Source of the DNA: Alphaproteobacteria bacterium
GTDB taxonomy: Bacteria; Pseudomonadota; Alphaproteobacteria; UBA828
Assembly (NCBI GenBank): GCA_963667785.2
Contig: CAXXMU010000001.1
Coordinates: 1-64,000 of the forward strand
Direction: 5' to 3'
Length of the DNA stretch: 64,000 nucleotides
Positions 1 to 64,000 of the stretch are shown piece by piece. The translations under genes were made by a program, and so were the position numbers. Position 1 is the stretch's first letter; each line of letters opens with the position of its first letter. Below the pieces are notes generated by a model. It saw nothing but the letters and a program-made list of their open reading frames with translations, was not told the DNA's origin and made no database searches.

Positions 1-1281
1 TCGGTATCGCCGGTCACGGCCGTGACGTAGACCTGCGACACGTTCGGCGTGGTCTCGGCGTTCGAGACCTGCTCCGCGAACAAGGCCCACGGGATCTTCC
101 TGATTTCAGAGGTGATGCCGATCTCCGCGAAGTTCGCCTGCATGAGCAGCGCGAACCGCTCCTCGAGCGGCACCTCGCCGATCCAGGTGACCTCGAGGAC
201 GAAGTCCTCCGGCGAGTACTTGCAGTCGGCCAGGTGCTGGCGCGCCGCATCGAGATCGCGCGTCTGCGCCTTCTCGCGCGGGTTGGCGCCCAGCATCGCG
301 GCCGGGATCGCGCCGGTGGAGAGTGTCCCCTGCGAGACCTCGTCGGTGACCGCGATGATCTTGACGCCGCCCTCGTAGTCGAAGGCCTTGGCCAGCGCGA
401 GGCGGCAGTGCACGTCGTCGAGCGGCGGCTTGGTCGTGTTCAGCTTCATGTAGAAGCCGGTCACGCCGCCCTCGGTGAGCAGCTGCGCGCCCCCCCCGGA
501 AAGCGCACCGAGCACCTCCGGTGGCACCCACTGCGAGGAGATGTCGTGCTCGCCCTGGGCGATGAGGGTGCGCACCGTGGCCGACTCCAGTCCGTAGCGG
601 AGGCCGCACGGTGTCCGGCGCCGCCTCGGCGATGGGCAGGAAGTAGCCCGCGTTCTTCTCCATCACCGTCTCTTCCTGCGGGTTGTGGGAGACGACGCGA
701 TAGGCGCCGGTGCCGGCCCCGTTGCCCGAAAGGAAGGCCTGGCCCCAGTCCCCCATCTCGCCCTCGCCCTCGCCGAGGTTGGCCATGACGAGCTGCTTGT
801 CGACGATGGGGAGCCGCACCAGCGACGAGACGAAGGGCGCGTAAGGCTGCGAGAGGGTGAAGCGCACGGTGTTCGCGTCCACCGCCTCGGCACCCTCGAC
901 GCTCACGAACAGGTAGGAGAGGCCCTGGCCGATCGTCTGCATGCGGTCGAGCGAGAAGACCACGTCGTCGGCGGTCAGCGGGTTGCCGCTCTGGAACGTC
1001 ACGTCGTCGCGGAGCGTGAAGGTGAAGCTCGTGCCTTCGCCCTCCCAGCTCGCGGCCAGGTGCGGATCGTGGCCGGGCGCGCCCTGCTGCGGGATGACGA
1101 GGGTGTCGTACACGTTGAACATGAGGATGGAATCGGCGTAGTCGGACGCCTTGGCGGGATCCAGCTCGCCGACCGCGACCTCGTCGAGACGCAGCACGCC
1201 GCCGGCCTTGACGATCTGGGGAATGGCCCCGAGCGCCGCCACCAGCGAGGCTGCCGACAGCAGTTTCAGTAGTGTTCTCAT
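1..1281 (-). pseudogene. ABC transporter substrate-binding protein (DppA/OppA family 5), one frameshift near 604, runs off the window start
   Basis: Signal peptide MRTLLKLL..., LDPAKASD...NVYDTLV, FTLRDDVTFQSGNPLTADDVVFSL and GTGAYRV motifs. After ~604 the homologous sequence (LRYGLESATVRTLI...MKLNTTKPPLDDVHCRLALAKAFDY) continues in another frame. May be a sequencing error. Confidence 0.8.
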
Positions 1282-1300
1282 GTCATGGTTCTCCCTGGTC

Positions 1301-1933
1301 TCACTCTTCGATTTCGGCCGCCTGCGGCCGCTTGCTGTGGTCGCCGAAAATGTCCGACGTGCAGACATGCAGGATCACGGCCGTCGCCGTGCCGTGGTTC
1401 CAGCTCGAGTGCCGTTGCGTCGACTTGAAATGGATGGAAGAGCCCGCCTCGAGGATCGTGCTCTTGTCCTCGGTCTCGACGGTAATCGCCCCTTCCAGCA
1501 CGTAGAAGAGCTCCTCGCCCTCGTGGCTGATCCACTCGGAGCGGTGCCCCGGCGGCTTGTGGATGATGACGCTGTTGAGAACGCTGCCGGGAAAGGACGC
1601 CGAGACGCGCTCGTAGCGGAGCGCGTGCTTCTCGATGGCGAAGCTGCGCCGCTCGCCGTGCAGCGTGAAGGGCGCATCGGGGCGGGGCGGGGCGAGGAAC
1701 TCGGTGACGTGGGTGCGCAGCACGCCGGCAATGGCGGCGAGCGACGAGAGCGAGGGCGCGTTCAGCCCGCGTTCGATCTGGGAGATGAAGCCGACCGAGA
1801 GGCCGGCACCGTCGGCGACATCCTTGAGCGTGAGCCCGAGTTGCCGGCGGCGGTCGCGCAGTCGCTTCCCCAGGGGGGCGTCCGTCTCCGCCGGCCGTGC
1901 CGTCCCAGACGTCTCTGCCATTCCCCAGGGCAC
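1301..1933 (-). CDS. XRE-family HTH + cupin transcriptional regulator
   Basis: LGKRLRDRRRQLGLTLKDVADGAGLSVGFISQIERGLNAPSL HTH; HEGEELFYVLEG cupin motif. Start may be slightly downstream. Confidence 0.9.
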   Translation of the reverse strand: MPWGMAETSGTARPAETDAPLGKRLRDRRRQLGLTLKDVADGAGLSVGFISQIERGLNAPSLSSLAAIAGVLRTHVTEFLAPPRPDAPFTLHGERRSFAIEKHALRYERVSASFPGSVLNSVIIHKPPGHRSEWISHEGEELFYVLEGAITVETEDKSTILEAGSSIHFKSTQRHSSWNHGTATAVILHVCTSDIFGDHSKRPQAAEIEE

Positions 1934-2085
1934 CCCTCATTTCACTCTGGGTAAAATCCTGACCCATCGTGCGGAGGCGAGTCAACGGTCTTCGAGGGCG
2001 GCGGCGTGTCGTTGCGGGTATCGACGGTGTGGGGGATTTGAAGGGCGCCTGCCGTGCAACGACAAGCGCCCTGGGACAATCCGGT

Positions 2086-2319
2086 CTACAGCACTTTCCG
2101 ATTTTACCAGATCACTGCGGTCGGAAGACTCCCACCTCCCCCTGTCCCCCTCCCCCGAAGGCGGAGGGGGAACGTAGACGGCGCCGTCCGTTCTCCCTCT
2201 CCGCCCCTGGGGGCGGAGAGGGTCGGGGTGAGGTGGGGGGATTCTCGTGCCTTAGTACACGAGAGAATTGAACCGTGCGCCAACCAGCGCTGATCCCATT
2301 CGCTCGGATAGTACTCTAG
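2086..2319. mobile_element. MITE-like element with imperfect terminal inverted repeats and an internal REP-like double hairpin
   Basis: Left end CTACAGCACTTTCCGA (2086-2101) vs reverse complement of right end CTAGAGTACTATCCGA (2304-2319). Internal GC hairpins at 2130-2245. The right end supplies the dps stop codon. Confidence 0.65.
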
Positions 2320-2810
2320 CGCGGCTCCTGCGCGTGGGCCTCCACCAGCCAGAGGTTCTTGTCGATATCGCGCGAGACCTCGACGAAGAGATCCTCGGTG
2401 TCGGCGTCGCCGGCCTCTCCGGCCTCGGCGATGGCGGCGCCGATGCCCGTGCCGAAGGCGGCGAGCGCTGCGCTGACCGCCTCCACGTGGTCGGCGCCCG
2501 AGTGGATGTCCAGCGGATAGGCGGGGAGCGCGGATGCCGATGCCGCGACCTCTGCCGTGCCGCGCGCGGTGCCGCCGAGCGCGGTGATGCGTTCCGCCAG
2601 GTTGTCGACGTGACCCTGGACGGCGGTGTGGATGCCGTCGAAGAGCTCGTGCAGCGCGATAAAGGAGGGGCCCTTCACGTTCCAGTGCGCCTGCTTCATC
2701 TGGGTGGCTAAGTCGACCGCGTCGGCCAGGCGGGCGTTGAGGAGGCCGACCATCGCCTGGCGCGTGTTGTCGGCGATGTCGATCTTCGTGGGGTGCAGTG
2801 TCTGGGACAT
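2316..2810 (-). CDS. dps: DNA starvation/stationary phase protection protein Dps
   Basis: KQAHWNVKGPSFIALHELFD...DNLAERITALGG...DTEDLFVEVSRDIDKNLWLVEAH ferroxidase signature. Confidence 0.95.
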   Translation of the reverse strand: MSQTLHPTKIDIADNTRQAMVGLLNARLADAVDLATQMKQAHWNVKGPSFIALHELFDGIHTAVQGHVDNLAERITALGGTARGTAEVAASASALPAYPLDIHSGADHVEAVSAALAAFGTGIGAAIAEAGEAGDADTEDLFVEVSRDIDKNLWLVEAHAQEPR

Positions 2811-2993
2811 GACGGCGTACCCTTTCGTTTCCCTGCGCTCGGAGGCTGCCGCCGGATGAGCCGGTCGCCCGATCCTCGTCCGTGGCCGGAGCGGCGACGG
2901 AGGGGCGCCGCCACGGATGATGTGGTCATCGCACGCCGGGCGTGCAACGGCGCAAGACCCGCTCCCCGATCATAGCACTCATGCGGCCGGCGC

Positions 2994-3374
2994 TCAGGGC
3001 GCGCCGCGGACGTAGCGCCGGGCGACGCCGGGGGCGATGGCGAGGCGGGCGGCGACCTCCGCCGGGGTCGCGCCGGCGGCGGCGAGGTGGATGGCGCAGG
3101 CACGCCTGGCGCGGGGCAGGTAGACGCTGCAGCCGCCGAGATAGTCCGCGACCTTGAGCGCGGTCCCTTCCGCCTCCAGCAGGCGGGCGAGCGGGTGATC
3201 CGGATGGCGGGCGAGGTGGCGCGGCTTGGGGATGTGAACCTCGCGGCCGCCCCAGGCCAGCGCCATCCTGATGGCGGTCTCCTTTCCCGCGACGCCGGCG
3301 ATCTCGTCGAGGACGCCGGGAAGGGCGCGGTCACAGGCATTCATGTCAGCGATATCGTCTCTGCCTCGGCTCAC
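2994..3374 (-). CDS. Mor/C-family transcription activator
   Basis: LPGVLDEIAGVAGKETAIRMALAWGGREVHIPK...LGGCSVYLPR plus C-terminal HTH; last gene of the early operon. Start may be 3344. Confidence 0.8.
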   Translation of the reverse strand: MSRGRDDIADMNACDRALPGVLDEIAGVAGKETAIRMALAWGGREVHIPKPRHLARHPDHPLARLLEAEGTALKVADYLGGCSVYLPRARRACAIHLAAAGATPAEVAARLAIAPGVARRYVRGAP

Positions 3375-3419
3375 GTGCGCGCCCGCTCGTGCCGTCCCCG
3401 TCCCGGACGGTCGAGGCGG

Positions 3420-4148
3420 TCACTCACCGGTCGAGGCGAACGGATGGGGGTACGCCGCGGGTCGCGCTTCGCGACGGCCGAGCCGCTTCCTGCGCTTCTT
3501 CCAGGGGGCTTCGGCCGTCTTCGTCCCGTCTCCGTGGCGGGCTTCGAGCGCTGCCCGCAGCCGCTTGCCGAGGTGGCGGATCAGCGCGTCGGCCTGAGAA
3601 TCGGTGAGCGCGAGGTGCGAATCGAGGCGCTCGAGGCCGGCGTGGCGGGCGGCATAGGCGCCAAGCGCGGCGACGCTGCCGATGCGAACCAGACCGCGGC
3701 GGTGGAGCAGGCGCCACTGCGCCTCCAGCACCCGGGCGCGGGGGTGGCGCGTCTCCCGCACCCGGCCGTCGCGGCCGAGGGAGAGGTGCGGCCGCCAGTC
3801 CACGCCTGCGGCACGTGCGAGCCAGGCCTCGAGCGCGCGGGCGGCGCCGGCGAGATCGGCGGACGCCGCGCCGGTATCGGTGTCGAGGCCTGTCCGGCGG
3901 CTGACCCACTCCCCGAGCGCCTCGTCCGAGCGCTCGCGTGCGATACCCAGATGGAAGGCGCTGATCCAGAGCGCCCGCAGCTTGCGCGTGGCCGGCCCTG
4001 CGGGGAGGGCCGGGCCGTCAGGCCCGGACGGCGCGACTGCGCGTCGCACGTCCACGTGCGCAGGCGCACGATGCGCCGATAGGCGCGTAGCCAAGCTCGC
4101 GGAGCGAGCGCCCGGCGCCTGAGGGATATGAATGAGTCGTTCCGTCAT
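3420..4148 (-). CDS. Mu GemA/gp16-like regulatory protein; N-terminus contains an in-frame repeat
   Basis: RKLRALWISAFHLGIARERSDEALGEWVSRRTG...ALEAWLAR motif; sits between gam and mor. Confidence 0.75.
   Translation of the reverse strand: MTERLIHIPQAPGARSASLATRLSAHRAPAHVDVRRAVAPSGPDGPALPAGPATRKLRALWISAFHLGIARERSDEALGEWVSRRTGLDTDTGAASADLAGAARALEAWLARAAGVDWRPHLSLGRDGRVRETRHPRARVLEAQWRLLHRRGLVRIGSVAALGAYAARHAGLERLDSHLALTDSQADALIRHLGKRLRAALEARHGDGTKTAEAPWKKRRKRLGRREARPAAYPHPFASTGE
4006..4126 (-). repeat. Repeat family B copy inside the gemA 5' region
   Basis: TCCCTCAGGCGCCGGGCGCTCGCTCCGCGAGCTTGGCT...TCGCGCCGTCCGGGCCTGACGGCCCGGCCCT matches 19889-19980. Confidence 0.8.
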
Positions 4149-4690
4149 GCCGCTTCCGCCGGGCTTGTATCGTCGAGCAGGGCGACGAGGATGCCGTCGA
4201 GCTCGCTCCGGGCCGTCGCGATGGTCACCTCGTCCGTCGCCCTCTCGACGGTAACGCCGATCTGCGCGAGCTCCGCGGCGGTGAGCTTGCGCAGCGCCTG
4301 GCGGTCGAGCGTCTCCCGCACCCGGATCAGCGCCTCGGCCCGCTCGGGGAAGCGCGCGCGAAGCCGCCTGATCGCCTGCGCCTCGTCGCCGAGCGCGACG
4401 GCGCCCGGCTGCTTGCGCAGGCCGAACCTGACGCCGTCGATGGCCACCGAGCGCGGGCGGACGAAAAGATCGGGCCGGGCCCGGATCGCCTCGCGCAGCG
4501 CCTCCTCGGCCGCCGCCTGCTCGGCAACGCGGCTGCGGAGCGCACGCAGCCTGCCGCTGAGCGCCTTGCGCTGCAGCGCCCGGATGTCGTCCGCCAGCGC
4601 CTCCGTCGCCTCCCGCGCGGCCGCGAAGACCCGGGCGAGGGCGACGATCTCCTGCATGGAGTCCGGCAACTGCGGAGCCGGTCGAGTCAT
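4145..4690 (-). CDS. Mu Gam-like DNA end-binding / host-nuclease inhibitor protein
   Basis: Coiled coil followed by LFVRPRSVAIDGVRFGLRKQPG...LIRVRETLDRQALRKL; AAGGAGGA RBS upstream. Confidence 0.75.
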   Translation of the reverse strand: MTRPAPQLPDSMQEIVALARVFAAAREATEALADDIRALQRKALSGRLRALRSRVAEQAAAEEALREAIRARPDLFVRPRSVAIDGVRFGLRKQPGAVALGDEAQAIRRLRARFPERAEALIRVRETLDRQALRKLTAAELAQIGVTVERATDEVTIATARSELDGILVALLDDTSPAEAA

Positions 4691-4739
4691 CTGATCCTCC
4701 TTCTCGCGCCTCGCGTTCCCGAGGGCCGGTGCGGACCGG

Positions 4740-5000
4740 TCATGCCGCGCCCCGGTCGTCGTCGGCGCGCGCGGCCGGGCGGGGAATGCCGGCGGGCCAG
4801 GGGAGGCCGGCGGGCCAGCGCTCGGACGCGCGGCCCAGGATGGCCTCGGCCCGGCGCGCGGTGACGCTCATCCCGGCAGCGATGCGGTCCACCGTGTCGC
4901 CGCTGCCGGTGAGTAGGCGCGAGGCGTAGGAGACGGAGATGCCGCGGGCCGCCGCATATGTGCGGATGAGGGTGACGAGGAGTTGATCGCTGTGCACCAT
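4740..5000 (-). CDS. Cro/Ner-like small HTH regulator (86 aa)
   Basis: MVHSDQLLVTLIRTYAAARGISVSYASRLLTGSG...WPAGLPWPAGIPRP; divergent from the cI-like gene across a 74-bp AT-rich gap. Confidence 0.75.
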   Translation of the reverse strand: MVHSDQLLVTLIRTYAAARGISVSYASRLLTGSGDTVDRIAAGMSVTARRAEAILGRASERWPAGLPWPAGIPRPAARADDDRGAA

Positions 5001-5075
5001 TAAACATATATGCACGATAACGCATAGACGAATCAAGCACTTTTCTGCACGATCGTTTGTGCTATATTGTGCACA
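4991..5075. promoter_or_regulatory. cI/cro switch region with three 18-bp imperfect palindromic operators
   Basis: TGTGCACCATTAAACATA (4991-5008), TATGCACGATAACGCATA (5009-5026), TGTGCTATATTGTGCACA (5058-5075). Confidence 0.7.
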
Positions 5076-5998
5076 TGTCGAGTCGGACCCGACCGAGCGA
5101 GCAGATCCGCCGCGCCGTGCGCGACGCGCTGGAGGCGGCGGGCGTGGGCGCGCGGCGCTTCGAGGCCGCGCATGGTCTGCGGCCCTGGGCGCTGCGCGGC
5201 ATTCTCGACCCGACCCGCCGGCAGGCGCCGTCGGTGGACCGTGCGGCCGAGATCTGCGCCGCTCTCGGGCTCTCGCTTTCCATCGGCCCGCCCGGGGAGG
5301 CGCGCGCATCCGCTCCGTCACCCCTGCCGCCCGCAACCGGCGTGAGGGCGTTGCACGAGCCCCGCGTCGACGATCCGTCCGGCGCTCCGCCCAAGGCGGG
5401 TGCTGCCGCGCGAGGCGGCCTCTCGCCCGCCGCGCTGCGCGATCTGGAGGCGGGCGCGCAGGCCCTGAACCGGCTCGTCACCGGTGCCGGCGGCGATCCG
5501 ATTCCGGACGAGCTGCGGACGGCGCCGGGTGCCAGCTTCGGCGGTTCCGACGCGCGGCCGGTCGCGGCGGCGAACGAGGACAGCGTGCCCCCCGCCGCAC
5601 GCTCGGTGGGGACGCGCGAGGTCGAGGCTGCGGCCGGCGGCGGGGCGGTCAATCTCGACGAGGCGCCGGTCAAGGGGCCGGTCTGGTTCAGGCGCGACTG
5701 GCTCGACGACCACGGCATGGACCCGACACGCTGTGTGGTAATTTCCGTGCGGGGCGAATCCATGGAGCCGACCCTGCCCGCCGGCACCAAGATCCTGGTG
5801 GATCGGGATCGCACCCGTCGCCGCGCCGGGCGCATCTTCGTCGTCAGCACCGGCGAGGGCCTGGTGGTCAAGCGGCTGGACCGGCGCGGGCGGCAGTGGT
5901 TTCTTGTCAGCGATCACCCGTCCTGGGCGGAGGTTCCCTGGCCGCGCGAGGCGGAGGTGATCGGCGAGGTGCGCTGGGCCTCCCGCACCTTCGAATGA
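5075..5998 (+). CDS. CI/LexA-like repressor, N-terminal HTH + S24 autopeptidase
   Basis: APSVDRAAEICAALG HTH; AAAGGG cleavage-site region; VRGESMEP (catalytic Ser) and VVKRL (Lys) intact. Confidence 0.9.
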   Translation: MSSRTRPSEQIRRAVRDALEAAGVGARRFEAAHGLRPWALRGILDPTRRQAPSVDRAAEICAALGLSLSIGPPGEARASAPSPLPPATGVRALHEPRVDDPSGAPPKAGAAARGGLSPAALRDLEAGAQALNRLVTGAGGDPIPDELRTAPGASFGGSDARPVAAANEDSVPPAARSVGTREVEAAAGGGAVNLDEAPVKGPVWFRRDWLDDHGMDPTRCVVISVRGESMEPTLPAGTKILVDRDRTRRRAGRIFVVSTGEGLVVKRLDRRGRQWFLVSDHPSWAEVPWPREAEVIGEVRWASRTFE

Positions 5999-6033
5999 GC
6001 CGGCGCGGGCCGGCATCGGCAGGGAGGAGCGCC

Positions 6034-6597
6034 ATGCGAGCATTGATCGTCGGCGTCGCGCTCGCCGCACTCGCCGCCTGCGCCGCGCCCACCCACATCG
6101 AGGGCCACCGCATACGCGCGGTCGAAGGGCCCGGCGCCGGGCCGGCGCTGCGTGCCGACGATCTGCACGCAGGCGCGCCGGCGTGGTTCGCGGACTGGTG
6201 GGCCAAGTATCTGCGCCAGGCGCGGCGCGGCTATGCCGTGCTCGCCCTCGACCGCAATGGGCTGGGCGGCTGGTACGTCTACTGCGCTCCCGGCCGCTGC
6301 CAGAGCCTGGCCAATCCCTGGTCCCGCTCGGTCAAGGACGTCTACTACAAGCACCACGCTCTCCAGCTCTGCCGTGCGGAGGTCGCGGCGGCTCATCCCG
6401 GCGCCCGGCCCGACTGCGCCCTCTACGCGATCAGGTCGAACATCGTCTGGCAGGGTCCGCCCCCCTGGGAGGGCGCCGGCGCGCTCGCGGCGAGCACGGG
6501 GGCGCGCCCGGCGCTGGGCTCGACCTACCAGACGGACGGCGACGGCCTGGAAATCGGTCTGTTCGGCCTCAACTTCATCTTCGGAATCGACCCGTAG
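6034..6597 (+). CDS. Hypothetical lipoprotein downstream of the repressor
   Basis: GGGAGGAG RBS; MRALIVGVALAALAAC lipobox; several Cys. Confidence 0.7.
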   Translation: MRALIVGVALAALAACAAPTHIEGHRIRAVEGPGAGPALRADDLHAGAPAWFADWWAKYLRQARRGYAVLALDRNGLGGWYVYCAPGRCQSLANPWSRSVKDVYYKHHALQLCRAEVAAAHPGARPDCALYAIRSNIVWQGPPPWEGAGALAASTGARPALGSTYQTDGDGLEIGLFGLNFIFGIDP

Positions 6598-6623
6598 CGA
6601 CGCCGGCGCGCCGGCGGTTCCGG

Positions 6624-6676
6624 CGCACCATGGTCCGGTGGCCGGCGCCGGCGCTCGCCGGCACCATGGCGCCATG
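6624..6676 (+). promoter_or_regulatory. Putative late promoter 1 (activator box + -10)
   Basis: CGCACCATGGTCCG box, then GGCA 25 nt after the ACCATGGT core, then GCGCCATG; same layout as 10155-10208. Confidence 0.6.
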
Positions 6677-6750
6677 CGTCACGCGTCGGCCGGCAAGCAC
6701 GCCCGTCTCCGCTCTCGGCGGCCGCAGGGGCCGCGGCAGGGCAGGGGACG

Positions 6751-8103
6751 ATGAGCGGGTACACCCTGCTTCCCTATCAGGCACGCTGGGTCTCGGACGG
6801 CGCCGGGTTCAAGGTGATCGAGAAGGCGCGCCGTATCGGCATCTCCTGGGCCGAGGCCTACGGCGCCGTGGTGCACGCGGGCAATCGCGGCGGCGGCAAC
6901 GTCTACTACCAGGCCTACAACCTGGAGATGACGCGCGGCTTCATCGAGGACTGCGCCCGCTGGGCGAAGGCGCTGGAGATCGGCGCCACCCGCCTCGGCG
7001 AGACCCTGATCGCGGATGGCCCGCGCGGCCTCCGGGCCTTCCGCATCGCGCTGGCCTCGGGCCGCGAGATCCTCGCCATGACGAGCACGCCCCGGGCCTT
7101 CCGCTCCAGAGGCCGGCCCGGCGACCTCGCCATCGTCGACGAGGCGGCCTTCGTCGACGATCTCGGCCAGGTGCTCAAGGCGGCGATGGCGTTCCGGGTC
7201 TGGGGCGGGCGGGCGCACGTCATCAGCACCCACAACGGCGAGGCCAACCCCTTCGCAGTCCTCTGCGGCGACCTGCGCGAGGGCAGGCGGCCAGGCACGC
7301 TCCACCGCGTCACGCTGAAGGAGGCGCTGGCCGAGGGCCTCTTCCGCCGCATCTGCGAGGAGAGAGCGCAGCCCTGGTCCGCAGGCGCCGAAGCCGCGTG
7401 GGAGGCGGCGCTCAGGACGGAATACGGAACCCATGCGGGCGAGGAGCTCGACTGCATTCCCGCTGCTGGTGCCGGCGCCTGGCTCGGCTGGGACGCGATC
7501 CGCACCTGCGAGCATGCGGCGGCGGGCGATCCCGCCGCCTTCGCCGGCGGCACCGCGACCATCGGCGTGGACGTGGCGCGGCGCCGCGATCTCTGGGTGG
7601 CGGCCGTGCTCGAGCAGGTGGGCGACGTGCTGTGGCTGCGCGAGCTGGTGACCCGACGCGCCATTCCCTTCAGCGCGCAGCGGGCGCTGGTCGGCGCGCT
7701 CGCCGCCCGCTACCGCCCGGCGCGCATCGCCGTCGATCAGACCGGCATGGGCGAGGCGGTGGTGGAGCAGCTTCAGGAGGAGCTCGGCAGCGCAACGGTC
7801 GACGGCGTGCTGATGACCGGGCCGCGCCGTCTCGACGCGGCGACGGCGCTGCGCGAGGCGGTGGAGGACCGCAGGCTGCGCCTCCCGGCGGACGCCGATC
7901 TCAGGCGCGACCTGCATGCGGTCCGCGCCGAAGCGGGGCCGACGGGCGCGCCCCGGCTGATGGCGGAGCGTTCCGCCACGGACGGCCATGCCGATCGCTT
8001 CTGGGCGCTCGCGCTCGCCTGCGCCGCCGCCCGCACCGGCAGCCCGAGGGTCGAAGGCATCGCCGCCCGCCGCCGTGCGAGCGGGCTCGTCGACTTCTTC
8101 TGA
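6751..8103 (+). CDS. Terminase large subunit, Mu gp28 type
   Basis: LLPYQ, EKARRIGISW (Walker A), IVDEAAF (Walker B), ISTHNG, IGVDVAR, VDQTGMG, HADRFWALALA all intact. Confidence 0.93.
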   Translation: MSGYTLLPYQARWVSDGAGFKVIEKARRIGISWAEAYGAVVHAGNRGGGNVYYQAYNLEMTRGFIEDCARWAKALEIGATRLGETLIADGPRGLRAFRIALASGREILAMTSTPRAFRSRGRPGDLAIVDEAAFVDDLGQVLKAAMAFRVWGGRAHVISTHNGEANPFAVLCGDLREGRRPGTLHRVTLKEALAEGLFRRICEERAQPWSAGAEAAWEAALRTEYGTHAGEELDCIPAAGAGAWLGWDAIRTCEHAAAGDPAAFAGGTATIGVDVARRRDLWVAAVLEQVGDVLWLRELVTRRAIPFSAQRALVGALAARYRPARIAVDQTGMGEAVVEQLQEELGSATVDGVLMTGPRRLDAATALREAVEDRRLRLPADADLRRDLHAVRAEAGPTGAPRLMAERSATDGHADRFWALALACAAARTGSPRVEGIAARRRASGLVDFF

Positions 8104-8122
8104 GAGAGGGTTGTCGGTCGCC

Positions 8123-9010
8123 TCAGCGATCGGCGAGGAAGGCCAGGATCTCCCGAACCGTATCCTCGGGCGCTTCCTCGGGCAGGAAGTGGCCGCAGGG
8201 CAGCGCGCGGCCCTGCACGTCCTCGGCGCGCTCGCGCCAGCTCTCCAGCACGTCGAGGGACCCGCCGGTCTGCCAGCCCGGCCGCCGGGCCATGTCGCCT
8301 GCCCAGAGCACCAGCATCGGGCAGGCGATACGCCGGCCCCGGTCCGCCTCGTCGTGGACGAGATCGAGCTGGATGGCGCGGTAGTCCAGGCACATGCAGC
8401 GCAGCGTCTCGGGATCGCTGAAGCAGCGGAGATAGTCGGCGTAGGCCTCGGGCGTGATCGCGCCGGCGACGGCGCACCACTGCGCCAGCAGGAAGTCCAG
8501 GAAGAGCTTGGGGCTGTTGCCGATCAGAGTCTCCGGGAAGGGCGCCGGCTGGCGCATCAGGTGCCAGTGGAAGAACGAGAACGCGAGGTCGCGGTCCATG
8601 TTCTCGAAGACCGCCTGGGAGGCCACCACGTCGAGCGAGGTGAAGGTGCGGACTTGCGCGGGATGGTCGAGCGCCATGCGATGGCCCACGCGGGCGCCGC
8701 GGTCGTGGCCGACGACGTGGAAGCGATCGAAGCCCAGCGCCGCCATCACCTCCACCTGGTCCCGCGCCGAGGCGCGCTTGCAGTGGTCCTCCAGCTCGTC
8801 GGAGGCCGGCTTGCTGCTGTCGCCGTAGCCGCGCAGGTCGGGCGCCACGACCGTGTAGTGCGCGGCGAGAGCGGGCGCCGCCTTGTGCCACATCACGTGG
8901 TTCTGCGGATAGCCGTGGAGCAGGAGGAGCGGCGGGCCCGCGCCGCCGGTCACCAGGTTGATGGCGGCGGACGAGGTCTCGATGCGGGTTCCGGTGAAGC
9001 CTTCGAACAT
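8123..9010 (-). CDS. Alpha/beta hydrolase, haloacetate/fluoroacetate dehalogenase family
   Basis: LLLHGYPQNHVMWH, PDLRGYGDSSKP, VGHDRGARVGHR, CGHFLPEEAP. Confidence 0.9.
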   Translation of the reverse strand: MFEGFTGTRIETSSAAINLVTGGAGPPLLLLHGYPQNHVMWHKAAPALAAHYTVVAPDLRGYGDSSKPASDELEDHCKRASARDQVEVMAALGFDRFHVVGHDRGARVGHRMALDHPAQVRTFTSLDVVASQAVFENMDRDLAFSFFHWHLMRQPAPFPETLIGNSPKLFLDFLLAQWCAVAGAITPEAYADYLRCFSDPETLRCMCLDYRAIQLDLVHDEADRGRRIACPMLVLWAGDMARRPGWQTGGSLDVLESWRERAEDVQGRALPCGHFLPEEAPEDTVREILAFLADR

Positions 9011-9120
9011 GCCTGGTTTACCCGTCGTCGGTGGGCGCGTCGCGGGCCGAGAATAGTTGCTCCGCCTGCCCGGAGCGAGAGCCCGGCTCCTCAGGCAGGC
9101 GCCTGCCCGGTGCCGCCGGG

Positions 9121-10047
9121 TCAGGGCCGAAGGTCGGCCGCGAGGTCGTAGCCCTCCGCTTCGAGGCGGCGCCCGATCGCGGCGATGTGGGCGGGTTCGA
9201 TCTCGCAGCAGCCGCCGACGATGGTGGCGCCTGCCGCGATCCATTGCATGGCGTGGTCCGCGTAGCGCGCCGGGTCCAGATCGTCGCGCGCCTCCAGCAC
9301 GTCGACGGTCCTGCCCGGCTGCAGGGCTCCGATGGAGACGAAGCCGTTGGCGTAGGCGCCGAACGGCACCCCGAGCTCGGCCAGGATGGGCATGGCGGCG
9401 GTGACCGCCTCCGGGCTCGAGCAGTTGATCAGCACCGCCTCGGCGCCGGCGTCGATGGCCTCGCGCGCGCCGTCCGCCACCGGCTCGCCCGAGCGCAGCC
9501 GGGTGCCGTCCGCATCGTCGACCGAGAACGCCGTCCAGACGGCCCTGCCGCTCGCGCGCGCGGCGCGCGTCGCCGCGCACGCCTCCGCCGCCGACAGCAT
9601 GGTCTCGCACAGGAAGAGGTCCACGTGGTCGGCCTGGGCGGAGACGATCCTGCCGTAGTCCGCGCGGAGGACGTCCTCCGGCGGCGTCAGGTCGGGCCGG
9701 TAGCTCCCCACCAGCGGCGGCAGGCACCCGGCGATCCTGACTTTCCGCCCGCTGGCATCGCGCGCGGCTTTCGCTGCGGCGACGGCGGCGGCCTGCAGCA
9801 CATCGAACATGTCGCCCTTGCCGGCGCGCGCCAGCCGGTGCGGCGTCGCGGTGTAGGCGTTGACCGTGATGATGCGGGCGCCCGCCTCGATGAAGTCGCG
9901 ATGCACTGATTCGACGAGGTGCGGCTCGTCCATCATCACCTGCACGGACCAGAGAGGCGCAGCCGGCCCCGTGCCCCGCTTGTGCAGCTCCTGCCCTACG
10001 CCGCCGTCCAGGAGGACGACGCGCTTTCCCTGCGCTTCTGCCGACAT
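9121..10047 (-). CDS. Homocysteine S-methyltransferase family protein
   Basis: LLDGGVGQEL, HRDFIEAGA, LINCSSPE, IVGGCCEI Zn ligands. Confidence 0.9.
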   Translation of the reverse strand: MSAEAQGKRVVLLDGGVGQELHKRGTGPAAPLWSVQVMMDEPHLVESVHRDFIEAGARIITVNAYTATPHRLARAGKGDMFDVLQAAAVAAAKAARDASGRKVRIAGCLPPLVGSYRPDLTPPEDVLRADYGRIVSAQADHVDLFLCETMLSAAEACAATRAARASGRAVWTAFSVDDADGTRLRSGEPVADGAREAIDAGAEAVLINCSSPEAVTAAMPILAELGVPFGAYANGFVSIGALQPGRTVDVLEARDDLDPARYADHAMQWIAAGATIVGGCCEIEPAHIAAIGRRLEAEGYDLAADLRP

Positions 10048-10154
10048 GGCCGCATCTCCGTTCCGCCGAGAGGCCGGCCGGAGGCCGGAAGACTCCGGAC
10101 CATCTCATAGCCCGGCCCGCGTTCTGTCCAGAGTGGAGCGGCGCGTTAACACCC

Positions 10155-10208
10155 CGGACCATGGTGCGATGCACAAGCGTTGCGCGCCGGGGCATTGTCC
10201 GCGCCATG
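10155..10208 (+). promoter_or_regulatory. Putative late promoter 2 (activator box + -10)
   Basis: CGGACCATGGTGCG (reverse complement of the 6624 box), GGCA at identical spacing, then GCGCCATG. Confidence 0.6.
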
Positions 10209-10288
10209 AACGCACTCACCGCTTCGGCACCCGCCCACCGCCCCATCCGGGGCACGGCCCATCGCTTCTCGGCGCGCGGGGGCGCGAG

Positions 10289-11383
10289 ATGAGCGCCCTC
10301 GACGGCTGGATCGACATCTGCCGCGCCGGCACCTGGCAGGACCTGGCCGGCCGTGCCGTCCGCCTCGATGCCGACCGGCTCGACCGGATCGTCGCGGCCC
10401 ATGCCGCCGCCGACCCGGCGCCCGTCGTGGTCGGCCATCCCGCGACTGACGCGCCCGCCTACGCCTGGATCGAGGGCCTGCGCCGCGTCGGCGACCGGCT
10501 GCAGGCGACCTTGCGCGACATCGCGCCGGCCTTCCGCGAGGCGGTGGAGGCCGGGCTCTACAGCGGCCGCTCGATCGCGCTGCAGGGCGACACGCTGCGC
10601 CATGTCGGCTTTCTCGGCGGGCGTGCGCCGGCGATGCCGGGGCTCGCGCCGACGCGCTTCGCCGCCGAGCCGGAGGCGGTGCTTGCCTTCGAGGACGGCG
10701 CTTCCTGCGCCACGGACGACGGCGGGGCGGAGTCGACCGGCGACCCGCGCCCGCCACACCCGGACCCTCTCCGCACCGGCGGGGCGACAGGGGACGAAGA
10801 CGGCGACAGCCTCGTTCCCCTCTCGGCGCCCGCGGGGCGGGGAGGGGATGATGGTGACGACATCGCGCTGGCCGAGAGAGCAACCGCTCTCGACGAGCGC
10901 GAGGCGCAGCTTGCCATGCGCGAGGCGGCGCTCGCCGCGGACGAGAGGCGACGCCAGGCGGAGGCCGCGCTCGCCCGCTATGTCGAGGCCGGGCGGGTCC
11001 TTCCGGCCGAGCGCGCCGGTCTCGCGGCGCTGCTCGCGGCCCTCGTGGGTCACGAGGATGCGGAAGGCGAGGAGGCCGCCATCGTCTTTGCCTCCGCTGA
11101 CGGCAGCGAGGAGCGGGCGCAGCCCGCCACCCTACTGGAACGACTTCTCGAGGGCCTGCCCCGGCGCGTGGACTACCGCACGCTCGCAGGCGGCCCGCTG
11201 CCGGGCGATTCGGGCCCGGCGGGCGCCCGCGAGGCTGCCCAAGAGGACAGCGGCCGAATCGCCGCCGAAGCCCGCGCCCTGATGGCGGCGGAGGCGGAGA
11301 GGGGCGCCACTCTCACACCAGCAGATGCAGTGGATCGGGCGCGCGCGAGGCGCGGGCTCGGCACCGGAGGAGGAGCTCAATGA
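10289..11383 (+). CDS. Mu I-like prohead protease/scaffold
   Basis: WIDICRAGTW, APVVVGHP..DAPAYAWI, LRHVGFLGGRAPAMPGL; coiled-coil scaffold C-terminus. Confidence 0.85.
   Translation: MSALDGWIDICRAGTWQDLAGRAVRLDADRLDRIVAAHAAADPAPVVVGHPATDAPAYAWIEGLRRVGDRLQATLRDIAPAFREAVEAGLYSGRSIALQGDTLRHVGFLGGRAPAMPGLAPTRFAAEPEAVLAFEDGASCATDDGGAESTGDPRPPHPDPLRTGGATGDEDGDSLVPLSAPAGRGGDDGDDIALAERATALDEREAQLAMREAALAADERRRQAEAALARYVEAGRVLPAERAGLAALLAALVGHEDAEGEEAAIVFASADGSEERAQPATLLERLLEGLPRRVDYRTLAGGPLPGDSGPAGAREAAQEDSGRIAAEARALMAAEAERGATLTPADAVDRARARRGLGTGGGAQ
10750..10850. repeat. Degenerate REP-like element (family A) in frame within the protease gene
   Basis: CACACCCGGACCCTCTCCGC...GACGGCG...CGTTCCCCTCT resembles the reverse complement of 2130-2245. 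Confidence 0.65.
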
Positions 11384-11736
11384 GTCATGTACTGATGTGG
11401 CGGGCGGCGGACGCCGGCGGCGCCGTCGCCCCGCGCCGGATCGTCAAGTACGACGATGCCGACGGCAAGGTGGTGCAATCGTCCGCCGCGGCGGATGCCC
11501 ATGTCGGGGTTTCCGGTCGGGCGGCGACGGCCTCGGGCGGTCGCGTCGAGATCGCCCGCGTCGGCATCGCGGACATCGAATATGGCGGCACGATCGCGCG
11601 GGGAGCGCTGCTCACCGCCGACGGCGACGGCAAGGCCGTCACCGCCGCCGGCGGCAATCGCGTCATCGGCATCGCCGAGGTCTCCGGCGTCGCCGGCGAT
11701 ATCGGCCAGGTGCTGCTCGCACCCAGCCTCCACTAG
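11380..11736 (+). CDS. Capsid cement/decoration protein (DUF2190-like)
   Basis: GIADIEYGGTIARGALLTADGDGKAV...VIGIA...GDI; lies between protease and capsid genes. Confidence 0.8.
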   Translation: MSHVLMWRAADAGGAVAPRRIVKYDDADGKVVQSSAAADAHVGVSGRAATASGGRVEIARVGIADIEYGGTIARGALLTADGDGKAVTAAGGNRVIGIAEVSGVAGDIGQVLLAPSLH

Positions 11737-11746
11737 GGGAAACACC

Positions 11747-12721
11747 ATGGAACACGACACCGCCCAACTCGCTTCCGGCCCCTACGAGGTCCAGACCCGC
11801 CTGACGCAGATCGCGCAGGCGGCGATGCCCTCGGGCCTGATCGCCGACGAGGTCTGCCCGCGCGTCCGCACCGGCTTCAAGTTCACCTACACCACGCTCA
11901 GCGAGGAGGACCTGCTGACCATTCCGGACGTGCGCGCGAGCCGGGCCGGGCACCTCAACCAGGTGGAGTTCGGCGCGACCGACACCACCGAGAGCGTCGT
12001 CGATTACGGTCTCGAGGACCCGGTCCCCTCCCGCGACATCGAGGAGGCGCAGGCGCAGGAGGTCGCCTACGACCCGCTGGAGCAGGCCGCGATCTCCACC
12101 GCCGAGCTGGTGAGGCTCGCCCGCGAGCGGCGCGTCGCCGACCTGGTGACGACCGCGGACAACTACGCGGACGGTCACTCCGCCACGCTCAACGGCAACG
12201 CGCAGTGGAGCCACGCCAACGCCAATCCGCGCAAGGCGATCCTGGAAGCCCTCGACGTGCCGCTGGTGCGCCCCAACACGCTGGTCTTCGGCCAGAAGGT
12301 GTGGACCGCGCTGCGCCAGCACCCGAAGATCGTCGAGGCGGTGTCCGCCACCGGCGCGGGCGACCAGGCCTCCGGCATCGTGATGAAGGAGGCGGTCGCC
12401 GAGCTCTTCGAGGTCGACCGCGTGCTCGTCGGCATGGCCTGGTACCAGAGCGCGAGGCGCGGCCAGGAGGACGCGTTCGCCCGTCTCTGGGGGCGCCATG
12501 CCTGCGCCATCCACGTCCGGCCCGACATGGCGTCCGCCCGCGACCGGATGCCCAAGTTCTGCTGGACCGCCGACGCCCTCGGCGGGCTCCAGGTCGGCAC
12601 CTACGAGGCGCCGGCGCGCGGCGTGAACCGGGGCTCGACCGTCGTCAAGGTCAGCGAATGCGTCAGGGAGCTGGTGGCCTACGGCCGCGCCGGCTACCTC
12701 TGGCGCAACGCCGTGGCGTAG
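11747..12721 (+). CDS. Major capsid protein (HK97 fold, 324 aa)
   Basis: LIADEVCPRV, LARERRVADL, RPNTLVFGQKVWTALRQHPKIV, GYLWRNAV; GGGGA RBS. Confidence 0.88.
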   Translation: MEHDTAQLASGPYEVQTRLTQIAQAAMPSGLIADEVCPRVRTGFKFTYTTLSEEDLLTIPDVRASRAGHLNQVEFGATDTTESVVDYGLEDPVPSRDIEEAQAQEVAYDPLEQAAISTAELVRLARERRVADLVTTADNYADGHSATLNGNAQWSHANANPRKAILEALDVPLVRPNTLVFGQKVWTALRQHPKIVEAVSATGAGDQASGIVMKEAVAELFEVDRVLVGMAWYQSARRGQEDAFARLWGRHACAIHVRPDMASARDRMPKFCWTADALGGLQVGTYEAPARGVNRGSTVVKVSECVRELVAYGRAGYLWRNAVA

Positions 12722-12724
12722 CCC

Positions 12725-13690
12725 ATGGCAGCCTCACGCGCTTCGTCCGCGCGCCTTCCGGCGCGACCTCCCGACCACCTCTGCGGCCTCGGCTATTCGC
12801 CGGGCGACGCGCGCCAGAGCGCGGCTGAGAACGAGGTCTGCCGGCATGCCGAGTGCATGCTGAACATGGTCCACGCCTACTGCGAGATCAGGGATTCGTG
12901 GACCGGCTGGCTGCGCGGCCGCGCCATGAGCCGCACGCTGCACGAGCGGCTCGTGCCCGAGATGCGCGACCTCCAGCGCGCCGAGCGGCGCGTCGTGGAC
13001 GAGCCGTCGGTCACGCTGCTCGCGGTGCTCGACTACGCCGAGCGCGCGCGCAAGGCGGTACCGCAGTACACGCCGCTCGGCGTCGACCATCCGCAGCCGC
13101 CGCTGCCGGACGAAGTGCGCGAGGCGTGCGCGCGGCTGGAGGCCGATGCCGATGCCGCCGCGCTCGCCGCCCGCCGGGCCGGCGCCCGCGCGTACGCCGC
13201 CCGCATGGCGGATGCCATCGAGCGCGAGCGTGGGGAGGAGGCCCGGCGCCGACGCGCCATGGCCGAGCACGGCGTGACCGAGGCGCCCGAGGAGGCCGCC
13301 GCTGCCACCGCCCGCGTCGAAGCGCGCATCGCCCTCTATGCGCGCGAGCGGGAGAGGGTGCTGACCGAGGCTGGGCTCGACCCGGACGGCAGTCCGCTGG
13401 AGGAGCCGGCCGCAACCCGCACCGCGCCGGTACCGGACGCGGCGGCGCGGGAGGGCGCGCGCACGCAGGCCATCCTCGCCGCCACGCGCGCCTGGATGGG
13501 CCCGCGCCTGAAACACGGGCGCCACCGCGGCGCGCCCTACCTGCGCGCGCTGCGCCGTGCGACGGGCCTCGGCGACATCGTGCGGGCCGAGCGCAACCGG
13601 CTCTGGCGCCTCGTCGCGCCGGAAGGTGCGCGGAGACAAGGGGCGCCGGAAGGCGCGCCGGGGAATGTCTCGTCGGAGCGCGGCGCATGA
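12725..13690 (+). CDS. Hypothetical protein with a C-terminal Mu gp35-like domain
   Basis: C-terminal AILAATRAW...GAPYLRALRRATGLGDIVRAERNRLW; position between capsid and gp36. Start uncertain (12725 or 12926). Confidence 0.55.
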   Translation: MAASRASSARLPARPPDHLCGLGYSPGDARQSAAENEVCRHAECMLNMVHAYCEIRDSWTGWLRGRAMSRTLHERLVPEMRDLQRAERRVVDEPSVTLLAVLDYAERARKAVPQYTPLGVDHPQPPLPDEVREACARLEADADAAALAARRAGARAYAARMADAIERERGEEARRRRAMAEHGVTEAPEEAAAATARVEARIALYARERERVLTEAGLDPDGSPLEEPAATRTAPVPDAAAREGARTQAILAATRAWMGPRLKHGRHRGAPYLRALRRATGLGDIVRAERNRLWRLVAPEGARRQGAPEGAPGNVSSERGA

Positions 13691-14088
13691 GCTACGCCAC
13701 GCGCGCGGACCTGGAAACCCGCTTCGGCACCGACGAGGCGCTGGATCTCGCCGGGCTGCAGGCGGGCCGGATCGACGTCGCGCTGGCGGACGCCGGGGCG
13801 GAGGTCGATGCGGCGCTCGCCGCCGCCTATCGCCTGCCGCTGCAAGGCGGCCCCTGGCCGCGTCTCGTGGGTATCGCCTGCGATCTGGCGCGGCGGGCGC
13901 TCTACGATGATGCGGCCTCGGCCGAAGTGAGCGCGCGCGCCGACGAGGCGCGGGCGGCGCTCGCACGGCTTGCCGCCGGCGGCGATGCCCTGCTCGATGC
14001 CGCCGGCCGCCCTGCGCCCCGCCTGCAGCGCGCGGCGCACGCCGGCCCCGCCCCCGCCATGACCCCCGACAACCTGGCGGGGTTGTAA
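13687..14088 (+). CDS. Mu gp36-like head-tail adaptor (DUF1320)
   Basis: MSYATRADLETRFG...ALADAGAEVDAALAAAYRLPL...IACDLARRALY. Confidence 0.88.
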   Translation: MSYATRADLETRFGTDEALDLAGLQAGRIDVALADAGAEVDAALAAAYRLPLQGGPWPRLVGIACDLARRALYDDAASAEVSARADEARAALARLAAGGDALLDAAGRPAPRLQRAAHAGPAPAMTPDNLAGL

Positions 14089-14210
14089 TGAACGCCCTCA
14101 AGCAGCGTCGCGCCAAAGGCGCGCGGATCGATAGGGCGCTAAAGATCGCCGCCCTCAAGCGTCGCGCCTGCAGGCGCGCGGCAGAAGACCGTAGCGGTAG
14201 GGCGTCATAG
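14088..14210 (+). repeat. Two family C hairpin units forming a 40-aa bridging mini-ORF
   Basis: CGCCCTCAAGC...TAGGGCG twice; ATG overlaps the gp36 TAA and its TAG abuts the next ATG. Confidence 0.75.
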
Positions 14211-14660
14211 ATGCCGGGGCAGGCAACAGGTATCGAGATCGGCACCGAGGCGGCCGCAGCGCAGCTTGCGCGCATCGCCGGACCGCTGGCCCGACCCCGC
14301 CCCGTCATGGACGAGATCGGCCGCCATCTGGTCGCCTCGACGCTGCGGCGCTTCGTGCAGCAGCGCGGGCCCGACGGCTCACCCTGGCTGAAGAGTGCCC
14401 GGGCGCTGGCCGACGGCGGGCGGACGCTCGTCGCGAGCGGGCGGCTGCGCGCTTCGATCTCTCACACGGTCGCGGCCGACGGTAGCAGCGTCGAGGTGGG
14501 ATCGAGCGTCTCCCATGCCGCCGTTCACCAGTTCGGCGGCCGGGTCGGCAAGGGGCGTAGCGCGACGCTCCCGGCCCGGCCCTTCCTCGGCATCGACGAC
14601 CGCGACCGGAGCCACATCGTCCGCATCCTCTCACGCGCGCTCGAAGGGGCGGCGGGTTGA
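14211..14660 (+). CDS. Phage virion morphogenesis protein (Mu gpG / P2 gpS-like)
   Basis: RFVQQRGPDGSPW, TLVASGRLRASI, AAVHQFGG, LPARPFLGID. Confidence 0.9.
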   Translation: MPGQATGIEIGTEAAAAQLARIAGPLARPRPVMDEIGRHLVASTLRRFVQQRGPDGSPWLKSARALADGGRTLVASGRLRASISHTVAADGSSVEVGSSVSHAAVHQFGGRVGKGRSATLPARPFLGIDDRDRSHIVRILSRALEGAAG

Positions 14661-15160
14661 TGCTCGCGGCTCTCGAAATCCACGTCGCCGACGCCATGGC
14701 CGCGCGCCTGGCGGGGCTCGAGGGCGAGGGTGGCGCGCCGCTCTTCGCCGCCGTGCTGAGCGCTCTCGATGCCGCGGCGCTCACCGCCTGGCCGAAGACG
14801 CCGGCAGCGCTGGTGCTGCCGGTCTCGGACGAGGCCGAGGAGAGCACGACGCGGCGCGTGGAGAACGCGCCGGTGCAGCACGTGGTGCGCATCGGCGTCT
14901 CGCTGATGCTGGCGGCGCCCAACGACCGCACCGGCGCGCGCGGGCGGGAACGGCTTTCCCCGCTGCTGGCCCTTGCCCGTCGGGGGCTCGCCGGCTGGAC
15001 GCCGCCGGGCCAGCGCGAGGTGCTGTCCTTCCGGCGCGGGCGTCTGGTCTCCCTCGAGGACGCCCGCCTGCAGTGGCTCGACGAATACGAGATACGCCGC
15101 GTCGCCCGCGCCGGCGTGGTGGAGGTGGGTGACGCAACGAACAAGGAGGCTGCCCCATGA
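14657..15160 (+). CDS. Tail terminator-like protein (Mu gp37-like)
   Basis: TPAALVLP, LAGWTPPG, GRLVSLEDARLQWLDEY; position before the tail tube. Confidence 0.7.
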   Translation: MMLAALEIHVADAMAARLAGLEGEGGAPLFAAVLSALDAAALTAWPKTPAALVLPVSDEAEESTTRRVENAPVQHVVRIGVSLMLAAPNDRTGARGRERLSPLLALARRGLAGWTPPGQREVLSFRRGRLVSLEDARLQWLDEYEIRRVARAGVVEVGDATNKEAAP

Positions 15161-16047
15161 CGGCGCGAAGCATCGACAGGCGCACGGACAACATCGTGAT
15201 CGGCGCCGGCGAGGTCTATCTCGATCTCCACGAGGGGGGTGCGTCCACGGGCGAGCGCTATCTGGGCGATGCGGTCGGCGCCGCGCTGGAGATCTCGACG
15301 GAGGAGACGACGGTCTTCTCGGGCTCCGGCCCCGTGGCGACGGAACTCGCGCGCATCGCCCGCAGCGTCGCTCGCACGGTCACGCTCACGTTGCACGACA
15401 TCAGCCTGGAGAACCTGGCGCTGTTCTCCGTGGGCGCGGTGAAGCGGCTCGATTCCGCCGGCGCGGCGCAGGGAGAGCCCGCCGTCTTCCGTCCCGGCCG
15501 CTGGCATCAGCTTGGCGGCGCGGCACGCCCCGCCGGTGTGCTCGGGCTGGCCCGGCCGGCGGACCAGGCGGCGGCGATCGCGGCCGTCACCGTCGCGTCC
15601 ACGGCGCCGCAGCCGGTGGCGGCGGTGCAGGCCATCGAGGCCGGCCGCTTCGCCCAAGGCGCGACCGAGAACGGCCAGACGGGCCAGTTCATCGTCGACT
15701 ACGAGCGTGCCCGCCTCTACTGGCTGCCGGCGGACCACCCGCTCCACGCGGCCAGGGCCGGCATCGAGGCGGGCACGGCGCTCACCGTCGACTACACGCC
15801 CGCCGACGAGGCCCGCCCCCAGGTGCAGGGCGCACTCACGCAGGTCGTCGGCGCCTTCCGCTACATCGAGGACGCGGCCGAGGGCCGGGGGCGCAACATC
15901 TACGCGCCGCGCTGCTCGATCCAGCCCGCCGGCCCACTGACCCTGCTCGACGGACGCTCCTCGGAGCAGCAGATCCGGCTCGCCGTCTCGCTGCTGGAGC
16001 CCGGCAGCGGCAGGCCCGCGCTCTACATCGACGGGCGGGCCGTGTGA
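15157..16047 (+). CDS. Major tail tube protein (siphovirus type)
   Basis: NIVIGAGEVYL..GERYLGD, LHDISLENLALF, GAFRYIEDAAEG, ALYIDGRA; no sheath gene nearby. Confidence 0.82.
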   Translation: MTARSIDRRTDNIVIGAGEVYLDLHEGGASTGERYLGDAVGAALEISTEETTVFSGSGPVATELARIARSVARTVTLTLHDISLENLALFSVGAVKRLDSAGAAQGEPAVFRPGRWHQLGGAARPAGVLGLARPADQAAAIAAVTVASTAPQPVAAVQAIEAGRFAQGATENGQTGQFIVDYERARLYWLPADHPLHAARAGIEAGTALTVDYTPADEARPQVQGALTQVVGAFRYIEDAAEGRGRNIYAPRCSIQPAGPLTLLDGRSSEQQIRLAVSLLEPGSGRPALYIDGRAV

Positions 16048-16605
16048 TGGACGAGGTGCGCGAGCTCGAGGTGCTGTTCCCCGACCGCGCGGTGTCGGTG
16101 CGGGATCCGGAGACGGGCGCGCCGCTGACGCTCACCGTGAGGGAGTTCCGCTTCCGCGAGGGGCTGGAGGCGACGGCGCTGGCGCGCCCGCTGATCGCCG
16201 CGCTCGCGGCGCTGGTGCCGAGCCGTGACGGGGACGCCGACGCCGATGCGGAGGGCGGGCCGGATGCGCTCGCGGTCGAGGCGGCGCTCGCTGCCCACGC
16301 GGCGCTCTGGCTGGAGCTGGTCGCCCGTGCCTGCGACCGCGAGGCCGCCTGGCTCGCGCGCCTGGACGACGCCGACGGCCGTGCGCTGTCGGAGGCGATG
16401 TGGGCGGCGAACGGCGGATTTTTTTGCGTCGCGTCGTGGCACAGATGGCGACGCGGGAGAAGAACCCGTGGCGCTCGCCCGGGTGCTCGACACCCTCGTC
16501 CGCGCCGGCCACGGGCGCGGCCACCGCGACCTCGGCGAGCGCCTGACATGGCGCCAGATCGTCCTCTTCTACCGCGCCGCCGAGGCCCGGGGCGCTGCGC
16601 CGTGA
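16047..16605 (+). CDS. Tail assembly chaperone G/GT pair with a slippery T tract at 16419-16425
   Basis: ELEVLFPDR..LTVREFRFREGL..WAANGGFF, then GGATTTTTTTG; second-frame segment LVRAGHG..LTWRQIVLFY; lies between tube and tape measure. Confidence 0.75.
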
Positions 16606-16617
16606 GGAACACGACCC

Positions 16618-17388
16618 GTGCCCGGTGATCTCGAGCTCGCGCTCCGCGTTCGTGCCGACATGCGCGAGGCGCTGAGCGGGATGGGTGAACTCAACCGCTC
16701 CCTCGGCGATACGACACGCCGGGGCGGCGAGGCGGGCAGGGCGCTGGAGGGCGCGGTCGGGGCGGCGCAGACGCTGGGCGCCCTCGGCCAGCAGACCGAA
16801 GCCGCCCTGGGCCGGGCGCAGGCAGCGGCCGAGAGCGTGTTTCACGGTATCGAGGGCGCGCTTCTCCAGTTCGTGAACACCGGCAAGTTCTCCTTCTCCG
16901 GCTTCGTCGATTCGGTGATCGCCGATCTCGCCCGCCTCGCCGTGCAGCGCGCGATCACGGAGCCGCTGGCGGGGGTGTTCTTCGGCGCGCTCGGCGGCGG
17001 CGGCGTGCCGTCGTCCGCCCACGCCAACGCACCGCTGCTCCTGCACGCCGGCGGTACGGTCGACGCACCCGGCGGCGTGCGCCGCCACGGCGTGCCGCCT
17101 GCCGTCTTCGCCGGCGCGGCGCGCTACCACGGCGGCGGCATCGCCGGGCTCAGGCCGGACGAGGTGCCGATCATCGCCCAGGCCGGCGAGACCGTGCTGC
17201 CGCGCGGGGCGCAGATCGCGCCGCCGCAGGTCGATATCCGCTTCGTCAATCGGGGCACGCCGCAGCGCGAGGTGAGCCGCCGCGTCGAGCTCGACCCGCG
17301 CGGCCTCGTCGTCTCGATCGTGACCGACGATCTCGACCGGGGCGGGCCGATCGCCCAGACGCTCCGGCGCAGCGGGGCGCCGACATGA
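16618..17388 (+). CDS. Tape measure protein, unusually short (256 aa)
   Basis: N-terminal DLELALRVRAD plus lambda-H-like C-terminal FVNTGKFSFSGFVDSVIADLARL and RYHGGGIAGLRPDEVPII. Confidence 0.85.
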   Translation: MPGDLELALRVRADMREALSGMGELNRSLGDTTRRGGEAGRALEGAVGAAQTLGALGQQTEAALGRAQAAAESVFHGIEGALLQFVNTGKFSFSGFVDSVIADLARLAVQRAITEPLAGVFFGALGGGGVPSSAHANAPLLLHAGGTVDAPGGVRRHGVPPAVFAGAARYHGGGIAGLRPDEVPIIAQAGETVLPRGAQIAPPQVDIRFVNRGTPQREVSRRVELDPRGLVVSIVTDDLDRGGPIAQTLRRSGAPT

Positions 17389-17759
17389 GCGCGGGCGGCC
17401 TGGTCTGGCCCGCCTATGTGGCGATCGAGGCGGACGGCTACGCCGTCGCCGACGATGCGCATGTCGAGCGCTCGCCCTTCGACGACGGGCTGGTGCGCCA
17501 GGAGCGGCGTTACGCAAGCGCGCTGACGGCGCTCTCGATCACCGCACTCATCGTGGACGACGACGACTATGCCCGCTTCCGCGCCTGGGCGCGCGATTGC
17601 GCCCACCGCTGGTTCGCCTGGACGGCGCCGGAGACGGGCGCACAGCACCGGGTCCGCGTGCGCGGCGGCGCCGGCGGGATCGCGTACACCGCGCGCATCG
17701 GCGGCGACGGCCGGCGCGCCTGGGAGGCAACGCTCACGCTCGAAGGCGTGGGGCTCTAG
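17385..17759 (+). CDS. Distal tail (Dit)-like protein
   Basis: WP..DGY..ERSPFDDGLVRQERRY..FRAW..WFAW; follows the tape measure. Confidence 0.7.
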   Translation: MSAGGLVWPAYVAIEADGYAVADDAHVERSPFDDGLVRQERRYASALTALSITALIVDDDDYARFRAWARDCAHRWFAWTAPETGAQHRVRVRGGAGGIAYTARIGGDGRRAWEATLTLEGVGL

Positions 17760-17777
17760 CAACGGAAAGGACAGACC

Positions 17778-18170
17778 ATGCCGATCGCAGCAGCGGAACA
17801 GAACCGGGCGGTGCTCGCCATCGCGGGCGCCGGCGACGACTTCCTGGCGCTCGCCAGCGCCGACCCCGGCGCGAACGGCGCCAACCTGATCGCGGCCGCC
17901 GGCCGCGTCGCCATCGACCTCGGGCGGGAGAACGCCGACCCGGCGGGCGAGGTGAAGAACCTCGCGGCGGTGGACTTCGCGCCGACGGGCCTGGTGCAGA
18001 ACGCCACGCACTTCGCGATCATGGATGCCGCGGTCGGCGGCAACGTGCGCGCCTGGGGCCGGCTGGTCGACGACGCGGCGCAGGACACGACGGTCTCCCA
18101 GGCCACCGAGGACGACATCCTGCGGGTGCCGGCCGGCGCCGTCGTGGTGCGCATCCCGTCCGGCGTCTGA
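17778..18170 (+). CDS. Small tail/fibre-associated protein
   Basis: FLALASADPG...NLAAVDF...ATHFAIMDAAVGGN pattern of phage tail proteins; GGAAAGGA RBS. Confidence 0.6.
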   Translation: MPIAAAEQNRAVLAIAGAGDDFLALASADPGANGANLIAAAGRVAIDLGRENADPAGEVKNLAAVDFAPTGLVQNATHFAIMDAAVGGNVRAWGRLVDDAAQDTTVSQATEDDILRVPAGAVVVRIPSGV

Positions 18171-18202
18171 GCCGCAGCATCGCGTATCGCAGGGGGCGAT
18201 AG

Positions 18203-19885
18203 ATGACGCGCCAGGTCATCTCCCTCGGCGTCCGGGCCTTCGGGTCCGTGCCCGTCAGCGGCGAATGGAGTGGAGCCGTCCTGCTCGACCCGGCGCTGGT
18301 CGCCGGCGGCGGGGAAGCCTGGCTGGTCGAGATCGACAACATCGGCGGCAGCATCCGCATCCGGCTCGATGCGACCGCGAGCGGCGACGGCACCGCCGCC
18401 GGACCGGAGTGGACCGCGGCGCTGGAGAGTGCGGCCGGCGCGCTCACCTTCGCCGAGGCGGGCGGGGCGAGCGTCACGCTGCCCGGCCCCGGCCATGCGA
18501 GCAACGCCTTCGTCGACCCGACCGAGCCCTACTTCTGGACGCCGCGCGGTGCGCTCTGGCGCAACTGGCTCGGCGCGCTCGGCGAAGGCGAGGTCACGCT
18601 CACCCTCGATGACGGGATCGAGGCGATTGCGCTGCGCGGCACGGCGCGGGCCGGCCCGGCGGAGGCGAGCGCCCGCGTCGACGCGCTGCCTGCGCTCTCC
18701 CTCGCCGACTTCGACGAAGACGGGCTGGTGCTCGACGCGCTTGCGCTGATCCGCGCCGGCGACGGCGGCAACGGCATCATCTACGCCGCGCCGCCGCGCG
18801 GCACGGTGGGCGCGCTGGTCGCGGGCGAGCTCGGCCTCGGCGAGGACGAGGTGGCGATCACCCGGATCAGGCGGCGCAACGGCACCATGCTCGCCTTCAA
18901 CGATAACGACCCGCTCTCGCTCGCGGACTACTTCGGGCCGGGCGGCGCCGGCGCCGACCTCACGCTGACCGTCCAGACCCGCGACGGCCGCGCCTCGCTG
19001 CCCGCGTCCACGTTCGGGAGCGCGGGCGGCAACTTCGTCCAGTTCGGCCCGGTCGACGTCGCTTTCCAGGCGCTCCTCGACGGCATCGCCCAGGGCGACC
19101 TCTTCATCGTCGCCTTCACCCGCCCGGCGCGCCCGGTGCACGGGATCGCGGGCCGGGCGGCCGCCGGCGCGGCGGAAGCGCGCGCGCACGTTCTGGCCGT
19201 CACGCCGCCCGTCCGTGCGCTCGCCGGGCTCGCGGCGGCCGGGCCGGCGGAGGCCCGCGCCCGCCTGCGGCCGATCCCGGTGCGCATGGTGGGTGGCCGC
19301 GCCGCTTCGGGCGCGCCCGAGGCCCGCCTCGCGCTCCGCCTGGTGCGGACCTGGATGCTGCACGGCACGGCGTCAGCCGGCGCAGCGCAGGCGCTCGTCC
19401 GCCTCCTGCGGGTGCCGCCGGTCTCGGAGCAGTTCGCTCGGTCCTTGCGCGAGAGCGCGCCGGCCGCGCGGCTCGTGACGGCGCTGGAGATCAGCCATCC
19501 CGCCGTCGGTGCCCCGGTGCGCGTGGTGAACGATACCGAGGACCGCGTGATCGAGGGCGAGCGCTACATCGCGCTCCGCTTCGACGCCGGTCTCGCCGAC
19601 GACGTGGACGGCCAGGCGCCACAGGCGGTCATCGCCATCGACAATGTCGGGCGCGAGCTCACGCAATGGATCGAGGCGGCAGGCGGCGGTGCCGGCGCCA
19701 CGGTACGCGTCATCCAGGTGCTCGCCGTCGACGACCCGCCGATCGAGTGGGAGCTCACCATGGACCTCGCAGGCGTGCAGATCGACGCCGAGCGCATCAC
19801 CGCGCGCCTCGGCTTCGACCCGCTGCTCGGGCGCGCGGCGGTGACGCTGCGCCACGATCCGCAGACGAGTCCGGGACTCTTTTGA
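18203..19885 (+). CDS. Tail tip protein: N-terminal extension fused to a DUF1833-like C-terminal domain
   Basis: C-terminal LEISHP..VRVVNDTED..IAIDNVGRELTQWIE..HDPQTSPGLF; GxAxAGxAEA repeats upstream. Confidence 0.75.
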   Translation: MTRQVISLGVRAFGSVPVSGEWSGAVLLDPALVAGGGEAWLVEIDNIGGSIRIRLDATASGDGTAAGPEWTAALESAAGALTFAEAGGASVTLPGPGHASNAFVDPTEPYFWTPRGALWRNWLGALGEGEVTLTLDDGIEAIALRGTARAGPAEASARVDALPALSLADFDEDGLVLDALALIRAGDGGNGIIYAAPPRGTVGALVAGELGLGEDEVAITRIRRRNGTMLAFNDNDPLSLADYFGPGGAGADLTLTVQTRDGRASLPASTFGSAGGNFVQFGPVDVAFQALLDGIAQGDLFIVAFTRPARPVHGIAGRAAAGAAEARAHVLAVTPPVRALAGLAAAGPAEARARLRPIPVRMVGGRAASGAPEARLALRLVRTWMLHGTASAGAAQALVRLLRVPPVSEQFARSLRESAPAARLVTALEISHPAVGAPVRVVNDTEDRVIEGERYIALRFDAGLADDVDGQAPQAVIAIDNVGRELTQWIEAAGGGAGATVRVIQVLAVDDPPIEWELTMDLAGVQIDAERITARLGFDPLLGRAAVTLRHDPQTSPGLF

Positions 19886-19888
19886 TGT

Positions 19889-19980
19889 TCCCTCAATCGC
19901 CGGGCGCTCACTCCGTTCGCTTGGCTTTCGCGCTTGCGCGCGCGGCGCTATCGCGCCGTCCGGGCCTGCGGCCCGGCCCT
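19889..19980 (+). repeat. Repeat family B copy inside a 36-aa bridging mini-ORF (19885-19995)
   Basis: Matches 4006-4126 (minus strand); flanked by GATG on both sides. Confidence 0.8.
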
Positions 19981-19991
19981 GGAATGGGCAG

Positions 19992-20393
19992 ATGACGAGT
20001 CCCCACCACTGGACCGAGGCATGGCTCGGGCGGGCGTGGAAGGCCGGCGAGCACGACTGCGCCGACTTCGTGGTGGCGGTCCTGCGCGAGCAGTTCGAGA
20101 TCGCCCTCGACCTGCCGGCCCACGCCGCGAGCGCGCGCGGCTGGGATCGCCAGATCGCCACGCTCAAGGGCGACTATGCCTTGCCGACGATCTCGCCCCG
20201 CGACGGTGACGGCGTGCTCATGCACGCACGCGGCGCACGGCGCCTGCGCCGCTATCACCTCGGGCTCTGGGCCGGAATCGAGGGCGAGGCGCATGTGCTG
20301 CATTGTCAGGAGGCGGCCGGCTCGATCCTCCATCCCATCCGCGACCTCGGCCAGCGCGGCCTCGCGCTGGAGGGGATCTACCGGTGGCGGTAG
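19992..20393 (+). CDS. NlpC/P60-family tail protein
   Basis: WLGRAW..HDCADFV, YHLGLW, HVLHC catalytic motifs. Confidence 0.85.
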   Translation: MTSPHHWTEAWLGRAWKAGEHDCADFVVAVLREQFEIALDLPAHAASARGWDRQIATLKGDYALPTISPRDGDGVLMHARGARRLRRYHLGLWAGIEGEAHVLHCQEAAGSILHPIRDLGQRGLALEGIYRWR

Positions 20394-20401
20394 GGAAGAA
20401 C

Positions 20402-20612
20402 ATGACCGCCCTCATGCAGCGAAGCGGTAGGGCGGACATAGTCACCGCCGATCTCTGGCCGCATCCGCTGACGGCTGCTGGCCGCGAGACGCGGGTTGCC
20501 GCGATTCGGCCGGAGATGACGCTCGCCGATCTGATCGCGGAGATGCTCGGCGCCGACATCCCACGCGCGTCCGCGCTCAAGCAGCGAAGCGGTAGCGCGG
20601 ACGCGCCCATAG
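20402..20612 (+). repeat. Two in-frame family C hairpins in the fibre gene 5' end
   Basis: ATGACCGCCCTCATGCAGCGAAGCGGTAGGGCGGACATAG (20402-20441) and TCCGCGCTCAAGCAGCGAAGCGGTAGCGCGGA (20570-20601). Confidence 0.75.
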
Positions 20613-23600
20613 ATGCCATGATCGACGGCCGGCCGGTGGCGCGGGCGGCCTGGGCGACCACGCGGCTCCGGCCGGGGCAGATCGTCACCCTGCGGGCTGT
20701 CGCCGGCGACAGCGGCGGCGAGAAGAACCCGCTCCGCACCGTCCTCCAGCTCGCGCTGATCGTCGCCACCATCTACGTGCCGCCGCTGATCACCTCCAGC
20801 CTGCTCGGGCAGGCGGCGATCGGCGCCGCCATCGCCGTCGGCGGTGGGCTCGTCATCAACGCCATCGCGCCGCTGGAGCTGCCTGTGCCGGAGGCGGCGG
20901 CGCAGCCCGAGCCGCTCTACAGCCTCACCGGCGGTGCCAACCGGGCGCGCGCTTATGAGCCGCTGCTGCTGGTGCTCGGCGAGCACCGCGTCTTCCCCGA
21001 TCTCGCGGCGGCCGAGTACACCGAGATCGACGGCGAGGACCAGTACCTCCACCAGATATTCAACTTCGGCCTGGGCGACCTCGACCTGGACCCGCTCAGG
21101 CTCGGCGAGGCCGCCCTTGCCGACTACGAGGAGGTGGAGACCGAGTGGGCCGACGCGGCCGGCCGCATCGCGCTGGTCGCCGGCAACGTGGACACCGAGG
21201 CCGGCGCGGCGCTTGACGATACCGCCTTCGTCGCCCGCGTCACCGGGGCGCGGACGCGGCGCATCGGCATCGACATCGTCGGCCGGCTCTTCCGCGTCAC
21301 CGATCGCGGCGGGGTCGAGGAGCAGGCCGTCGAGATCGAGATCGAGTGGGAGGCGCCGGGGCACGCGGTCGAGCGGCGCACGGTCGAGCTCAGGAACGCG
21401 AGCCAGAGCGGCCTGCGCCGCACGCTTACCTACGAGCTCGGCGCCGAGGCGCAATGGACCGTGCGGGTGCGGCGCACCGCCGATCCGAGCGACAACGACC
21501 GCATCTACGACGACCTCGCCTGGGCGGCGCTCCGCTCCTACCAGCCGGACGAGGCGGACTATGCCGGCCAGACCCGCCTCGGCGTCCGCATCCGCGCTTC
21601 CGGCCAGCTCGCCGGCCGCCTCAATCGCCTCTCGGCCGTGGTGCGCCAGAAGGTGCCGACCTGGGACGGCGCCGACTGGACGCAGCCGCAGCCCTCCTCC
21701 AATCCCGCCTGGATCTTCCGCTGGTATGCGCGGGGCGTCTTCGTCGGCGGCCGCCTCGTCGCCGGCGCGGGGCTCGCGCCGGAGCGGATCGACGACGCGG
21801 CGCTCATCGCCTGGGGCGCCTGGTGCCAGGCGCAGGGGCTCCGCTGCGATCACGTGATCGACCGCGCGGTCTCCCACGCCGAGGTGCTGGCGCTGATCGC
21901 CCGCTGCGGCCGCGCCGCCGTCACCTGGCAGAGCGGCAAGCTCGGCGTCATCTGGGACGCGGAGGGCCGCCCGGCGACGGCGCTGGTCACGCCCGGCAAC
22001 ATCGTCGCCGGCTCCTTCCGGGTCGAGTACGCCACCGGCAAGGCGGCCGAGGAGGTCGTGGTCCGCTACCGCGAGCCCGCGCTCGACTGGCAGTACAACA
22101 CGCTGCGCCGCTCGGTGCCGGGGCTCATCGGCGCGCCCGCCTCCAGCGCCACGGTCACGCTGCCCGGCGTCACCGGCCGCGACCAGGCGGCGATGGCCTG
22201 CAACCTCCAGGTCGCGCGCCAAGTCTACCACCGGCGCCGGCTCATGTGGGAGATGGCGGCCGAGGGCTTGGCGCTCGCGCGCGGCGACGTGGTGCATATC
22301 ACGCACTCGCTGATCGACGGCGGCGCCGCCGGCCGGCTCACGGGCGGCACGGCAGGCCGTGTGACCCTCAATCGCCCGGTCGATCCCGGCGCCGATCCGC
22401 GCCTGCTGCTCAGGCTGCCCGACGGCACGCTGCACCAGACGGCGGTGACGCGGCCGCCGGGCATCCCCGGCGAGACCGCAGAGCTGGTGCTGGCGGACCC
22501 GCTGCCGGCAGCCCCCGATGCCGACGGCGCCAGCCCGCTCGATATCCTCTGGCGCTTCTACGACGAGGCGCTGCCGCCGGTGCGCGCCCGCATCATCGCG
22601 GTGCAGCCGCGCGGCGACCGTCATGTCCGCTTCGTCGCCATCGACGAGGTGGACGCCTACTACGCACTCGCGACGAGCGATCTCAGCGCGCCCTTCCCGG
22701 ATATCGTGTCGCGCACACCCCGCGTGCTCGCCGTGGCCTTCGCGCCCCGCCGGGTGCAGGTCGGCCGCGGCACCATGACCGAGCTGGAGGCGACGCTCAC
22801 CGTCGCCGGCGACTGGCGCGGCGCCACGGTGCGGGCCGGGCCGAGCTTCGCCGAGCTCGCCGTCGTCGCCCGCCTGGTGGACGGCGCCACCGTGGCGCGC
22901 TGGCTGGTGCTGCCGGAGACCGGCCAGGCGGTCGAGATCGTGCCGGGCTCCGAGGCCGCGCCCGCCGGCCCGCGCTTCCGCACGACCTGGATGCTGGAGC
23001 CGGGCCTCGCGCCGGCGCCGCCTACCGATCTCGCCGTGCGCGAGCACGAGGACGGCACCCGCATCTATAGCTGGACGCCGCCCGCGGCGCCGGACCTGGA
23101 GGGCGTGGTGCTGCGCTACGCCGTCGACCCGGCCGCCGTTTGGGCCGACATGACGCCGCTGCATGCGGGCTTCCTCACCGCCTCGCCGCTGGAGGCGCTG
23201 GAGCCCGGCGCCGGCACCTGGACTGTCGCGGCCCGCGCGGTCTCGACGTCGGGCCTCGAATCGGAATCGGTCTCGGTGCGCGCCACCTTCGGCGGCCAGC
23301 GCATCGGCGGGCAGCGCTGGCACGTCGTCGCCGGCCTGCCGCCGGCCTCCCTCGGCGCCGACGGCGACTTCGCGCTCCGCACCGACACGAACGCCGTCTA
23401 CGAGAAGCGGGCGGGTGCCTGGGTCGAGATCGCCGATCTCTCCGGCGCCGACGGCGCGCGCTGGCATGTCGGCGCCGGCGCGCCGCCTGCCTCCCTCGGC
23501 GCGGACGGCGACTGGTACTTCCGCACGTCGAACGCCGGCATCTATCGCAAGGCCGGCGGCGCCTGGGCCTTCCAGCTCGACATCGACGGCGTCGACGGCG

Positions 23601-26413
23601 CCACCTGGCACGGCGGCACCGGCCCGCCGGCGGCGGGCCTGGGCCGGGTCGGCGACTGGTACTTCCGCACCGACAACGGCTTCATCTACGAGAAGACCGG
23701 CGCCGCCACCTGGACCTTCCGTCGCGACATCACCGGGCCTCAGGGCATCGCCGGCGCGACGTGGCTCTCCGGCTCGGGCGCGCCTGCGGCCGGCCTCGGC
23801 GCCGACGGCGACTTCTACCTCGACGAGGACGATGCCTCGGTCTGGCGCAAGGCGGGCGGGGCCTGGGCGGCGGTCGCGAGCCTCGCCGGCGCCGACGGCG
23901 CCACCTGGCACACCGGCGCGGCCGAGCCGCCCGCCTCCCTGGGCGAGGACGGCGACTGGTACTTCCGCACGACCAACGCCGGCATCTATCGCAAGATCGC
24001 CGGCGCCTGGACCTTCGAGCTCGACATCGACGGCGCCGACGGCGCCACCTGGCACGGCGGCACCGGCCCGCCGCCGACCGGCCTCGGCGAGGTGGGAGAC
24101 TGGTACTTCCGCACCGACAACGGCTTCGTCTACCTCAAGACCGGCGCGGCCACCTGGACCTTCCAGCGCGACCTCACCGGCGAGCAGGGCGAGCCCGCGA
24201 GCCGGGGGCCGAACGTCTACCACTATCTCGTCTCGGCGCTGGAGCGGGCGCAGCTCGAAGCGGCTGGGAGCGTGCTGCCGGCGGCCTTCGTGGCGATCGC
24301 CGACGGCGAGACGGTCGGCGAGAACGTGGACGGCGACTGGATTCGCTTCTGGCGCCCCGGCTTCAACTCCTGGTGGAGCTGGGGAGCGGCCGCGAGCGCC
24401 TGGCGCAAGGCGGAAAACTGGATCGGCGCCGCCGACATCGACGCGGTGAACGTCCGCGCGATCAGCGGCGACTTCCGCGACCTGAACGTGACCGGCACTT
24501 TCAGCGCGGCCAATCTCGACCTCGGCGAGGGCCTGGCGGAGGAGGGCGGGCAGCTTCGCGGCGCGCGCCTGCTCTGGACCGGGAGCCAGGCCCTCGGCAC
24601 CACCGCGCGCGCGTTCGCGCTGGCGGAGCCGGCGGCGGCCTTCGGCGCCTTCCTCGTCTATTCCAGCGCCGGCATGCACGGCTTCACCGGGCGGGCGGGC
24701 CAGTCCAACGGCGTCACCGCCGGCGCCTCGGGCGGCGACCTGACGCTGCGCGTGCCCAACGCCTCGATCAGCGTCACCGTCATGGGCATCATCGGCTTCC
24801 GCGGGACGACGAGCGCGACGCCGCCGCCACCGCCACCGTCCCTGCCCGACGCCGACGCCCCGCGCGTGACGATCGCCGCCGTGACCTCGGTGGACGAGGA
24901 CGACACGCAGGTGCTCTCGGCTTCAGTGAGCGGCGGCACCTACGACACGCTCGAGTACGCCTGGAATGTCGAGTCCGGCGGCGGCTCGATCACCGGCTCG
25001 GGCGCGAACGTCACCTACGATCCGCCGGACGTGAGCGCCGATACCGCCGTCGTCGTGCGCTGCATCGTCACCGCGCGCGGCACCGGCACGAACGCCGAGA
25101 GCGGCACCAGCGACCAGGCGAGCGATACCGAGGGCTTCACCGTCAACCATGTGGCGGACCCGCCGCCGCCGCCGATGCTGCCCGATGCCGCTGCGCCGGC
25201 GGTCACCATCGCCGCCGTGGGCTCGGTGGACGAGGACGCGACGCAGGCGCTCTCGGCCAGCGTCTCGGGCGGCACCTACGACGAGCTGAGCTACGCCTGG
25301 GCGGTGGACTCCGGCGGCGGCTCGATCTCGGGCTCCGGCGCGAACGTGACCTACAACCCGCCGGACGTGACCGCAGACACCGCCGTCACCGTGCGCTGCA
25401 CCGTCACCGCGCGCGGCACCGGCACGAACGCCGCGACCGGCACCAGCGACACGGCCACGGATACCGAGGCCTTCACCGTCAACGTCGTCACCGCCCCGCC
25501 GGACCCGCCCGACCCGCCGATGCTGCCCGACGCCGAGGCGCCGGCGGTGACCATCGCCGCCGTGGGGTCGGTGGACGAGGACGCGACGCAGGCGCTCTCG
25601 GCCAGCGTCTCGGGCGGCACCTACGACGAGCTGAGCTACGCCTGGGCGGTGGACTCCGGCGGCGGCTCGATCTCGGGCTCCGGCGCGAGCGTGACCTACA
25701 ACCCGCCGGACGTGACCGCCGACACCGCCGTCACCGTGCGCTGCACCGTCACCGCGCGCGGCACCGGCACCAACGTCAAGGACGGCACATCCGACACGGC
25801 GAGCGATACCGAGGGCTTCACGGTCAACGTGGTGCTGCCCGCTGCCGACGCGCCGGCGGTGACCATCGCTGCCGTGGGCTCGGTCGACGAGGACGCGACG
25901 CAAGCGCTCTCGGCCAGCGTCTCGGGCGGCACCTACGACGAGCTGAGCTACGCCTGGGCGGTGGACTCCGGCGGCGGCTCGATCTCGGGCTCCGGCGCGA
26001 GCGTGACCTACAACCCGCCGGACGTGACCGCCGACACCGCCGTCACCGTGCGCTGCACCGTCACCGCGCGCGGCACCGGCACCAACGTCAAGGACGGCAC
26101 GTCCGACACGGCGAGCGATACCGAGGGCTTCACCGTCAACGTCGTGCGGACGGCGCCCGGCGCCCCGCGCAATGTCGCCGTCACCGTCACCGACGCCGGC
26201 AAGGGCCAGTTCAGCTACGCCGCCACCTGGGACGCGCCCGCCGACTGGGGCAGCGGCGCGAACCGCCGCTACGGCCGGCGCCGGACCCCCGGCGGCGAGC
26301 AGAGCGACACGAACGACACCTCGTGGAGCTTCACCGCCAACAGCAGCGGCATCGCCGTCGATATCCGGGCCGAGACCGACGACGGCGAGAGCGCATGGGA
26401 GAGGGCGAGCTGA
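20402..26413 (+). CDS. Central tail fibre / TipJ-like host-specificity protein with repeats, Ig-like domains and FN3
   Basis: YSLTGGANRARAYEPLLLVLGEHRVFPD, SNPAWIF and GDVVHITH J-type core; six ~49-aa repeats; four ~104-aa Ig-like repeats; C-terminal APGAPRNV..WDAP. Confidence 0.88.
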   Translation: MTALMQRSGRADIVTADLWPHPLTAAGRETRVAAIRPEMTLADLIAEMLGADIPRASALKQRSGSADAPIDAMIDGRPVARAAWATTRLRPGQIVTLRAVAGDSGGEKNPLRTVLQLALIVATIYVPPLITSSLLGQAAIGAAIAVGGGLVINAIAPLELPVPEAAAQPEPLYSLTGGANRARAYEPLLLVLGEHRVFPDLAAAEYTEIDGEDQYLHQIFNFGLGDLDLDPLRLGEAALADYEEVETEWADAAGRIALVAGNVDTEAGAALDDTAFVARVTGARTRRIGIDIVGRLFRVTDRGGVEEQAVEIEIEWEAPGHAVERRTVELRNASQSGLRRTLTYELGAEAQWTVRVRRTADPSDNDRIYDDLAWAALRSYQPDEADYAGQTRLGVRIRASGQLAGRLNRLSAVVRQKVPTWDGADWTQPQPSSNPAWIFRWYARGVFVGGRLVAGAGLAPERIDDAALIAWGAWCQAQGLRCDHVIDRAVSHAEVLALIARCGRAAVTWQSGKLGVIWDAEGRPATALVTPGNIVAGSFRVEYATGKAAEEVVVRYREPALDWQYNTLRRSVPGLIGAPASSATVTLPGVTGRDQAAMACNLQVARQVYHRRRLMWEMAAEGLALARGDVVHITHSLIDGGAAGRLTGGTAGRVTLNRPVDPGADPRLLLRLPDGTLHQTAVTRPPGIPGETAELVLADPLPAAPDADGASPLDILWRFYDEALPPVRARIIAVQPRGDRHVRFVAIDEVDAYYALATSDLSAPFPDIVSRTPRVLAVAFAPRRVQVGRGTMTELEATLTVAGDWRGATVRAGPSFAELAVVARLVDGATVARWLVLPETGQAVEIVPGSEAAPAGPRFRTTWMLEPGLAPAPPTDLAVREHEDGTRIYSWTPPAAPDLEGVVLRYAVDPAAVWADMTPLHAGFLTASPLEALEPGAGTWTVAARAVSTSGLESESVSVRATFGGQRIGGQRWHVVAGLPPASLGADGDFALRTDTNAVYEKRAGAWVEIADLSGADGARWHVGAGAPPASLGADGDWYFRTSNAGIYRKAGGAWAFQLDIDGVDGATWHGGTGPPAAGLGRVGDWYFRTDNGFIYEKTGAATWTFRRDITGPQGIAGATWLSGSGAPAAGLGADGDFYLDEDDASVWRKAGGAWAAVASLAGADGATWHTGAAEPPASLGEDGDWYFRTTNAGIYRKIAGAWTFELDIDGADGATWHGGTGPPPTGLGEVGDWYFRTDNGFVYLKTGAATWTFQRDLTGEQGEPASRGPNVYHYLVSALERAQLEAAGSVLPAAFVAIADGETVGENVDGDWIRFWRPGFNSWWSWGAAASAWRKAENWIGAADIDAVNVRAISGDFRDLNVTGTFSAANLDLGEGLAEEGGQLRGARLLWTGSQALGTTARAFALAEPAAAFGAFLVYSSAGMHGFTGRAGQSNGVTAGASGGDLTLRVPNASISVTVMGIIGFRGTTSATPPPPPPSLPDADAPRVTIAAVTSVDEDDTQVLSASVSGGTYDTLEYAWNVESGGGSITGSGANVTYDPPDVSADTAVVVRCIVTARGTGTNAESGTSDQASDTEGFTVNHVADPPPPPMLPDAAAPAVTIAAVGSVDEDATQALSASVSGGTYDELSYAWAVDSGGGSISGSGANVTYNPPDVTADTAVTVRCTVTARGTGTNAATGTSDTATDTEAFTVNVVTAPPDPPDPPMLPDAEAPAVTIAAVGSVDEDATQALSASVSGGTYDELSYAWAVDSGGGSISGSGASVTYNPPDVTADTAVTVRCTVTARGTGTNVKDGTSDTASDTEGFTVNVVLPAADAPAVTIAAVGSVDEDATQALSASVSGGTYDELSYAWAVDSGGGSISGSGASVTYNPPDVTADTAVTVRCTVTARGTGTNVKDGTSDTASDTEGFTVNVVRTAPGAPRNVAVTVTDAGKGQFSYAATWDAPADWGSGANRRYGRRRTPGGEQSDTNDTSWSFTANSSGIAVDIRAETDDGESAWERAS
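23306..24190 (+). repeat. Six intragenic ~49-aa repeats arranged ABC-ABC (444-bp period)
   Basis: GAxWHxGxGxPxxxLGxxGDWYFRT; Trp codons at 23318/23762, 23462/23906, 23606/24050. Confidence 0.9.
24842..26146 (+). repeat. Four tandem Ig/PKD-like domains, copies 2-4 nearly identical in DNA
   Basis: Units start at 24842, 25178, 25523, 25835; APAVTIAAVGSVDEDATQALSASVSGGTYDELSYAW. Confidence 0.92.
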
Positions 26414-26964
26414 TGGAGGTGCTGCGCAGCCACGAGATCGTCGCCGATCGGGAGCCGACGGCGGGGAAGATCGCGGTGCGCGTCCTCTGGGCCTACCAGG
26501 ACGCGGTGCTGATCGAGTGCGCCACGCCGGTCGGCGCGGCGGCCGCGATGGCGCACCCGAACCCGCCGAGCGGCTTCTCGACCGCCTACGTGCTGGCCGG
26601 CTCCTACCGCGCCACCGTGGGCACAGGCGGCAGCGCCAGCGGAGCGGCGCACGTCGAGACGGTCGCGGCGGGCGGCTTCAACCACGACGACCGCGAGACC
26701 TGGCCGGCGGGCGCGCCGGTGACCTACGAGGCCCATGCCGGCACCCGCTGGCGCTGCTTCCACCAGTCATGGCTGGCGCCGTCGCGGGCGGTGCAGTCCG
26801 TCCACGAGGCCCCGGCGACGATCGCCCTGCCGGCGGGCGGCCTGCTCGCCGTGATCGGCGGCGAGACCGACGCCGCAGACGGCACCTTCGTCCTGCGCAC
26901 GGACGAGGGCGCGACGGTCACGCTCACGCGCGGCTGGGCATGGCTCACGGCGCCCGCAGCGTGA
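26413..26964 (+). CDS. Hypothetical beta-rich protein coupled to the fibre gene
   Basis: TGATG overlap with the fibre stop; 183-aa open frame with host-like codon pattern. Confidence 0.65.
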   Translation: MEVLRSHEIVADREPTAGKIAVRVLWAYQDAVLIECATPVGAAAAMAHPNPPSGFSTAYVLAGSYRATVGTGGSASGAAHVETVAAGGFNHDDRETWPAGAPVTYEAHAGTRWRCFHQSWLAPSRAVQSVHEAPATIALPAGGLLAVIGGETDAADGTFVLRTDEGATVTLTRGWAWLTAPAA

Positions 26965-26995
26965 CGAGCGCGGCCACACCACGAGGAGGAAGACG

Positions 26996-27244
26996 ATGGC
27001 GAGCAGGAAGGCGGCCAGGCCGCAGACCCTCACCCTGGCCGAGCTGATCGAAGGCGCGCGCGCCTATCTGGCTCAGGCGAGCGAACGGGTGGTGGGGCTT
27101 GAGGACACCGGGGCTCCCGGCCGCCACGATCTGACCATGATCGAGGTGGCCCGCGACGAGGTGCGCGAGGCCGCCAGGCTCATGCGCCGCGTCCACGACC
27201 GCGCCGCCAGGGCCGCCCGCAGGGCGCCCAAGGGCGGTCGCTGA
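26996..27244 (+). CDS. Hypothetical small helical protein (82 aa)
   Basis: GAGGAGG RBS; last ORF of the cluster. Confidence 0.55.
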   Translation: MASRKAARPQTLTLAELIEGARAYLAQASERVVGLEDTGAPGRHDLTMIEVARDEVREAARLMRRVHDRAARAARRAPKGGR

Positions 27245-27483
27245 CGGCCGGCGCCGGGCGCACCTTCATCCCCACGATCGCGGCCTGAGCGGCGCCCGGC
27301 CTGCGCCGGCCCGGCCGGCTCCGCAGCCCGCGCGGCCGGTTGCGCCGGCCCGGTGAGTGTGATACCACTCTGCCGCCTTGTCCGGGACGGGCGCCCGCGA
27401 GGCTTTTTTTGCGGCCGCGCCGCCGGATAGGCCGCGCGTGGCGGCGCATCCGGAGCACACTCAAGCGGACCTGAGGAGTAGCG

Positions 27484-28041
27484 GTGGCTGGTCAATCGGT
27501 CGGCGGAGCCGGTCTGGCGGATCGCTATGCGACTGCGCTCTTCGAGCTTGCTCTCGAGAGGGACGCGCTCGAAGCGGTCGAGGGCGACCTCGACGCCATC
27601 CGCACGCTGGTCGGCGGCAGCGACGACCTCGGGCGCGTGGTGCGGAGCCTGACGCTCTCCCGCGCGGAGCAGGGCCAGGCGCTCGACGCCGTGCTGGAGA
27701 GGCTGGGCACCGGCCAGTATGTCCGCAACTTCGTGGCCCTGCTGGCGCGCAACCGGCGCGTCTTCCTGCTGACGGACATGATCGCCGCGTTCCAGGCGAA
27801 GCTCGCCGAGCATCGCGGCGAGGTCTCGGCCGAGGTGACCTCGGCGGTGCCGCTCAAGCCCGCCCACGTGGAGGCCGTGAACGAGGCGCTCCGCGCCATC
27901 GTCGGCCGCGACGTGGCGCTCGAGACCCGGGTCGACCCGGCGTTGATCGGCGGGCTCACGGTGCGCGTCGGCTCGCGCATGCTCGACAACTCGATCAGAA
28001 CGAAGCTCCAGAATCTGGAGTTGGCGATGAAGGGAATCTGA
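27484..28041 (+). CDS. atpH: F1F0 ATP synthase subunit delta
   Basis: [36 protein letters not shown]. Confidence 0.97.
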
Positions 28042-28042
28042 G

Positions 28043-29572
28043 ATGGATATCGGCGCCGCCGAGATTTCGGCAATCCTGAAGGAGCAGATCGCCAATTTCG
28101 GCTCCGAGGCCGATGTCGCCGAGGTGGGCCAGGTGCTCTCCGTCGGCGACGGCGTGGCCCGCGTCTACGGGCTCGACAATGTCCAGGCCGGCGAGATGGT
28201 CGAGTTCCCCGGCGGCATCCGGGGCATGGCGCTCAACCTCGAGACCGACAATGTCGGCATCGTGATCTTCGGCGAAGACCGCGACATCAAGGAAGGCGAC
28301 ATCGTCAAGCGCACCGGCACCATCGTTGACGTGCCGGTGGGCAAGGGGCTGCTCGGCCGCGTCGTCGACCCGCTCGGCAACCCGCTCGACGGCAAGGGCC
28401 CGATCGAGAGCGACGAGCGCCGCCGGGTCGAGGTCAAGGCGCCCAGCATCATCCCGCGCCGCTCGGTGCACGAGCCGGTGCAGACCGGGCTGAAGGCGCT
28501 CGATGCGCTGGTGCCCATCGGCCGCGGCCAGCGCGAGCTCATCATCGGCGACCGCCAGACCGGCAAGACCGCCATCGCCATCGACACCATCATCAACCAG
28601 AAGGACGTCAACGCCGGCGACGACGAATCGCGCAAGCTCTACTGCATCTACGTGGCGGTGGGGCAGAAGCGCTCGACCGTGGCGCAGATCGTCAAGACGC
28701 TGGAGGAGAACGGCGCGCTCGACTATTCCATCGTCGTCTCCGCCTCCGCCTCGGAGCCGGCGCCGCTGCAGTTCCTCGCCCCCTACGCGGGCTGCACCAT
28801 GGGCGAGTATTTCCGCGACAACGGCATGCACGCGGTCATCTTCTACGACGACCTCTCGAAGCAGGCCGTGGCCTACCGCCAGATGTCGCTGCTGCTCCGC
28901 CGCCCGCCGGGGCGCGAGGCGTATCCGGGCGACGTCTTCTACCTGCACTCGCGCCTGCTCGAGCGCGCGGCCAAGATGAACGAGCAGAACGGCTCCGGCT
29001 CGCTCACCGCCATGCCGGTGATCGAGACCCAGGCCAACGACGTCTCGGCCTACATCCCCACCAACGTCATCTCGATCACCGACGGCCAGATCTTCCTCGA
29101 GACCGATCTCTTCTATCAGGGCATCCGGCCTGCGATTAACGTCGGCCTCTCGGTCAGCCGGGTGGGCTCTGCCGCCCAGGTGAAGGCGATGAAGCAGGTG
29201 GCGGGCCGGATCAAGCTGGAGCTCGCCCAGTATCGCGAGATGGCGGCCTTCGCGCAGTTCGGCTCCGACCTCGACGCGGCGACCCAGCGCCTGCTCAACC
29301 GCGGCGCGCGGCTCACCGAGCTGCTCAAGCAGGATCAGTTCTCGCCGATGGCGGTGGAGGAGCAGGTGGTCTCCATCTTCGCCGGCGTGCGCGGCTATCT
29401 CGACGGCATCGAGGTGACCGACATTGGCCGCTTCGAGAGCGAGTTCCTGGGCGAGATGCGGGCTAGTCACGCGGGCCTGCTCGACGAGATTCGCAGCTCC
29501 CAGGAGATGAGCGGGGACAGCGAGAAGGCGCTCGCGGCGATCCTCGACGACTTCTCCAAGAAGTTCGCCTAA
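28043..29572 (+). CDS. atpA: F1F0 ATP synthase subunit alpha
   Basis: [33 protein letters not shown]. Confidence 0.99.
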
Positions 29573-29605
29573 CTCTCTGCGGTAAGGGAGAAACGGGCCT
29601 CCGCC

Positions 29606-30499
29606 ATGGCGAGCCTCAAGGACCTCCGGGTGCGCATCAACAGCGTGCGCCAGACCCAGAAGATCACCTCGGCGATGAAGCTCGTGGCGGCGTCGAAGCT
29701 GCGCCGCGCGCAGGAGGCCGCCGAAGCCGCGCGGCCCTTCTCCGAGCGGATGGAGCGGATGGTGGGCTCGCTCGCGCAGATCATGGGCGAGCGCGAGGAC
29801 GCGCCGGCGATGCTGCGCGGCACCGGCCGGGACGAGACCCACCTCTTCGTGGTCGCGACCGCCGACCGGGGGCTCTGCGGTGGCTTCAACAGCTCGATCA
29901 CGCGGGCGACGCGCGCGCGCCTCAAGGAGCTCGGCGAGCAGGGCAAGACCGCCAAGATCATCTGCGTCGGCCGCAAGGGGCGCGAGCAGCTTCGCCGCGA
30001 GTTCGGCGCGATGATCGTCGACCACACCGACGGGATCGGGCGCTCCGGCGGCCCCTCTTTCGAGGAGGCGGACGAGATCGGCCGTGGCCTCGCCAGGCGC
30101 TTCGAGGACGGTGAGTTCGACACCTGCACCGTGGTCTACAACCGCTTCAGGACGGTGATGAGCCAGGTCGTCACCTTCCAGCAGCTCATTCCCTTCAGCC
30201 CGCCGGAGCAGGCGGCGGCCGAGGAGGTCGAGGATACCGGCGGCGCGATCTACGAGTTCGAGCCCGACGAGGAGATGATCCTCTCCGACCTGCTGCCGCG
30301 CAATCTCTCGATCCAGATCTTCCGCTCCCTGCTGGAGAACGCGGCGAGCGAGCAGGGCGCGCGGATGACGGCGATGGACAGCGCGACGCGCAACGCCGGC
30401 GAGATGATCGACAAGCTGACCCTTCACTACAACCGGACGCGACAGGCGCAGATCACCAAGGAGCTGATCGAGATCATCTCCGGCGCGGAAGCGCTCTAG
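29606..30499 (+). CDS. atpG: F1F0 ATP synthase subunit gamma
   Basis: [38 protein letters not shown]. Confidence 0.99.
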
Positions 30500-31966
<1,467 letters not shown>

Positions 31967-31993
31967 GGGGCACGGGGGCAGCGGGGCAGCACC

Positions 31994-32395
31994 ATGGCCG
32001 ACACCCTGCAATTCGAGCTGGTGGCGCCGGAGCGGCTGATCTTCTCCGGCGAGGTGGAAATGGTCGTGGTGCCGGGCGCCGAGGGCGACTTCGGCGTGCT
32101 GCCGGGCCACTCGCTCCTGCTCTCCACGCTCCGGCCGGGCGTGATCGAGATCTACGAGAACGAGAAGCCGAAGGATCGCTACGTGGTGGCCGAGGGCTTC
32201 GCCGAGGTGACGGGCGAGCGCTGCACGGTGCTCTCCACCGAGGCGTTCGAGACCGGCGCCATCGACCGGGCCGAGGCCGAGGCGAGGCTGGAGCGGGCGC
32301 AGCTCGGCCTGCGCGACGCAGACGGCGACGAGGAGCGCGCGAAGTACGAGCGCGAGGTGGAGCTGGCCGAGCTGCTGGCCGCCAACGTCGGCTGA
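31994..32395 (+). CDS. atpC: F1F0 ATP synthase subunit epsilon
   Basis: FELVAPER, PGAEGDFGVLPGH. Confidence 0.97.
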   Translation: MADTLQFELVAPERLIFSGEVEMVVVPGAEGDFGVLPGHSLLLSTLRPGVIEIYENEKPKDRYVVAEGFAEVTGERCTVLSTEAFETGAIDRAEAEARLERAQLGLRDADGDEERAKYEREVELAELLAANVG

Positions 32396-32521
32396 GCCGG
32401 CGCGGCCGGCCGGGCATCCGGCCGGCTGCCGTGAGCGACAAAGTGCCGGCGCGATTCCGCTTCGAGCGGAATCGGTCTAGAATGCGGAGCCGTGAACTCG
32501 TCGCAGAGCGGGTATCGGAAG

Positions 32522-33385
32522 ATGGGAACCTGGACCCTCGACGACATCCCGTGGGACCGCTTCGACCGGTCCAAGCTCGACCCCGAGATGGTCAAGGTCG
32601 CCAAGGCGGCGTGCATGGTCGAGCACCACAGCGCCGACTACGGCCAGTATCTCTGCGGCGTCTTCCACGACGATCCCGCCTTCTGCGCCGATGCGCTCGC
32701 CTGGGCGGAGGAGGAGGTCCAGCACGGCGCCGTGCTCAGGCGCTATGCCGAGCTCGCGGATCCCTCGTTCGAATTCGACGCCGCCTTCGCGCGCTTCGTC
32801 GCCGGCCATCCCATCGACGTGGACGCCAGCGAATCGATCCGCGGCTCGCGCTGCGGCGAGCTGGTGGCGCGCTGCATCGTCGAGGTCGGCACCTCCGCCT
32901 ATTACAGCGCGCTCCGCGATGCCGCCGAGGAGCCCGTCTTCAAGGCGATCTGCACGCGCATCGCCGGCGACGAGTTCCGTCACTACAAGCTCTTCTACAC
33001 CGCCATGAAGCGCTATCGGGACAGCGAGGGGCTCGGCCTGCTCGCGCGCGCCAGTGTGGCGCTCGGCCGGCTGTTCGAATCGACCGACGACGAGCTCTCC
33101 TACGCCTACCACTGCGGCGCCGGCGAGCCGGACCCCTATATCCGCCGCCGCGCGAGCCGCGCCTATGCGGCGCGCACGCTGCCGCTCTACCGGCGCGACC
33201 ACGTCCAGCGCGGCGTGGGCATGACGCTGAAGGCGATCGGCATCAAGCCGCACGGGCGGCTCGGCAGAATCGTCGAGAGCCTGGTGTGGCGCGGGTTCAG
33301 CCTCTATGCCCGCCGCCTCGCGCGGGCGATGGCGCGAGAAGCGGACGAAACTCGGCAATCACCGCTTCGTAGAGCGCCTGCTTGA
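32522..33385 (+). CDS. Ferritin-like diiron protein (acyl-ACP desaturase-like)
   Basis: [14 protein letters not shown] and DEFRHY (two ExxH motifs). Confidence 0.85.
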
Positions 33386-33809
33386 ACGACACCGCGTTGA
33401 CGGCGAGCTCGTCGACGGGCGACCAGCGCCAGTCGCTGAACTCCGGGTGCGCCGTCCTGACGTCGATGTCGGCGTCGGTGCCGAGGAAGCGCGCGGCGAA
33501 CCACTTCTGCTCCTGGCCCCGGTAGCGCCCCCGCCAGACCCGGCGGACCATATTGGGCGGCAGGTCGTAGCGCAGCCACGCGCGGGTTTCCGCGAGCAGC
33601 TCCACCCGGTCAGGCGCGACGCCGGTCTCTTCCTCGAGCTCGCGCAGGGCCGCGTCGCGGGGGCTCTCGCCCCGGTCGATTCCGCCCTGCGGCATCTGCC
33701 AGGCCTCCTGCACCATGTCGATGCGCCTGCCGACGAAGACCAGTCCCCGGGCGTTGAACAGCAGCACGCCGACGCAGGGCCGGTAGGGAAGATCGTCCGG
33801 GCTCGTCAT
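33297..33809 (-). CDS. rppH: RNA pyrophosphohydrolase
   Basis: [28 protein letters not shown] Nudix box, YRGQEQKWF. Confidence 0.95.
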
Positions 33810-33840
33810 GCCGCCGGCCGGGCAGGCCGCCGCTCCCCGC

Positions 33841-35130
33841 TCAGTTCAGGACCGCGTCGCCCGAGAGCAGGTGGAAGCCGCGCAGCAGGTCGATGGCGCG
33901 GGCGAGCTGATAGTCGTTCTCCGCCGGGTCGTCCGCCGCCTCTTCCGGCGCGGTGTCCCCGTCGGTCCCGGCGTCGTCCGGGCCGGTATTGTCGAGCTGC
34001 CCCCTCAGGTCCCCCTCGCGGTGCTCGGGCTCCGGCTCCTGCTGCGGCCGGATCCGTTCGACGACGATGTCCGGCTCGATCCCGTTCGCCTGGATGTCGC
34101 GGCCGGCCGGCGTGAAGTAGTGCGCGGTGGTGAGACGCAGCGCCCCGCGCCCGCTGGGAAGGGGGAGAACCGTCTGCACCGAGCCCTTGCCGAAGGAGCG
34201 GGTACCGAGAATGACCGCGCGCCGGTGGTCCTGCAGCGCGCCGGCGACGATCTCCGACGCCGATGCCGATCCGCCGTTGATCAGCACCACCATCGGCGCG
34301 CCGTCGATGATGTCGCCGCCCTCGGCGCTGAAGCGCTGCGCGCTGTCGGCCCGGCGCCCCCGCGTCGAGACGATCTCGCCGCGCTCCAGGAACGCATCCG
34401 AGACGGCGATCGCCTGTTCGAGGAGACCGCCCGGATTGTTCCGCAGGTCGAGCACGGCACCGAGCGCCCGATCGCCGGTCTCGTCCCACAGATCGCCGAC
34501 GATCTCCTCGAGATCGTCGGCGGTGCGCTCGGAGAACGTCGAGATCCGCGCGAGGATGACGTCGTCGTCCACCACCCGCGCGCGTACCGAACGGATCTTG
34601 ATGATCGCGCGCGTGATCGGGACCTCGAGGGCTTCATCCAGGCCGCTGCGGCGGATGGTCAGCCTGATCTCGGAATCGGCCGGGCCGCGCATCTTGTCGA
34701 CCGCCTGCTGGAGGGTGAGGCCCTGCACCGGCTCGCCGTCGAGATGGGTCACCAGGTCGCCCGGCTCGATGCCGGCGCGCTGGGCGGGCGTGTCGTCGAT
34801 CGGCGCGATCACCTTGACCAGGCCGTTCTCCATCGTCACCTCGATGCCGAGGCCGCCGAACTCACCGCGGGCCTGGACCTGGACTTCCCTGAAGCTCTTG
34901 GGATCGTGGTACTTGGAGTGCGGGTCGAGCGAGGCGATCATGCCGTCGATGGCGGCCTCGATCAGCTCCGAGGTGTCCACGTCCTCGACGTAGTCGTCGC
35001 GGATATGCTCGAGAATGTCGCCGAACAGATCGAGCTGCTCGTAGGTTTCCGCAGCCTCCTGAGCCGGTGCCAGGGCCGGGAGGCTAGCCATCATCAGGCC
35101 GGCGATGCCGGCTGCGAGAACTCGTTTCAT
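33841..35130 (-). CDS. ctpA: Carboxy-terminal processing protease, S41 family
   Basis: [45 protein letters not shown]. Confidence 0.93.
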
Positions 35131-35275
35131 CCTGTCCTTCGACCGTAGCGCCGGCTGTCCGCTGTCAGCGCGGACCATGATATCTCTCGCCGACGAAGTT
35201 GATCAACCAGCGCGTCCCTGCAGCGCCGTATCCGCTGCAGCATCTGCACGCGCTTCTGCCCGAGCCGGTCCGCCC

Positions 35276-35803
35276 TCATTCCCGCTGCGGGGCAGGGGGC
35301 AGCGGCTCGACGACCTGCGTCGCCGCCACCGCTGCGAGCAGGGCCGTGGCCGTGGCGCCCGATTCGGGATGGCGCCAGTCGGGGGCGACCTCGAGGAGGG
35401 GGGCCAGCACGAACGCCCGCTCGCCGAGCCGCGGGTGGGGGAGGACGAGCGCCGGCCCGTCCCGGTCGCCGTCGCGCCGGACGATGCGGCCGTCATAGTC
35501 GAGCAGGTCGAGATCGAGCGGCCGCGCAGCGCCGTCCACGCCGCGCCGGCGCCCGAATTCGGCTTCGACCTCGAGCAGGCGCGCCATGAGGGCGACGGGG
35601 GAGAGCGTCGTCTCGACCCTGATCACGCCATTGACGAACCAGGGTCCGTCTGCAGGCGGGAGCGGCGCGCTGCGATACCAGCGCGACCGTGCCGCGACCT
35701 GCAAGCGAGCGTCACCGAGCGCGTCGAGCGCGGCATCGAGCCCCTGGGCGGGCGCGCCGAAGCGCGCGGTCGGGAGATTCGCACCGAGCGCGATCAGGAT
35801 CAT
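35276..35803 (-). CDS. folK: 2-amino-4-hydroxy-6-hydroxymethyldihydropteridine diphosphokinase
   Basis: IALGANL, RPLDLDLL, LPHPRLGERAFVLAPL. Confidence 0.95.
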   Translation of the reverse strand: MILIALGANLPTARFGAPAQGLDAALDALGDARLQVAARSRWYRSAPLPPADGPWFVNGVIRVETTLSPVALMARLLEVEAEFGRRRGVDGAARPLDLDLLDYDGRIVRRDGDRDGPALVLPHPRLGERAFVLAPLLEVAPDWRHPESGATATALLAAVAATQVVEPLPPAPQRE

Positions 35804-35963
35804 CGCAGCGATAAGCGCTCTTGCACTTGTTCCCGTCTCCGGTAAGTCCTAGTTATAGGGTCGGGGCATGAAGCTTCGGCATGGTGGACCATCGGCGCGG
35901 AGATTGCTCCACGCCGTCCCTGCCCGGCATTCTGCCTGATCGAACGAGGAAGGATAGAGCTGC

Positions 35964-36614
35964 ATGGACTTCAATTCGCAAGAGCGAATCGGCCTCTTCA
36001 TCGACGGCGCGAATTTGTATGCCGCCGCGCGTTCGCTCGGTTTCGACATAGACTACAAGCGCTTGCGCGAGGAATTCGCGGACAAGGGCCGCCTCATCCG
36101 CGCCCTCTATTACACCGCTCTCGTCGAGGACCAGGAGTATTCGCCCATCCGGCCGCTGGTCGACTGGCTCGACTACAACGGCTACACGCTGGTCACGAAG
36201 CCGACCAAGGAGTTCACCGATTCCATGGGCCGGCGCAAGGTCAAGGGCGACATGGACATCGAGATCGCCGTCGACATGATGATCATGGCGGAGGCGCTCG
36301 ACCATATCGTGCTGTTTTCCGGCGACGGCGATTTTCGCCGGGTGGTCGAGGCGGTGCAGCACCGGGGCGTGCGGGTATCCGTGGTCAGCACCCTTCGCTC
36401 CCAGCCGCCCATGATCGCCGACGAGCTGCGCCGCCAGGCCGACAGCTTCATCGAGCTGCAGGAGCTCGAGCCCCTGATCGCGCGCGAGCCCAAGTGGCGC
36501 AACGAGCGTCCCCGCGCCGTGAGGGAGCCGATGGACGGCGAGTACGACGAGTACGAGGACGACGGCGACGGTGACGGGGGCGAGATGGTCGACGAGGTGT
36601 CGCACTCGGCGTGA
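35964..36614 (+). CDS. NYN domain (LabA/DUF88) protein
   Basis: FIDGANL, KGDMDIEIAVD, LFSGDGDF, ADELRRQAD. Confidence 0.93.
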   Translation: MDFNSQERIGLFIDGANLYAAARSLGFDIDYKRLREEFADKGRLIRALYYTALVEDQEYSPIRPLVDWLDYNGYTLVTKPTKEFTDSMGRRKVKGDMDIEIAVDMMIMAEALDHIVLFSGDGDFRRVVEAVQHRGVRVSVVSTLRSQPPMIADELRRQADSFIELQELEPLIAREPKWRNERPRAVREPMDGEYDEYEDDGDGDGGEMVDEVSHSA

Positions 36615-37282
36615 GCCCACCGGTGTCCGCTCCGTCCGCGCCGGCCGTACCGGATCGGGACTGCGGCGGCTGCCCCAGGCTCGTCGCCTATCGCGAGGAA
36701 TGGCGCGCTGCCGAGCCCGGCTGGCACAACGCGCCGGTGCAGAGCTTCGGCGGCCTCGATGCGCGGCTCCTGATCGTCGGCCTCGCCCCCGGTCTGCGCG
36801 GGGCCAACCGCAGCGGCCGGCCCTTCACCGGCGACCATGCCGGCGACCTGCTCTATGCGACTCTCGGCGATTGCGGCTTCGCCGCCGGCACCTATGGCGC
36901 CCGGCCGGAAGACGGCCTCGCTCTCCGCGATTGCCGGATCACCAACGCGGTGCGCTGCGTTCCGCCCAAGAACAAGCCGACGGCGGCCGAGATCGCGGCC
37001 TGCCGCGACTTTCTCGCCGCCGAGATCGCCGCCATGACGAGGCTTCGCGCGATCCTCGCGCTGGGCCAGGTCGCCCACGGCGCGGTGCTCAGGGCGCTGG
37101 GGCGACGGGCCGGCGCCTGCCGCTTCGCCCACGGCGCGGTCCATCGCCTCGACGCAGCCCGCCTGCTGGTCGACAGTTACCACTGCTCGCGGCTGAACAC
37201 GAACACGGGCCGTCTGACGCCCGCGATGTTCGCCGACGTGTTCCGTACCATCCGGGAGGCGCTCGACGCCCCGTCTGTCTGA
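36611..37282 (+). CDS. Uracil-DNA glycosylase (family 5, Fe-S)
   Basis: CGGCPRL, GLAPGLRGANRSGRPFTGD, RCVPPKNKP, YHCSRLNT. Confidence 0.93.
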   Translation: MSPPVSAPSAPAVPDRDCGGCPRLVAYREEWRAAEPGWHNAPVQSFGGLDARLLIVGLAPGLRGANRSGRPFTGDHAGDLLYATLGDCGFAAGTYGARPEDGLALRDCRITNAVRCVPPKNKPTAAEIAACRDFLAAEIAAMTRLRAILALGQVAHGAVLRALGRRAGACRFAHGAVHRLDAARLLVDSYHCSRLNTNTGRLTPAMFADVFRTIREALDAPSV

Positions 37283-37301
37283 CCGCCTGACCGGGAGGGG
37301 G

Positions 37302-37778
37302 CTACCCGCGCTCGCGCACCAGCCGCGCCTTCTGACGCTGCCAGTCGCGCTGCTTCTCAGCCTGACGCTTGTCGTACTGGCGCTTGCCTGACGCCATGGC
37401 GAGCGAGAGCTTGGCGATCCCGCGCGCGTTGAAATAGAGGGTGAGCGGCACCAGCGTCACGCCGCCGCGCCTGAGCGCGCCCACGAGCTTGCGGATCTCG
37501 CGCTTGTGCAGCAGCAGCTTTCGCGGCCTGAGCGGATCGTGGTTGAAGGGGCCGGCGCCGTCGTACTGCGAGATGTGCGCGTTCAGCAGATACACCTCGC
37601 CGCCGCGCTCGACGGCGTACGCATCGTTGATATTGGCGCGGCCGGCGCGCAGCGACTTGACCTCGGTGCCGGTGAGCCGGATGCCGACCTCGAAGGGGCG
37701 CTCCAGATGGTAGTCGCGCCGCGCCTTGCGATTCTGCGCGATGCGCTTGCCGCCGGGGGCGGCGGCCTTTCCGCTCAC
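37302..37778 (-). CDS. smpB: SsrA-binding protein
   Basis: NRKARRDY, LTGTEVKSLR, RKLLLHKREI, GKRQYDKR. Confidence 0.97.
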   Translation of the reverse strand: MSGKAAAPGGKRIAQNRKARRDYHLERPFEVGIRLTGTEVKSLRAGRANINDAYAVERGGEVYLLNAHISQYDGAGPFNHDPLRPRKLLLHKREIRKLVGALRRGGVTLVPLTLYFNARGIAKLSLAMASGKRQYDKRQAEKQRDWQRQKARLVRERG

Positions 37779-37809
37779 CGCGCGGGCCGTCGCCGGTCCG
37801 GCGCCCGGC

Positions 37810-38685
37810 TCAGTTGAGGAGGCCGACCTGGCGCATCGCCGCCTCGATCCGCGTGCAGTTGTTCTCGCTCGGGGGCGTCAGCGGCAGCCGCACCTCCGGC
37901 GCGCACTTGCCGAGCAGCGACGCGGCGTACTTGACCGGGATCGGGTTGCTCTCGACGAAGAGCGCGTCGTGCAGCGGCATCAGCCTCGTGTGCCGGTCGA
38001 GCGCGCCGGCGGCATCGCCGTCCGCCCACGCGGCGAAGAAGCCCGCGCACTGGCGCGGCGCCACGTTCGCGGTCACCGAGATGCAGCCGTCGCCCCCCTG
38101 CGCCAGGAAGCCCAGGATGGTGCCGTCCTCGCCCGAGAGCTGGCAGAACTCCTCGCCGATGGCCGTCCTCGTGCGGGTGGGCCTGCCGACGTCGGCGGTG
38201 GCGTCCTTGACGCCGACGACGTTGGGGAGCTCGGCGCAGCGCGCCATCGTCTCCACCGACATGTCGACGACGCTGCGCCCGGGGATGTTGTAGATGATCT
38301 GCGGGATGTCCACGGCGTCGTTGACGGCCTTGTAGTGGGCGTACATGCCCTCTTGCGTCGGCTTGTTGTAATAGGGCATGACCAGCAGCGCGCCGTCTGC
38401 GCCGGAGTCTTTGGCGTGGCGGGTCAGGCTGATCGCCTCCTCGGTCGAGTTCGAGCCCGTGCCGGCCACGACCGGAACCCGCCCCGCAGTGACCTCGATG
38501 CAGATCTCGGTCACCCGGTGGTGTTCCTCGTGGCTGAGGGTCGGCGATTCACCCGTGGTGCCGCAGGGCACGAGCCCGGCGGCGCCCTCCTCGATTTGCC
38601 ACTCGACGAAGTCACGGTATGCGTCCTCATCCACCTTGCCATCGCGGAACGGCGTGATCAGGGCAGTCAGATATCCACGGAACAT
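37810..38685 (-). CDS. dapA: 4-hydroxy-tetrahydrodipicolinate synthase
   Basis: [29 protein letters not shown]. Confidence 0.97.
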
Positions 38686-38740
38686 GCCACGCTCCCACGG
38701 TCGTGCATTGCCTCGTGAGCGAGAATAGGTTGGCATCATA

Positions 38741-40966
38741 ATGGGAACAAGGCCGCGACGAGAGCAGGCCCTGCCGGGCCGCGTCCGCGGGGTGGCGTTT
38801 GCCGTGCTGGTGGCGATCGTCTGCGCCGTCGCAAGCGTCCCCGCCCGTGCGGATGCCGGGCCGCCGCTGCCGCCGCCGGTTTCGCAGGTGGACATCGCCT
38901 TCTACGTGGAGGCCTTCAGGGCGGCGAAGAACGACAACTGGCGCCGGGCCCACCGGCTCGCCGCGAAGGCCCTCGACCCGCTCGGCGCGACGATCCTGCG
39001 CTGGTGGGACTACAGCCGTCCGCAAACGCGCGCCTCGTTCACCGAGATCGCGCGGTTCATCGACGAGCATCCGGACTGGCCGTCTCCCGACGCGTTGCAG
39101 GCCAATGCCGAGAAGGCGATGACGGCGGGCGTTTCCGACGAGGAGGTGCTTGCCTGGTACCGCTGGCGCGATCCGGTCAGCAGCCGGGGCCGCCTGCGCT
39201 TCGCCGATGCCCTGCTCGGGGTCGGCGCGAGGGATCGCGCGGTGGCGCTCGTCCGCGCCGCGTGGATCGAGGGTTCGTTCACCGGGCGCGAACTGCGCGA
39301 GGCCTATCGCCGCTATCGCTCGATGCTGCGGCCGGAGGACCATGTCGCCCGCCTCGACCGCCTGGTGTGGAGCAATCAGCGGAGCGCCGCGCGCCGCACG
39401 TTCCGCTACGTCGACGAGGGCCAGCAGCGACTGGCGCAGGCGCGGCTCGCGCTGCGCGCGCGCGCCGGCGGCGTGGACTGGGCGATCGCGCAGGTGCCGG
39501 AGGCGCTTCGCGACGATGCCGGGCTCGTCTACGAGCGGCTGCGCTGGCGGCGCGCGAAGGGGCGCGACGAGCATGCCCGCGCGCTCCTGCAGGAGCTTCC
39601 CGAGCGCCTCGGCCCCCGCCCCAAGCTCTGGTGGCACGAGCGGGCGATCCTGGCGCGCCGCGCGCTCGAGGACGGCCTGAGCGCCGAGGCCTACGCGCTC
39701 GCCGCCGGTCACCGGCAGACATCGACCTCCTCCTTCTCCGCCGCCGAGTGGCTGGCCGGGTGGATCGCTCTCCGCTTCCTCGACGATGCGCCGCGCGCCT
39801 TCTCCCACTTCCTCCGCATGCACGACGCGGTGTCCATGCCGATCAGCCGGGCGCGCGCGGCCTATTGGGCGGGCCGGGCGGCCGATGCGCAGGGCGATGC
39901 GGTGGGCGCGGCTTTCTGGTACGACACGGCCGCCGCCTATCCGGGCACCTTCTACGGCCAGCTCGCCGTCGGCCGCATCGCCGCGCCGGACGCGCCGCTG
40001 ATCGCCGCCCGCGAGGACCCGGGCGAGGCGACGCTCGACGGCCACGCCCTGGTCGCCGCCGTCCGCATCCTCGAGTTTCTCGGCCGCGACGAGCTGCTCG
40101 CGCCGTTCTTCAACCGCCTTAGCGCGCTCGCCCGCAACGAGGCGGACCACGGCCTGATATCGGCGCTCGCGCACTCGATCGGACGGGCCGACCAGGCGAT
40201 TCGCTCCGCCCAGCGGGCCGCGCGGAACGGCTATGTCTCGGTGGGCCGCCTGTTCCCCCTGGTGGACGTGCCGTTCGCGCAGGACGACGCCTCTCTCGAG
40301 CACGCGCTGGTGCTTGCGCTGATCAGGCAAGAGAGCCGCTTCGACCGAAAGGCGCGGAGCGCTTCCGGCGCACTCGGCCTGATGCAGCTCATGCCGCGCA
40401 CCGCGCGCGACCTCGCCCGCCAGATGGGCGTGAGCGATTCCCGCACCCGGCTCACGACCAGTCGCGCCCACAACGTCGCGCTCGGCAGTCGCTATCTCCG
40501 CGACCTGGTGGCGCGCTTCGACGGCTCGTACCTGCTGGCGATCGCCGCCTACAATGGCGGGCCGCGAAACGTGCGCCGCTGGATCGCGGCCAACGGCGAC
40601 CCCCGCCAAGACCCGGACGTGGACGTGATCGACTGGATCGAGATGATCCCCCTCTCGGAGACGCGAAACTACGTGCAGCGGGTCCTCGAGGGGACTCAGG
40701 TCTATCGCTGGCAGCTCGGCGCGCGACCGACGGCGTCGAGTCTGGAGCACGATCTCGCGCGCGGCATGTCCGCCCGGTCGCTGGCGGCCCGCTGCGGGCA
40801 GGAGAGTGACGCCGCGCGCCATGGCCGGGCCGACTTCCGGGCGCTGTGCCGGCCGGCGCGGGGACGCATCGGCGACGCCGTCGCGCCTGCGGACCGTCCG
40901 GCGCCTGCCGGGAAGCGGCGCGCGGACCGGGGCCGGCTCTGGGGCCGGAGCCGGTTGCGCCCGTGA
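38741..40966 (+). CDS. Soluble lytic murein transglycosylase (Slt70-like)
   Basis: [33 protein letters not shown]; divergent from dapA. Confidence 0.92.
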
Positions 40967-42003
40967 GCGGCGAGCGCGACGACGCGCCCGCAGCGGACGC
41001 GCCGGGCCCGCTGCCCACGCCGGCCGATGTGCGCGCGGCCGCAGGGCGGCTGGCGGGGCAGGCCGTCGAGACGCCGCTCCTGCGCGCGGATGCCCTCGAC
41101 GAGCTGATCGGCGGGCGGCTGCTGCTCAAGGCCGAGCCGCTCCAGCGCACCGGCTCGTTCAAGTTCCGCGGCGCCTACAACCGTCTGTCGCAGCTCCCCG
41201 CCGGCGCCGGCGAGGGCGGGGTGGTGGCGTACTCCTCGGGCAACCACGCCCAGGCCGTCGCGGCTGCCGCCAGGCTCGTCGGCGTGCCGGCGGTCATCGT
41301 CATGCCGAGGGACGCGCCCGAGGTGAAGATCGCGGGCACGCGCCGCCATGGCGCGGAGGTCGTGCTTTACGACCGCTCCAGCCAGGCGCGCGAGGCGCTG
41401 GGCGCGCGCATCGCGGCCGAACGCGGTGCCGTGCTGGTCAAGCCCTACGACGACTTCCACGTCATCGCCGGCCAGGGGACGGTCGGGCACGAGATCGTGC
41501 GCCAGTGCGAGGCCCTCGGCTGCCTGCCCGATGCGGTCGTCGTGCCGGCCGGCGGCGGCGGCCTGATGGCCGGCACCGGACTCGCCATCGCCGACGCGTG
41601 GCCGGGGACCCGCCTTCACACCGCGGAACCCGACGGCTACCATGACCACGCGATGTCGCTCGAACATGGCCGCCGCGTCGGCGTGCCCGGCGCGCAGGCC
41701 GGTAGCTTCTGCGACGCGCTTCTCGCCCCGATTCCGGGCGAGCTCACCTTCGCGATCAACGCCGGGCGCGTGCACAGCGGCGTCGCCGTGAGCGACCGCG
41801 AGGTCGGCGCCGCCATGCGCGCGGCTTTCGCCCATCTCAAGCTCGTCGTCGAGCCGGGGGGCGCCGTGGCGCTGGCGGCGCTGCTCGCGGGCAGGGTCGA
41901 GACGGCGGGGCGCACCGTGCTCGCGGTCCTCTCCGGCGGCAATGTCGACCCCGCCACCTTCGGCGCGGTGCTCGATCGGAGCGACGTTCCAGGTGCGGGC
42001 TAG
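40963..42003 (+). CDS. Threonine/serine dehydratase family (PLP)
   Basis: KAEPLQRTGSFKFRGA, SSGNHAQ, GGGGL, LSGGN. Confidence 0.92.
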   Translation: MSGERDDAPAADAPGPLPTPADVRAAAGRLAGQAVETPLLRADALDELIGGRLLLKAEPLQRTGSFKFRGAYNRLSQLPAGAGEGGVVAYSSGNHAQAVAAAARLVGVPAVIVMPRDAPEVKIAGTRRHGAEVVLYDRSSQAREALGARIAAERGAVLVKPYDDFHVIAGQGTVGHEIVRQCEALGCLPDAVVVPAGGGGLMAGTGLAIADAWPGTRLHTAEPDGYHDHAMSLEHGRRVGVPGAQAGSFCDALLAPIPGELTFAINAGRVHSGVAVSDREVGAAMRAAFAHLKLVVEPGGAVALAALLAGRVETAGRTVLAVLSGGNVDPATFGAVLDRSDVPGAG

Positions 42004-42847
42004 CCGCCGGCGGTCGCGGGGCCTGCGTGGCCGGCTCGCGGCGGCGGTGGCCGCGCTCCTCCTCGCGCTTCCGTTGCTCTCGGGCTGTGCGGTGCTCGAC
42101 CGGATGAACCGGGGAGCCCCCCCGGCGCTCGACGGGGCGCCGCCCATCGAGAGCCGCGGCGCCGACTGGCCGGTGCTGCCGCGCGAGGGCGGCGAGGATG
42201 GCTATGACGACCCCTTCGAGGGGATAAACCGCGTCTTCTTCTACTTCAACGGCGCGCTGGACTTCCTCTTCTTCGACCCCCTCGCCCGGTTCTATCGCGG
42301 CATGATGCCGACCGACGCGCGGCATGCGATCAGCCGCGCCTTCACCAACCTGACGGAGCCGGTCGTCGCGGCGAACCACCTGCTGCAGTCCGATGGCGAG
42401 CGCGCCGCCACGAGCGTCGGGCGCTTCCTGGTCAACAGCACTCTCGGCGTGGCGGGGCTCTTCGACGTCGCGACCGACTTCGGCCTGGAGGCGGACGACA
42501 CGGACTTCGGCCAGACCCTCCACCACTACGGGATCGCCGACGGTCCCTATCTCGTGCTGCCTGTCTTCGGCTCCTACACGGCGCGCGACGCCGCGGGCCT
42601 GGGCGTCGATGCCCTGCTCGATGCGCGCCCCTACGTGCTCGATCCCGCCCCCCTCGTCACGCTTTTCGCTGGCGAGGGCGTGGTGCGCCGCGAGGAGCTG
42701 ATCGACCCGATCGATTACCTGATCGAGTATGCCGTCGATCACTACGAGGCGGTGCGCGCCTGGGAGTATCAGCAGCGCCAGCGCGAGCTCACCGGCGGCT
42801 GCACGGAGCCCAAATACGTGATCTGCCCCGGCTACGCCGGGGAGTGA
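41993..42847 (+). CDS. mlaA: VacJ/MlaA family lipoprotein
   Basis: LSGC lipobox, DPFEGINR, NSTLGVAGLFDVA, DFGQTL, GPYLVLP; start approximate. Confidence 0.88.
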   Translation: MRASRRRSRGLRGRLAAAVAALLLALPLLSGCAVLDRMNRGAPPALDGAPPIESRGADWPVLPREGGEDGYDDPFEGINRVFFYFNGALDFLFFDPLARFYRGMMPTDARHAISRAFTNLTEPVVAANHLLQSDGERAATSVGRFLVNSTLGVAGLFDVATDFGLEADDTDFGQTLHHYGIADGPYLVLPVFGSYTARDAAGLGVDALLDARPYVLDPAPLVTLFAGEGVVRREELIDPIDYLIEYAVDHYEAVRAWEYQQRQRELTGGCTEPKYVICPGYAGE

Positions 42848-42865
42848 GCCGCCGCGCCGGGCGGA

Positions 42866-43552
42866 TCAGTCCGCGTCGAGCGGCCCCTCTCCGCCGGGAT
42901 AGCAGAAGGACGCCCGGGGCGCGTAGAAGCCGAAGGTGATCTCCAGCGGCGACTTCGGCCGCAGCGCGTGGCACGAGTGGTCCGGCGCCAGGAACTCGAG
43001 CGAGAGAAGCTCGAAGTCGTCCACAGGCTCGCCCACATAGGCGTAGTTGCCGCTCGTCAGGCGACCATCGACGGCCGTGATGTAGCGCAGGTGGCCGCGC
43101 GCGGTCTCGCCGATGCCGGCGCCCACGCGGGCGACGCTGCGGATGATCGGCTCGTCGTCGTCCGCATAGGTGATGGCGGTCAGGCGGTCGCCGTCGAGAT
43201 CGAGCGTGGTGCGGCCCGGCGTCGCCGGCACGCCGCGCTTCGCGGCATAGTCGCGCATCACCGGGCTCGAGTTCAGGTAGTGGGTCCACCAGCGCCCCGG
43301 CGTTCCGTCCTCGAGGTCGAGCCCGGCGAGATCGAGACCCGCGTAGGTCAGCGAGTAGGCGCCGAAGTGCGAGGTCTGCTCGTCCCTGTCGACGACATAC
43401 TGGTTGATGAAGATCGCCCGATCCTCGGCCGGCGCGAGCCCCGCCGGCAGCAGCGCGGCCGCGGCCGCCGGATCCTCCGGCACCCAGCAGAAGTAGAGCA
43501 TGCGGGAATTGACGATCAGTTGCGGTGCGAGCGGCAGCGCCATGTCTCTCAC
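42866..43552 (-). CDS. Acetoacetate decarboxylase-like protein
   Basis: AAAALLPAGL, FGAYSLTYAG; beta-rich fold pattern. Confidence 0.6.
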   Translation of the reverse strand: MRDMALPLAPQLIVNSRMLYFCWVPEDPAAAAALLPAGLAPAEDRAIFINQYVVDRDEQTSHFGAYSLTYAGLDLAGLDLEDGTPGRWWTHYLNSSPVMRDYAAKRGVPATPGRTTLDLDGDRLTAITYADDDEPIIRSVARVGAGIGETARGHLRYITAVDGRLTSGNYAYVGEPVDDFELLSLEFLAPDHSCHALRPKSPLEITFGFYAPRASFCYPGGEGPLDAD

Positions 43553-43570
43553 TCCCTGCGTGTGGTTTGG

Positions 43571-44734
43571 CTATCCCGATCCGGCGAGTCGCTTCCGAAT
43601 GGCCTCGAATGAAGGATAGAGGCGCAAGTCCTTGCTCATGATCGTACCGGCGCCGTAGCCCCGGAAGGATGTACCTGCGGTGATCCAGGAGTAGCGATCG
43701 GTGAAGCCCCAGAGCACCACGTCTTCGGTCGATGGGCTTTTGAGCGCACCGAAGAAGACATTGCTGAACAGAGCTGCCTGTTTCTTGAGCTTCTTCGCCG
43801 TTACCGGCTCGCGTACGCGCACGTCCAACTCAGTGATGTGGGTGCTGAGGCCGAGGGCGGCGAAGCGTTCAAAGTTTTCGACGACTGCGCTGGACTTCGG
43901 ATAGTCCAATCCTGGCTCAAGATGGAATTGGAACCCCACCCCGTCGATCGGAGTGCCCTGCTTAATCAGGTAGGCGACCAACTTGTAGTATTCCTTGAGC
44001 CGGTCGTACTTGTTGTAATCCTGACCCAGAAAGTCGGCACCCCATTCATTGATGATCAGCTTGGCATTCGGGTCCACGCGGCGCGCGTGCTCGAAGGCGA
44101 GCTTGACGTAGTCCGGCCCTATCTTCTCGAACCACACGTTCGGGGAGAAGAGCACCCCATCGACTCTACGGGCACCGAACTGCGAACCCAATGGTTCGTT
44201 CACGACTATCCAATCGCTGATTTGTCCGGCGTAGCGCGACATGACGGTCTCGATGTACTCCTGCAGCAGGGCGATCGCTTCCTCGCGCGACATGTCCTTT
44301 TCGTGCACCCACGCCGGCGTGGGCGTCCAGCCGCCGAACATGTCGTGGCCGGAGGGCACTCCGAAGACCAAGGTATGTCCGCGCACCTGCTGACCGTGCT
44401 TTTGCGCGGCGGTGACAACCTGGTCGAGCGCCCAGAAGTCCCAATGCTCCGGCGTCGGCCGGATGTCGGTCATGTAGGCGCCGTACTCCGGCACCACCAG
44501 CGAGAAGTGGCGATCCACTAGCGCCATGTACGGGGGATCGTAGAACCCGCCCGGGGATACTGCCGTGCCGATCTTGAGGCCACGCTGGTCCGCGAGGTCA
44601 CGCAACGTCGGCCCCTGATCGGACATTGCCTGATCGTCAGCCGCCAAGGGTGAGAATGCGGCCCAGGCTCCCAGGACGACAGCCACGACTGCGGCCAGGG
44701 CCGGCAGGGGACGTGCTGTGCGGGTCATGGCCAT
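43571..44734 (-). CDS. Glycoside hydrolase family 10 (endo-1,4-beta-xylanase-like), secreted
   Basis: VRGHTLVF, WIVVNEP (acid/base), IDGVGFQFH, HITELDV (nucleophile), WGFTDRYSW; signal peptide. Confidence 0.9.
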   Translation of the reverse strand: MAMTRTARPLPALAAVVAVVLGAWAAFSPLAADDQAMSDQGPTLRDLADQRGLKIGTAVSPGGFYDPPYMALVDRHFSLVVPEYGAYMTDIRPTPEHWDFWALDQVVTAAQKHGQQVRGHTLVFGVPSGHDMFGGWTPTPAWVHEKDMSREEAIALLQEYIETVMSRYAGQISDWIVVNEPLGSQFGARRVDGVLFSPNVWFEKIGPDYVKLAFEHARRVDPNAKLIINEWGADFLGQDYNKYDRLKEYYKLVAYLIKQGTPIDGVGFQFHLEPGLDYPKSSAVVENFERFAALGLSTHITELDVRVREPVTAKKLKKQAALFSNVFFGALKSPSTEDVVLWGFTDRYSWITAGTSFRGYGAGTIMSKDLRLYPSFEAIRKRLAGSG

Positions 44735-44810
44735 GTCCTCCTTGGCGTGTTCGGGCGGCGCGGGCGGGCGCGGCCCTGCTGCGACCCGCCGCCCGCGTCC
44801 CGATTGCGCC

Positions 44811-46214
44811 TCAGCCGGCCCAGACGTTCTCGCGGACGAGGTCGTTCTGGGTCGCGATGATGCTCTCCCGCAGGGTCTCGACGAGCTGGTCGATCTGATC
44901 GCGGGTGAGCGTCAGCGGCGGCGAGAGCACGTTCATGTGGCCGAGCGGGCGCACCAGCAGGCCGCGCTCCCGGCAGTGGTGGGTGATCCGCGCGCCGATC
45001 TTGGCATCGAGGTCGAAGACCTCCCGCGTCTCCTTGTCCTTCACCGCCTCCACGCACATCATGAACTTGCTGCCGCGCACGTCGCCGATGAGCGGCAGCG
45101 TCAGAAGCTCGCCCAGCCGCTCCTCGAAGTAGGGGCCGACCTCGCGCACGTGGCTGCACAGGTCCTCGCGCTCCATGATCTCGATGTTCTTCAGCGCCGC
45201 GGCGCAGGAGACCGGGTGCCCGGCATAGGTGAAGCCGTGGGTGAAGAGCGCGCCCTTGGACTGGGGCACGCTGATGACCTCGTAGATGGCATCGGAGAAG
45301 AGCGTCGCCGCGTGCGGGATGTAGCCGGACGTGAGCCCCTTGGCCGAGGTGATGATGTCGGGGGTGATGTCGAACACGGGCTCCGAGGCGAAGAAGTGCC
45401 CGAGCCGCCCGAAGCCCGTCACCACCTCGTCCGAGATGTAGAGCACCTCGTACTTCTCGCACACCGCCTTGGTGCGGGCGTGGTAGCCGGGCGGGGGCAC
45501 GATCACGCCGCCGCCGCCCATGATCGGCTCGGCGATGAAGCAGGCGACGTTCTCCGGCCCGAGCTCAAGGATCTTGTTCTCGAGGTCGGCGACCTTCTCG
45601 TCGCAGAACTCCTCCACGCTCATGCCGGCCGGGCGGCGGTAGGTGTGGGGCGCCGGGATGTGGTGCACCAGGTCGGGCGCGAGGTCGAAGCCGTCATGGT
45701 CGAACTTCACGCCGGTCATGGTCATCGCGAGGTAGGTCGAGCCGTGGTAGGCGTCGACGCGGGAGATGATCTTCTTCTTCTCCGGCTTGCCGAGCCGGTT
45801 GAAGTAGAAGTGGATGACGCGGACGGCGGTGTCGTTCGCCATCGATCCGCCGGTGCCGTAGAAGACGTGGTTGATGGAGGCGGGCGCGAGCTCGGCCAGC
45901 TTCGCCGCGAGCTCCGCCGCCGGCGGCGTCGTCAGATGCGTGAAGGTCGAGTAATAGGGGATGCGACGCACCTGATCGGCCATCGCCTGGGCCATCTCGT
46001 CGCGGCCGTAGCCGATGTTGACGCACCACAGCCCGCCGATGCCGTCCATGTAGCGCTCGCCCTCGGCGTTGTAGACGTAGACCCCGTCTGCCTCCGCCAT
46101 GACCTCCGAGCCTTCCTGCTTGAAGGTCGAGAAGTCCGTCCAGGGATGGATGTTGTGGTGCAGGTCCTTCTGCCGAAGGTCCTCGTTGTCGTACTGGGTG
46201 AAATTCGCCCTCAT
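44811..46214 (-). CDS. Class III aminotransferase
   Basis: DGIGGLWC, FIAEPIMG, SDEVVTGFGRLG, SAKGLTSGY, HGFTYAGHP. Confidence 0.95.
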   Translation of the reverse strand: MRANFTQYDNEDLRQKDLHHNIHPWTDFSTFKQEGSEVMAEADGVYVYNAEGERYMDGIGGLWCVNIGYGRDEMAQAMADQVRRIPYYSTFTHLTTPPAAELAAKLAELAPASINHVFYGTGGSMANDTAVRVIHFYFNRLGKPEKKKIISRVDAYHGSTYLAMTMTGVKFDHDGFDLAPDLVHHIPAPHTYRRPAGMSVEEFCDEKVADLENKILELGPENVACFIAEPIMGGGGVIVPPPGYHARTKAVCEKYEVLYISDEVVTGFGRLGHFFASEPVFDITPDIITSAKGLTSGYIPHAATLFSDAIYEVISVPQSKGALFTHGFTYAGHPVSCAAALKNIEIMEREDLCSHVREVGPYFEERLGELLTLPLIGDVRGSKFMMCVEAVKDKETREVFDLDAKIGARITHHCRERGLLVRPLGHMNVLSPPLTLTRDQIDQLVETLRESIIATQNDLVRENVWAG

Positions 46215-46383
46215 CGCGCCCTCCTATCGCTCCACGCGGCACCGGGAGCCTGACTGATCCCGGAGCCTATCGCGGCGCGTGCGCCACGGCTAGCCACGGC
46301 GCCCCTCCCGCGATGCGCGGCGCCGGCGCTGTACATCGGGGCACGGCCGGTCTAAGACCCCCACGCCAGCCCGGAGGACACCC

Positions 46384-46971
46384 ATGAAGCTCTATTCCAG
46401 CCCGGCCACGCCGTTCGGCCGCAAGGCAGCGATCGTCGCGCACGAGCACGGCATCGCGCTGGACGTCGTGAACGTGAACCCGTTCACCTCGGACGAGCTG
46501 GAGCGGCTCAACCCGATCAAGCTCATTCCCGTGCTGGTGCTGGACGACGGCCGCGTGCTCTACGACAGCCACGTCATCTGCGCCCATCTCGACGAGACCG
46601 GCGGTGGCCCGACCCTCTACCCGGAGGCCGACCGGCTGGACTGGCAGCGGCGCATGACGCTGGGCACGGCGCTGACGGAGACGAGCGTCCTCTGGCTCTT
46701 CCAGAAGCGCCAGCCGGCGGACCAGCAGAGCGCCAACCTCAAGACCCACTACGAGAGCAGGGTGCGGCGCATCACGGCCGCGCTCGACGCAGAAGCCGAC
46801 GCGCTCGCGGCCGCGCCCTTCCGCGTCGACCATGTCGCGGTGATCTGCGGCATCGGCCACCTGGAGTTCCGTCACGATGCGGCGTGGCGGGCGGACTGCC
46901 CCCGGCTCACGGCGTGGTACGAGGGCATGCAGGGCCGGCCGAGCGTGGCCGCGACGCAGCCCACGGACTGA
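46384..46971 (+). CDS. Glutathione S-transferase family protein
   Basis: TPFGRK, NPIKLIPVL, LYDSHVICAHLD. Confidence 0.9.
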   Translation: MKLYSSPATPFGRKAAIVAHEHGIALDVVNVNPFTSDELERLNPIKLIPVLVLDDGRVLYDSHVICAHLDETGGGPTLYPEADRLDWQRRMTLGTALTETSVLWLFQKRQPADQQSANLKTHYESRVRRITAALDAEADALAAAPFRVDHVAVICGIGHLEFRHDAAWRADCPRLTAWYEGMQGRPSVAATQPTD

Positions 46972-46991
46972 ACCCGGCAAGAGGACCATCC

Positions 46992-47714
46992 ATGATCGAC
47001 CTGCACTACTGGCCGACGCCCAACGGCAAGAAGGTGACCATCCTGCTGGAGGAATGCGGGATGCCCTATCGCCTCGTCCCCTGCCACATCGGCAAGGGCG
47101 ATCAGTTCGAGGACTCGTTCCTCGGCATCAGCCCCAACAACCGCATGCCCGCGATGGTGGACCACGAGCCGGCGGGCGGCGGCGCGCCGGTCAGCGTCTT
47201 CGAGTCCGGCGCGATGATGATGTACATCGCCGAGAAGGCCGGCCGCTTCTATCCGCAGGACCTGCACGGCCGCTACGAGGTCAACCAGTGGATCATGTGG
47301 CAGATGGCGAACCAGGGCCCGAAGTTCGGCGAGTTCGGCCATTTCCGCCGGCTCAAGGACACAGAGGGCGACCAGAGCTATGCCATCACCCGCTTCGGCA
47401 ACGAGGTGAACCGGCTCTACGGCGTGATGAACAACCGGCTCTACGACCGCGCCTATCTCGCGGGCGAGGACTACACCATCGCCGACATGATCTCCTATCC
47501 CTGGGCCGTCTACTGGGAATCGCAGGGCCAGGACATCGAGGAGTTCAGGCACTTCAAGCGCTGGTTCGAGGAGCTGTCGGCGCGGGATGCCGTGCAGCGC
47601 GGCATGGCGGCGGGCGAAGACCTGCCCGAAGACCCCGACACGATCCCGGAAGAAGAGAAGCAGCGCCGCCACGCGCTCCTCTACAACCAGCGCGCCCGGC
47701 CCGCGCCGGGCTGA
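46992..47714 (+). CDS. Glutathione S-transferase, YfcG/YghU-like
   Basis: YWPTPNGKK, ISPNNRMPA, FESGAMM. Confidence 0.92.
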   Translation: MIDLHYWPTPNGKKVTILLEECGMPYRLVPCHIGKGDQFEDSFLGISPNNRMPAMVDHEPAGGGAPVSVFESGAMMMYIAEKAGRFYPQDLHGRYEVNQWIMWQMANQGPKFGEFGHFRRLKDTEGDQSYAITRFGNEVNRLYGVMNNRLYDRAYLAGEDYTIADMISYPWAVYWESQGQDIEEFRHFKRWFEELSARDAVQRGMAAGEDLPEDPDTIPEEEKQRRHALLYNQRARPAPG

Positions 47715-47766
47715 GGGATCAGGGCCTTTCGCGGGCCTTTCGCGTCGGGCGCCTACCCTCTGCCGG

Positions 47767-48381
47767 TTACGGCGCTTCCCCTCGGCTGAGAACGAGTCGA
47801 ATGCCGAGCGCACCGAGGACGATGGCTGCGCCGCGGTCGATATAGGCCTTGGCCCGCATGTAGCGCGTCGAGACTGCCTGCGTGCTCATGCAGAATGCGA
47901 GGGTCGTATAGAAAGCCACCTCGACCAGGAAGTGATTGATCACGATTACGAAGCTCTCGGCAACGGAGAGGCCGGCGGGAAACACGGCGACGAGAACCGC
48001 TGCGGCGAAGAGCACGGATTTCGGATTGAGAAGATTGACGAGGAAGCCCTGCCGGAACGCGCGCTTGGCCGGGGGGATACGCGCCGTGACTGGCGCAGAC
48101 GCGTTCCTCCACATCTTGTACGCCAGGTACAGAAGATAGGCGCCCCCTGCGATTTTCGCGCCGACGTAGACCATCGGGAACAGTTCGAAGACCACGGCGA
48201 GGCCGAGAAGAGCCATCAACGTCCAGAGCGCAGCCATCAGACCGAGGCCGATTCCGACGGCGACTCCGGCCGCGCGCCCCCTGCTTGCGGAGGTATGGGT
48301 GGCCATCAGCAAGGCGGGACCGGGACTCGCGATGGCAACGAGCAGGGCGATGTTGAATGCGACGAGCTGTTCCCACGTCAT
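47767..48381 (-). CDS. LysE/RhtB family translocator
   Basis: SPGPALL, GGAYLLYLAYKMWR, GFLVNLLNPKS. Confidence 0.93.
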   Translation of the reverse strand: MTWEQLVAFNIALLVAIASPGPALLMATHTSASRGRAAGVAVGIGLGLMAALWTLMALLGLAVVFELFPMVYVGAKIAGGAYLLYLAYKMWRNASAPVTARIPPAKRAFRQGFLVNLLNPKSVLFAAAVLVAVFPAGLSVAESFVIVINHFLVEVAFYTTLAFCMSTQAVSTRYMRAKAYIDRGAAIVLGALGIRLVLSRGEAP

Positions 48382-48504
48382 GACCTGATCCTGTGACGAA
48401 GGCTGTGGGCTGAACGACGACGGCTTACTGCCGGGGGCCTTGCGGCGCTCGCGGGGCAGAGAGCGAGTGACGGGGCGGCACCGCCCGCGTCCTCCGAGCC
48501 CCCG

Positions 48505-49536
48505 TCAGCTCACGGGCTTCCACTCGCCGGCCGGCTTGAGCTTCTTCGCCTCGGGGATCACCTCGGCGCCGAAGCGCTCGATCTGGTCGAGCTGCTCGGA
48601 GAGTTCGCCCGAGGGGCATTCCAGCATGCAGACCGCCATCGAGAAGCCGGCTGCGGCGAGCGCAGCGAGGTCCTCGACGATCTGCTCGGCGGTGCCGGTG
48701 CAGGTGCGGCGGGGCGTGGCCTCCGAGGCCGGATCGCGGGCGTCGGTGATGCGCGCGGTGGCCGCGCACATCATCATGAAGTCGGACGGGCCGCGGCCCT
48801 GCGCCTCCAGCTCGCGGCGCACCTCGTCCTGCAAGGGGGCGAAGCGGCCGGCGTCGACGTGGGAATCGAGGAAGAGCGGATAGAGGCCGTCGCAGAAGCG
48901 CGCCGCGCGCCGGGCGCCGCGGATCGTGTTGCCGCCGAAGACGATGGGCGGGTGCGGGTCCTGCTGCGCCGGCTTCGGGTCCTGGGAGACGTTCCTGAAG
49001 CTGTAGTAGTCGCCTTCGAAGGTGGCGAGGTCGCCGGTCCACGACGCCTTGTAGATCTGGATGCACTCCTCGGTGCGCCGGTTGCGCTCCTCGTAGTCGA
49101 TGCCGACGGCGTCGAACTCCTCGACCATCCAGCCGACGCCGACGCCGAGCATCAGCCGGCCGCCGGAGAGCCGGTCGACGGTCATGAACTGGCGCGCGTC
49201 CGAGAGCGGGTGCCTATAGGGCGCGATGAGCACGCTGGTGGCGAGCTTCAGCGTCGTGGTCTTCACCGCCACCGCGCCCATGACGACGGCGGCGTCCAGC
49301 ATGTTGTGGCGGCGCTGGTAGGCGCGCTGGCCGGAGACGTTCGCGGTGTGGTGGCTCTCCGAATCGTAGGGCATGCAGACATGGTCGGGATACCAGATGG
49401 AGTGGATGCCCGCGCGCTCCGCGGTCTCGGCCACCCTGATCGGGTCCATCTGCTCCACCGGCGTGTGGTGGAGGAACATGTTCACGTCGTCGCGATAGGA
49501 CTGCCCGTGCGTGTTTCCGTAAAGCCCGACTTCCAT
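48505..49536 (-). CDS. LLM class flavin-dependent oxidoreductase
   Basis: SIWYPDHV, DRLSGGRLMLGVGVGW..EF, PKPAQ..PPIVFGG. Confidence 0.9.
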   Translation of the reverse strand: MEVGLYGNTHGQSYRDDVNMFLHHTPVEQMDPIRVAETAERAGIHSIWYPDHVCMPYDSESHHTANVSGQRAYQRRHNMLDAAVVMGAVAVKTTTLKLATSVLIAPYRHPLSDARQFMTVDRLSGGRLMLGVGVGWMVEEFDAVGIDYEERNRRTEECIQIYKASWTGDLATFEGDYYSFRNVSQDPKPAQQDPHPPIVFGGNTIRGARRAARFCDGLYPLFLDSHVDAGRFAPLQDEVRRELEAQGRGPSDFMMMCAATARITDARDPASEATPRRTCTGTAEQIVEDLAALAAAGFSMAVCMLECPSGELSEQLDQIERFGAEVIPEAKKLKPAGEWKPVS

Positions 49537-49683
49537 GATGCTGTCCCCTTCGTTGGCGCAGGCGCTGGCGCGCCGGGATTATGCCGCCCGCGCCGGCTGG
49601 CTGGAAGCGTCGCGCAGACCATGGCCCTGGTGAGAAAGGCGGGCTAGCCTCGCGGCGCCGAACGGTCACGTGGGGGAGCGGCC

Positions 49684-51144
49684 ATGCGGGTCTTCATCGC
49701 CTGTCTCGGAACCGAGACCAACACCTTCTCGTCGCTGCCGACGGGCGAGCAGACCTATCGCGACACCGCCCTCTTCGACGGCGATGCGACCCGCCGCGAG
49801 CCCACCCCCTTCAGCCAGCCGCTCCACATCTGGCGCGCGCGGGCCGAGGAGCAGGGGCACGAGGTCGCGGAAGGGCTTTGCGCCTTCGCCCAGCCGGGGG
49901 GGCGGACGATCCGGCGCGTCTACGAGGACTATCGCGACCGCATCCTGGCGCAGGCGGAGGCCGCGCTGCCGCTCGACCTCGTGCTGGTCAACATGCACGG
50001 CGCCATGGTGGCCGAGGGCTACGACGACTGCGAGGGCGACCTGCTGGCCCGCCTGCGCGCGGTCGCCGGTCCTGACACGGTCATCGGCGGCGAGCTCGAC
50101 CTCCACTGCCACATCACTCCCGCGATGCTGGAGGCGGCGACCGTGCTCGTCACCTACAAGGAGTATCCCCACATCGATATCGGCGAGCGGGCCGACGACC
50201 TGTTCCGGCTCTGCCACGACGCGGCCCTCGGCCGCTCGGCGCCGGTGATGGCCGCCCACGACTGCCGCATGATCAGCATGTGGCGCACCACGGCCGAGCC
50301 GATGCGGGGCTTCGTCGCCGAGATGAAGGCGCGCGAGGGGAGCGACGGCATCCTCGCCGTCTCCTTCGGCCACGGCTTCCCCTGGGGCGACGTGGCTGCG
50401 GTGGGCGCGAAGACGCTGGTGGTGGCCGATGGCGACGAGGGGAAGGCGGCGGCGCTCGCGGCCGATCTCGCGGACCGGCTCTGGGCGATGCGCGAGGAGA
50501 CCCGGCCGACCGCCATCGGCATCGACGAGGCCATCGACAGGGCGCTGGCGAGCGACGGCGGGCCGGTGGTGCTGGCCGACGTCTCGGACAATGCCGGCGG
50601 CGGCGCGCCGAGCGATTCCACCTTCATCCTGGAGCGCCTGATCGCGCGCGGCGTGCGCGATGCGGCCAGCGGGCTCTACTGGGACCCGGTGGCGGTGCGC
50701 TTCTGCATGGAGGCGGGCGAGGGGGCCCGGCTCAGGCTCCGCATCGGCGGCAAGTGCGGCCCCGATTCCGGCGATCCGGTGGACCTCGCCGTCACCGTCG
50801 AGCGCATCGTCGAGAACGCCGCCCAGACCTTCGGCTCCGCCCGCAACGGGATCGGCGATGCCGTATGGGTGCGCGGCGAGGGCGGCCTCGATCTCGTGCT
50901 CAACACCCTGCGCACCCAGGTCTTCCACCCCGACGCGTTCACGGCCGTGGGTCTCGATCCCGCCGCCCGCAAGATCGTGGTGGTGAAATCCACCCAGCAC
51001 TTCCACGCCGGCTTCGCCCCGATCGCGAAGGATATCCTCTACGTCGCGGCGCCCGGTGCGATCGCGCCCGACTTCGCGGCGATTCCCTACACCAGGCTGG
51101 CGACGCCCTACTGGCCCAGGGTGGAAGACCCGTGGGCTGAGTAG
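49684..51144 (+). CDS. M81 family metallopeptidase (MlrC-like)
   Basis: ETNTFS, MHGAMV, DCEGDLL, LDLHCH, YPHID, DNAGGG, VVKSTQHF. Confidence 0.93.
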   Translation: MRVFIACLGTETNTFSSLPTGEQTYRDTALFDGDATRREPTPFSQPLHIWRARAEEQGHEVAEGLCAFAQPGGRTIRRVYEDYRDRILAQAEAALPLDLVLVNMHGAMVAEGYDDCEGDLLARLRAVAGPDTVIGGELDLHCHITPAMLEAATVLVTYKEYPHIDIGERADDLFRLCHDAALGRSAPVMAAHDCRMISMWRTTAEPMRGFVAEMKAREGSDGILAVSFGHGFPWGDVAAVGAKTLVVADGDEGKAAALAADLADRLWAMREETRPTAIGIDEAIDRALASDGGPVVLADVSDNAGGGAPSDSTFILERLIARGVRDAASGLYWDPVAVRFCMEAGEGARLRLRIGGKCGPDSGDPVDLAVTVERIVENAAQTFGSARNGIGDAVWVRGEGGLDLVLNTLRTQVFHPDAFTAVGLDPAARKIVVVKSTQHFHAGFAPIAKDILYVAAPGAIAPDFAAIPYTRLATPYWPRVEDPWAE

Positions 51145-51216
51145 GGGAAGCCCGGCGCGGGCGGCGGTGCTATCGTCGGCGGAGTGCGGACTCGAGCAGC
51201 GAGAGGCGAGGGAGCG

Positions 51217-51996
51217 ATGTTGGGAACGGTGGAGAGCATCTGGCGCTATCCCGTGAAGAGCATGCGCGGCGAGGAGGTGGACGAGATCTTCGTCGCTTTC
51301 ACCGGGCTGATGGGCGACCGGGTCTACGCCATCTCGTCGAGCGCCGCGGACCCGGCCTTCCCCTGGCATACCGCGCGGGAGCAGGAGGACCTGGTGCTCT
51401 ACCAGGCGCGCTTCAAGCAGCGTGACGGCACGCTCAAGCCCGACAACATGGAAGAGGCGATGGGCCACCCCGCCAACATCCACGCGCCGTTCCCCGAGGC
51501 GGACGCGTTCGCGGTCGAGGTCGAGCGCCCCGACGGCTCGGTGGTGGACATCGAGGACCCGGCCTTCCTGGAGGGGATCAAGGACAGGTCCAAGGGCGCG
51601 CTCTCGCTCCGCTTCACCCAGCGCAGCCTGGTCGACTGCCGGCCCGTCACCCTCTTCTCCCTGCAGACCGTGGGCCAGCTTGCAGACGAGACCGGCATCG
51701 ACGTCCACAAGCTGCAGTTCCGCGCCAACCTCTACGTCGACTGGAGCGAGCAGGGCGGCTTCTACGAGGACGAGCTGGTGGGCCGCCGGGTCACGGTGGG
51801 CGATGCGGTGGAGCTGATGGTCGTGGAGCGCGACCCCCGCTGCAAGTTCATCACCATCCACCCGGAGACCGCCGAGACCGCGCCGGCGCTGCTCAAGCAC
51901 GTCAACAGGACGCGCGACGGCTTCGCCGGCGTCTATGCGGCGGTCATCAAGGAAGGGCCCGTCAGGGCCGGCGACGAGATCGCGCTGGTGGACTGA
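51217..51996 (+). CDS. MOSC domain protein
   Basis: IWRYPVKSMRGE, GDRVYA, FRANL, PRC, GVYAAVIKEGPVRAGD. Confidence 0.92.
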   Translation: MLGTVESIWRYPVKSMRGEEVDEIFVAFTGLMGDRVYAISSSAADPAFPWHTAREQEDLVLYQARFKQRDGTLKPDNMEEAMGHPANIHAPFPEADAFAVEVERPDGSVVDIEDPAFLEGIKDRSKGALSLRFTQRSLVDCRPVTLFSLQTVGQLADETGIDVHKLQFRANLYVDWSEQGGFYEDELVGRRVTVGDAVELMVVERDPRCKFITIHPETAETAPALLKHVNRTRDGFAGVYAAVIKEGPVRAGDEIALVD

Positions 51997-52043
51997 GGGC
52001 GGACGCCCAGCCGACATTCCTCCGTTAACGGGAGCATTGCGCC

Positions 52044-55688
<3,645 letters not shown>

Positions 55689-55723
55689 CGACGGGCTCGA
55701 CAGACATCCAGGAGGAGACCGCC

Positions 55724-56125
55724 ATGACGCTCACGCTCGAAGAGGCCAACCGCGTTGCCGCCGGTGCGATCGCGCACGCGGAAAGCCTCGATATCCTGGT
55801 CTGCGTCGCGGTCTGCGACGCCGGCGGCCGGCTGGTCTCCTTCCAGCGCATGGACGGTGCCATCTGGGCCGCCGTCTACGGCTCCCAGGGCAAGGCCGCG
55901 GCGTCCGCCGCCTTCGGCCGGCCGAGCGGCGACCTCACCGAGCGGGCCGACCATCCCACCTTCCGCGGGATCGTCGCGGCCGACGGCGGCCACATGATCC
56001 TCGGCCGGGGCGCCGTGCCGATCGTGCGCAACAGCCAGGTCGTCGGCGCCTGCGGGGTCGGCGGCGGCACCGGCGAGGAGGACGAGGAGTGCGCCGCGGC
56101 CGGCGTCGCGCGCATCCAATCATGA
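55724..56125 (+). CDS. GlcG/HbpS family heme-binding protein
   Basis: VAVCDAGG..FQRMDGA..GKA, GACGVGGG..DEECA; AGGAGGAG RBS. Confidence 0.88.
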   Translation: MTLTLEEANRVAAGAIAHAESLDILVCVAVCDAGGRLVSFQRMDGAIWAAVYGSQGKAAASAAFGRPSGDLTERADHPTFRGIVAADGGHMILGRGAVPIVRNSQVVGACGVGGGTGEEDEECAAAGVARIQS

Positions 56126-56196
56126 GTCCGCGCACGCCGGCGTCGCGCGCCTCTGATCTGGAACAGCCCGCGCCTTCCGTCCAGTACGCGCGCCGC

Positions 56197-57093
56197 ATGA
56201 GCGATCCCGCCGCCGGCCAGCACCCGCGTGGGAGCGACTTCGACCGCCTCTACGATCTGGACGACCCCAGCCCCTACTTCGCGGCGCTGAGGCCGCTCGA
56301 CTACCGCATGCCTGCGGTGCTGGCAGGCGCGCTCGAGGCCATAGAGACCCCACTGCGCGCTGCGCGCGATGCGGGCGATGCCCTGAAGATATTGGACTTC
56401 GCCTGCGGCTACGGCGCCATCGGCGCCCTGCTGCGTCACGAGCTCACCCTGCCGAAGCTCTACGCGCGCTACGGCGAGCGGCGGTGGCAAGCGGAGGAGG
56501 CACGGCGCTACTGGGAGGCGGACAGGGCTTTCTTCGGCGCCCGTCGCCGCGAGACGCCGGGGGTCGAGATCGCCGGCGTCGACGTTGCCTGGGCTGCGCT
56601 GGCGTATGCGGCCGCCGTGGGGTTCGTCGATCGGGCCTTTCGCGAAGACCTCGTTGACCGCGCGCCCGGCGACGGACTGACGCGCTTTCTTCAGGGTGTC
56701 GATCTGGTCATCGAGAGTGGCGCCATGGGCCATCTGCTGCCGGGGGCCTTCCGGCGCATTCTCGATTGCAGGGGCGCGGCGCACGGGCCCTGGTTCCTCT
56801 ACGGCCTTCGTCCCGACGTGGACGCGGCGGCGCTGAACGGACTGTGGCGCGAGCGCGGCTATCGGATCGAGGCTCTCGGAGCGGAGCCGGCGCGCTACCG
56901 CAAGCTCTCGGGAGAGCGGGAGTGGGCGGACGTGCTTCGCCGCACCCGGGCGCTCGGCAGGCCGGACGGGGCCGTCAGGCGCGACGGTTACATGCTGGTG
57001 GAGGTGACGCTGGTGCGGCCGGAGGCCGACGCCGAGAACCCGCCGATCGCAGAGCTGCGGCGGCTGGTCGAGCGCGCCACCGCTCAGCCGTAG
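56197..57093 (+). CDS. SAM-dependent methyltransferase-like protein
   Basis: ILDFACGYG motif I; start may be 56122. Confidence 0.72.
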   Translation: MSDPAAGQHPRGSDFDRLYDLDDPSPYFAALRPLDYRMPAVLAGALEAIETPLRAARDAGDALKILDFACGYGAIGALLRHELTLPKLYARYGERRWQAEEARRYWEADRAFFGARRRETPGVEIAGVDVAWAALAYAAAVGFVDRAFREDLVDRAPGDGLTRFLQGVDLVIESGAMGHLLPGAFRRILDCRGAAHGPWFLYGLRPDVDAAALNGLWRERGYRIEALGAEPARYRKLSGEREWADVLRRTRALGRPDGAVRRDGYMLVEVTLVRPEADAENPPIAELRRLVERATAQP

Positions 57094-58772
57094 CCGTAGT
57101 CGCGCCGCGCGCCTTCCGGCGTGATCCAGCCCTCGCGCAGGTCTTCCGCGATCATGGCGGGGTCGCGCTCGGCGGCATCGCCGTAGCCGCCGGCGCCAGG
57201 CGCGATCAGCCGGATGCGGTCGCCCGGCCCGATGGTGGCGTTGGCGAACTTGCTGGGCGAGGTCTTGCCGAAGGCCTCGGTGAAGGGGCGCCAGTCGTCG
57301 CTGCCCGCGGCTTGGTAGAGGAGCCCGCCGACGGCCCCCGGCCCGCCGCCCAGCAGCCCCCAGGGGCGCATCTTGTGGCGGTCCGAGACCGAGCTCACGG
57401 TGATCTCGGTGTCGACGCAGCGCAGCACCTTGGCCAGCGCGTGGGCGCCCCGGAAGCGGCCGTGGCCGGCGGTGTCCGGCTGCAGCGCATATTCCTCGAC
57501 CTGCCACGGGTAGCGCACCTCGAACACCTCGACCGGCACCATCCGCGAGTTGCCGTTGATGCAGTTGATGACCTCGTTGCCGTCGGCGAAGGGCCGCCCG
57601 CCCCAGGCCGCGCAGGTGAAGTCGTAGCAGACCACGTAGTCGCCCGAGCGGGGATCGGTGGCGCCGAACAGGAAGTTGCTGTGGGTGCCGGCGTCGGTGG
57701 CGAAGGCACGCTCCGGCACGCACTGCGAGAGCGCGGCGATGATGGTGTAGGCGATGCGGATATGGGTCTCGGTGTTGCCGCCGACGCAGGTCGCCGGATA
57801 GTTGGCATTCACCATGGAGCCCGCCGGCGCCACGATCTTGATCGGCCGGAAGCAGCCGGAGTTCTTGGGGATCGACGGGTCGGTGAGGTGCAGGATCGCG
57901 TTGTAGGCCGATGACCAGGCGACCGAGAGCACGGCGTTGATCGGCCCCCGCGCCTGGGAATCCGAGCCGCCGTAGTCGACCACCACCTCGTCGCCCTGGA
58001 CGTGGACATCGACGTGGATCCTGTACGGCCGGTCCTCGATGCCGTCGTCCTCCATGTAATCCTCGAAGCTGTAGACGCCGTCGCGGAAGGCGGAGAGCTC
58101 CGCCCGCATCCGCGACTCGGCATAGTCCATCAGGTCGTCGGCGGTCCGGCGGAAGGTGTCCGGCCCGTACTTCTCGATCAGCGCGGTCAGCCTCGCCGCG
58201 CCCACGTCGACGGCGCTGATGAGGGCGCGGAAGTCGCCGTAGTTGGCACGGGGCGTGCGGTAGTTCGCGAGCAGCAGCTTCCACACCTCGACCACGTCCT
58301 CGCCGCGCTCCTTGATCTTGACCGGGGGCACGCGCATGCCTTCGTGGAAGATCTCGGTGGCCTCGCCGGCGAAGCCGCCCGGCACCATGCCGCCCACCTC
58401 GGCCACATGGCCGATGGCGACGGCAAAGCCCATCAGCTCGCCCCGGTGGAAGACCGGCTTGATGAAGGTGTGCTCCGGCGTGTGCATGCCGCCGCGGTAG
58501 GGGTCGTTGTGGACGATGACGTCCCCTTCCTCGATCTCGTCGTGCGGAATCTCCTGGACCGAGGTCTGCAGCACCAGCGGCAGGCCGCCGATCTGCGAGG
58601 GGTTGAACTCGGCGACGCCGATCAGCTCGCCCCGCGTGTTGCCGAGGCCGCAGGTGAAGTCCAGGCCCTCGTTGAAGATGGTCGAGTACGAGGTCTTCAT
58701 CATCGTGATGCCCATCTCGCGGCAGATGGACACCATCGTCGAATCGATGATGTTCATGGTGACCATGTCCAT
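57084..58772 (-). CDS. Hydantoinase B/oxoprolinase family protein
   Basis: YSTIFNEGLDFTCG, HNDPYRGGMHTPE, HVAEVGG, PGAGGYG. Confidence 0.93.
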   Translation of the reverse strand: MDMVTMNIIDSTMVSICREMGITMMKTSYSTIFNEGLDFTCGLGNTRGELIGVAEFNPSQIGGLPLVLQTSVQEIPHDEIEEGDVIVHNDPYRGGMHTPEHTFIKPVFHRGELMGFAVAIGHVAEVGGMVPGGFAGEATEIFHEGMRVPPVKIKERGEDVVEVWKLLLANYRTPRANYGDFRALISAVDVGAARLTALIEKYGPDTFRRTADDLMDYAESRMRAELSAFRDGVYSFEDYMEDDGIEDRPYRIHVDVHVQGDEVVVDYGGSDSQARGPINAVLSVAWSSAYNAILHLTDPSIPKNSGCFRPIKIVAPAGSMVNANYPATCVGGNTETHIRIAYTIIAALSQCVPERAFATDAGTHSNFLFGATDPRSGDYVVCYDFTCAAWGGRPFADGNEVINCINGNSRMVPVEVFEVRYPWQVEEYALQPDTAGHGRFRGAHALAKVLRCVDTEITVSSVSDRHKMRPWGLLGGGPGAVGGLLYQAAGSDDWRPFTEAFGKTSPSKFANATIGPGDRIRLIAPGAGGYGDAAERDPAMIAEDLREGWITPEGARRDYGYG

Positions 58773-58921
58773 GGAGGGAGCCTCCTCTTCCCGCCTCGTG
58801 CGCGCCGCCGGCGCGGCGGCGGCCACAGTGGCCGAGCGCGCACCGGGCCGCAAGCGGGTGGAGGGAGGCGATGCAGGCGGGGATGGGCCGCGGCAGGGCT
58901 CTCGCCGCGCTTGCCGGGCCG

Positions 58922-59266
58922 TCAGTCGAAGGGCGGGAGGCTCGCCTGCGCCTTGCGCGTCAGGCTCTTTCGCACGATGCGGTAGGAGTCCGCCAGCCGC
59001 AGGCGCAGCTCGTCCTCCGGCATCTCCCAGGGGAGGTTGATCCAGGAGCGGTGGAAGTAGGGCGCCCTGCGGCCGACGCCCATCTCGATCAGCATCGCGG
59101 CGGTCTCGATGCTGTCGGTCTTGATCGAGACGCCCGGCAGCTTCGAGCCGATGCAGGCGAACATCTTGCCGCCCACCTTCCAGGCGTCGTGACCGCCGCC
59201 CCACGGGTCCGACTGCTCGGCGCCGGGGAAGGTACGGCAGATCGCGTTGACCGTGTCGCGGCTCAT
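58922..59266 (-). CDS. MmcQ/YjbR family protein
   Basis: PWGG..WKVGGKMFA, APYFHRSW, SYRIV. Confidence 0.9.
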   Translation of the reverse strand: MSRDTVNAICRTFPGAEQSDPWGGGHDAWKVGGKMFACIGSKLPGVSIKTDSIETAAMLIEMGVGRRAPYFHRSWINLPWEMPEDELRLRLADSYRIVRKSLTRKAQASLPPFD

Positions 59267-59288
59267 CTCTCGCCCGCTCCCCGGCCCA

Positions 59289-60404
59289 TCAGACGAAGAT
59301 GTCGTCCGGCAGGATCGCGGAGACGACGGTGTTGGGCACCGCCGCGATGCCGTCCACGGTGACGTCGACCCCGACGCTCGCGATCACGTAAGCCTGGATG
59401 CGGGAGAAGCCGCGCTCGTGGACGAGGTGGTCGATGATGTTGAGCAGCGCGTTCCTGGTCGCGAGGTTGATGTCCTCCTGCCGGTTCTTGCCCTCGCGCT
59501 CGATGCAGAGCCCGGTGGTGGCGTAGTAGCCGCCGCGATCGAGCGCATGCCTCGCCGGCGCCGCGTCGCTGCGCGAATAGTGGATGTCGCGGATGCCGCG
59601 CTCGGCGGCGAGACCCTTCCGCAGGCCGAAGCGCGCCCGCAGCGTCGTGCTGGTCTCGATGGCCGTGCCGCAGCACTCGCTGCTGCCCTGGGCGAAGTGG
59701 CCGTCGCCCGCGGAGAAGAGCGCGCCCTCGGTCCACACCGGGAAGTAGACCGTGGTGCCGGCGATCATCTGCTTGGTGTCGAAATTGCCGCCATGCTCGC
59801 GCGGCGGCATGGTCCTGAGCGCCTCGCCGTCGATGGCCGGGTTGCGCGTGATCGCGCCGTCGGCAGCCGGCGGCAGCGCCATCCCGCCGGCGGCGACGAG
59901 GTCGTTCTCCCGCGCGGCGATCCGGCCGATCATCTCGTGCGAGGGCGCCACGCCCATCACCCCCATGAAGGGTGCGCCGGGGATCCGCACGCCCGGTATC
60001 TCCGCGCAGACGGCGCCGCCCGCGTGCTGCTCCCACTTCGCGCAGAAGGGCTCGTCGAACACGTCGCGCAGGTAGCCGAAGCCGGGGAGCGCGAGGGTGA
60101 AGCCGTAGTCGCCGGAGATCACGTCGAGGACGTCGACGACCAGCAGGTCGCCGGGCTCGGCGCCCCTGACGTAGACCGGGCCGGTCAGGGGATGCACGAG
60201 ATTGAGGTCGAGGCGCAGCAGATCGTCGAGGGTGGACTCGCGCGAGATCAGCGCATCGCCCCCGTCGCGCGTCTCCATGAGCACCTCGTCGCCCGGGTCG
60301 ACGGTGAGGATGGGCGGAATGTCGGGGTGCCAGCGGTTGTGGCCGGTGCCCGGCTCGTCGGCGAGCCTCCTGGACTGGTCGATGCGAATCTCGTGTGCCG
60401 CCAT
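59289..60404 (-). CDS. Acetamidase/formamidase family protein
   Basis: HNRWHPDIPP, HPLTGPVYVRGAEPGD, PREHGGNFD, GDGHFAQG. Confidence 0.93.
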   Translation of the reverse strand: MAAHEIRIDQSRRLADEPGTGHNRWHPDIPPILTVDPGDEVLMETRDGGDALISRESTLDDLLRLDLNLVHPLTGPVYVRGAEPGDLLVVDVLDVISGDYGFTLALPGFGYLRDVFDEPFCAKWEQHAGGAVCAEIPGVRIPGAPFMGVMGVAPSHEMIGRIAARENDLVAAGGMALPPAADGAITRNPAIDGEALRTMPPREHGGNFDTKQMIAGTTVYFPVWTEGALFSAGDGHFAQGSSECCGTAIETSTTLRARFGLRKGLAAERGIRDIHYSRSDAAPARHALDRGGYYATTGLCIEREGKNRQEDINLATRNALLNIIDHLVHERGFSRIQAYVIASVGVDVTVDGIAAVPNTVVSAILPDDIFV

Positions 60405-60556
60405 CGTGGCCTCCTAGCCGCGTCGGATCGGCGCCGATGGTACACGCGCCTCTGTGCGCGCACTATCGGCCGCGCCATGACTTGCCGCCGCTGCTAGGCT
60501 AGCATCGGCCGAGGCCCCCGCGCAGGACGGGCGCCGAGCGCGGAAGGGAGAGCGCG

Positions 60557-61966
60557 ATGGAAGGCCATGCCGTAACCAATCTCAGCCTCGAGCAGATGGA
60601 CGTGGAGACGACTCTCCACGCCTTCACACCCATCCACGAGCACGAGAAGTCCGGCCCGCACATCATCACCAACGGCGACGGCATCTACGTCACCGACAAC
60701 AAGGGCGACACCTACATCGACGCGATGGCCTCGCTCTTCTGCGTCAACGCGGGCTACGGGCGGAAGGAGATCGGCGAGGCGATCGCCGAGCAGGCGCGGA
60801 GCTTCCCCTACTTCCACACCATGGCGGGCCATGCCAACGAGCAGCAGATCAGGCTCAGCGACCGCCTGCTCGACATCCTGCCCGATTCCATGAGCCGGCT
60901 GCTCTACGCGAGCTCCGGCTCCGAGGCGAACGACGCCAACGTCAAGCTCGCCTGGATGTACCAGCGCTGCCGCGGCAAGCCCGAGAAGCGCAAGATCATC
61001 GCGCGCAGCATGGGCTATCACGGCGTCACCGGGATCGCGACCAACCTCTCCGGCCTGCCGCTGATGCACGAGGCCTTCGGCCTGCCGCTGCCGGGCTTCC
61101 TGCACACGGAGAAGGGCCACTATTTCTGGGAGGGTGCGCCCGGCGAGAGCGAGCGCGATTTCTCCAAGCGCATGGCTGCCGCGCTGGAGGAGATGATCGT
61201 GCGCGAAGGGCCGGAGACGGTCTGCGCCTTCATCGCCGAGCCCGTGATGGGCGCGTCCGCCTGCGTGGCACCGGCGGAGGGCTACTTCGAGGAGATCCAG
61301 GCGGTCTGCAAGCGCCACGACGTGCTCTTCATCGCCGACGAGGTGATCACCGGCTTCGGCCGCCTCGGCACCTGGTTCGCGACCGAGAAGTACGGCCTCG
61401 ACCCCGACCTGATGACGCTGTCGAAGGGCATCACCAGCGCCTACGTGCCGCTCTCCGTCTCAGTGATCTCGGACCGGGTCTGGGAGGTGCTGCACGAGGG
61501 CTCGAAGGACATCCCGATCTTCGCCCACGGGCACACGGCGAGCGCCCATCCGCTCGCCTGCGCCGCCGCCAACGCCAACCTCGCGCTGATGGAGCAGGAG
61601 GACATGGTGGGGAACGCAGCCTCCACCGGCGCCTACTTCAAGCAGCAGCTCGAGGAGCGCTGCGGCCCGCACCCGCTGATGGGCGAGATCAGGGGCGATG
61701 GCCTGATGCTCGCGATCGAGCTGGTGGCGAACAAGGAGACGAAGGAAGAGCTCAACCTGGAGTGGGACTGCTCGCACCGGCTCTTCGACCTCTGCCTGGA
61801 GGAGAAGCTCATCACGCGCGGCTTCTTCGGCCACAACTCGACCTCGTTCGCGCCGCCGCTGACGATCACGCGGGACCAGGTGGACGATGTGATCGACCGC
61901 TTCTCCCGCGGCCTCGACAGGCTCACTGCCGATCTCAAGTCGGAGTACGGCTTCAGCCCGGCCTGA
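60557..61966 (+). CDS. Class III aminotransferase
   Basis: SGSEAND, FIAEPVMG, ADEVITGFGRLG, LSKGITSAY. Confidence 0.95.
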   Translation: MEGHAVTNLSLEQMDVETTLHAFTPIHEHEKSGPHIITNGDGIYVTDNKGDTYIDAMASLFCVNAGYGRKEIGEAIAEQARSFPYFHTMAGHANEQQIRLSDRLLDILPDSMSRLLYASSGSEANDANVKLAWMYQRCRGKPEKRKIIARSMGYHGVTGIATNLSGLPLMHEAFGLPLPGFLHTEKGHYFWEGAPGESERDFSKRMAAALEEMIVREGPETVCAFIAEPVMGASACVAPAEGYFEEIQAVCKRHDVLFIADEVITGFGRLGTWFATEKYGLDPDLMTLSKGITSAYVPLSVSVISDRVWEVLHEGSKDIPIFAHGHTASAHPLACAAANANLALMEQEDMVGNAASTGAYFKQQLEERCGPHPLMGEIRGDGLMLAIELVANKETKEELNLEWDCSHRLFDLCLEEKLITRGFFGHNSTSFAPPLTITRDQVDDVIDRFSRGLDRLTADLKSEYGFSPA

Positions 61967-62053
61967 AAGGCCGCCGGCCGCATTCGGCCCCGATCGGGCG
62001 TCCAACTCGGAAGGCGGACGCCCGGCCTGGGCTCGGCAGGTCTTAGAGGGCCG

Positions 62054-63514
62054 CTACGCCGCCTGCTTGGCCTGTAGCCCGTTCTCGTCCACCCAGCGTG
62101 TGGTGTCGTCGAGGGCCAGCGTGAAGCGGCGCATCATTTCCTCGACCTCCGCCTCGGTCATCACCAGGGGCGGCGCGAAGGCGAGGCTGTCGCCGGCGAG
62201 CGCGCTCCGGATGATCAACCCGTGCTCGCGGGCGCGGTCCACCGCATAGGCCTTCACGCCGCAGGCCGGGTCGAACGAGCGCCGGGTCTCCTTGTCCGCC
62301 ACCAGCTCGATGGCCGCCATCATGCCGACGCCGCGGGTGGTGCCCACCAGCGGATGGTCGGCGAAGCCCCGGATGCGCTCCTGCAGCAGCGCGCCCACGC
62401 GGCGCACGTTGCCGAGCACGTCGCGCTCCTCCATCAGCTCCTGGCAGCGAAGCGCCACCGCCACCGCCACCGGGTGCCCGGTGGTGGTGAACGCGTGGGC
62501 GAAGAAGCCCAGCTTGCGGCTCTCGGCCAGCATGGCGTCGTAGAGCTTCTGGTTGATCATCACCGCCGAGATCGGCTGGTAGGCGCTGGCCAGCCCCTTC
62601 GCGAGCGAGAGGCCGTCCGGCCTGATGTCGAAGGTCTCCGAGCCCAGCCAGTTGCCGGTCCTGCCCGAGCCGGTGATGACCTCGTCGGCGAAGAAGAGGA
62701 TCTCGTACCTGTCGAGCACCGCCTGCACCTTCTCGAAGTAGGTGCGGGGCGGCACGATGCAGCCGCCGCCGCCCATCACGGGCTCGGCGAAGAAGGCGGC
62801 GACCGTCTCCGGCCCCTCGCGCTGGATCAGCTCCTCGAGGTTGGCGGCGAGGCGTGAGGCGTAGTCCTCCTCGCTCTCGCCCGGCTCGCCGTAGCGGTAG
62901 AAGTGGGGGCAGTCGGTCTTGAGGAAGAGGTCGTTGACCGGCAGGTCGAAGTCCGTGTGCATCTGCGGGATGCCGGTGACGCTGGCGGCGCCGCAGGTCA
63001 CGCCGTGGAAGCCCATGAAGCGGGAGATGATCTTCTTCTTCTCCGGCTTGCCGATGGCGTTGTGGTAGTACCAGGCGAGCTTGACCAGCGTGTCGTTCGC
63101 CTCCGAGCCAGAGTTGGCGAAGAAGACCCGCGCCATCGGCACGTGGGTGGAGGCCTTGAGCCGCTCGGCGAGGCGCCCCATGGGCTCGGTCGTCTTGTCG
63201 ATCAGCGAGTGGTAGTAGGGGAGCGCGCGGAACTGCTCGATCGCGGCATCCACCAGCGCGCTCTCGCTGAAGCCGAAGTTGGCGCACCACATGCCGGCGA
63301 CGCCCTCGATGTAGTCGCGGCCCTCCTCGTCGACGATCGAGACTCCCCGCCCGCGGGTGACGACAAGCGGCGGCGTCTTCTCCAGCGCGTCGAGGTTGCC
63401 GTAGCCGTGGGCGACGTGGGCCACGTTGCGCGCGCCCAGCGAGTTCGGCTTGGCCGCGGGCGCGGCGCTCTCTGCACCGTCGTTGTCGGGTCTGCTGCTG
63501 GCATCGTCCATCAC
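62054..63514 (-). CDS. Class III aminotransferase
   Basis: NSGSEAND, FFAEPVMG, ADEVITG, LAKGLASAY. Confidence 0.95.
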   Translation of the reverse strand: MMDDASSRPDNDGAESAAPAAKPNSLGARNVAHVAHGYGNLDALEKTPPLVVTRGRGVSIVDEEGRDYIEGVAGMWCANFGFSESALVDAAIEQFRALPYYHSLIDKTTEPMGRLAERLKASTHVPMARVFFANSGSEANDTLVKLAWYYHNAIGKPEKKKIISRFMGFHGVTCGAASVTGIPQMHTDFDLPVNDLFLKTDCPHFYRYGEPGESEEDYASRLAANLEELIQREGPETVAAFFAEPVMGGGGCIVPPRTYFEKVQAVLDRYEILFFADEVITGSGRTGNWLGSETFDIRPDGLSLAKGLASAYQPISAVMINQKLYDAMLAESRKLGFFAHAFTTTGHPVAVAVALRCQELMEERDVLGNVRRVGALLQERIRGFADHPLVGTTRGVGMMAAIELVADKETRRSFDPACGVKAYAVDRAREHGLIIRSALAGDSLAFAPPLVMTEAEVEEMMRRFTLALDDTTRWVDENGLQAKQAA

Positions 63515-63616
63515 GGGCCGTCTCCGTCGCTTGGGGCTGCGGGCGCAGGCGCCCGCCCGAGCGCGCGCATACTAGCCCGCAAGTCTCGCCGCGGTCACGG
63601 CCTGCGGTTTGCCCGG

Positions 63617-64000
63617 CTACGGCCGCGTCACGTTCCAGGTCGCGTCGATCTTCGTTCCCGCCTGCGTGAGGATGACCGTCACCGGGCAGCGCTTCTCCAG
63701 GTCTTCGCGCAGCCGCGCGATCTCGCCGGCGGGCGCGCCGGTCGTGACGTTCATGGTCAGCGCGATCGCGGGGAAGGGGAGCGTCGTCGGCGTGGTGTTG
63801 CGGACCCCGTTGGTGTCGAACGAGGCGTCGAGCGACATCGAGAGCGCGTCGATCGTGATCCCCATCTCGTCGGCGATGAGGTGCGCGATGACGTTGAGGC
63901 AGGCGAGGTAGGAGGAGAGCATCGTCTCCAGCGGGGTGGCGGCGGTGTCGCTGCCGCCGCGGATCTCCGGCTCGTCGATGACCACCGTGTGCTGGCGGGC
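63617..64000 (-). CDS. OsmC family protein (5' end outside the window)
   Basis: IDEPEIRGGSD..TPLE..LAC and KRCPV two-Cys pattern. Confidence 0.88.
   Translation of the reverse strand, partial: ARQHTVVIDEPEIRGGSDTAATPLETMLSSYLACLNVIAHLIADEMGITIDALSMSLDASFDTNGVRNTTPTTLPFPAIALTMNVTTGAPAGEIARLREDLEKRCPVTVILTQAGTKIDATWNVTRP

Follow-up and report, generated by a model that had tools for sequence, protein, structure and literature searches.

An immobilised B3-like prophage split between dps and atpH, a candidate GTA-like particle system in one alphaproteobacterial genus

The window analysed here, a stretch of 64,000 nucleotides, is the start of contig C1 of an alphaproteobacterial genome designated G000, the relatives being coded in the same way (G002, G003, etc.). 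ORFs were called from the GC3 signal and then submitted to PHROG and Pfam scans, which identify 24 phage-type ORFs at positions 2994-27244 (Table 1). Their order is that of the annotated genome of Pseudomonas phage B3, in keeping with a first-pass annotation made from the letters alone, which had counted about 25 phage-type genes in B3/RcapMu-like order. Mor, GemA, Gam, and the phrog_7669 gene lie on the minus strand. The plus strand carries in its 5' part the CI-like HTH+Peptidase_S24 repressor, orfX, TerL, the protease, the scaffold, the major capsid protein, and an unknown gene, followed by the adaptor, Neck1, the tail terminator, the major tail protein, the chaperone with a second-frame extension, and the tape measure, and lastly by four distal-tail genes, the J-like protein, and two small ORFs. 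The nearest phage capsids are B3-like, with ~39% amino acid identity, and the Mu/B3-type hallmark set (Mor/GemA/Gam, TerL, portal, protease, scaffold, and capsid) is present in B3 order, the portal lying outside the window on contig C8. Inside the window, PHROG and Pfam scans report no transposase, MuB, TerS, portal, or gpF, as had been noted from the letters.

Table 1. Genes and other features of the locus, in window coordinates, with the evidence for each assignment
Feature	Positions	Strand	Evidence and remarks
Dispersed host repeat	2086-2239	.	blastn against own genome; present in dozens of copies across the genome; adjoins dps, immediately outside the element
dps-like gene	2316-2810	-	bounds the regulatory module in every species
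Mor-family late transcription activator	2994-3374	-	phrog_836 (E 3.6e-12), PF08765; dN/dS 0.19
GemA-like gene	3420-4148	-	PF06252
Dispersed host repeat between Gam and GemA	4004-4139	.	blastn against own genome
Mu Gam-like DNA-end-binding protein	4145-4690	-	phrog_491; PF07352 below cut-off; dN/dS 0.29
phrog_7669 gene, first of early operon	4740-5036	-	PHROG match; relatives' synteny
Divergent CI/early control region	4990-5075	.	AT-rich, repeated TGCAC boxes
CI-like repressor, HTH + Peptidase_S24	5057-5998	+	phrog_4, PF00717; dN/dS 0.23
orfX, lipoprotein-like, signal with LAAC	5995-6597	+	conserved after CI in relatives
TerL upstream motif variant, 3 mismatches	6625-6643	+	late-promoter-like
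26-codon upstream ORF	6674-6754	+	starts 30 nt after motif; stop overlaps TerL ATG (ATGA)
Large terminase TerL, Mu gp28 type	6751-8103	+	PHROG terminase families, PF17289; dN/dS 0.245
Alpha/beta hydrolase, non-phage	8123-9010	-	PF00561; orthologues at unrelated loci in relatives
Homocysteine S-methyltransferase (HMT), non-phage	9121-10047	-	PF02574; orthologues at unrelated loci in relatives
Late-promoter-like motif GGACCATGGTGCGATGCAC upstream of protease	10156-10174	+	<=1 mismatch in 16/16 loci
28-codon upstream ORF	10206-10292	+	starts 31 nt after motif; stop overlaps protease ATG (ATGA)
Head maturation protease, Mu gpI type	10289-11383	+	phrog_976 (E 2.5e-45)
Scaffolding protein	11380-11736	+	phrog_673; dN/dS 0.15
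Major capsid protein, Mu gpT/B3 type	11747-12721	+	phrog_1005 (E 1.9e-68); dN/dS 0.095
Gene in B3 ORF39 position, C-terminus variable	12725-13690	+	position; relatives' alignments
Head-tail adaptor	13687-14088	+	phrog_195
Neck1 / tail completion protein	14211-14660	+	phrog_26
Tail terminator	14657-15160	+	PF23840; dN/dS 0.13
Major tail (tube) protein, non-contractile tail	15157-16047	+	phrog_807
Tail assembly chaperone	16044-16605	+	phrog_1442; frame analysis
Tape measure protein, 256 aa	16618-17388	+	PF09718; long tape-measure PHROGs (C-terminal)
Two distal-tail genes	17385-17759, 17778-18170	+	phrog_384, phrog_240, PF23140
Minor tail protein g18203, C-terminal DUF1833	18203-19885	+	phrog_396, PF08875
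Dispersed host repeat, intergenic spacer	19888-19980	.	blastn against own genome
Small NlpC/P60-like protein g19992 (HDCADF...H)	19992-20393	+	sequence reading
J-like central tail tip protein, 2009 aa	20384-26413	+	phrog_31 (E 1.6e-95), PF24801, PF13550
Two small ORFs before atpH	26395-26964, 26996-27244	+	second ORF in 3 relatives
atpH, host gene	27484-28041	+	bounds the structural module in every species; synteny in relatives

The regulatory module adjoins dps in 9/9 relatives fetched, and a DNA search for the dps-like gene returned no match in the element-free genome G011. GemA orthologues are alignable only from residue 42-48 onward, and the true start of this gene is probably near 4019-4055. 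Since the phrog_7669 gene abuts Gam, there is no room for the transposase genes A/B. Alignment of the divergent CI/early control region indicates that it is nearly invariant across 10 species. The CI-like protein contains the segments GESMEPTL and VVKRL, which we take to be the Ser/Lys dyad motifs of the S24 peptidase, and TerL contains AIVDEAAF and, downstream, Asp motifs, presumably the characteristic terminase motifs, so that the catalytic motifs initially described as intact can be read in both proteins. The orfX gene corresponds in position to the lipoprotein ORF22 of phage B3, and the ensuing TerL is full length as compared with its paralogues and exhibits 79-80% amino acid identity to its orthologues.

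Downstream of TerL, the hydrolase and HMT genes sit exactly at the position expected for the portal and gpF. These two reverse-strand metabolic genes (8123-10047) had been overlooked by the first-pass annotation, which described the portal and lysis modules as cleanly missing. This description is true of the window only: contig C8, the end of which overlaps the window start, carries the portal orthologue (C8:115040-116299) and, at C8:121637-123094, a lysis-like cassette including lysA and lysB. The G000 portal is devoid of the last 43 residues found in relatives and stands alone amid metabolic genes; a Mu portal occurs once per genome in 5/5 relatives searched. Among the remaining modules, gpF was found neither in 5 relatives nor at the G000 locus, and the transposase search proposed together with that description returned a Mu transposase core (Pfam DDE_2) in 1/5 relatives, at an unrelated site, and at one other site in G000. 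No complete TerS adjoins TerL in G000, and no gp27 does so in the genomes searched, except for a partial copy in G002. The TerS gene beside TerL has been lost or reduced to a remnant, and MuA/MuB and gpF are absent. Elsewhere in its genome, G000 carries other Mu-like elements.

An assembly artefact hiding a complete prophage might be suspected, as the window begins at a contig end and several Mu-like repeats in the genome break the assembly. The probability of such an artefact is nearly negligible, because contigs from two other studies bridge the orfX-TerL and HMT-protease junctions, the same deletions are found in complete single-contig relatives, and the C8/C1 overlap is clean, within one gene; the arrangement of the window thus withstands the doubt raised about it at the outset.

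In the tail module, the coding signal of the chaperone changes frame near 16420-16470, as in G/GT-type chaperones. The tape measure, first described as cut to 256 residues, has this length and matches only the C-terminal parts of families of 900-1500 residues; the length is conserved in 14 genomes, and carriers have a tape measure of ~250 residues versus 1099 in phage B3. Protein g19992 did not return any library match (PHROG, Pfam), and its HDCADF...H segment is taken as an NlpC/P60-type motif; the NlpC Cys/His assignment therefore stands as a reading of the motif in a protein devoid of a Pfam match. Residues 1-975 of J are conserved, while its C-terminal half is variable and contains in-frame tandem repeats with periods of 144 bp and 345 bp. 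The claim that repeats are tolerated only in frame-preserving form applies to these, but the host repeats at 4004-4139 and 19888-19980 are intergenic.

The lysA, portal, and protease genes are each preceded by a 19-nt motif that contains a dyad and is followed, 30-31 nt further on, by an ATG; the motif shows at most one mismatch at 11/11 lysA loci and 9/9 portal loci. Before TerL, a weaker variant (3-4 mismatches) is found at 9/11 loci, one with a single mismatch in G018, and none in G002. Both TerL and the protease are preceded by ATGA-coupled upstream ORFs. The motif also occurs in ~20 non-coding-looking dispersed repeats and is therefore not exclusive to the element. It precedes, moreover, dispersed orphan TerS-like genes (14/14 copies in G003), which are found in 7/7 carriers searched and in 0/3 element-free genomes, the genomes compared being kin. 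These genes are multi-copy (14-15 in G003), with ~0.75-1.25 kb in common at 80-93% identity, and both G000 orphans are missing from the syntenic sites in relatives. Such multi-copy, motif-bearing units could be selfish mini-elements that exploit the particle for their own packaging, the cluster persisting thereby as a helper. We consider this very improbable: the name of a Pfam family is the sole functional clue for the TerS-like genes, kinship among the genomes makes the association statistically weak, and exploitation by itself does not explain selection on the cluster.

Orthologues are found in 16/20 other genomes of the genus, beside dps or upstream of atpH, the two genes between which the first-pass annotation had proposed to look for clusters, and are single-copy; the capsid gene in these 16 genomes is stop-free, single-copy, and 90-93% identical at the amino acid level. 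It is found in 0/23 genomes from 9 other genera of the family. Close strains are present in runs labelled sponge metagenome. The structural module is directly upstream of atpH in 12/12 relatives whose contig reaches this gene, while G011, G015, and G016 display an empty site, with atpH joined to orthologues of G000 C8:103-105 kb. The phage was acquired upstream of atpH by an ancestor of most of the genus. Later rearrangements split the element, in ways that vary between species, into regulatory, lysis-like, TerL/portal, and head-tail units: more than 1 Mb separates its parts in G003, while they lie on different contigs in G004 and G008, span ~45 kb in G000 versus 38.4 kb for the phage B3 genome, and are nearly contiguous in G002. 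The losses of MuA/B, gpF, and TerS and the short tape measure probably predate species divergence, since they are common to all carriers examined. The first-pass proposal that the element cannot replicate or move and is host-retained agrees with this same set, devoid of MuA/B and gpF, at the same host positions in most species.

The structural module is nevertheless broken in 7 of the 13 genomes in which it is fully visible. The protease, scaffold, and capsid N-terminus are deleted in G003, and the tail genes in G005 and G012, both of which keep the protease, scaffold, capsid, and J. Both the terminator and Gam of G008 carry insertions of 4.4 kb, the head genes of G013 are relocated as a block and its adaptor is missing, and three tail genes are deleted and the protease is interrupted in G020. 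The seventh, G018, is the closest relative by atpHA identity and has lost most of the element through a deletion from Mor to J. Apart from these seven, TerL is interrupted in G007. Variable degradation in close relatives, named beforehand as grounds for abandoning the idea of a host-retained particle, is thus partly observed.

Pairwise dN/dS ranges from 0.10 to 0.53 over 24 element genes (21 of them in the window, the others being lysA, lysB, and the portal on C8), far below 1, the value proposed beforehand as the mark of relaxed constraint, although such pairwise estimates are averages over the entire history and do not reveal whether a gene functions at present. Median values are 0.095 for the capsid, 0.15 for the scaffold, 0.18 for the portal, and 0.245 for TerL among head and packaging genes, 0.13 for the terminator, 0.19 for the tube, 0.33 for the tape measure, and 0.45 for J among tail genes, and 0.19 for Mor and 0.23 for CI. 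The host genes atpA and atpH display 0.085 and 0.17, with dS similar to that of the element. For most element genes, the alignment consists of one full-length match, with 20-30% nucleotide divergence. A slowly decaying defective prophage, functionless now, on which selection acted only in part of the time or of the genes and of which the G000 copy is a relic, would account for the broken modules, the three empty sites, and the near-total deletion in G018, as well as for the truncated and isolated G000 portal and the invasion of the cluster by host genes and dispersed repeats, and the high GC content leaves frames open by chance. We regard this explanation as unlikely, though deserving serious weight: constraint extends to all 24 genes, with a capsid as constrained as atpA, the motif is invariant at the lysA, portal, and protease units (weaker at TerL), and the CI/early control region has hardly changed.

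Partial co-option without any complete particle is a second possibility, whereby CI would confer immunity against Mu-like phages, Gam would protect DNA ends, or capsid, protease, and scaffold would form a compartment. The other Mu-like elements of G000 are possible targets of immunity, the regulatory module was present in every relative fetched, and G005, G012, and the relocated head block of G013 illustrate head genes kept or moved apart from tail genes. Yet constraint also extends to the tail tube, terminator, chaperone, and tape measure (dN/dS 0.13-0.33), TerL and the portal are single-copy and retained under the same motif, and a Mu transposase core elsewhere is missing in 4/5 relatives, which leaves little to be immune against. 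Partial co-option therefore appears improbable.

Head genes and tail genes yield the same tree, which departs from the atpHAGD tree only in where a single taxon is placed. The host topology is nevertheless rejected by the tail data (AU p 0.005), a 9-taxon test was rejected in both directions, and J disagrees with all the other trees (p below 1e-5), so that the expected congruence with the host tree holds approximately for heads and tails but not for J. This discordance, together with the long, variable, and repeat-rich C-terminus of J and the short, conserved tape measure, would suit a tail-only bacteriocin (F-type tailocin) or an adhesion device. Such a device is hardly credible, as the strongest constraint falls on head and packaging genes, which argues against a tail-only function. 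Tailocin clusters are not known to carry head and packaging genes, and the element does not belong to the F-type tailocin class, its capsid, scaffold, protease, portal, and TerL all being retained.

Most of an ancient B3-like (Mu-type) siphovirus prophage, now immobilised, thus appears to lie in the window; it would have been vertically inherited and mostly kept by purifying selection. We give a probability of roughly 0.55 to its being a domesticated, multi-locus, probably SOS-inducible GTA-/PBSX-like particle system, known here from its genes. The core of the first-pass proposal, an immobile and host-retained element of transposable-phage origin distinct from RcGTA, is supported. In the mechanism that we propose, DNA damage would lead to self-cleavage and inactivation of the CI-S24 repressor, the early operon (Gam, GemA, Mor) would then be expressed, and Mor would activate the dispersed late units via the common motif, which may act as an activator site with its centre near -43.5 relative to leaderless transcripts. 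Assembly of capsids and of short, non-contractile tails would follow, TerL would fill the heads with chromosomal DNA, the cut ends of which may be protected by Gam, and the lysis cassette would release the particles. The orphan TerS-like genes under the common motif may supply packaging specificity. A single headful may well be unable to carry all parts of the element, in which case the product would be a GTA-like or PBSX-like particle and not a virus. A more detailed version, in which an independent GTA from a Mu/B3-type phage forms a scattered single regulon with a CI-S24 SOS switch and Mor, a shared leaderless promoter, and packaging specificity passed to mobile one-gene TerS-like units, is put forward tentatively and is doubtful as a whole; if true, DNA transfer would begin at many defined chromosomal sites.

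The element is a candidate for a new, independently evolved GTA-like particle. To our knowledge, GTAs have arisen independently in no more than a few known cases, none of them from a transposable phage, and a full-text literature search found neither a Mu-derived GTA nor such an element among domesticated prophages or tailocins. If the element is active, a Mu-type phage can become a host-owned DNA-packaging particle, phage-type regulation (repressor and Mor) can be kept rather than replaced by host control, and a virion regulon can stay coordinated after its break-up because each relocated unit bears the same promoter-like element. The coexistence of intact and freshly broken copies in one genus offers a way to date and measure the keeping and loss of such elements.

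In RcGTA, the tape measure is short, the distal-tail set includes an NlpC-like peptidase together with a Phage-tail_3 tip protein, and control is of the host CtrA type. The distal-tail set of the window resembles it in its short tape measure, NlpC-like protein, and Phage-tail_3 tip domain. RcGTA-like elements, the subject of two studies (PMC5026251, PMC5721377), are transmitted vertically and constrained by purifying selection, occupy several loci, and are often incomplete in some lineages. Likewise, the present element comprises a phage-derived head-tail set devoid of autonomous replication and integration functions (no transposase or MuB in the window), and is multi-locus, vertically inherited, and constrained, with losses in several lineages. 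In contrast with RcGTA, its TerL, portal, protease, scaffold, and capsid belong to Mu/B3-type families, its nearest relatives are B3-like phages, and it retains a scaffold and phage-type control (CI-S24, Mor, GemA, Gam); it is limited to one genus, unlike the RcGTA-like clusters of Alphaproteobacteria. It is not a member of the RcGTA family, since its best families and nearest phages are of the Mu/B3 type and only generic distal-tail domains are common to both.

With phage B3 (Beetrevirus) and RcapMu-type siphoviruses, the element shares a module-for-module order including Mor, GemA, repressor, lipoprotein, lysis, TerL, and portal to tail tip. It differs from phage B3 by its much shorter tape measure, its fixed chromosomal positions, its split loci, and the lack of transposase A/B with the neighbouring early genes, of gpF, and of a complete TerS beside TerL. 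Of the hallmarks of Mu-like transposable phages, the DDE transposase A and the ATPase B are absent from the element, and gpF and TerS (gp27) from its late operon. PBSX of Bacillus forms one contiguous locus, has a contractile tail, and reportedly packages host DNA when the SOS response is induced. Both are chromosomal, non-transmissible phage remnants that combine a repressor switch with genes for structure and lysis, the particle being predicted from gene content in our case, but they derive from unrelated phage lineages in different host phyla, and the present loci are split and their tail genes non-contractile. Defective prophages of enterobacteria were reportedly found, in the original study, to be vertically inherited under purifying selection. 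According to the concept of domesticated defective prophages (PMC8987985), mobility functions are deleted while the remainder persists at orthologous sites with a dN/dS below 1. The present element stands apart from domesticated prophages in general by its transposable-phage origin and by a nearly whole virion and packaging set that is retained genus-wide and dispersed with a common promoter-like motif.

The assembly of the source genome G000 comprises 4.09 Mb in 14 contigs, and the window corresponds to the initial 64 kb of its contig C1. The G+C content reaches 73-76% across 3-27 kb, against ~68% in the flanks, and since raw ORF lists are unusable at such values, genes were called from third-position G+C before families were assigned by PHROG and Pfam scans. 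The resulting order is the annotated order of Pseudomonas phage B3, and the nearest phage capsids are B3-like, with ~39% amino acid identity to that of the window. The catalytic motifs reported by the first-pass annotation are visible in the translations, GESMEPTL and VVKRL in CI, AIVDEAAF in TerL, and HDCADF...H in g19992 (ORFs being named by start coordinate), which we take to be S24, Walker B, and NlpC signatures, respectively. The short tape measure aligns with long tape-measure families over their C-terminal ends alone, that of phage B3 being annotated with 1099 residues; as a rule of thumb, a non-contractile tail of ~40 nm would be predicted from its 256 residues. An NCBIfam scan returned nothing meaningful for the lysis-like genes lysA, lysB, and lysC, nor for orfX, the phrog_7669 gene, g12725, g17385, g18203, g19992, and g26395. 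Repeats had been described as tolerated only in frame-preserving form; this applies to the tandem arrays inside J, the J-like tail tip protein (periods of 144 bp and 345 bp), but two copies of a dispersed host repeat lie in intergenic spacers, the one at 4004 because GemA orthologues align from residue 42-48 on. Dozens of copies of this repeat are spread over all large G000 contigs, and it also occurs in relatives. The gene at the contig join matches a 570-residue orthologue in two frames within the window, which may reflect a frameshift or a sequencing error.

Features of the element and related loci in G000 (window coordinates unless a contig is named)
Feature	Position	Strand	Remarks
Gene at contig join	3-1374 + C8:132245-132640
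Dispersed host repeat	2086-2239; 4004-4139; 19888-19980		in or beside the element
Mor	2994-3374	minus	PHROG/Pfam
GemA	3420-4148	minus	PHROG/Pfam
Gam	4145-4690	minus	PHROG/Pfam
phrog_7669 gene	4740-5036	minus	PHROG/Pfam
CI-like HTH + Peptidase_S24 repressor	5057-5998	plus	PHROG/Pfam
orfX	5995-6597	plus	lipoprotein-like
TerL motif	6625-6643
26-codon upstream ORF	6674-6754		ATGA overlap with TerL start
TerL	6751-8103	plus	PHROG/Pfam
Alpha/beta hydrolase	8123-9010	reverse	metabolic, in portal/gpF slot
Homocysteine S-methyltransferase	9121-10047	reverse	metabolic, in portal/gpF slot
Protease motif	10156-10174
28-codon upstream ORF	10206-10292		ATGA overlap with protease start
Protease	10289-11383	plus	PHROG/Pfam; followed by scaffold
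Major capsid	11747-12721	plus	PHROG/Pfam; 3' of scaffold
Unknown gene, adaptor, Neck1, tail terminator, tube protein		plus	after capsid, in this order
Chaperone		plus	3' of tube protein; second-frame extension
Tape measure	16618-17388	plus	256 aa
Four distal-tail genes		plus	between tape measure and J
J-like protein	20384-26413	plus	2009 aa
Two small ORFs		plus	3' of J, before atpH
atpH	27484 (start)	plus	host gene ending the module
Portal	C8:115040-116299		83% aa to relatives' single portal
lysA-lysB-lysC	C8:121637-123094		three-gene lysis-like cassette
Second Mu-like element	C1:187861-212251
B3-ordered Mu-like prophage	C6:~497000-517000
Portal copies of equal score	C5:1-6400		C5 start
Extra Gam/GemA copies	C6:~1191000-1205778		near C6 end
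Orphan TerS-like genes	C6:55529-56137; C6:83290-83964	+; -
Motif-headed repeats (examples)	C1:343200; C1:547822; C2:678448; C5:190564; C6:638013; C8:37676

The portal and gpF had been considered cleanly missing. Instead, their slot holds two metabolic genes, orthologues of which lie at unrelated loci in all relatives. Elsewhere in G000, contig C8 carries the portal and the lysis-like cassette, whereas gpF and a transposase are found only with other elements. The C8 portal, orthologous to that of the relatives, is devoid of its last 43 residues and stands isolated among TRAP-transporter, amidase, and FAD-enzyme genes. Regarding the cassette, which comes after CI-orfX in relatives, lysA belongs to DUF5675 and displays invariant H-x6-D and H-x-H residues, presumably those of a LAS peptidase, lysB (phrog_6637) gives a weak holin match, and lysC a weak DUF2730 match. 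A profile search of lysA against sequences of solved structures returned only noise (E 0.46), and its lysis assignment is based on the B3-relative position, DUF5675, the weak holin match of its neighbour, and the invariant residues. As the end of C8 overlaps the start of C1 within one gene, the parts of the element cover ~45 kb in G000, with host-like genes interspersed.

Other Mu-like elements of G000 account for four further Mu-type portals, four matches to gpF, and a single Mu transposase. The second Mu-like element of C1, whose capsid is 82% identical to that of the window, does not match Pfam DDE_2, the core of the Mu transposase, has its head genes inverted relative to its TerS-TerL-portal-gpF block, and bears a variant, GGACCATGGTCCCGTGAAC, of the promoter-like motif described below. 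The sole Mu transposase of G000 belongs to the C6 prophage. As repeats, this prophage, the portal copies on C5, and the Gam/GemA copies on C6 probably break the G000 assembly. An assembly artefact had been raised as an explanation for the missing modules. Contigs from runs of other studies span two junctions at 95-99% identity, orfX-TerL (X3 record 19, from a run labelled sponge metagenome) and methyltransferase-protease (X3 record 21 and X5 record 29), but only X1 and X2 contigs span the TerL-hydrolase junction; they show 0 differences, may stem from the source sample, and are not independent.

DNA searches located pieces of the element, with 71-90% identity, in nearly all same-genus genomes, and the loci were then compared by tblastn. 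Orthologous clusters at dps and atpH are found, split into modules whose placement differs between species. The head-tail module lies directly 5' of atpH in all 12 relatives whose contig extends to that gene (G002, G003, G004, G005, G007, G008, G010, G012, G013, G018, G019, and G020), and the dps-Mor-GemA-Gam-phrog_7669 genes with the CI-orfX-lysABC genes form a module in 9/9 relatives fetched. TerL adjoins the portal in eight of the nine relatives with both genes located, with a ~2-kb gap in three of the eight (G003, G004, and G013); the G003 gap encodes a 456-residue protein with RTX calcium-binding repeats (L021:9748-11115). The modules are >1 Mb apart in G003, on separate contigs in G004 and G008, and almost contiguous in G002 and G018, yet in another arrangement again. 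Among five relatives examined, each has a single portal, none has gpF, and one has a Mu transposase core (DDE_2), at another genomic site. The tape measure is ~250 residues long in all 14 genomes where it is seen. Capsid orthologues (90-93% amino acid identity, single copy, no stops) occur in 16 of the 20 other genomes of the genus and in 0/23 genomes from nine other genera of the family. G011, G015, and G016 exhibit an empty site, atpH adjoining orthologues of G000 C8:103-105 kb. In atpHA, moreover, no genome is more distant than these (85-86% nucleotide identity vs 88.7-92.5% for carriers), which would fit a single gain. G011 contains two atpHA copies (C2:1450-3583 and C6:3726464-3728564; 89% and 86% to the window), one on a 15-kb contig, and may be a mixed bin. 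In a different family of the same order, G028 possesses the tube, tape-measure, distal-tail, and J genes of a related tail module (42-58% amino acid identity; C7:60001-80000, L083), not beside its atpH.

Selection was assessed from medians of Nei-Gojobori pairwise values, each gene being represented by 3-16 genomes, after dropping matches below 85% query coverage, hostA, hydrolase, methyltransferase, lysC, g26395, g26996, and J past residue 975. Median dN/dS values of the element genes range from 0.095 to 0.53, far below the value near 1 that the first-pass annotation named as counter-evidence: capsid 0.095, terminator 0.13, scaffold 0.15, portal 0.18, tube, chaperone, Mor, and lysB 0.19 each, adaptor 0.21, CI 0.23, TerL 0.245, Gam 0.29, lysA 0.30, tape measure 0.33, protease 0.36, J (residues 1-975) 0.45, orfX 0.49 (n=3), and g18203 0.53. 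The host genes atpA, dps, hostB, and atpH give 0.085, 0.11, 0.15, and 0.17; median dS is 0.29-0.39 for host and 0.30-0.69 for element genes. In-frame stops in the compared stretches number five in the protease, three in lysB, and one each in GemA, g19992, and lysA, the protease, lysA, and GemA queries having been extended too far 5'. Pairwise dS and dN of host and element correlate positively (Spearman 0.49-0.94), a weak result from 4-8 taxa only. Head and tail trees of six common taxa, compared with atpHAGD and J by AU test, share an identical topology, from which the atpHAGD tree departs only in the placement of G013. The test rejects neither the head/tail tree on the host data (p 0.059-0.066) nor the host tree on the head data (p 0.135), but does reject the host tree on the tail data (p 0.005), and the J tree conflicts with all others (p <1e-5). 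A 9-taxon test including J was rejected both ways, and splitting the data by gene group identifies J as the main source of conflict. We read these results as descent that was for the most part vertical, the tip protein having undergone either exchange or strong diversification.

Variable degradation in close relatives had been named as evidence against a host-retained element. Among 13 genomes with the whole structural module visible, it is broken in seven (G003, G005, G008, G012, G013, G018, and G020) but intact in five (G000, G004, G007, G010, and G019); in G002, g12725 is missing and g18203 is without its first 409 residues. In G001, G006, G014, and G017 the contig stops inside the module, all visible genes being full length, and the TerL of G007 is split by ~5 kb. 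The many recent breakages and the truncated G000 portal make a decaying relic a serious rival to a functional particle, albeit one we consider rather unlikely.

Aligning upstream regions revealed a 19-nt late-promoter-like motif, G[GC]ACCATGGTGCGGTGCAC, containing the 12-nt dyad GCACCATGGTGC. It is found with at most one mismatch 5' of lysA (11/11 loci), portal (9/9), and protease (16/16), and as a weaker variant 5' of TerL (3-4 mismatches in 9/11 loci; G018, 1 mismatch; G002, none). An ATG follows 30 nt past the motif, or 31 nt for the protease. Were transcription to start at this ATG, the dyad centre would fall at -43.5; Mor and C of phage Mu bind around -43.5, and by analogy the dyad may be a Mor/C-type activator site. 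The CI/early intergenic region is almost invariant across 10 species. The motif is not exclusive to the element: G000 contains 40 sites with at most two mismatches, 35 of them with an ATG at +30 and the majority inside dispersed repeats of 350-550 bp, and 146 sites with at most four mismatches vs 16 in the reversed sequence. About 20 such repeat copies, 350-550 bp long and non-coding-looking, are headed by motif, 30-nt spacer, and ATG, and may represent either miniature elements that carry a promoter or gene units in decay.

TerS-like genes, counted as Pfam Phage_Mu_Gp27 matches, number five in G000 (two of them orphans), three in G002 (one a partial copy immediately 5' of TerL), 15 in G003, six in G004, nine each in G007 and G010, one in G018, and none in the element-free G011, G015, and G016. 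The alternative family DUF1804 gave no match, in control genomes either, and is hence uninformative. The motif is present at both G000 orphans and at all 14 fetched G003 loci (L084-L097), 13 of which have their ORF beginning at the +30 ATG; the G003 copies share ~0.75-1.25 kb at 80-93% identity. Both orphans are absent at the syntenic sites of relatives and appear to behave as small variable insertions.

The element is thus real, immobile, and chromosome-inherited in most of one genus, its scattered units have one promoter-like element in common, and purifying selection has acted on it through most of this inheritance. Together, these features support domestication, with a particle as the best reading. 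Full-text literature searches (GTA, Mu-like, sponge symbiont, domesticated prophage, tailocin) returned neither a Mu-derived GTA nor this element; passages of PMC13626063 mention GTAs and tailocins in illustrating domestication in general. The best single reading, with a probability of about 0.55, is that of a predicted GTA-like or PBSX-like DNA-packaging particle.
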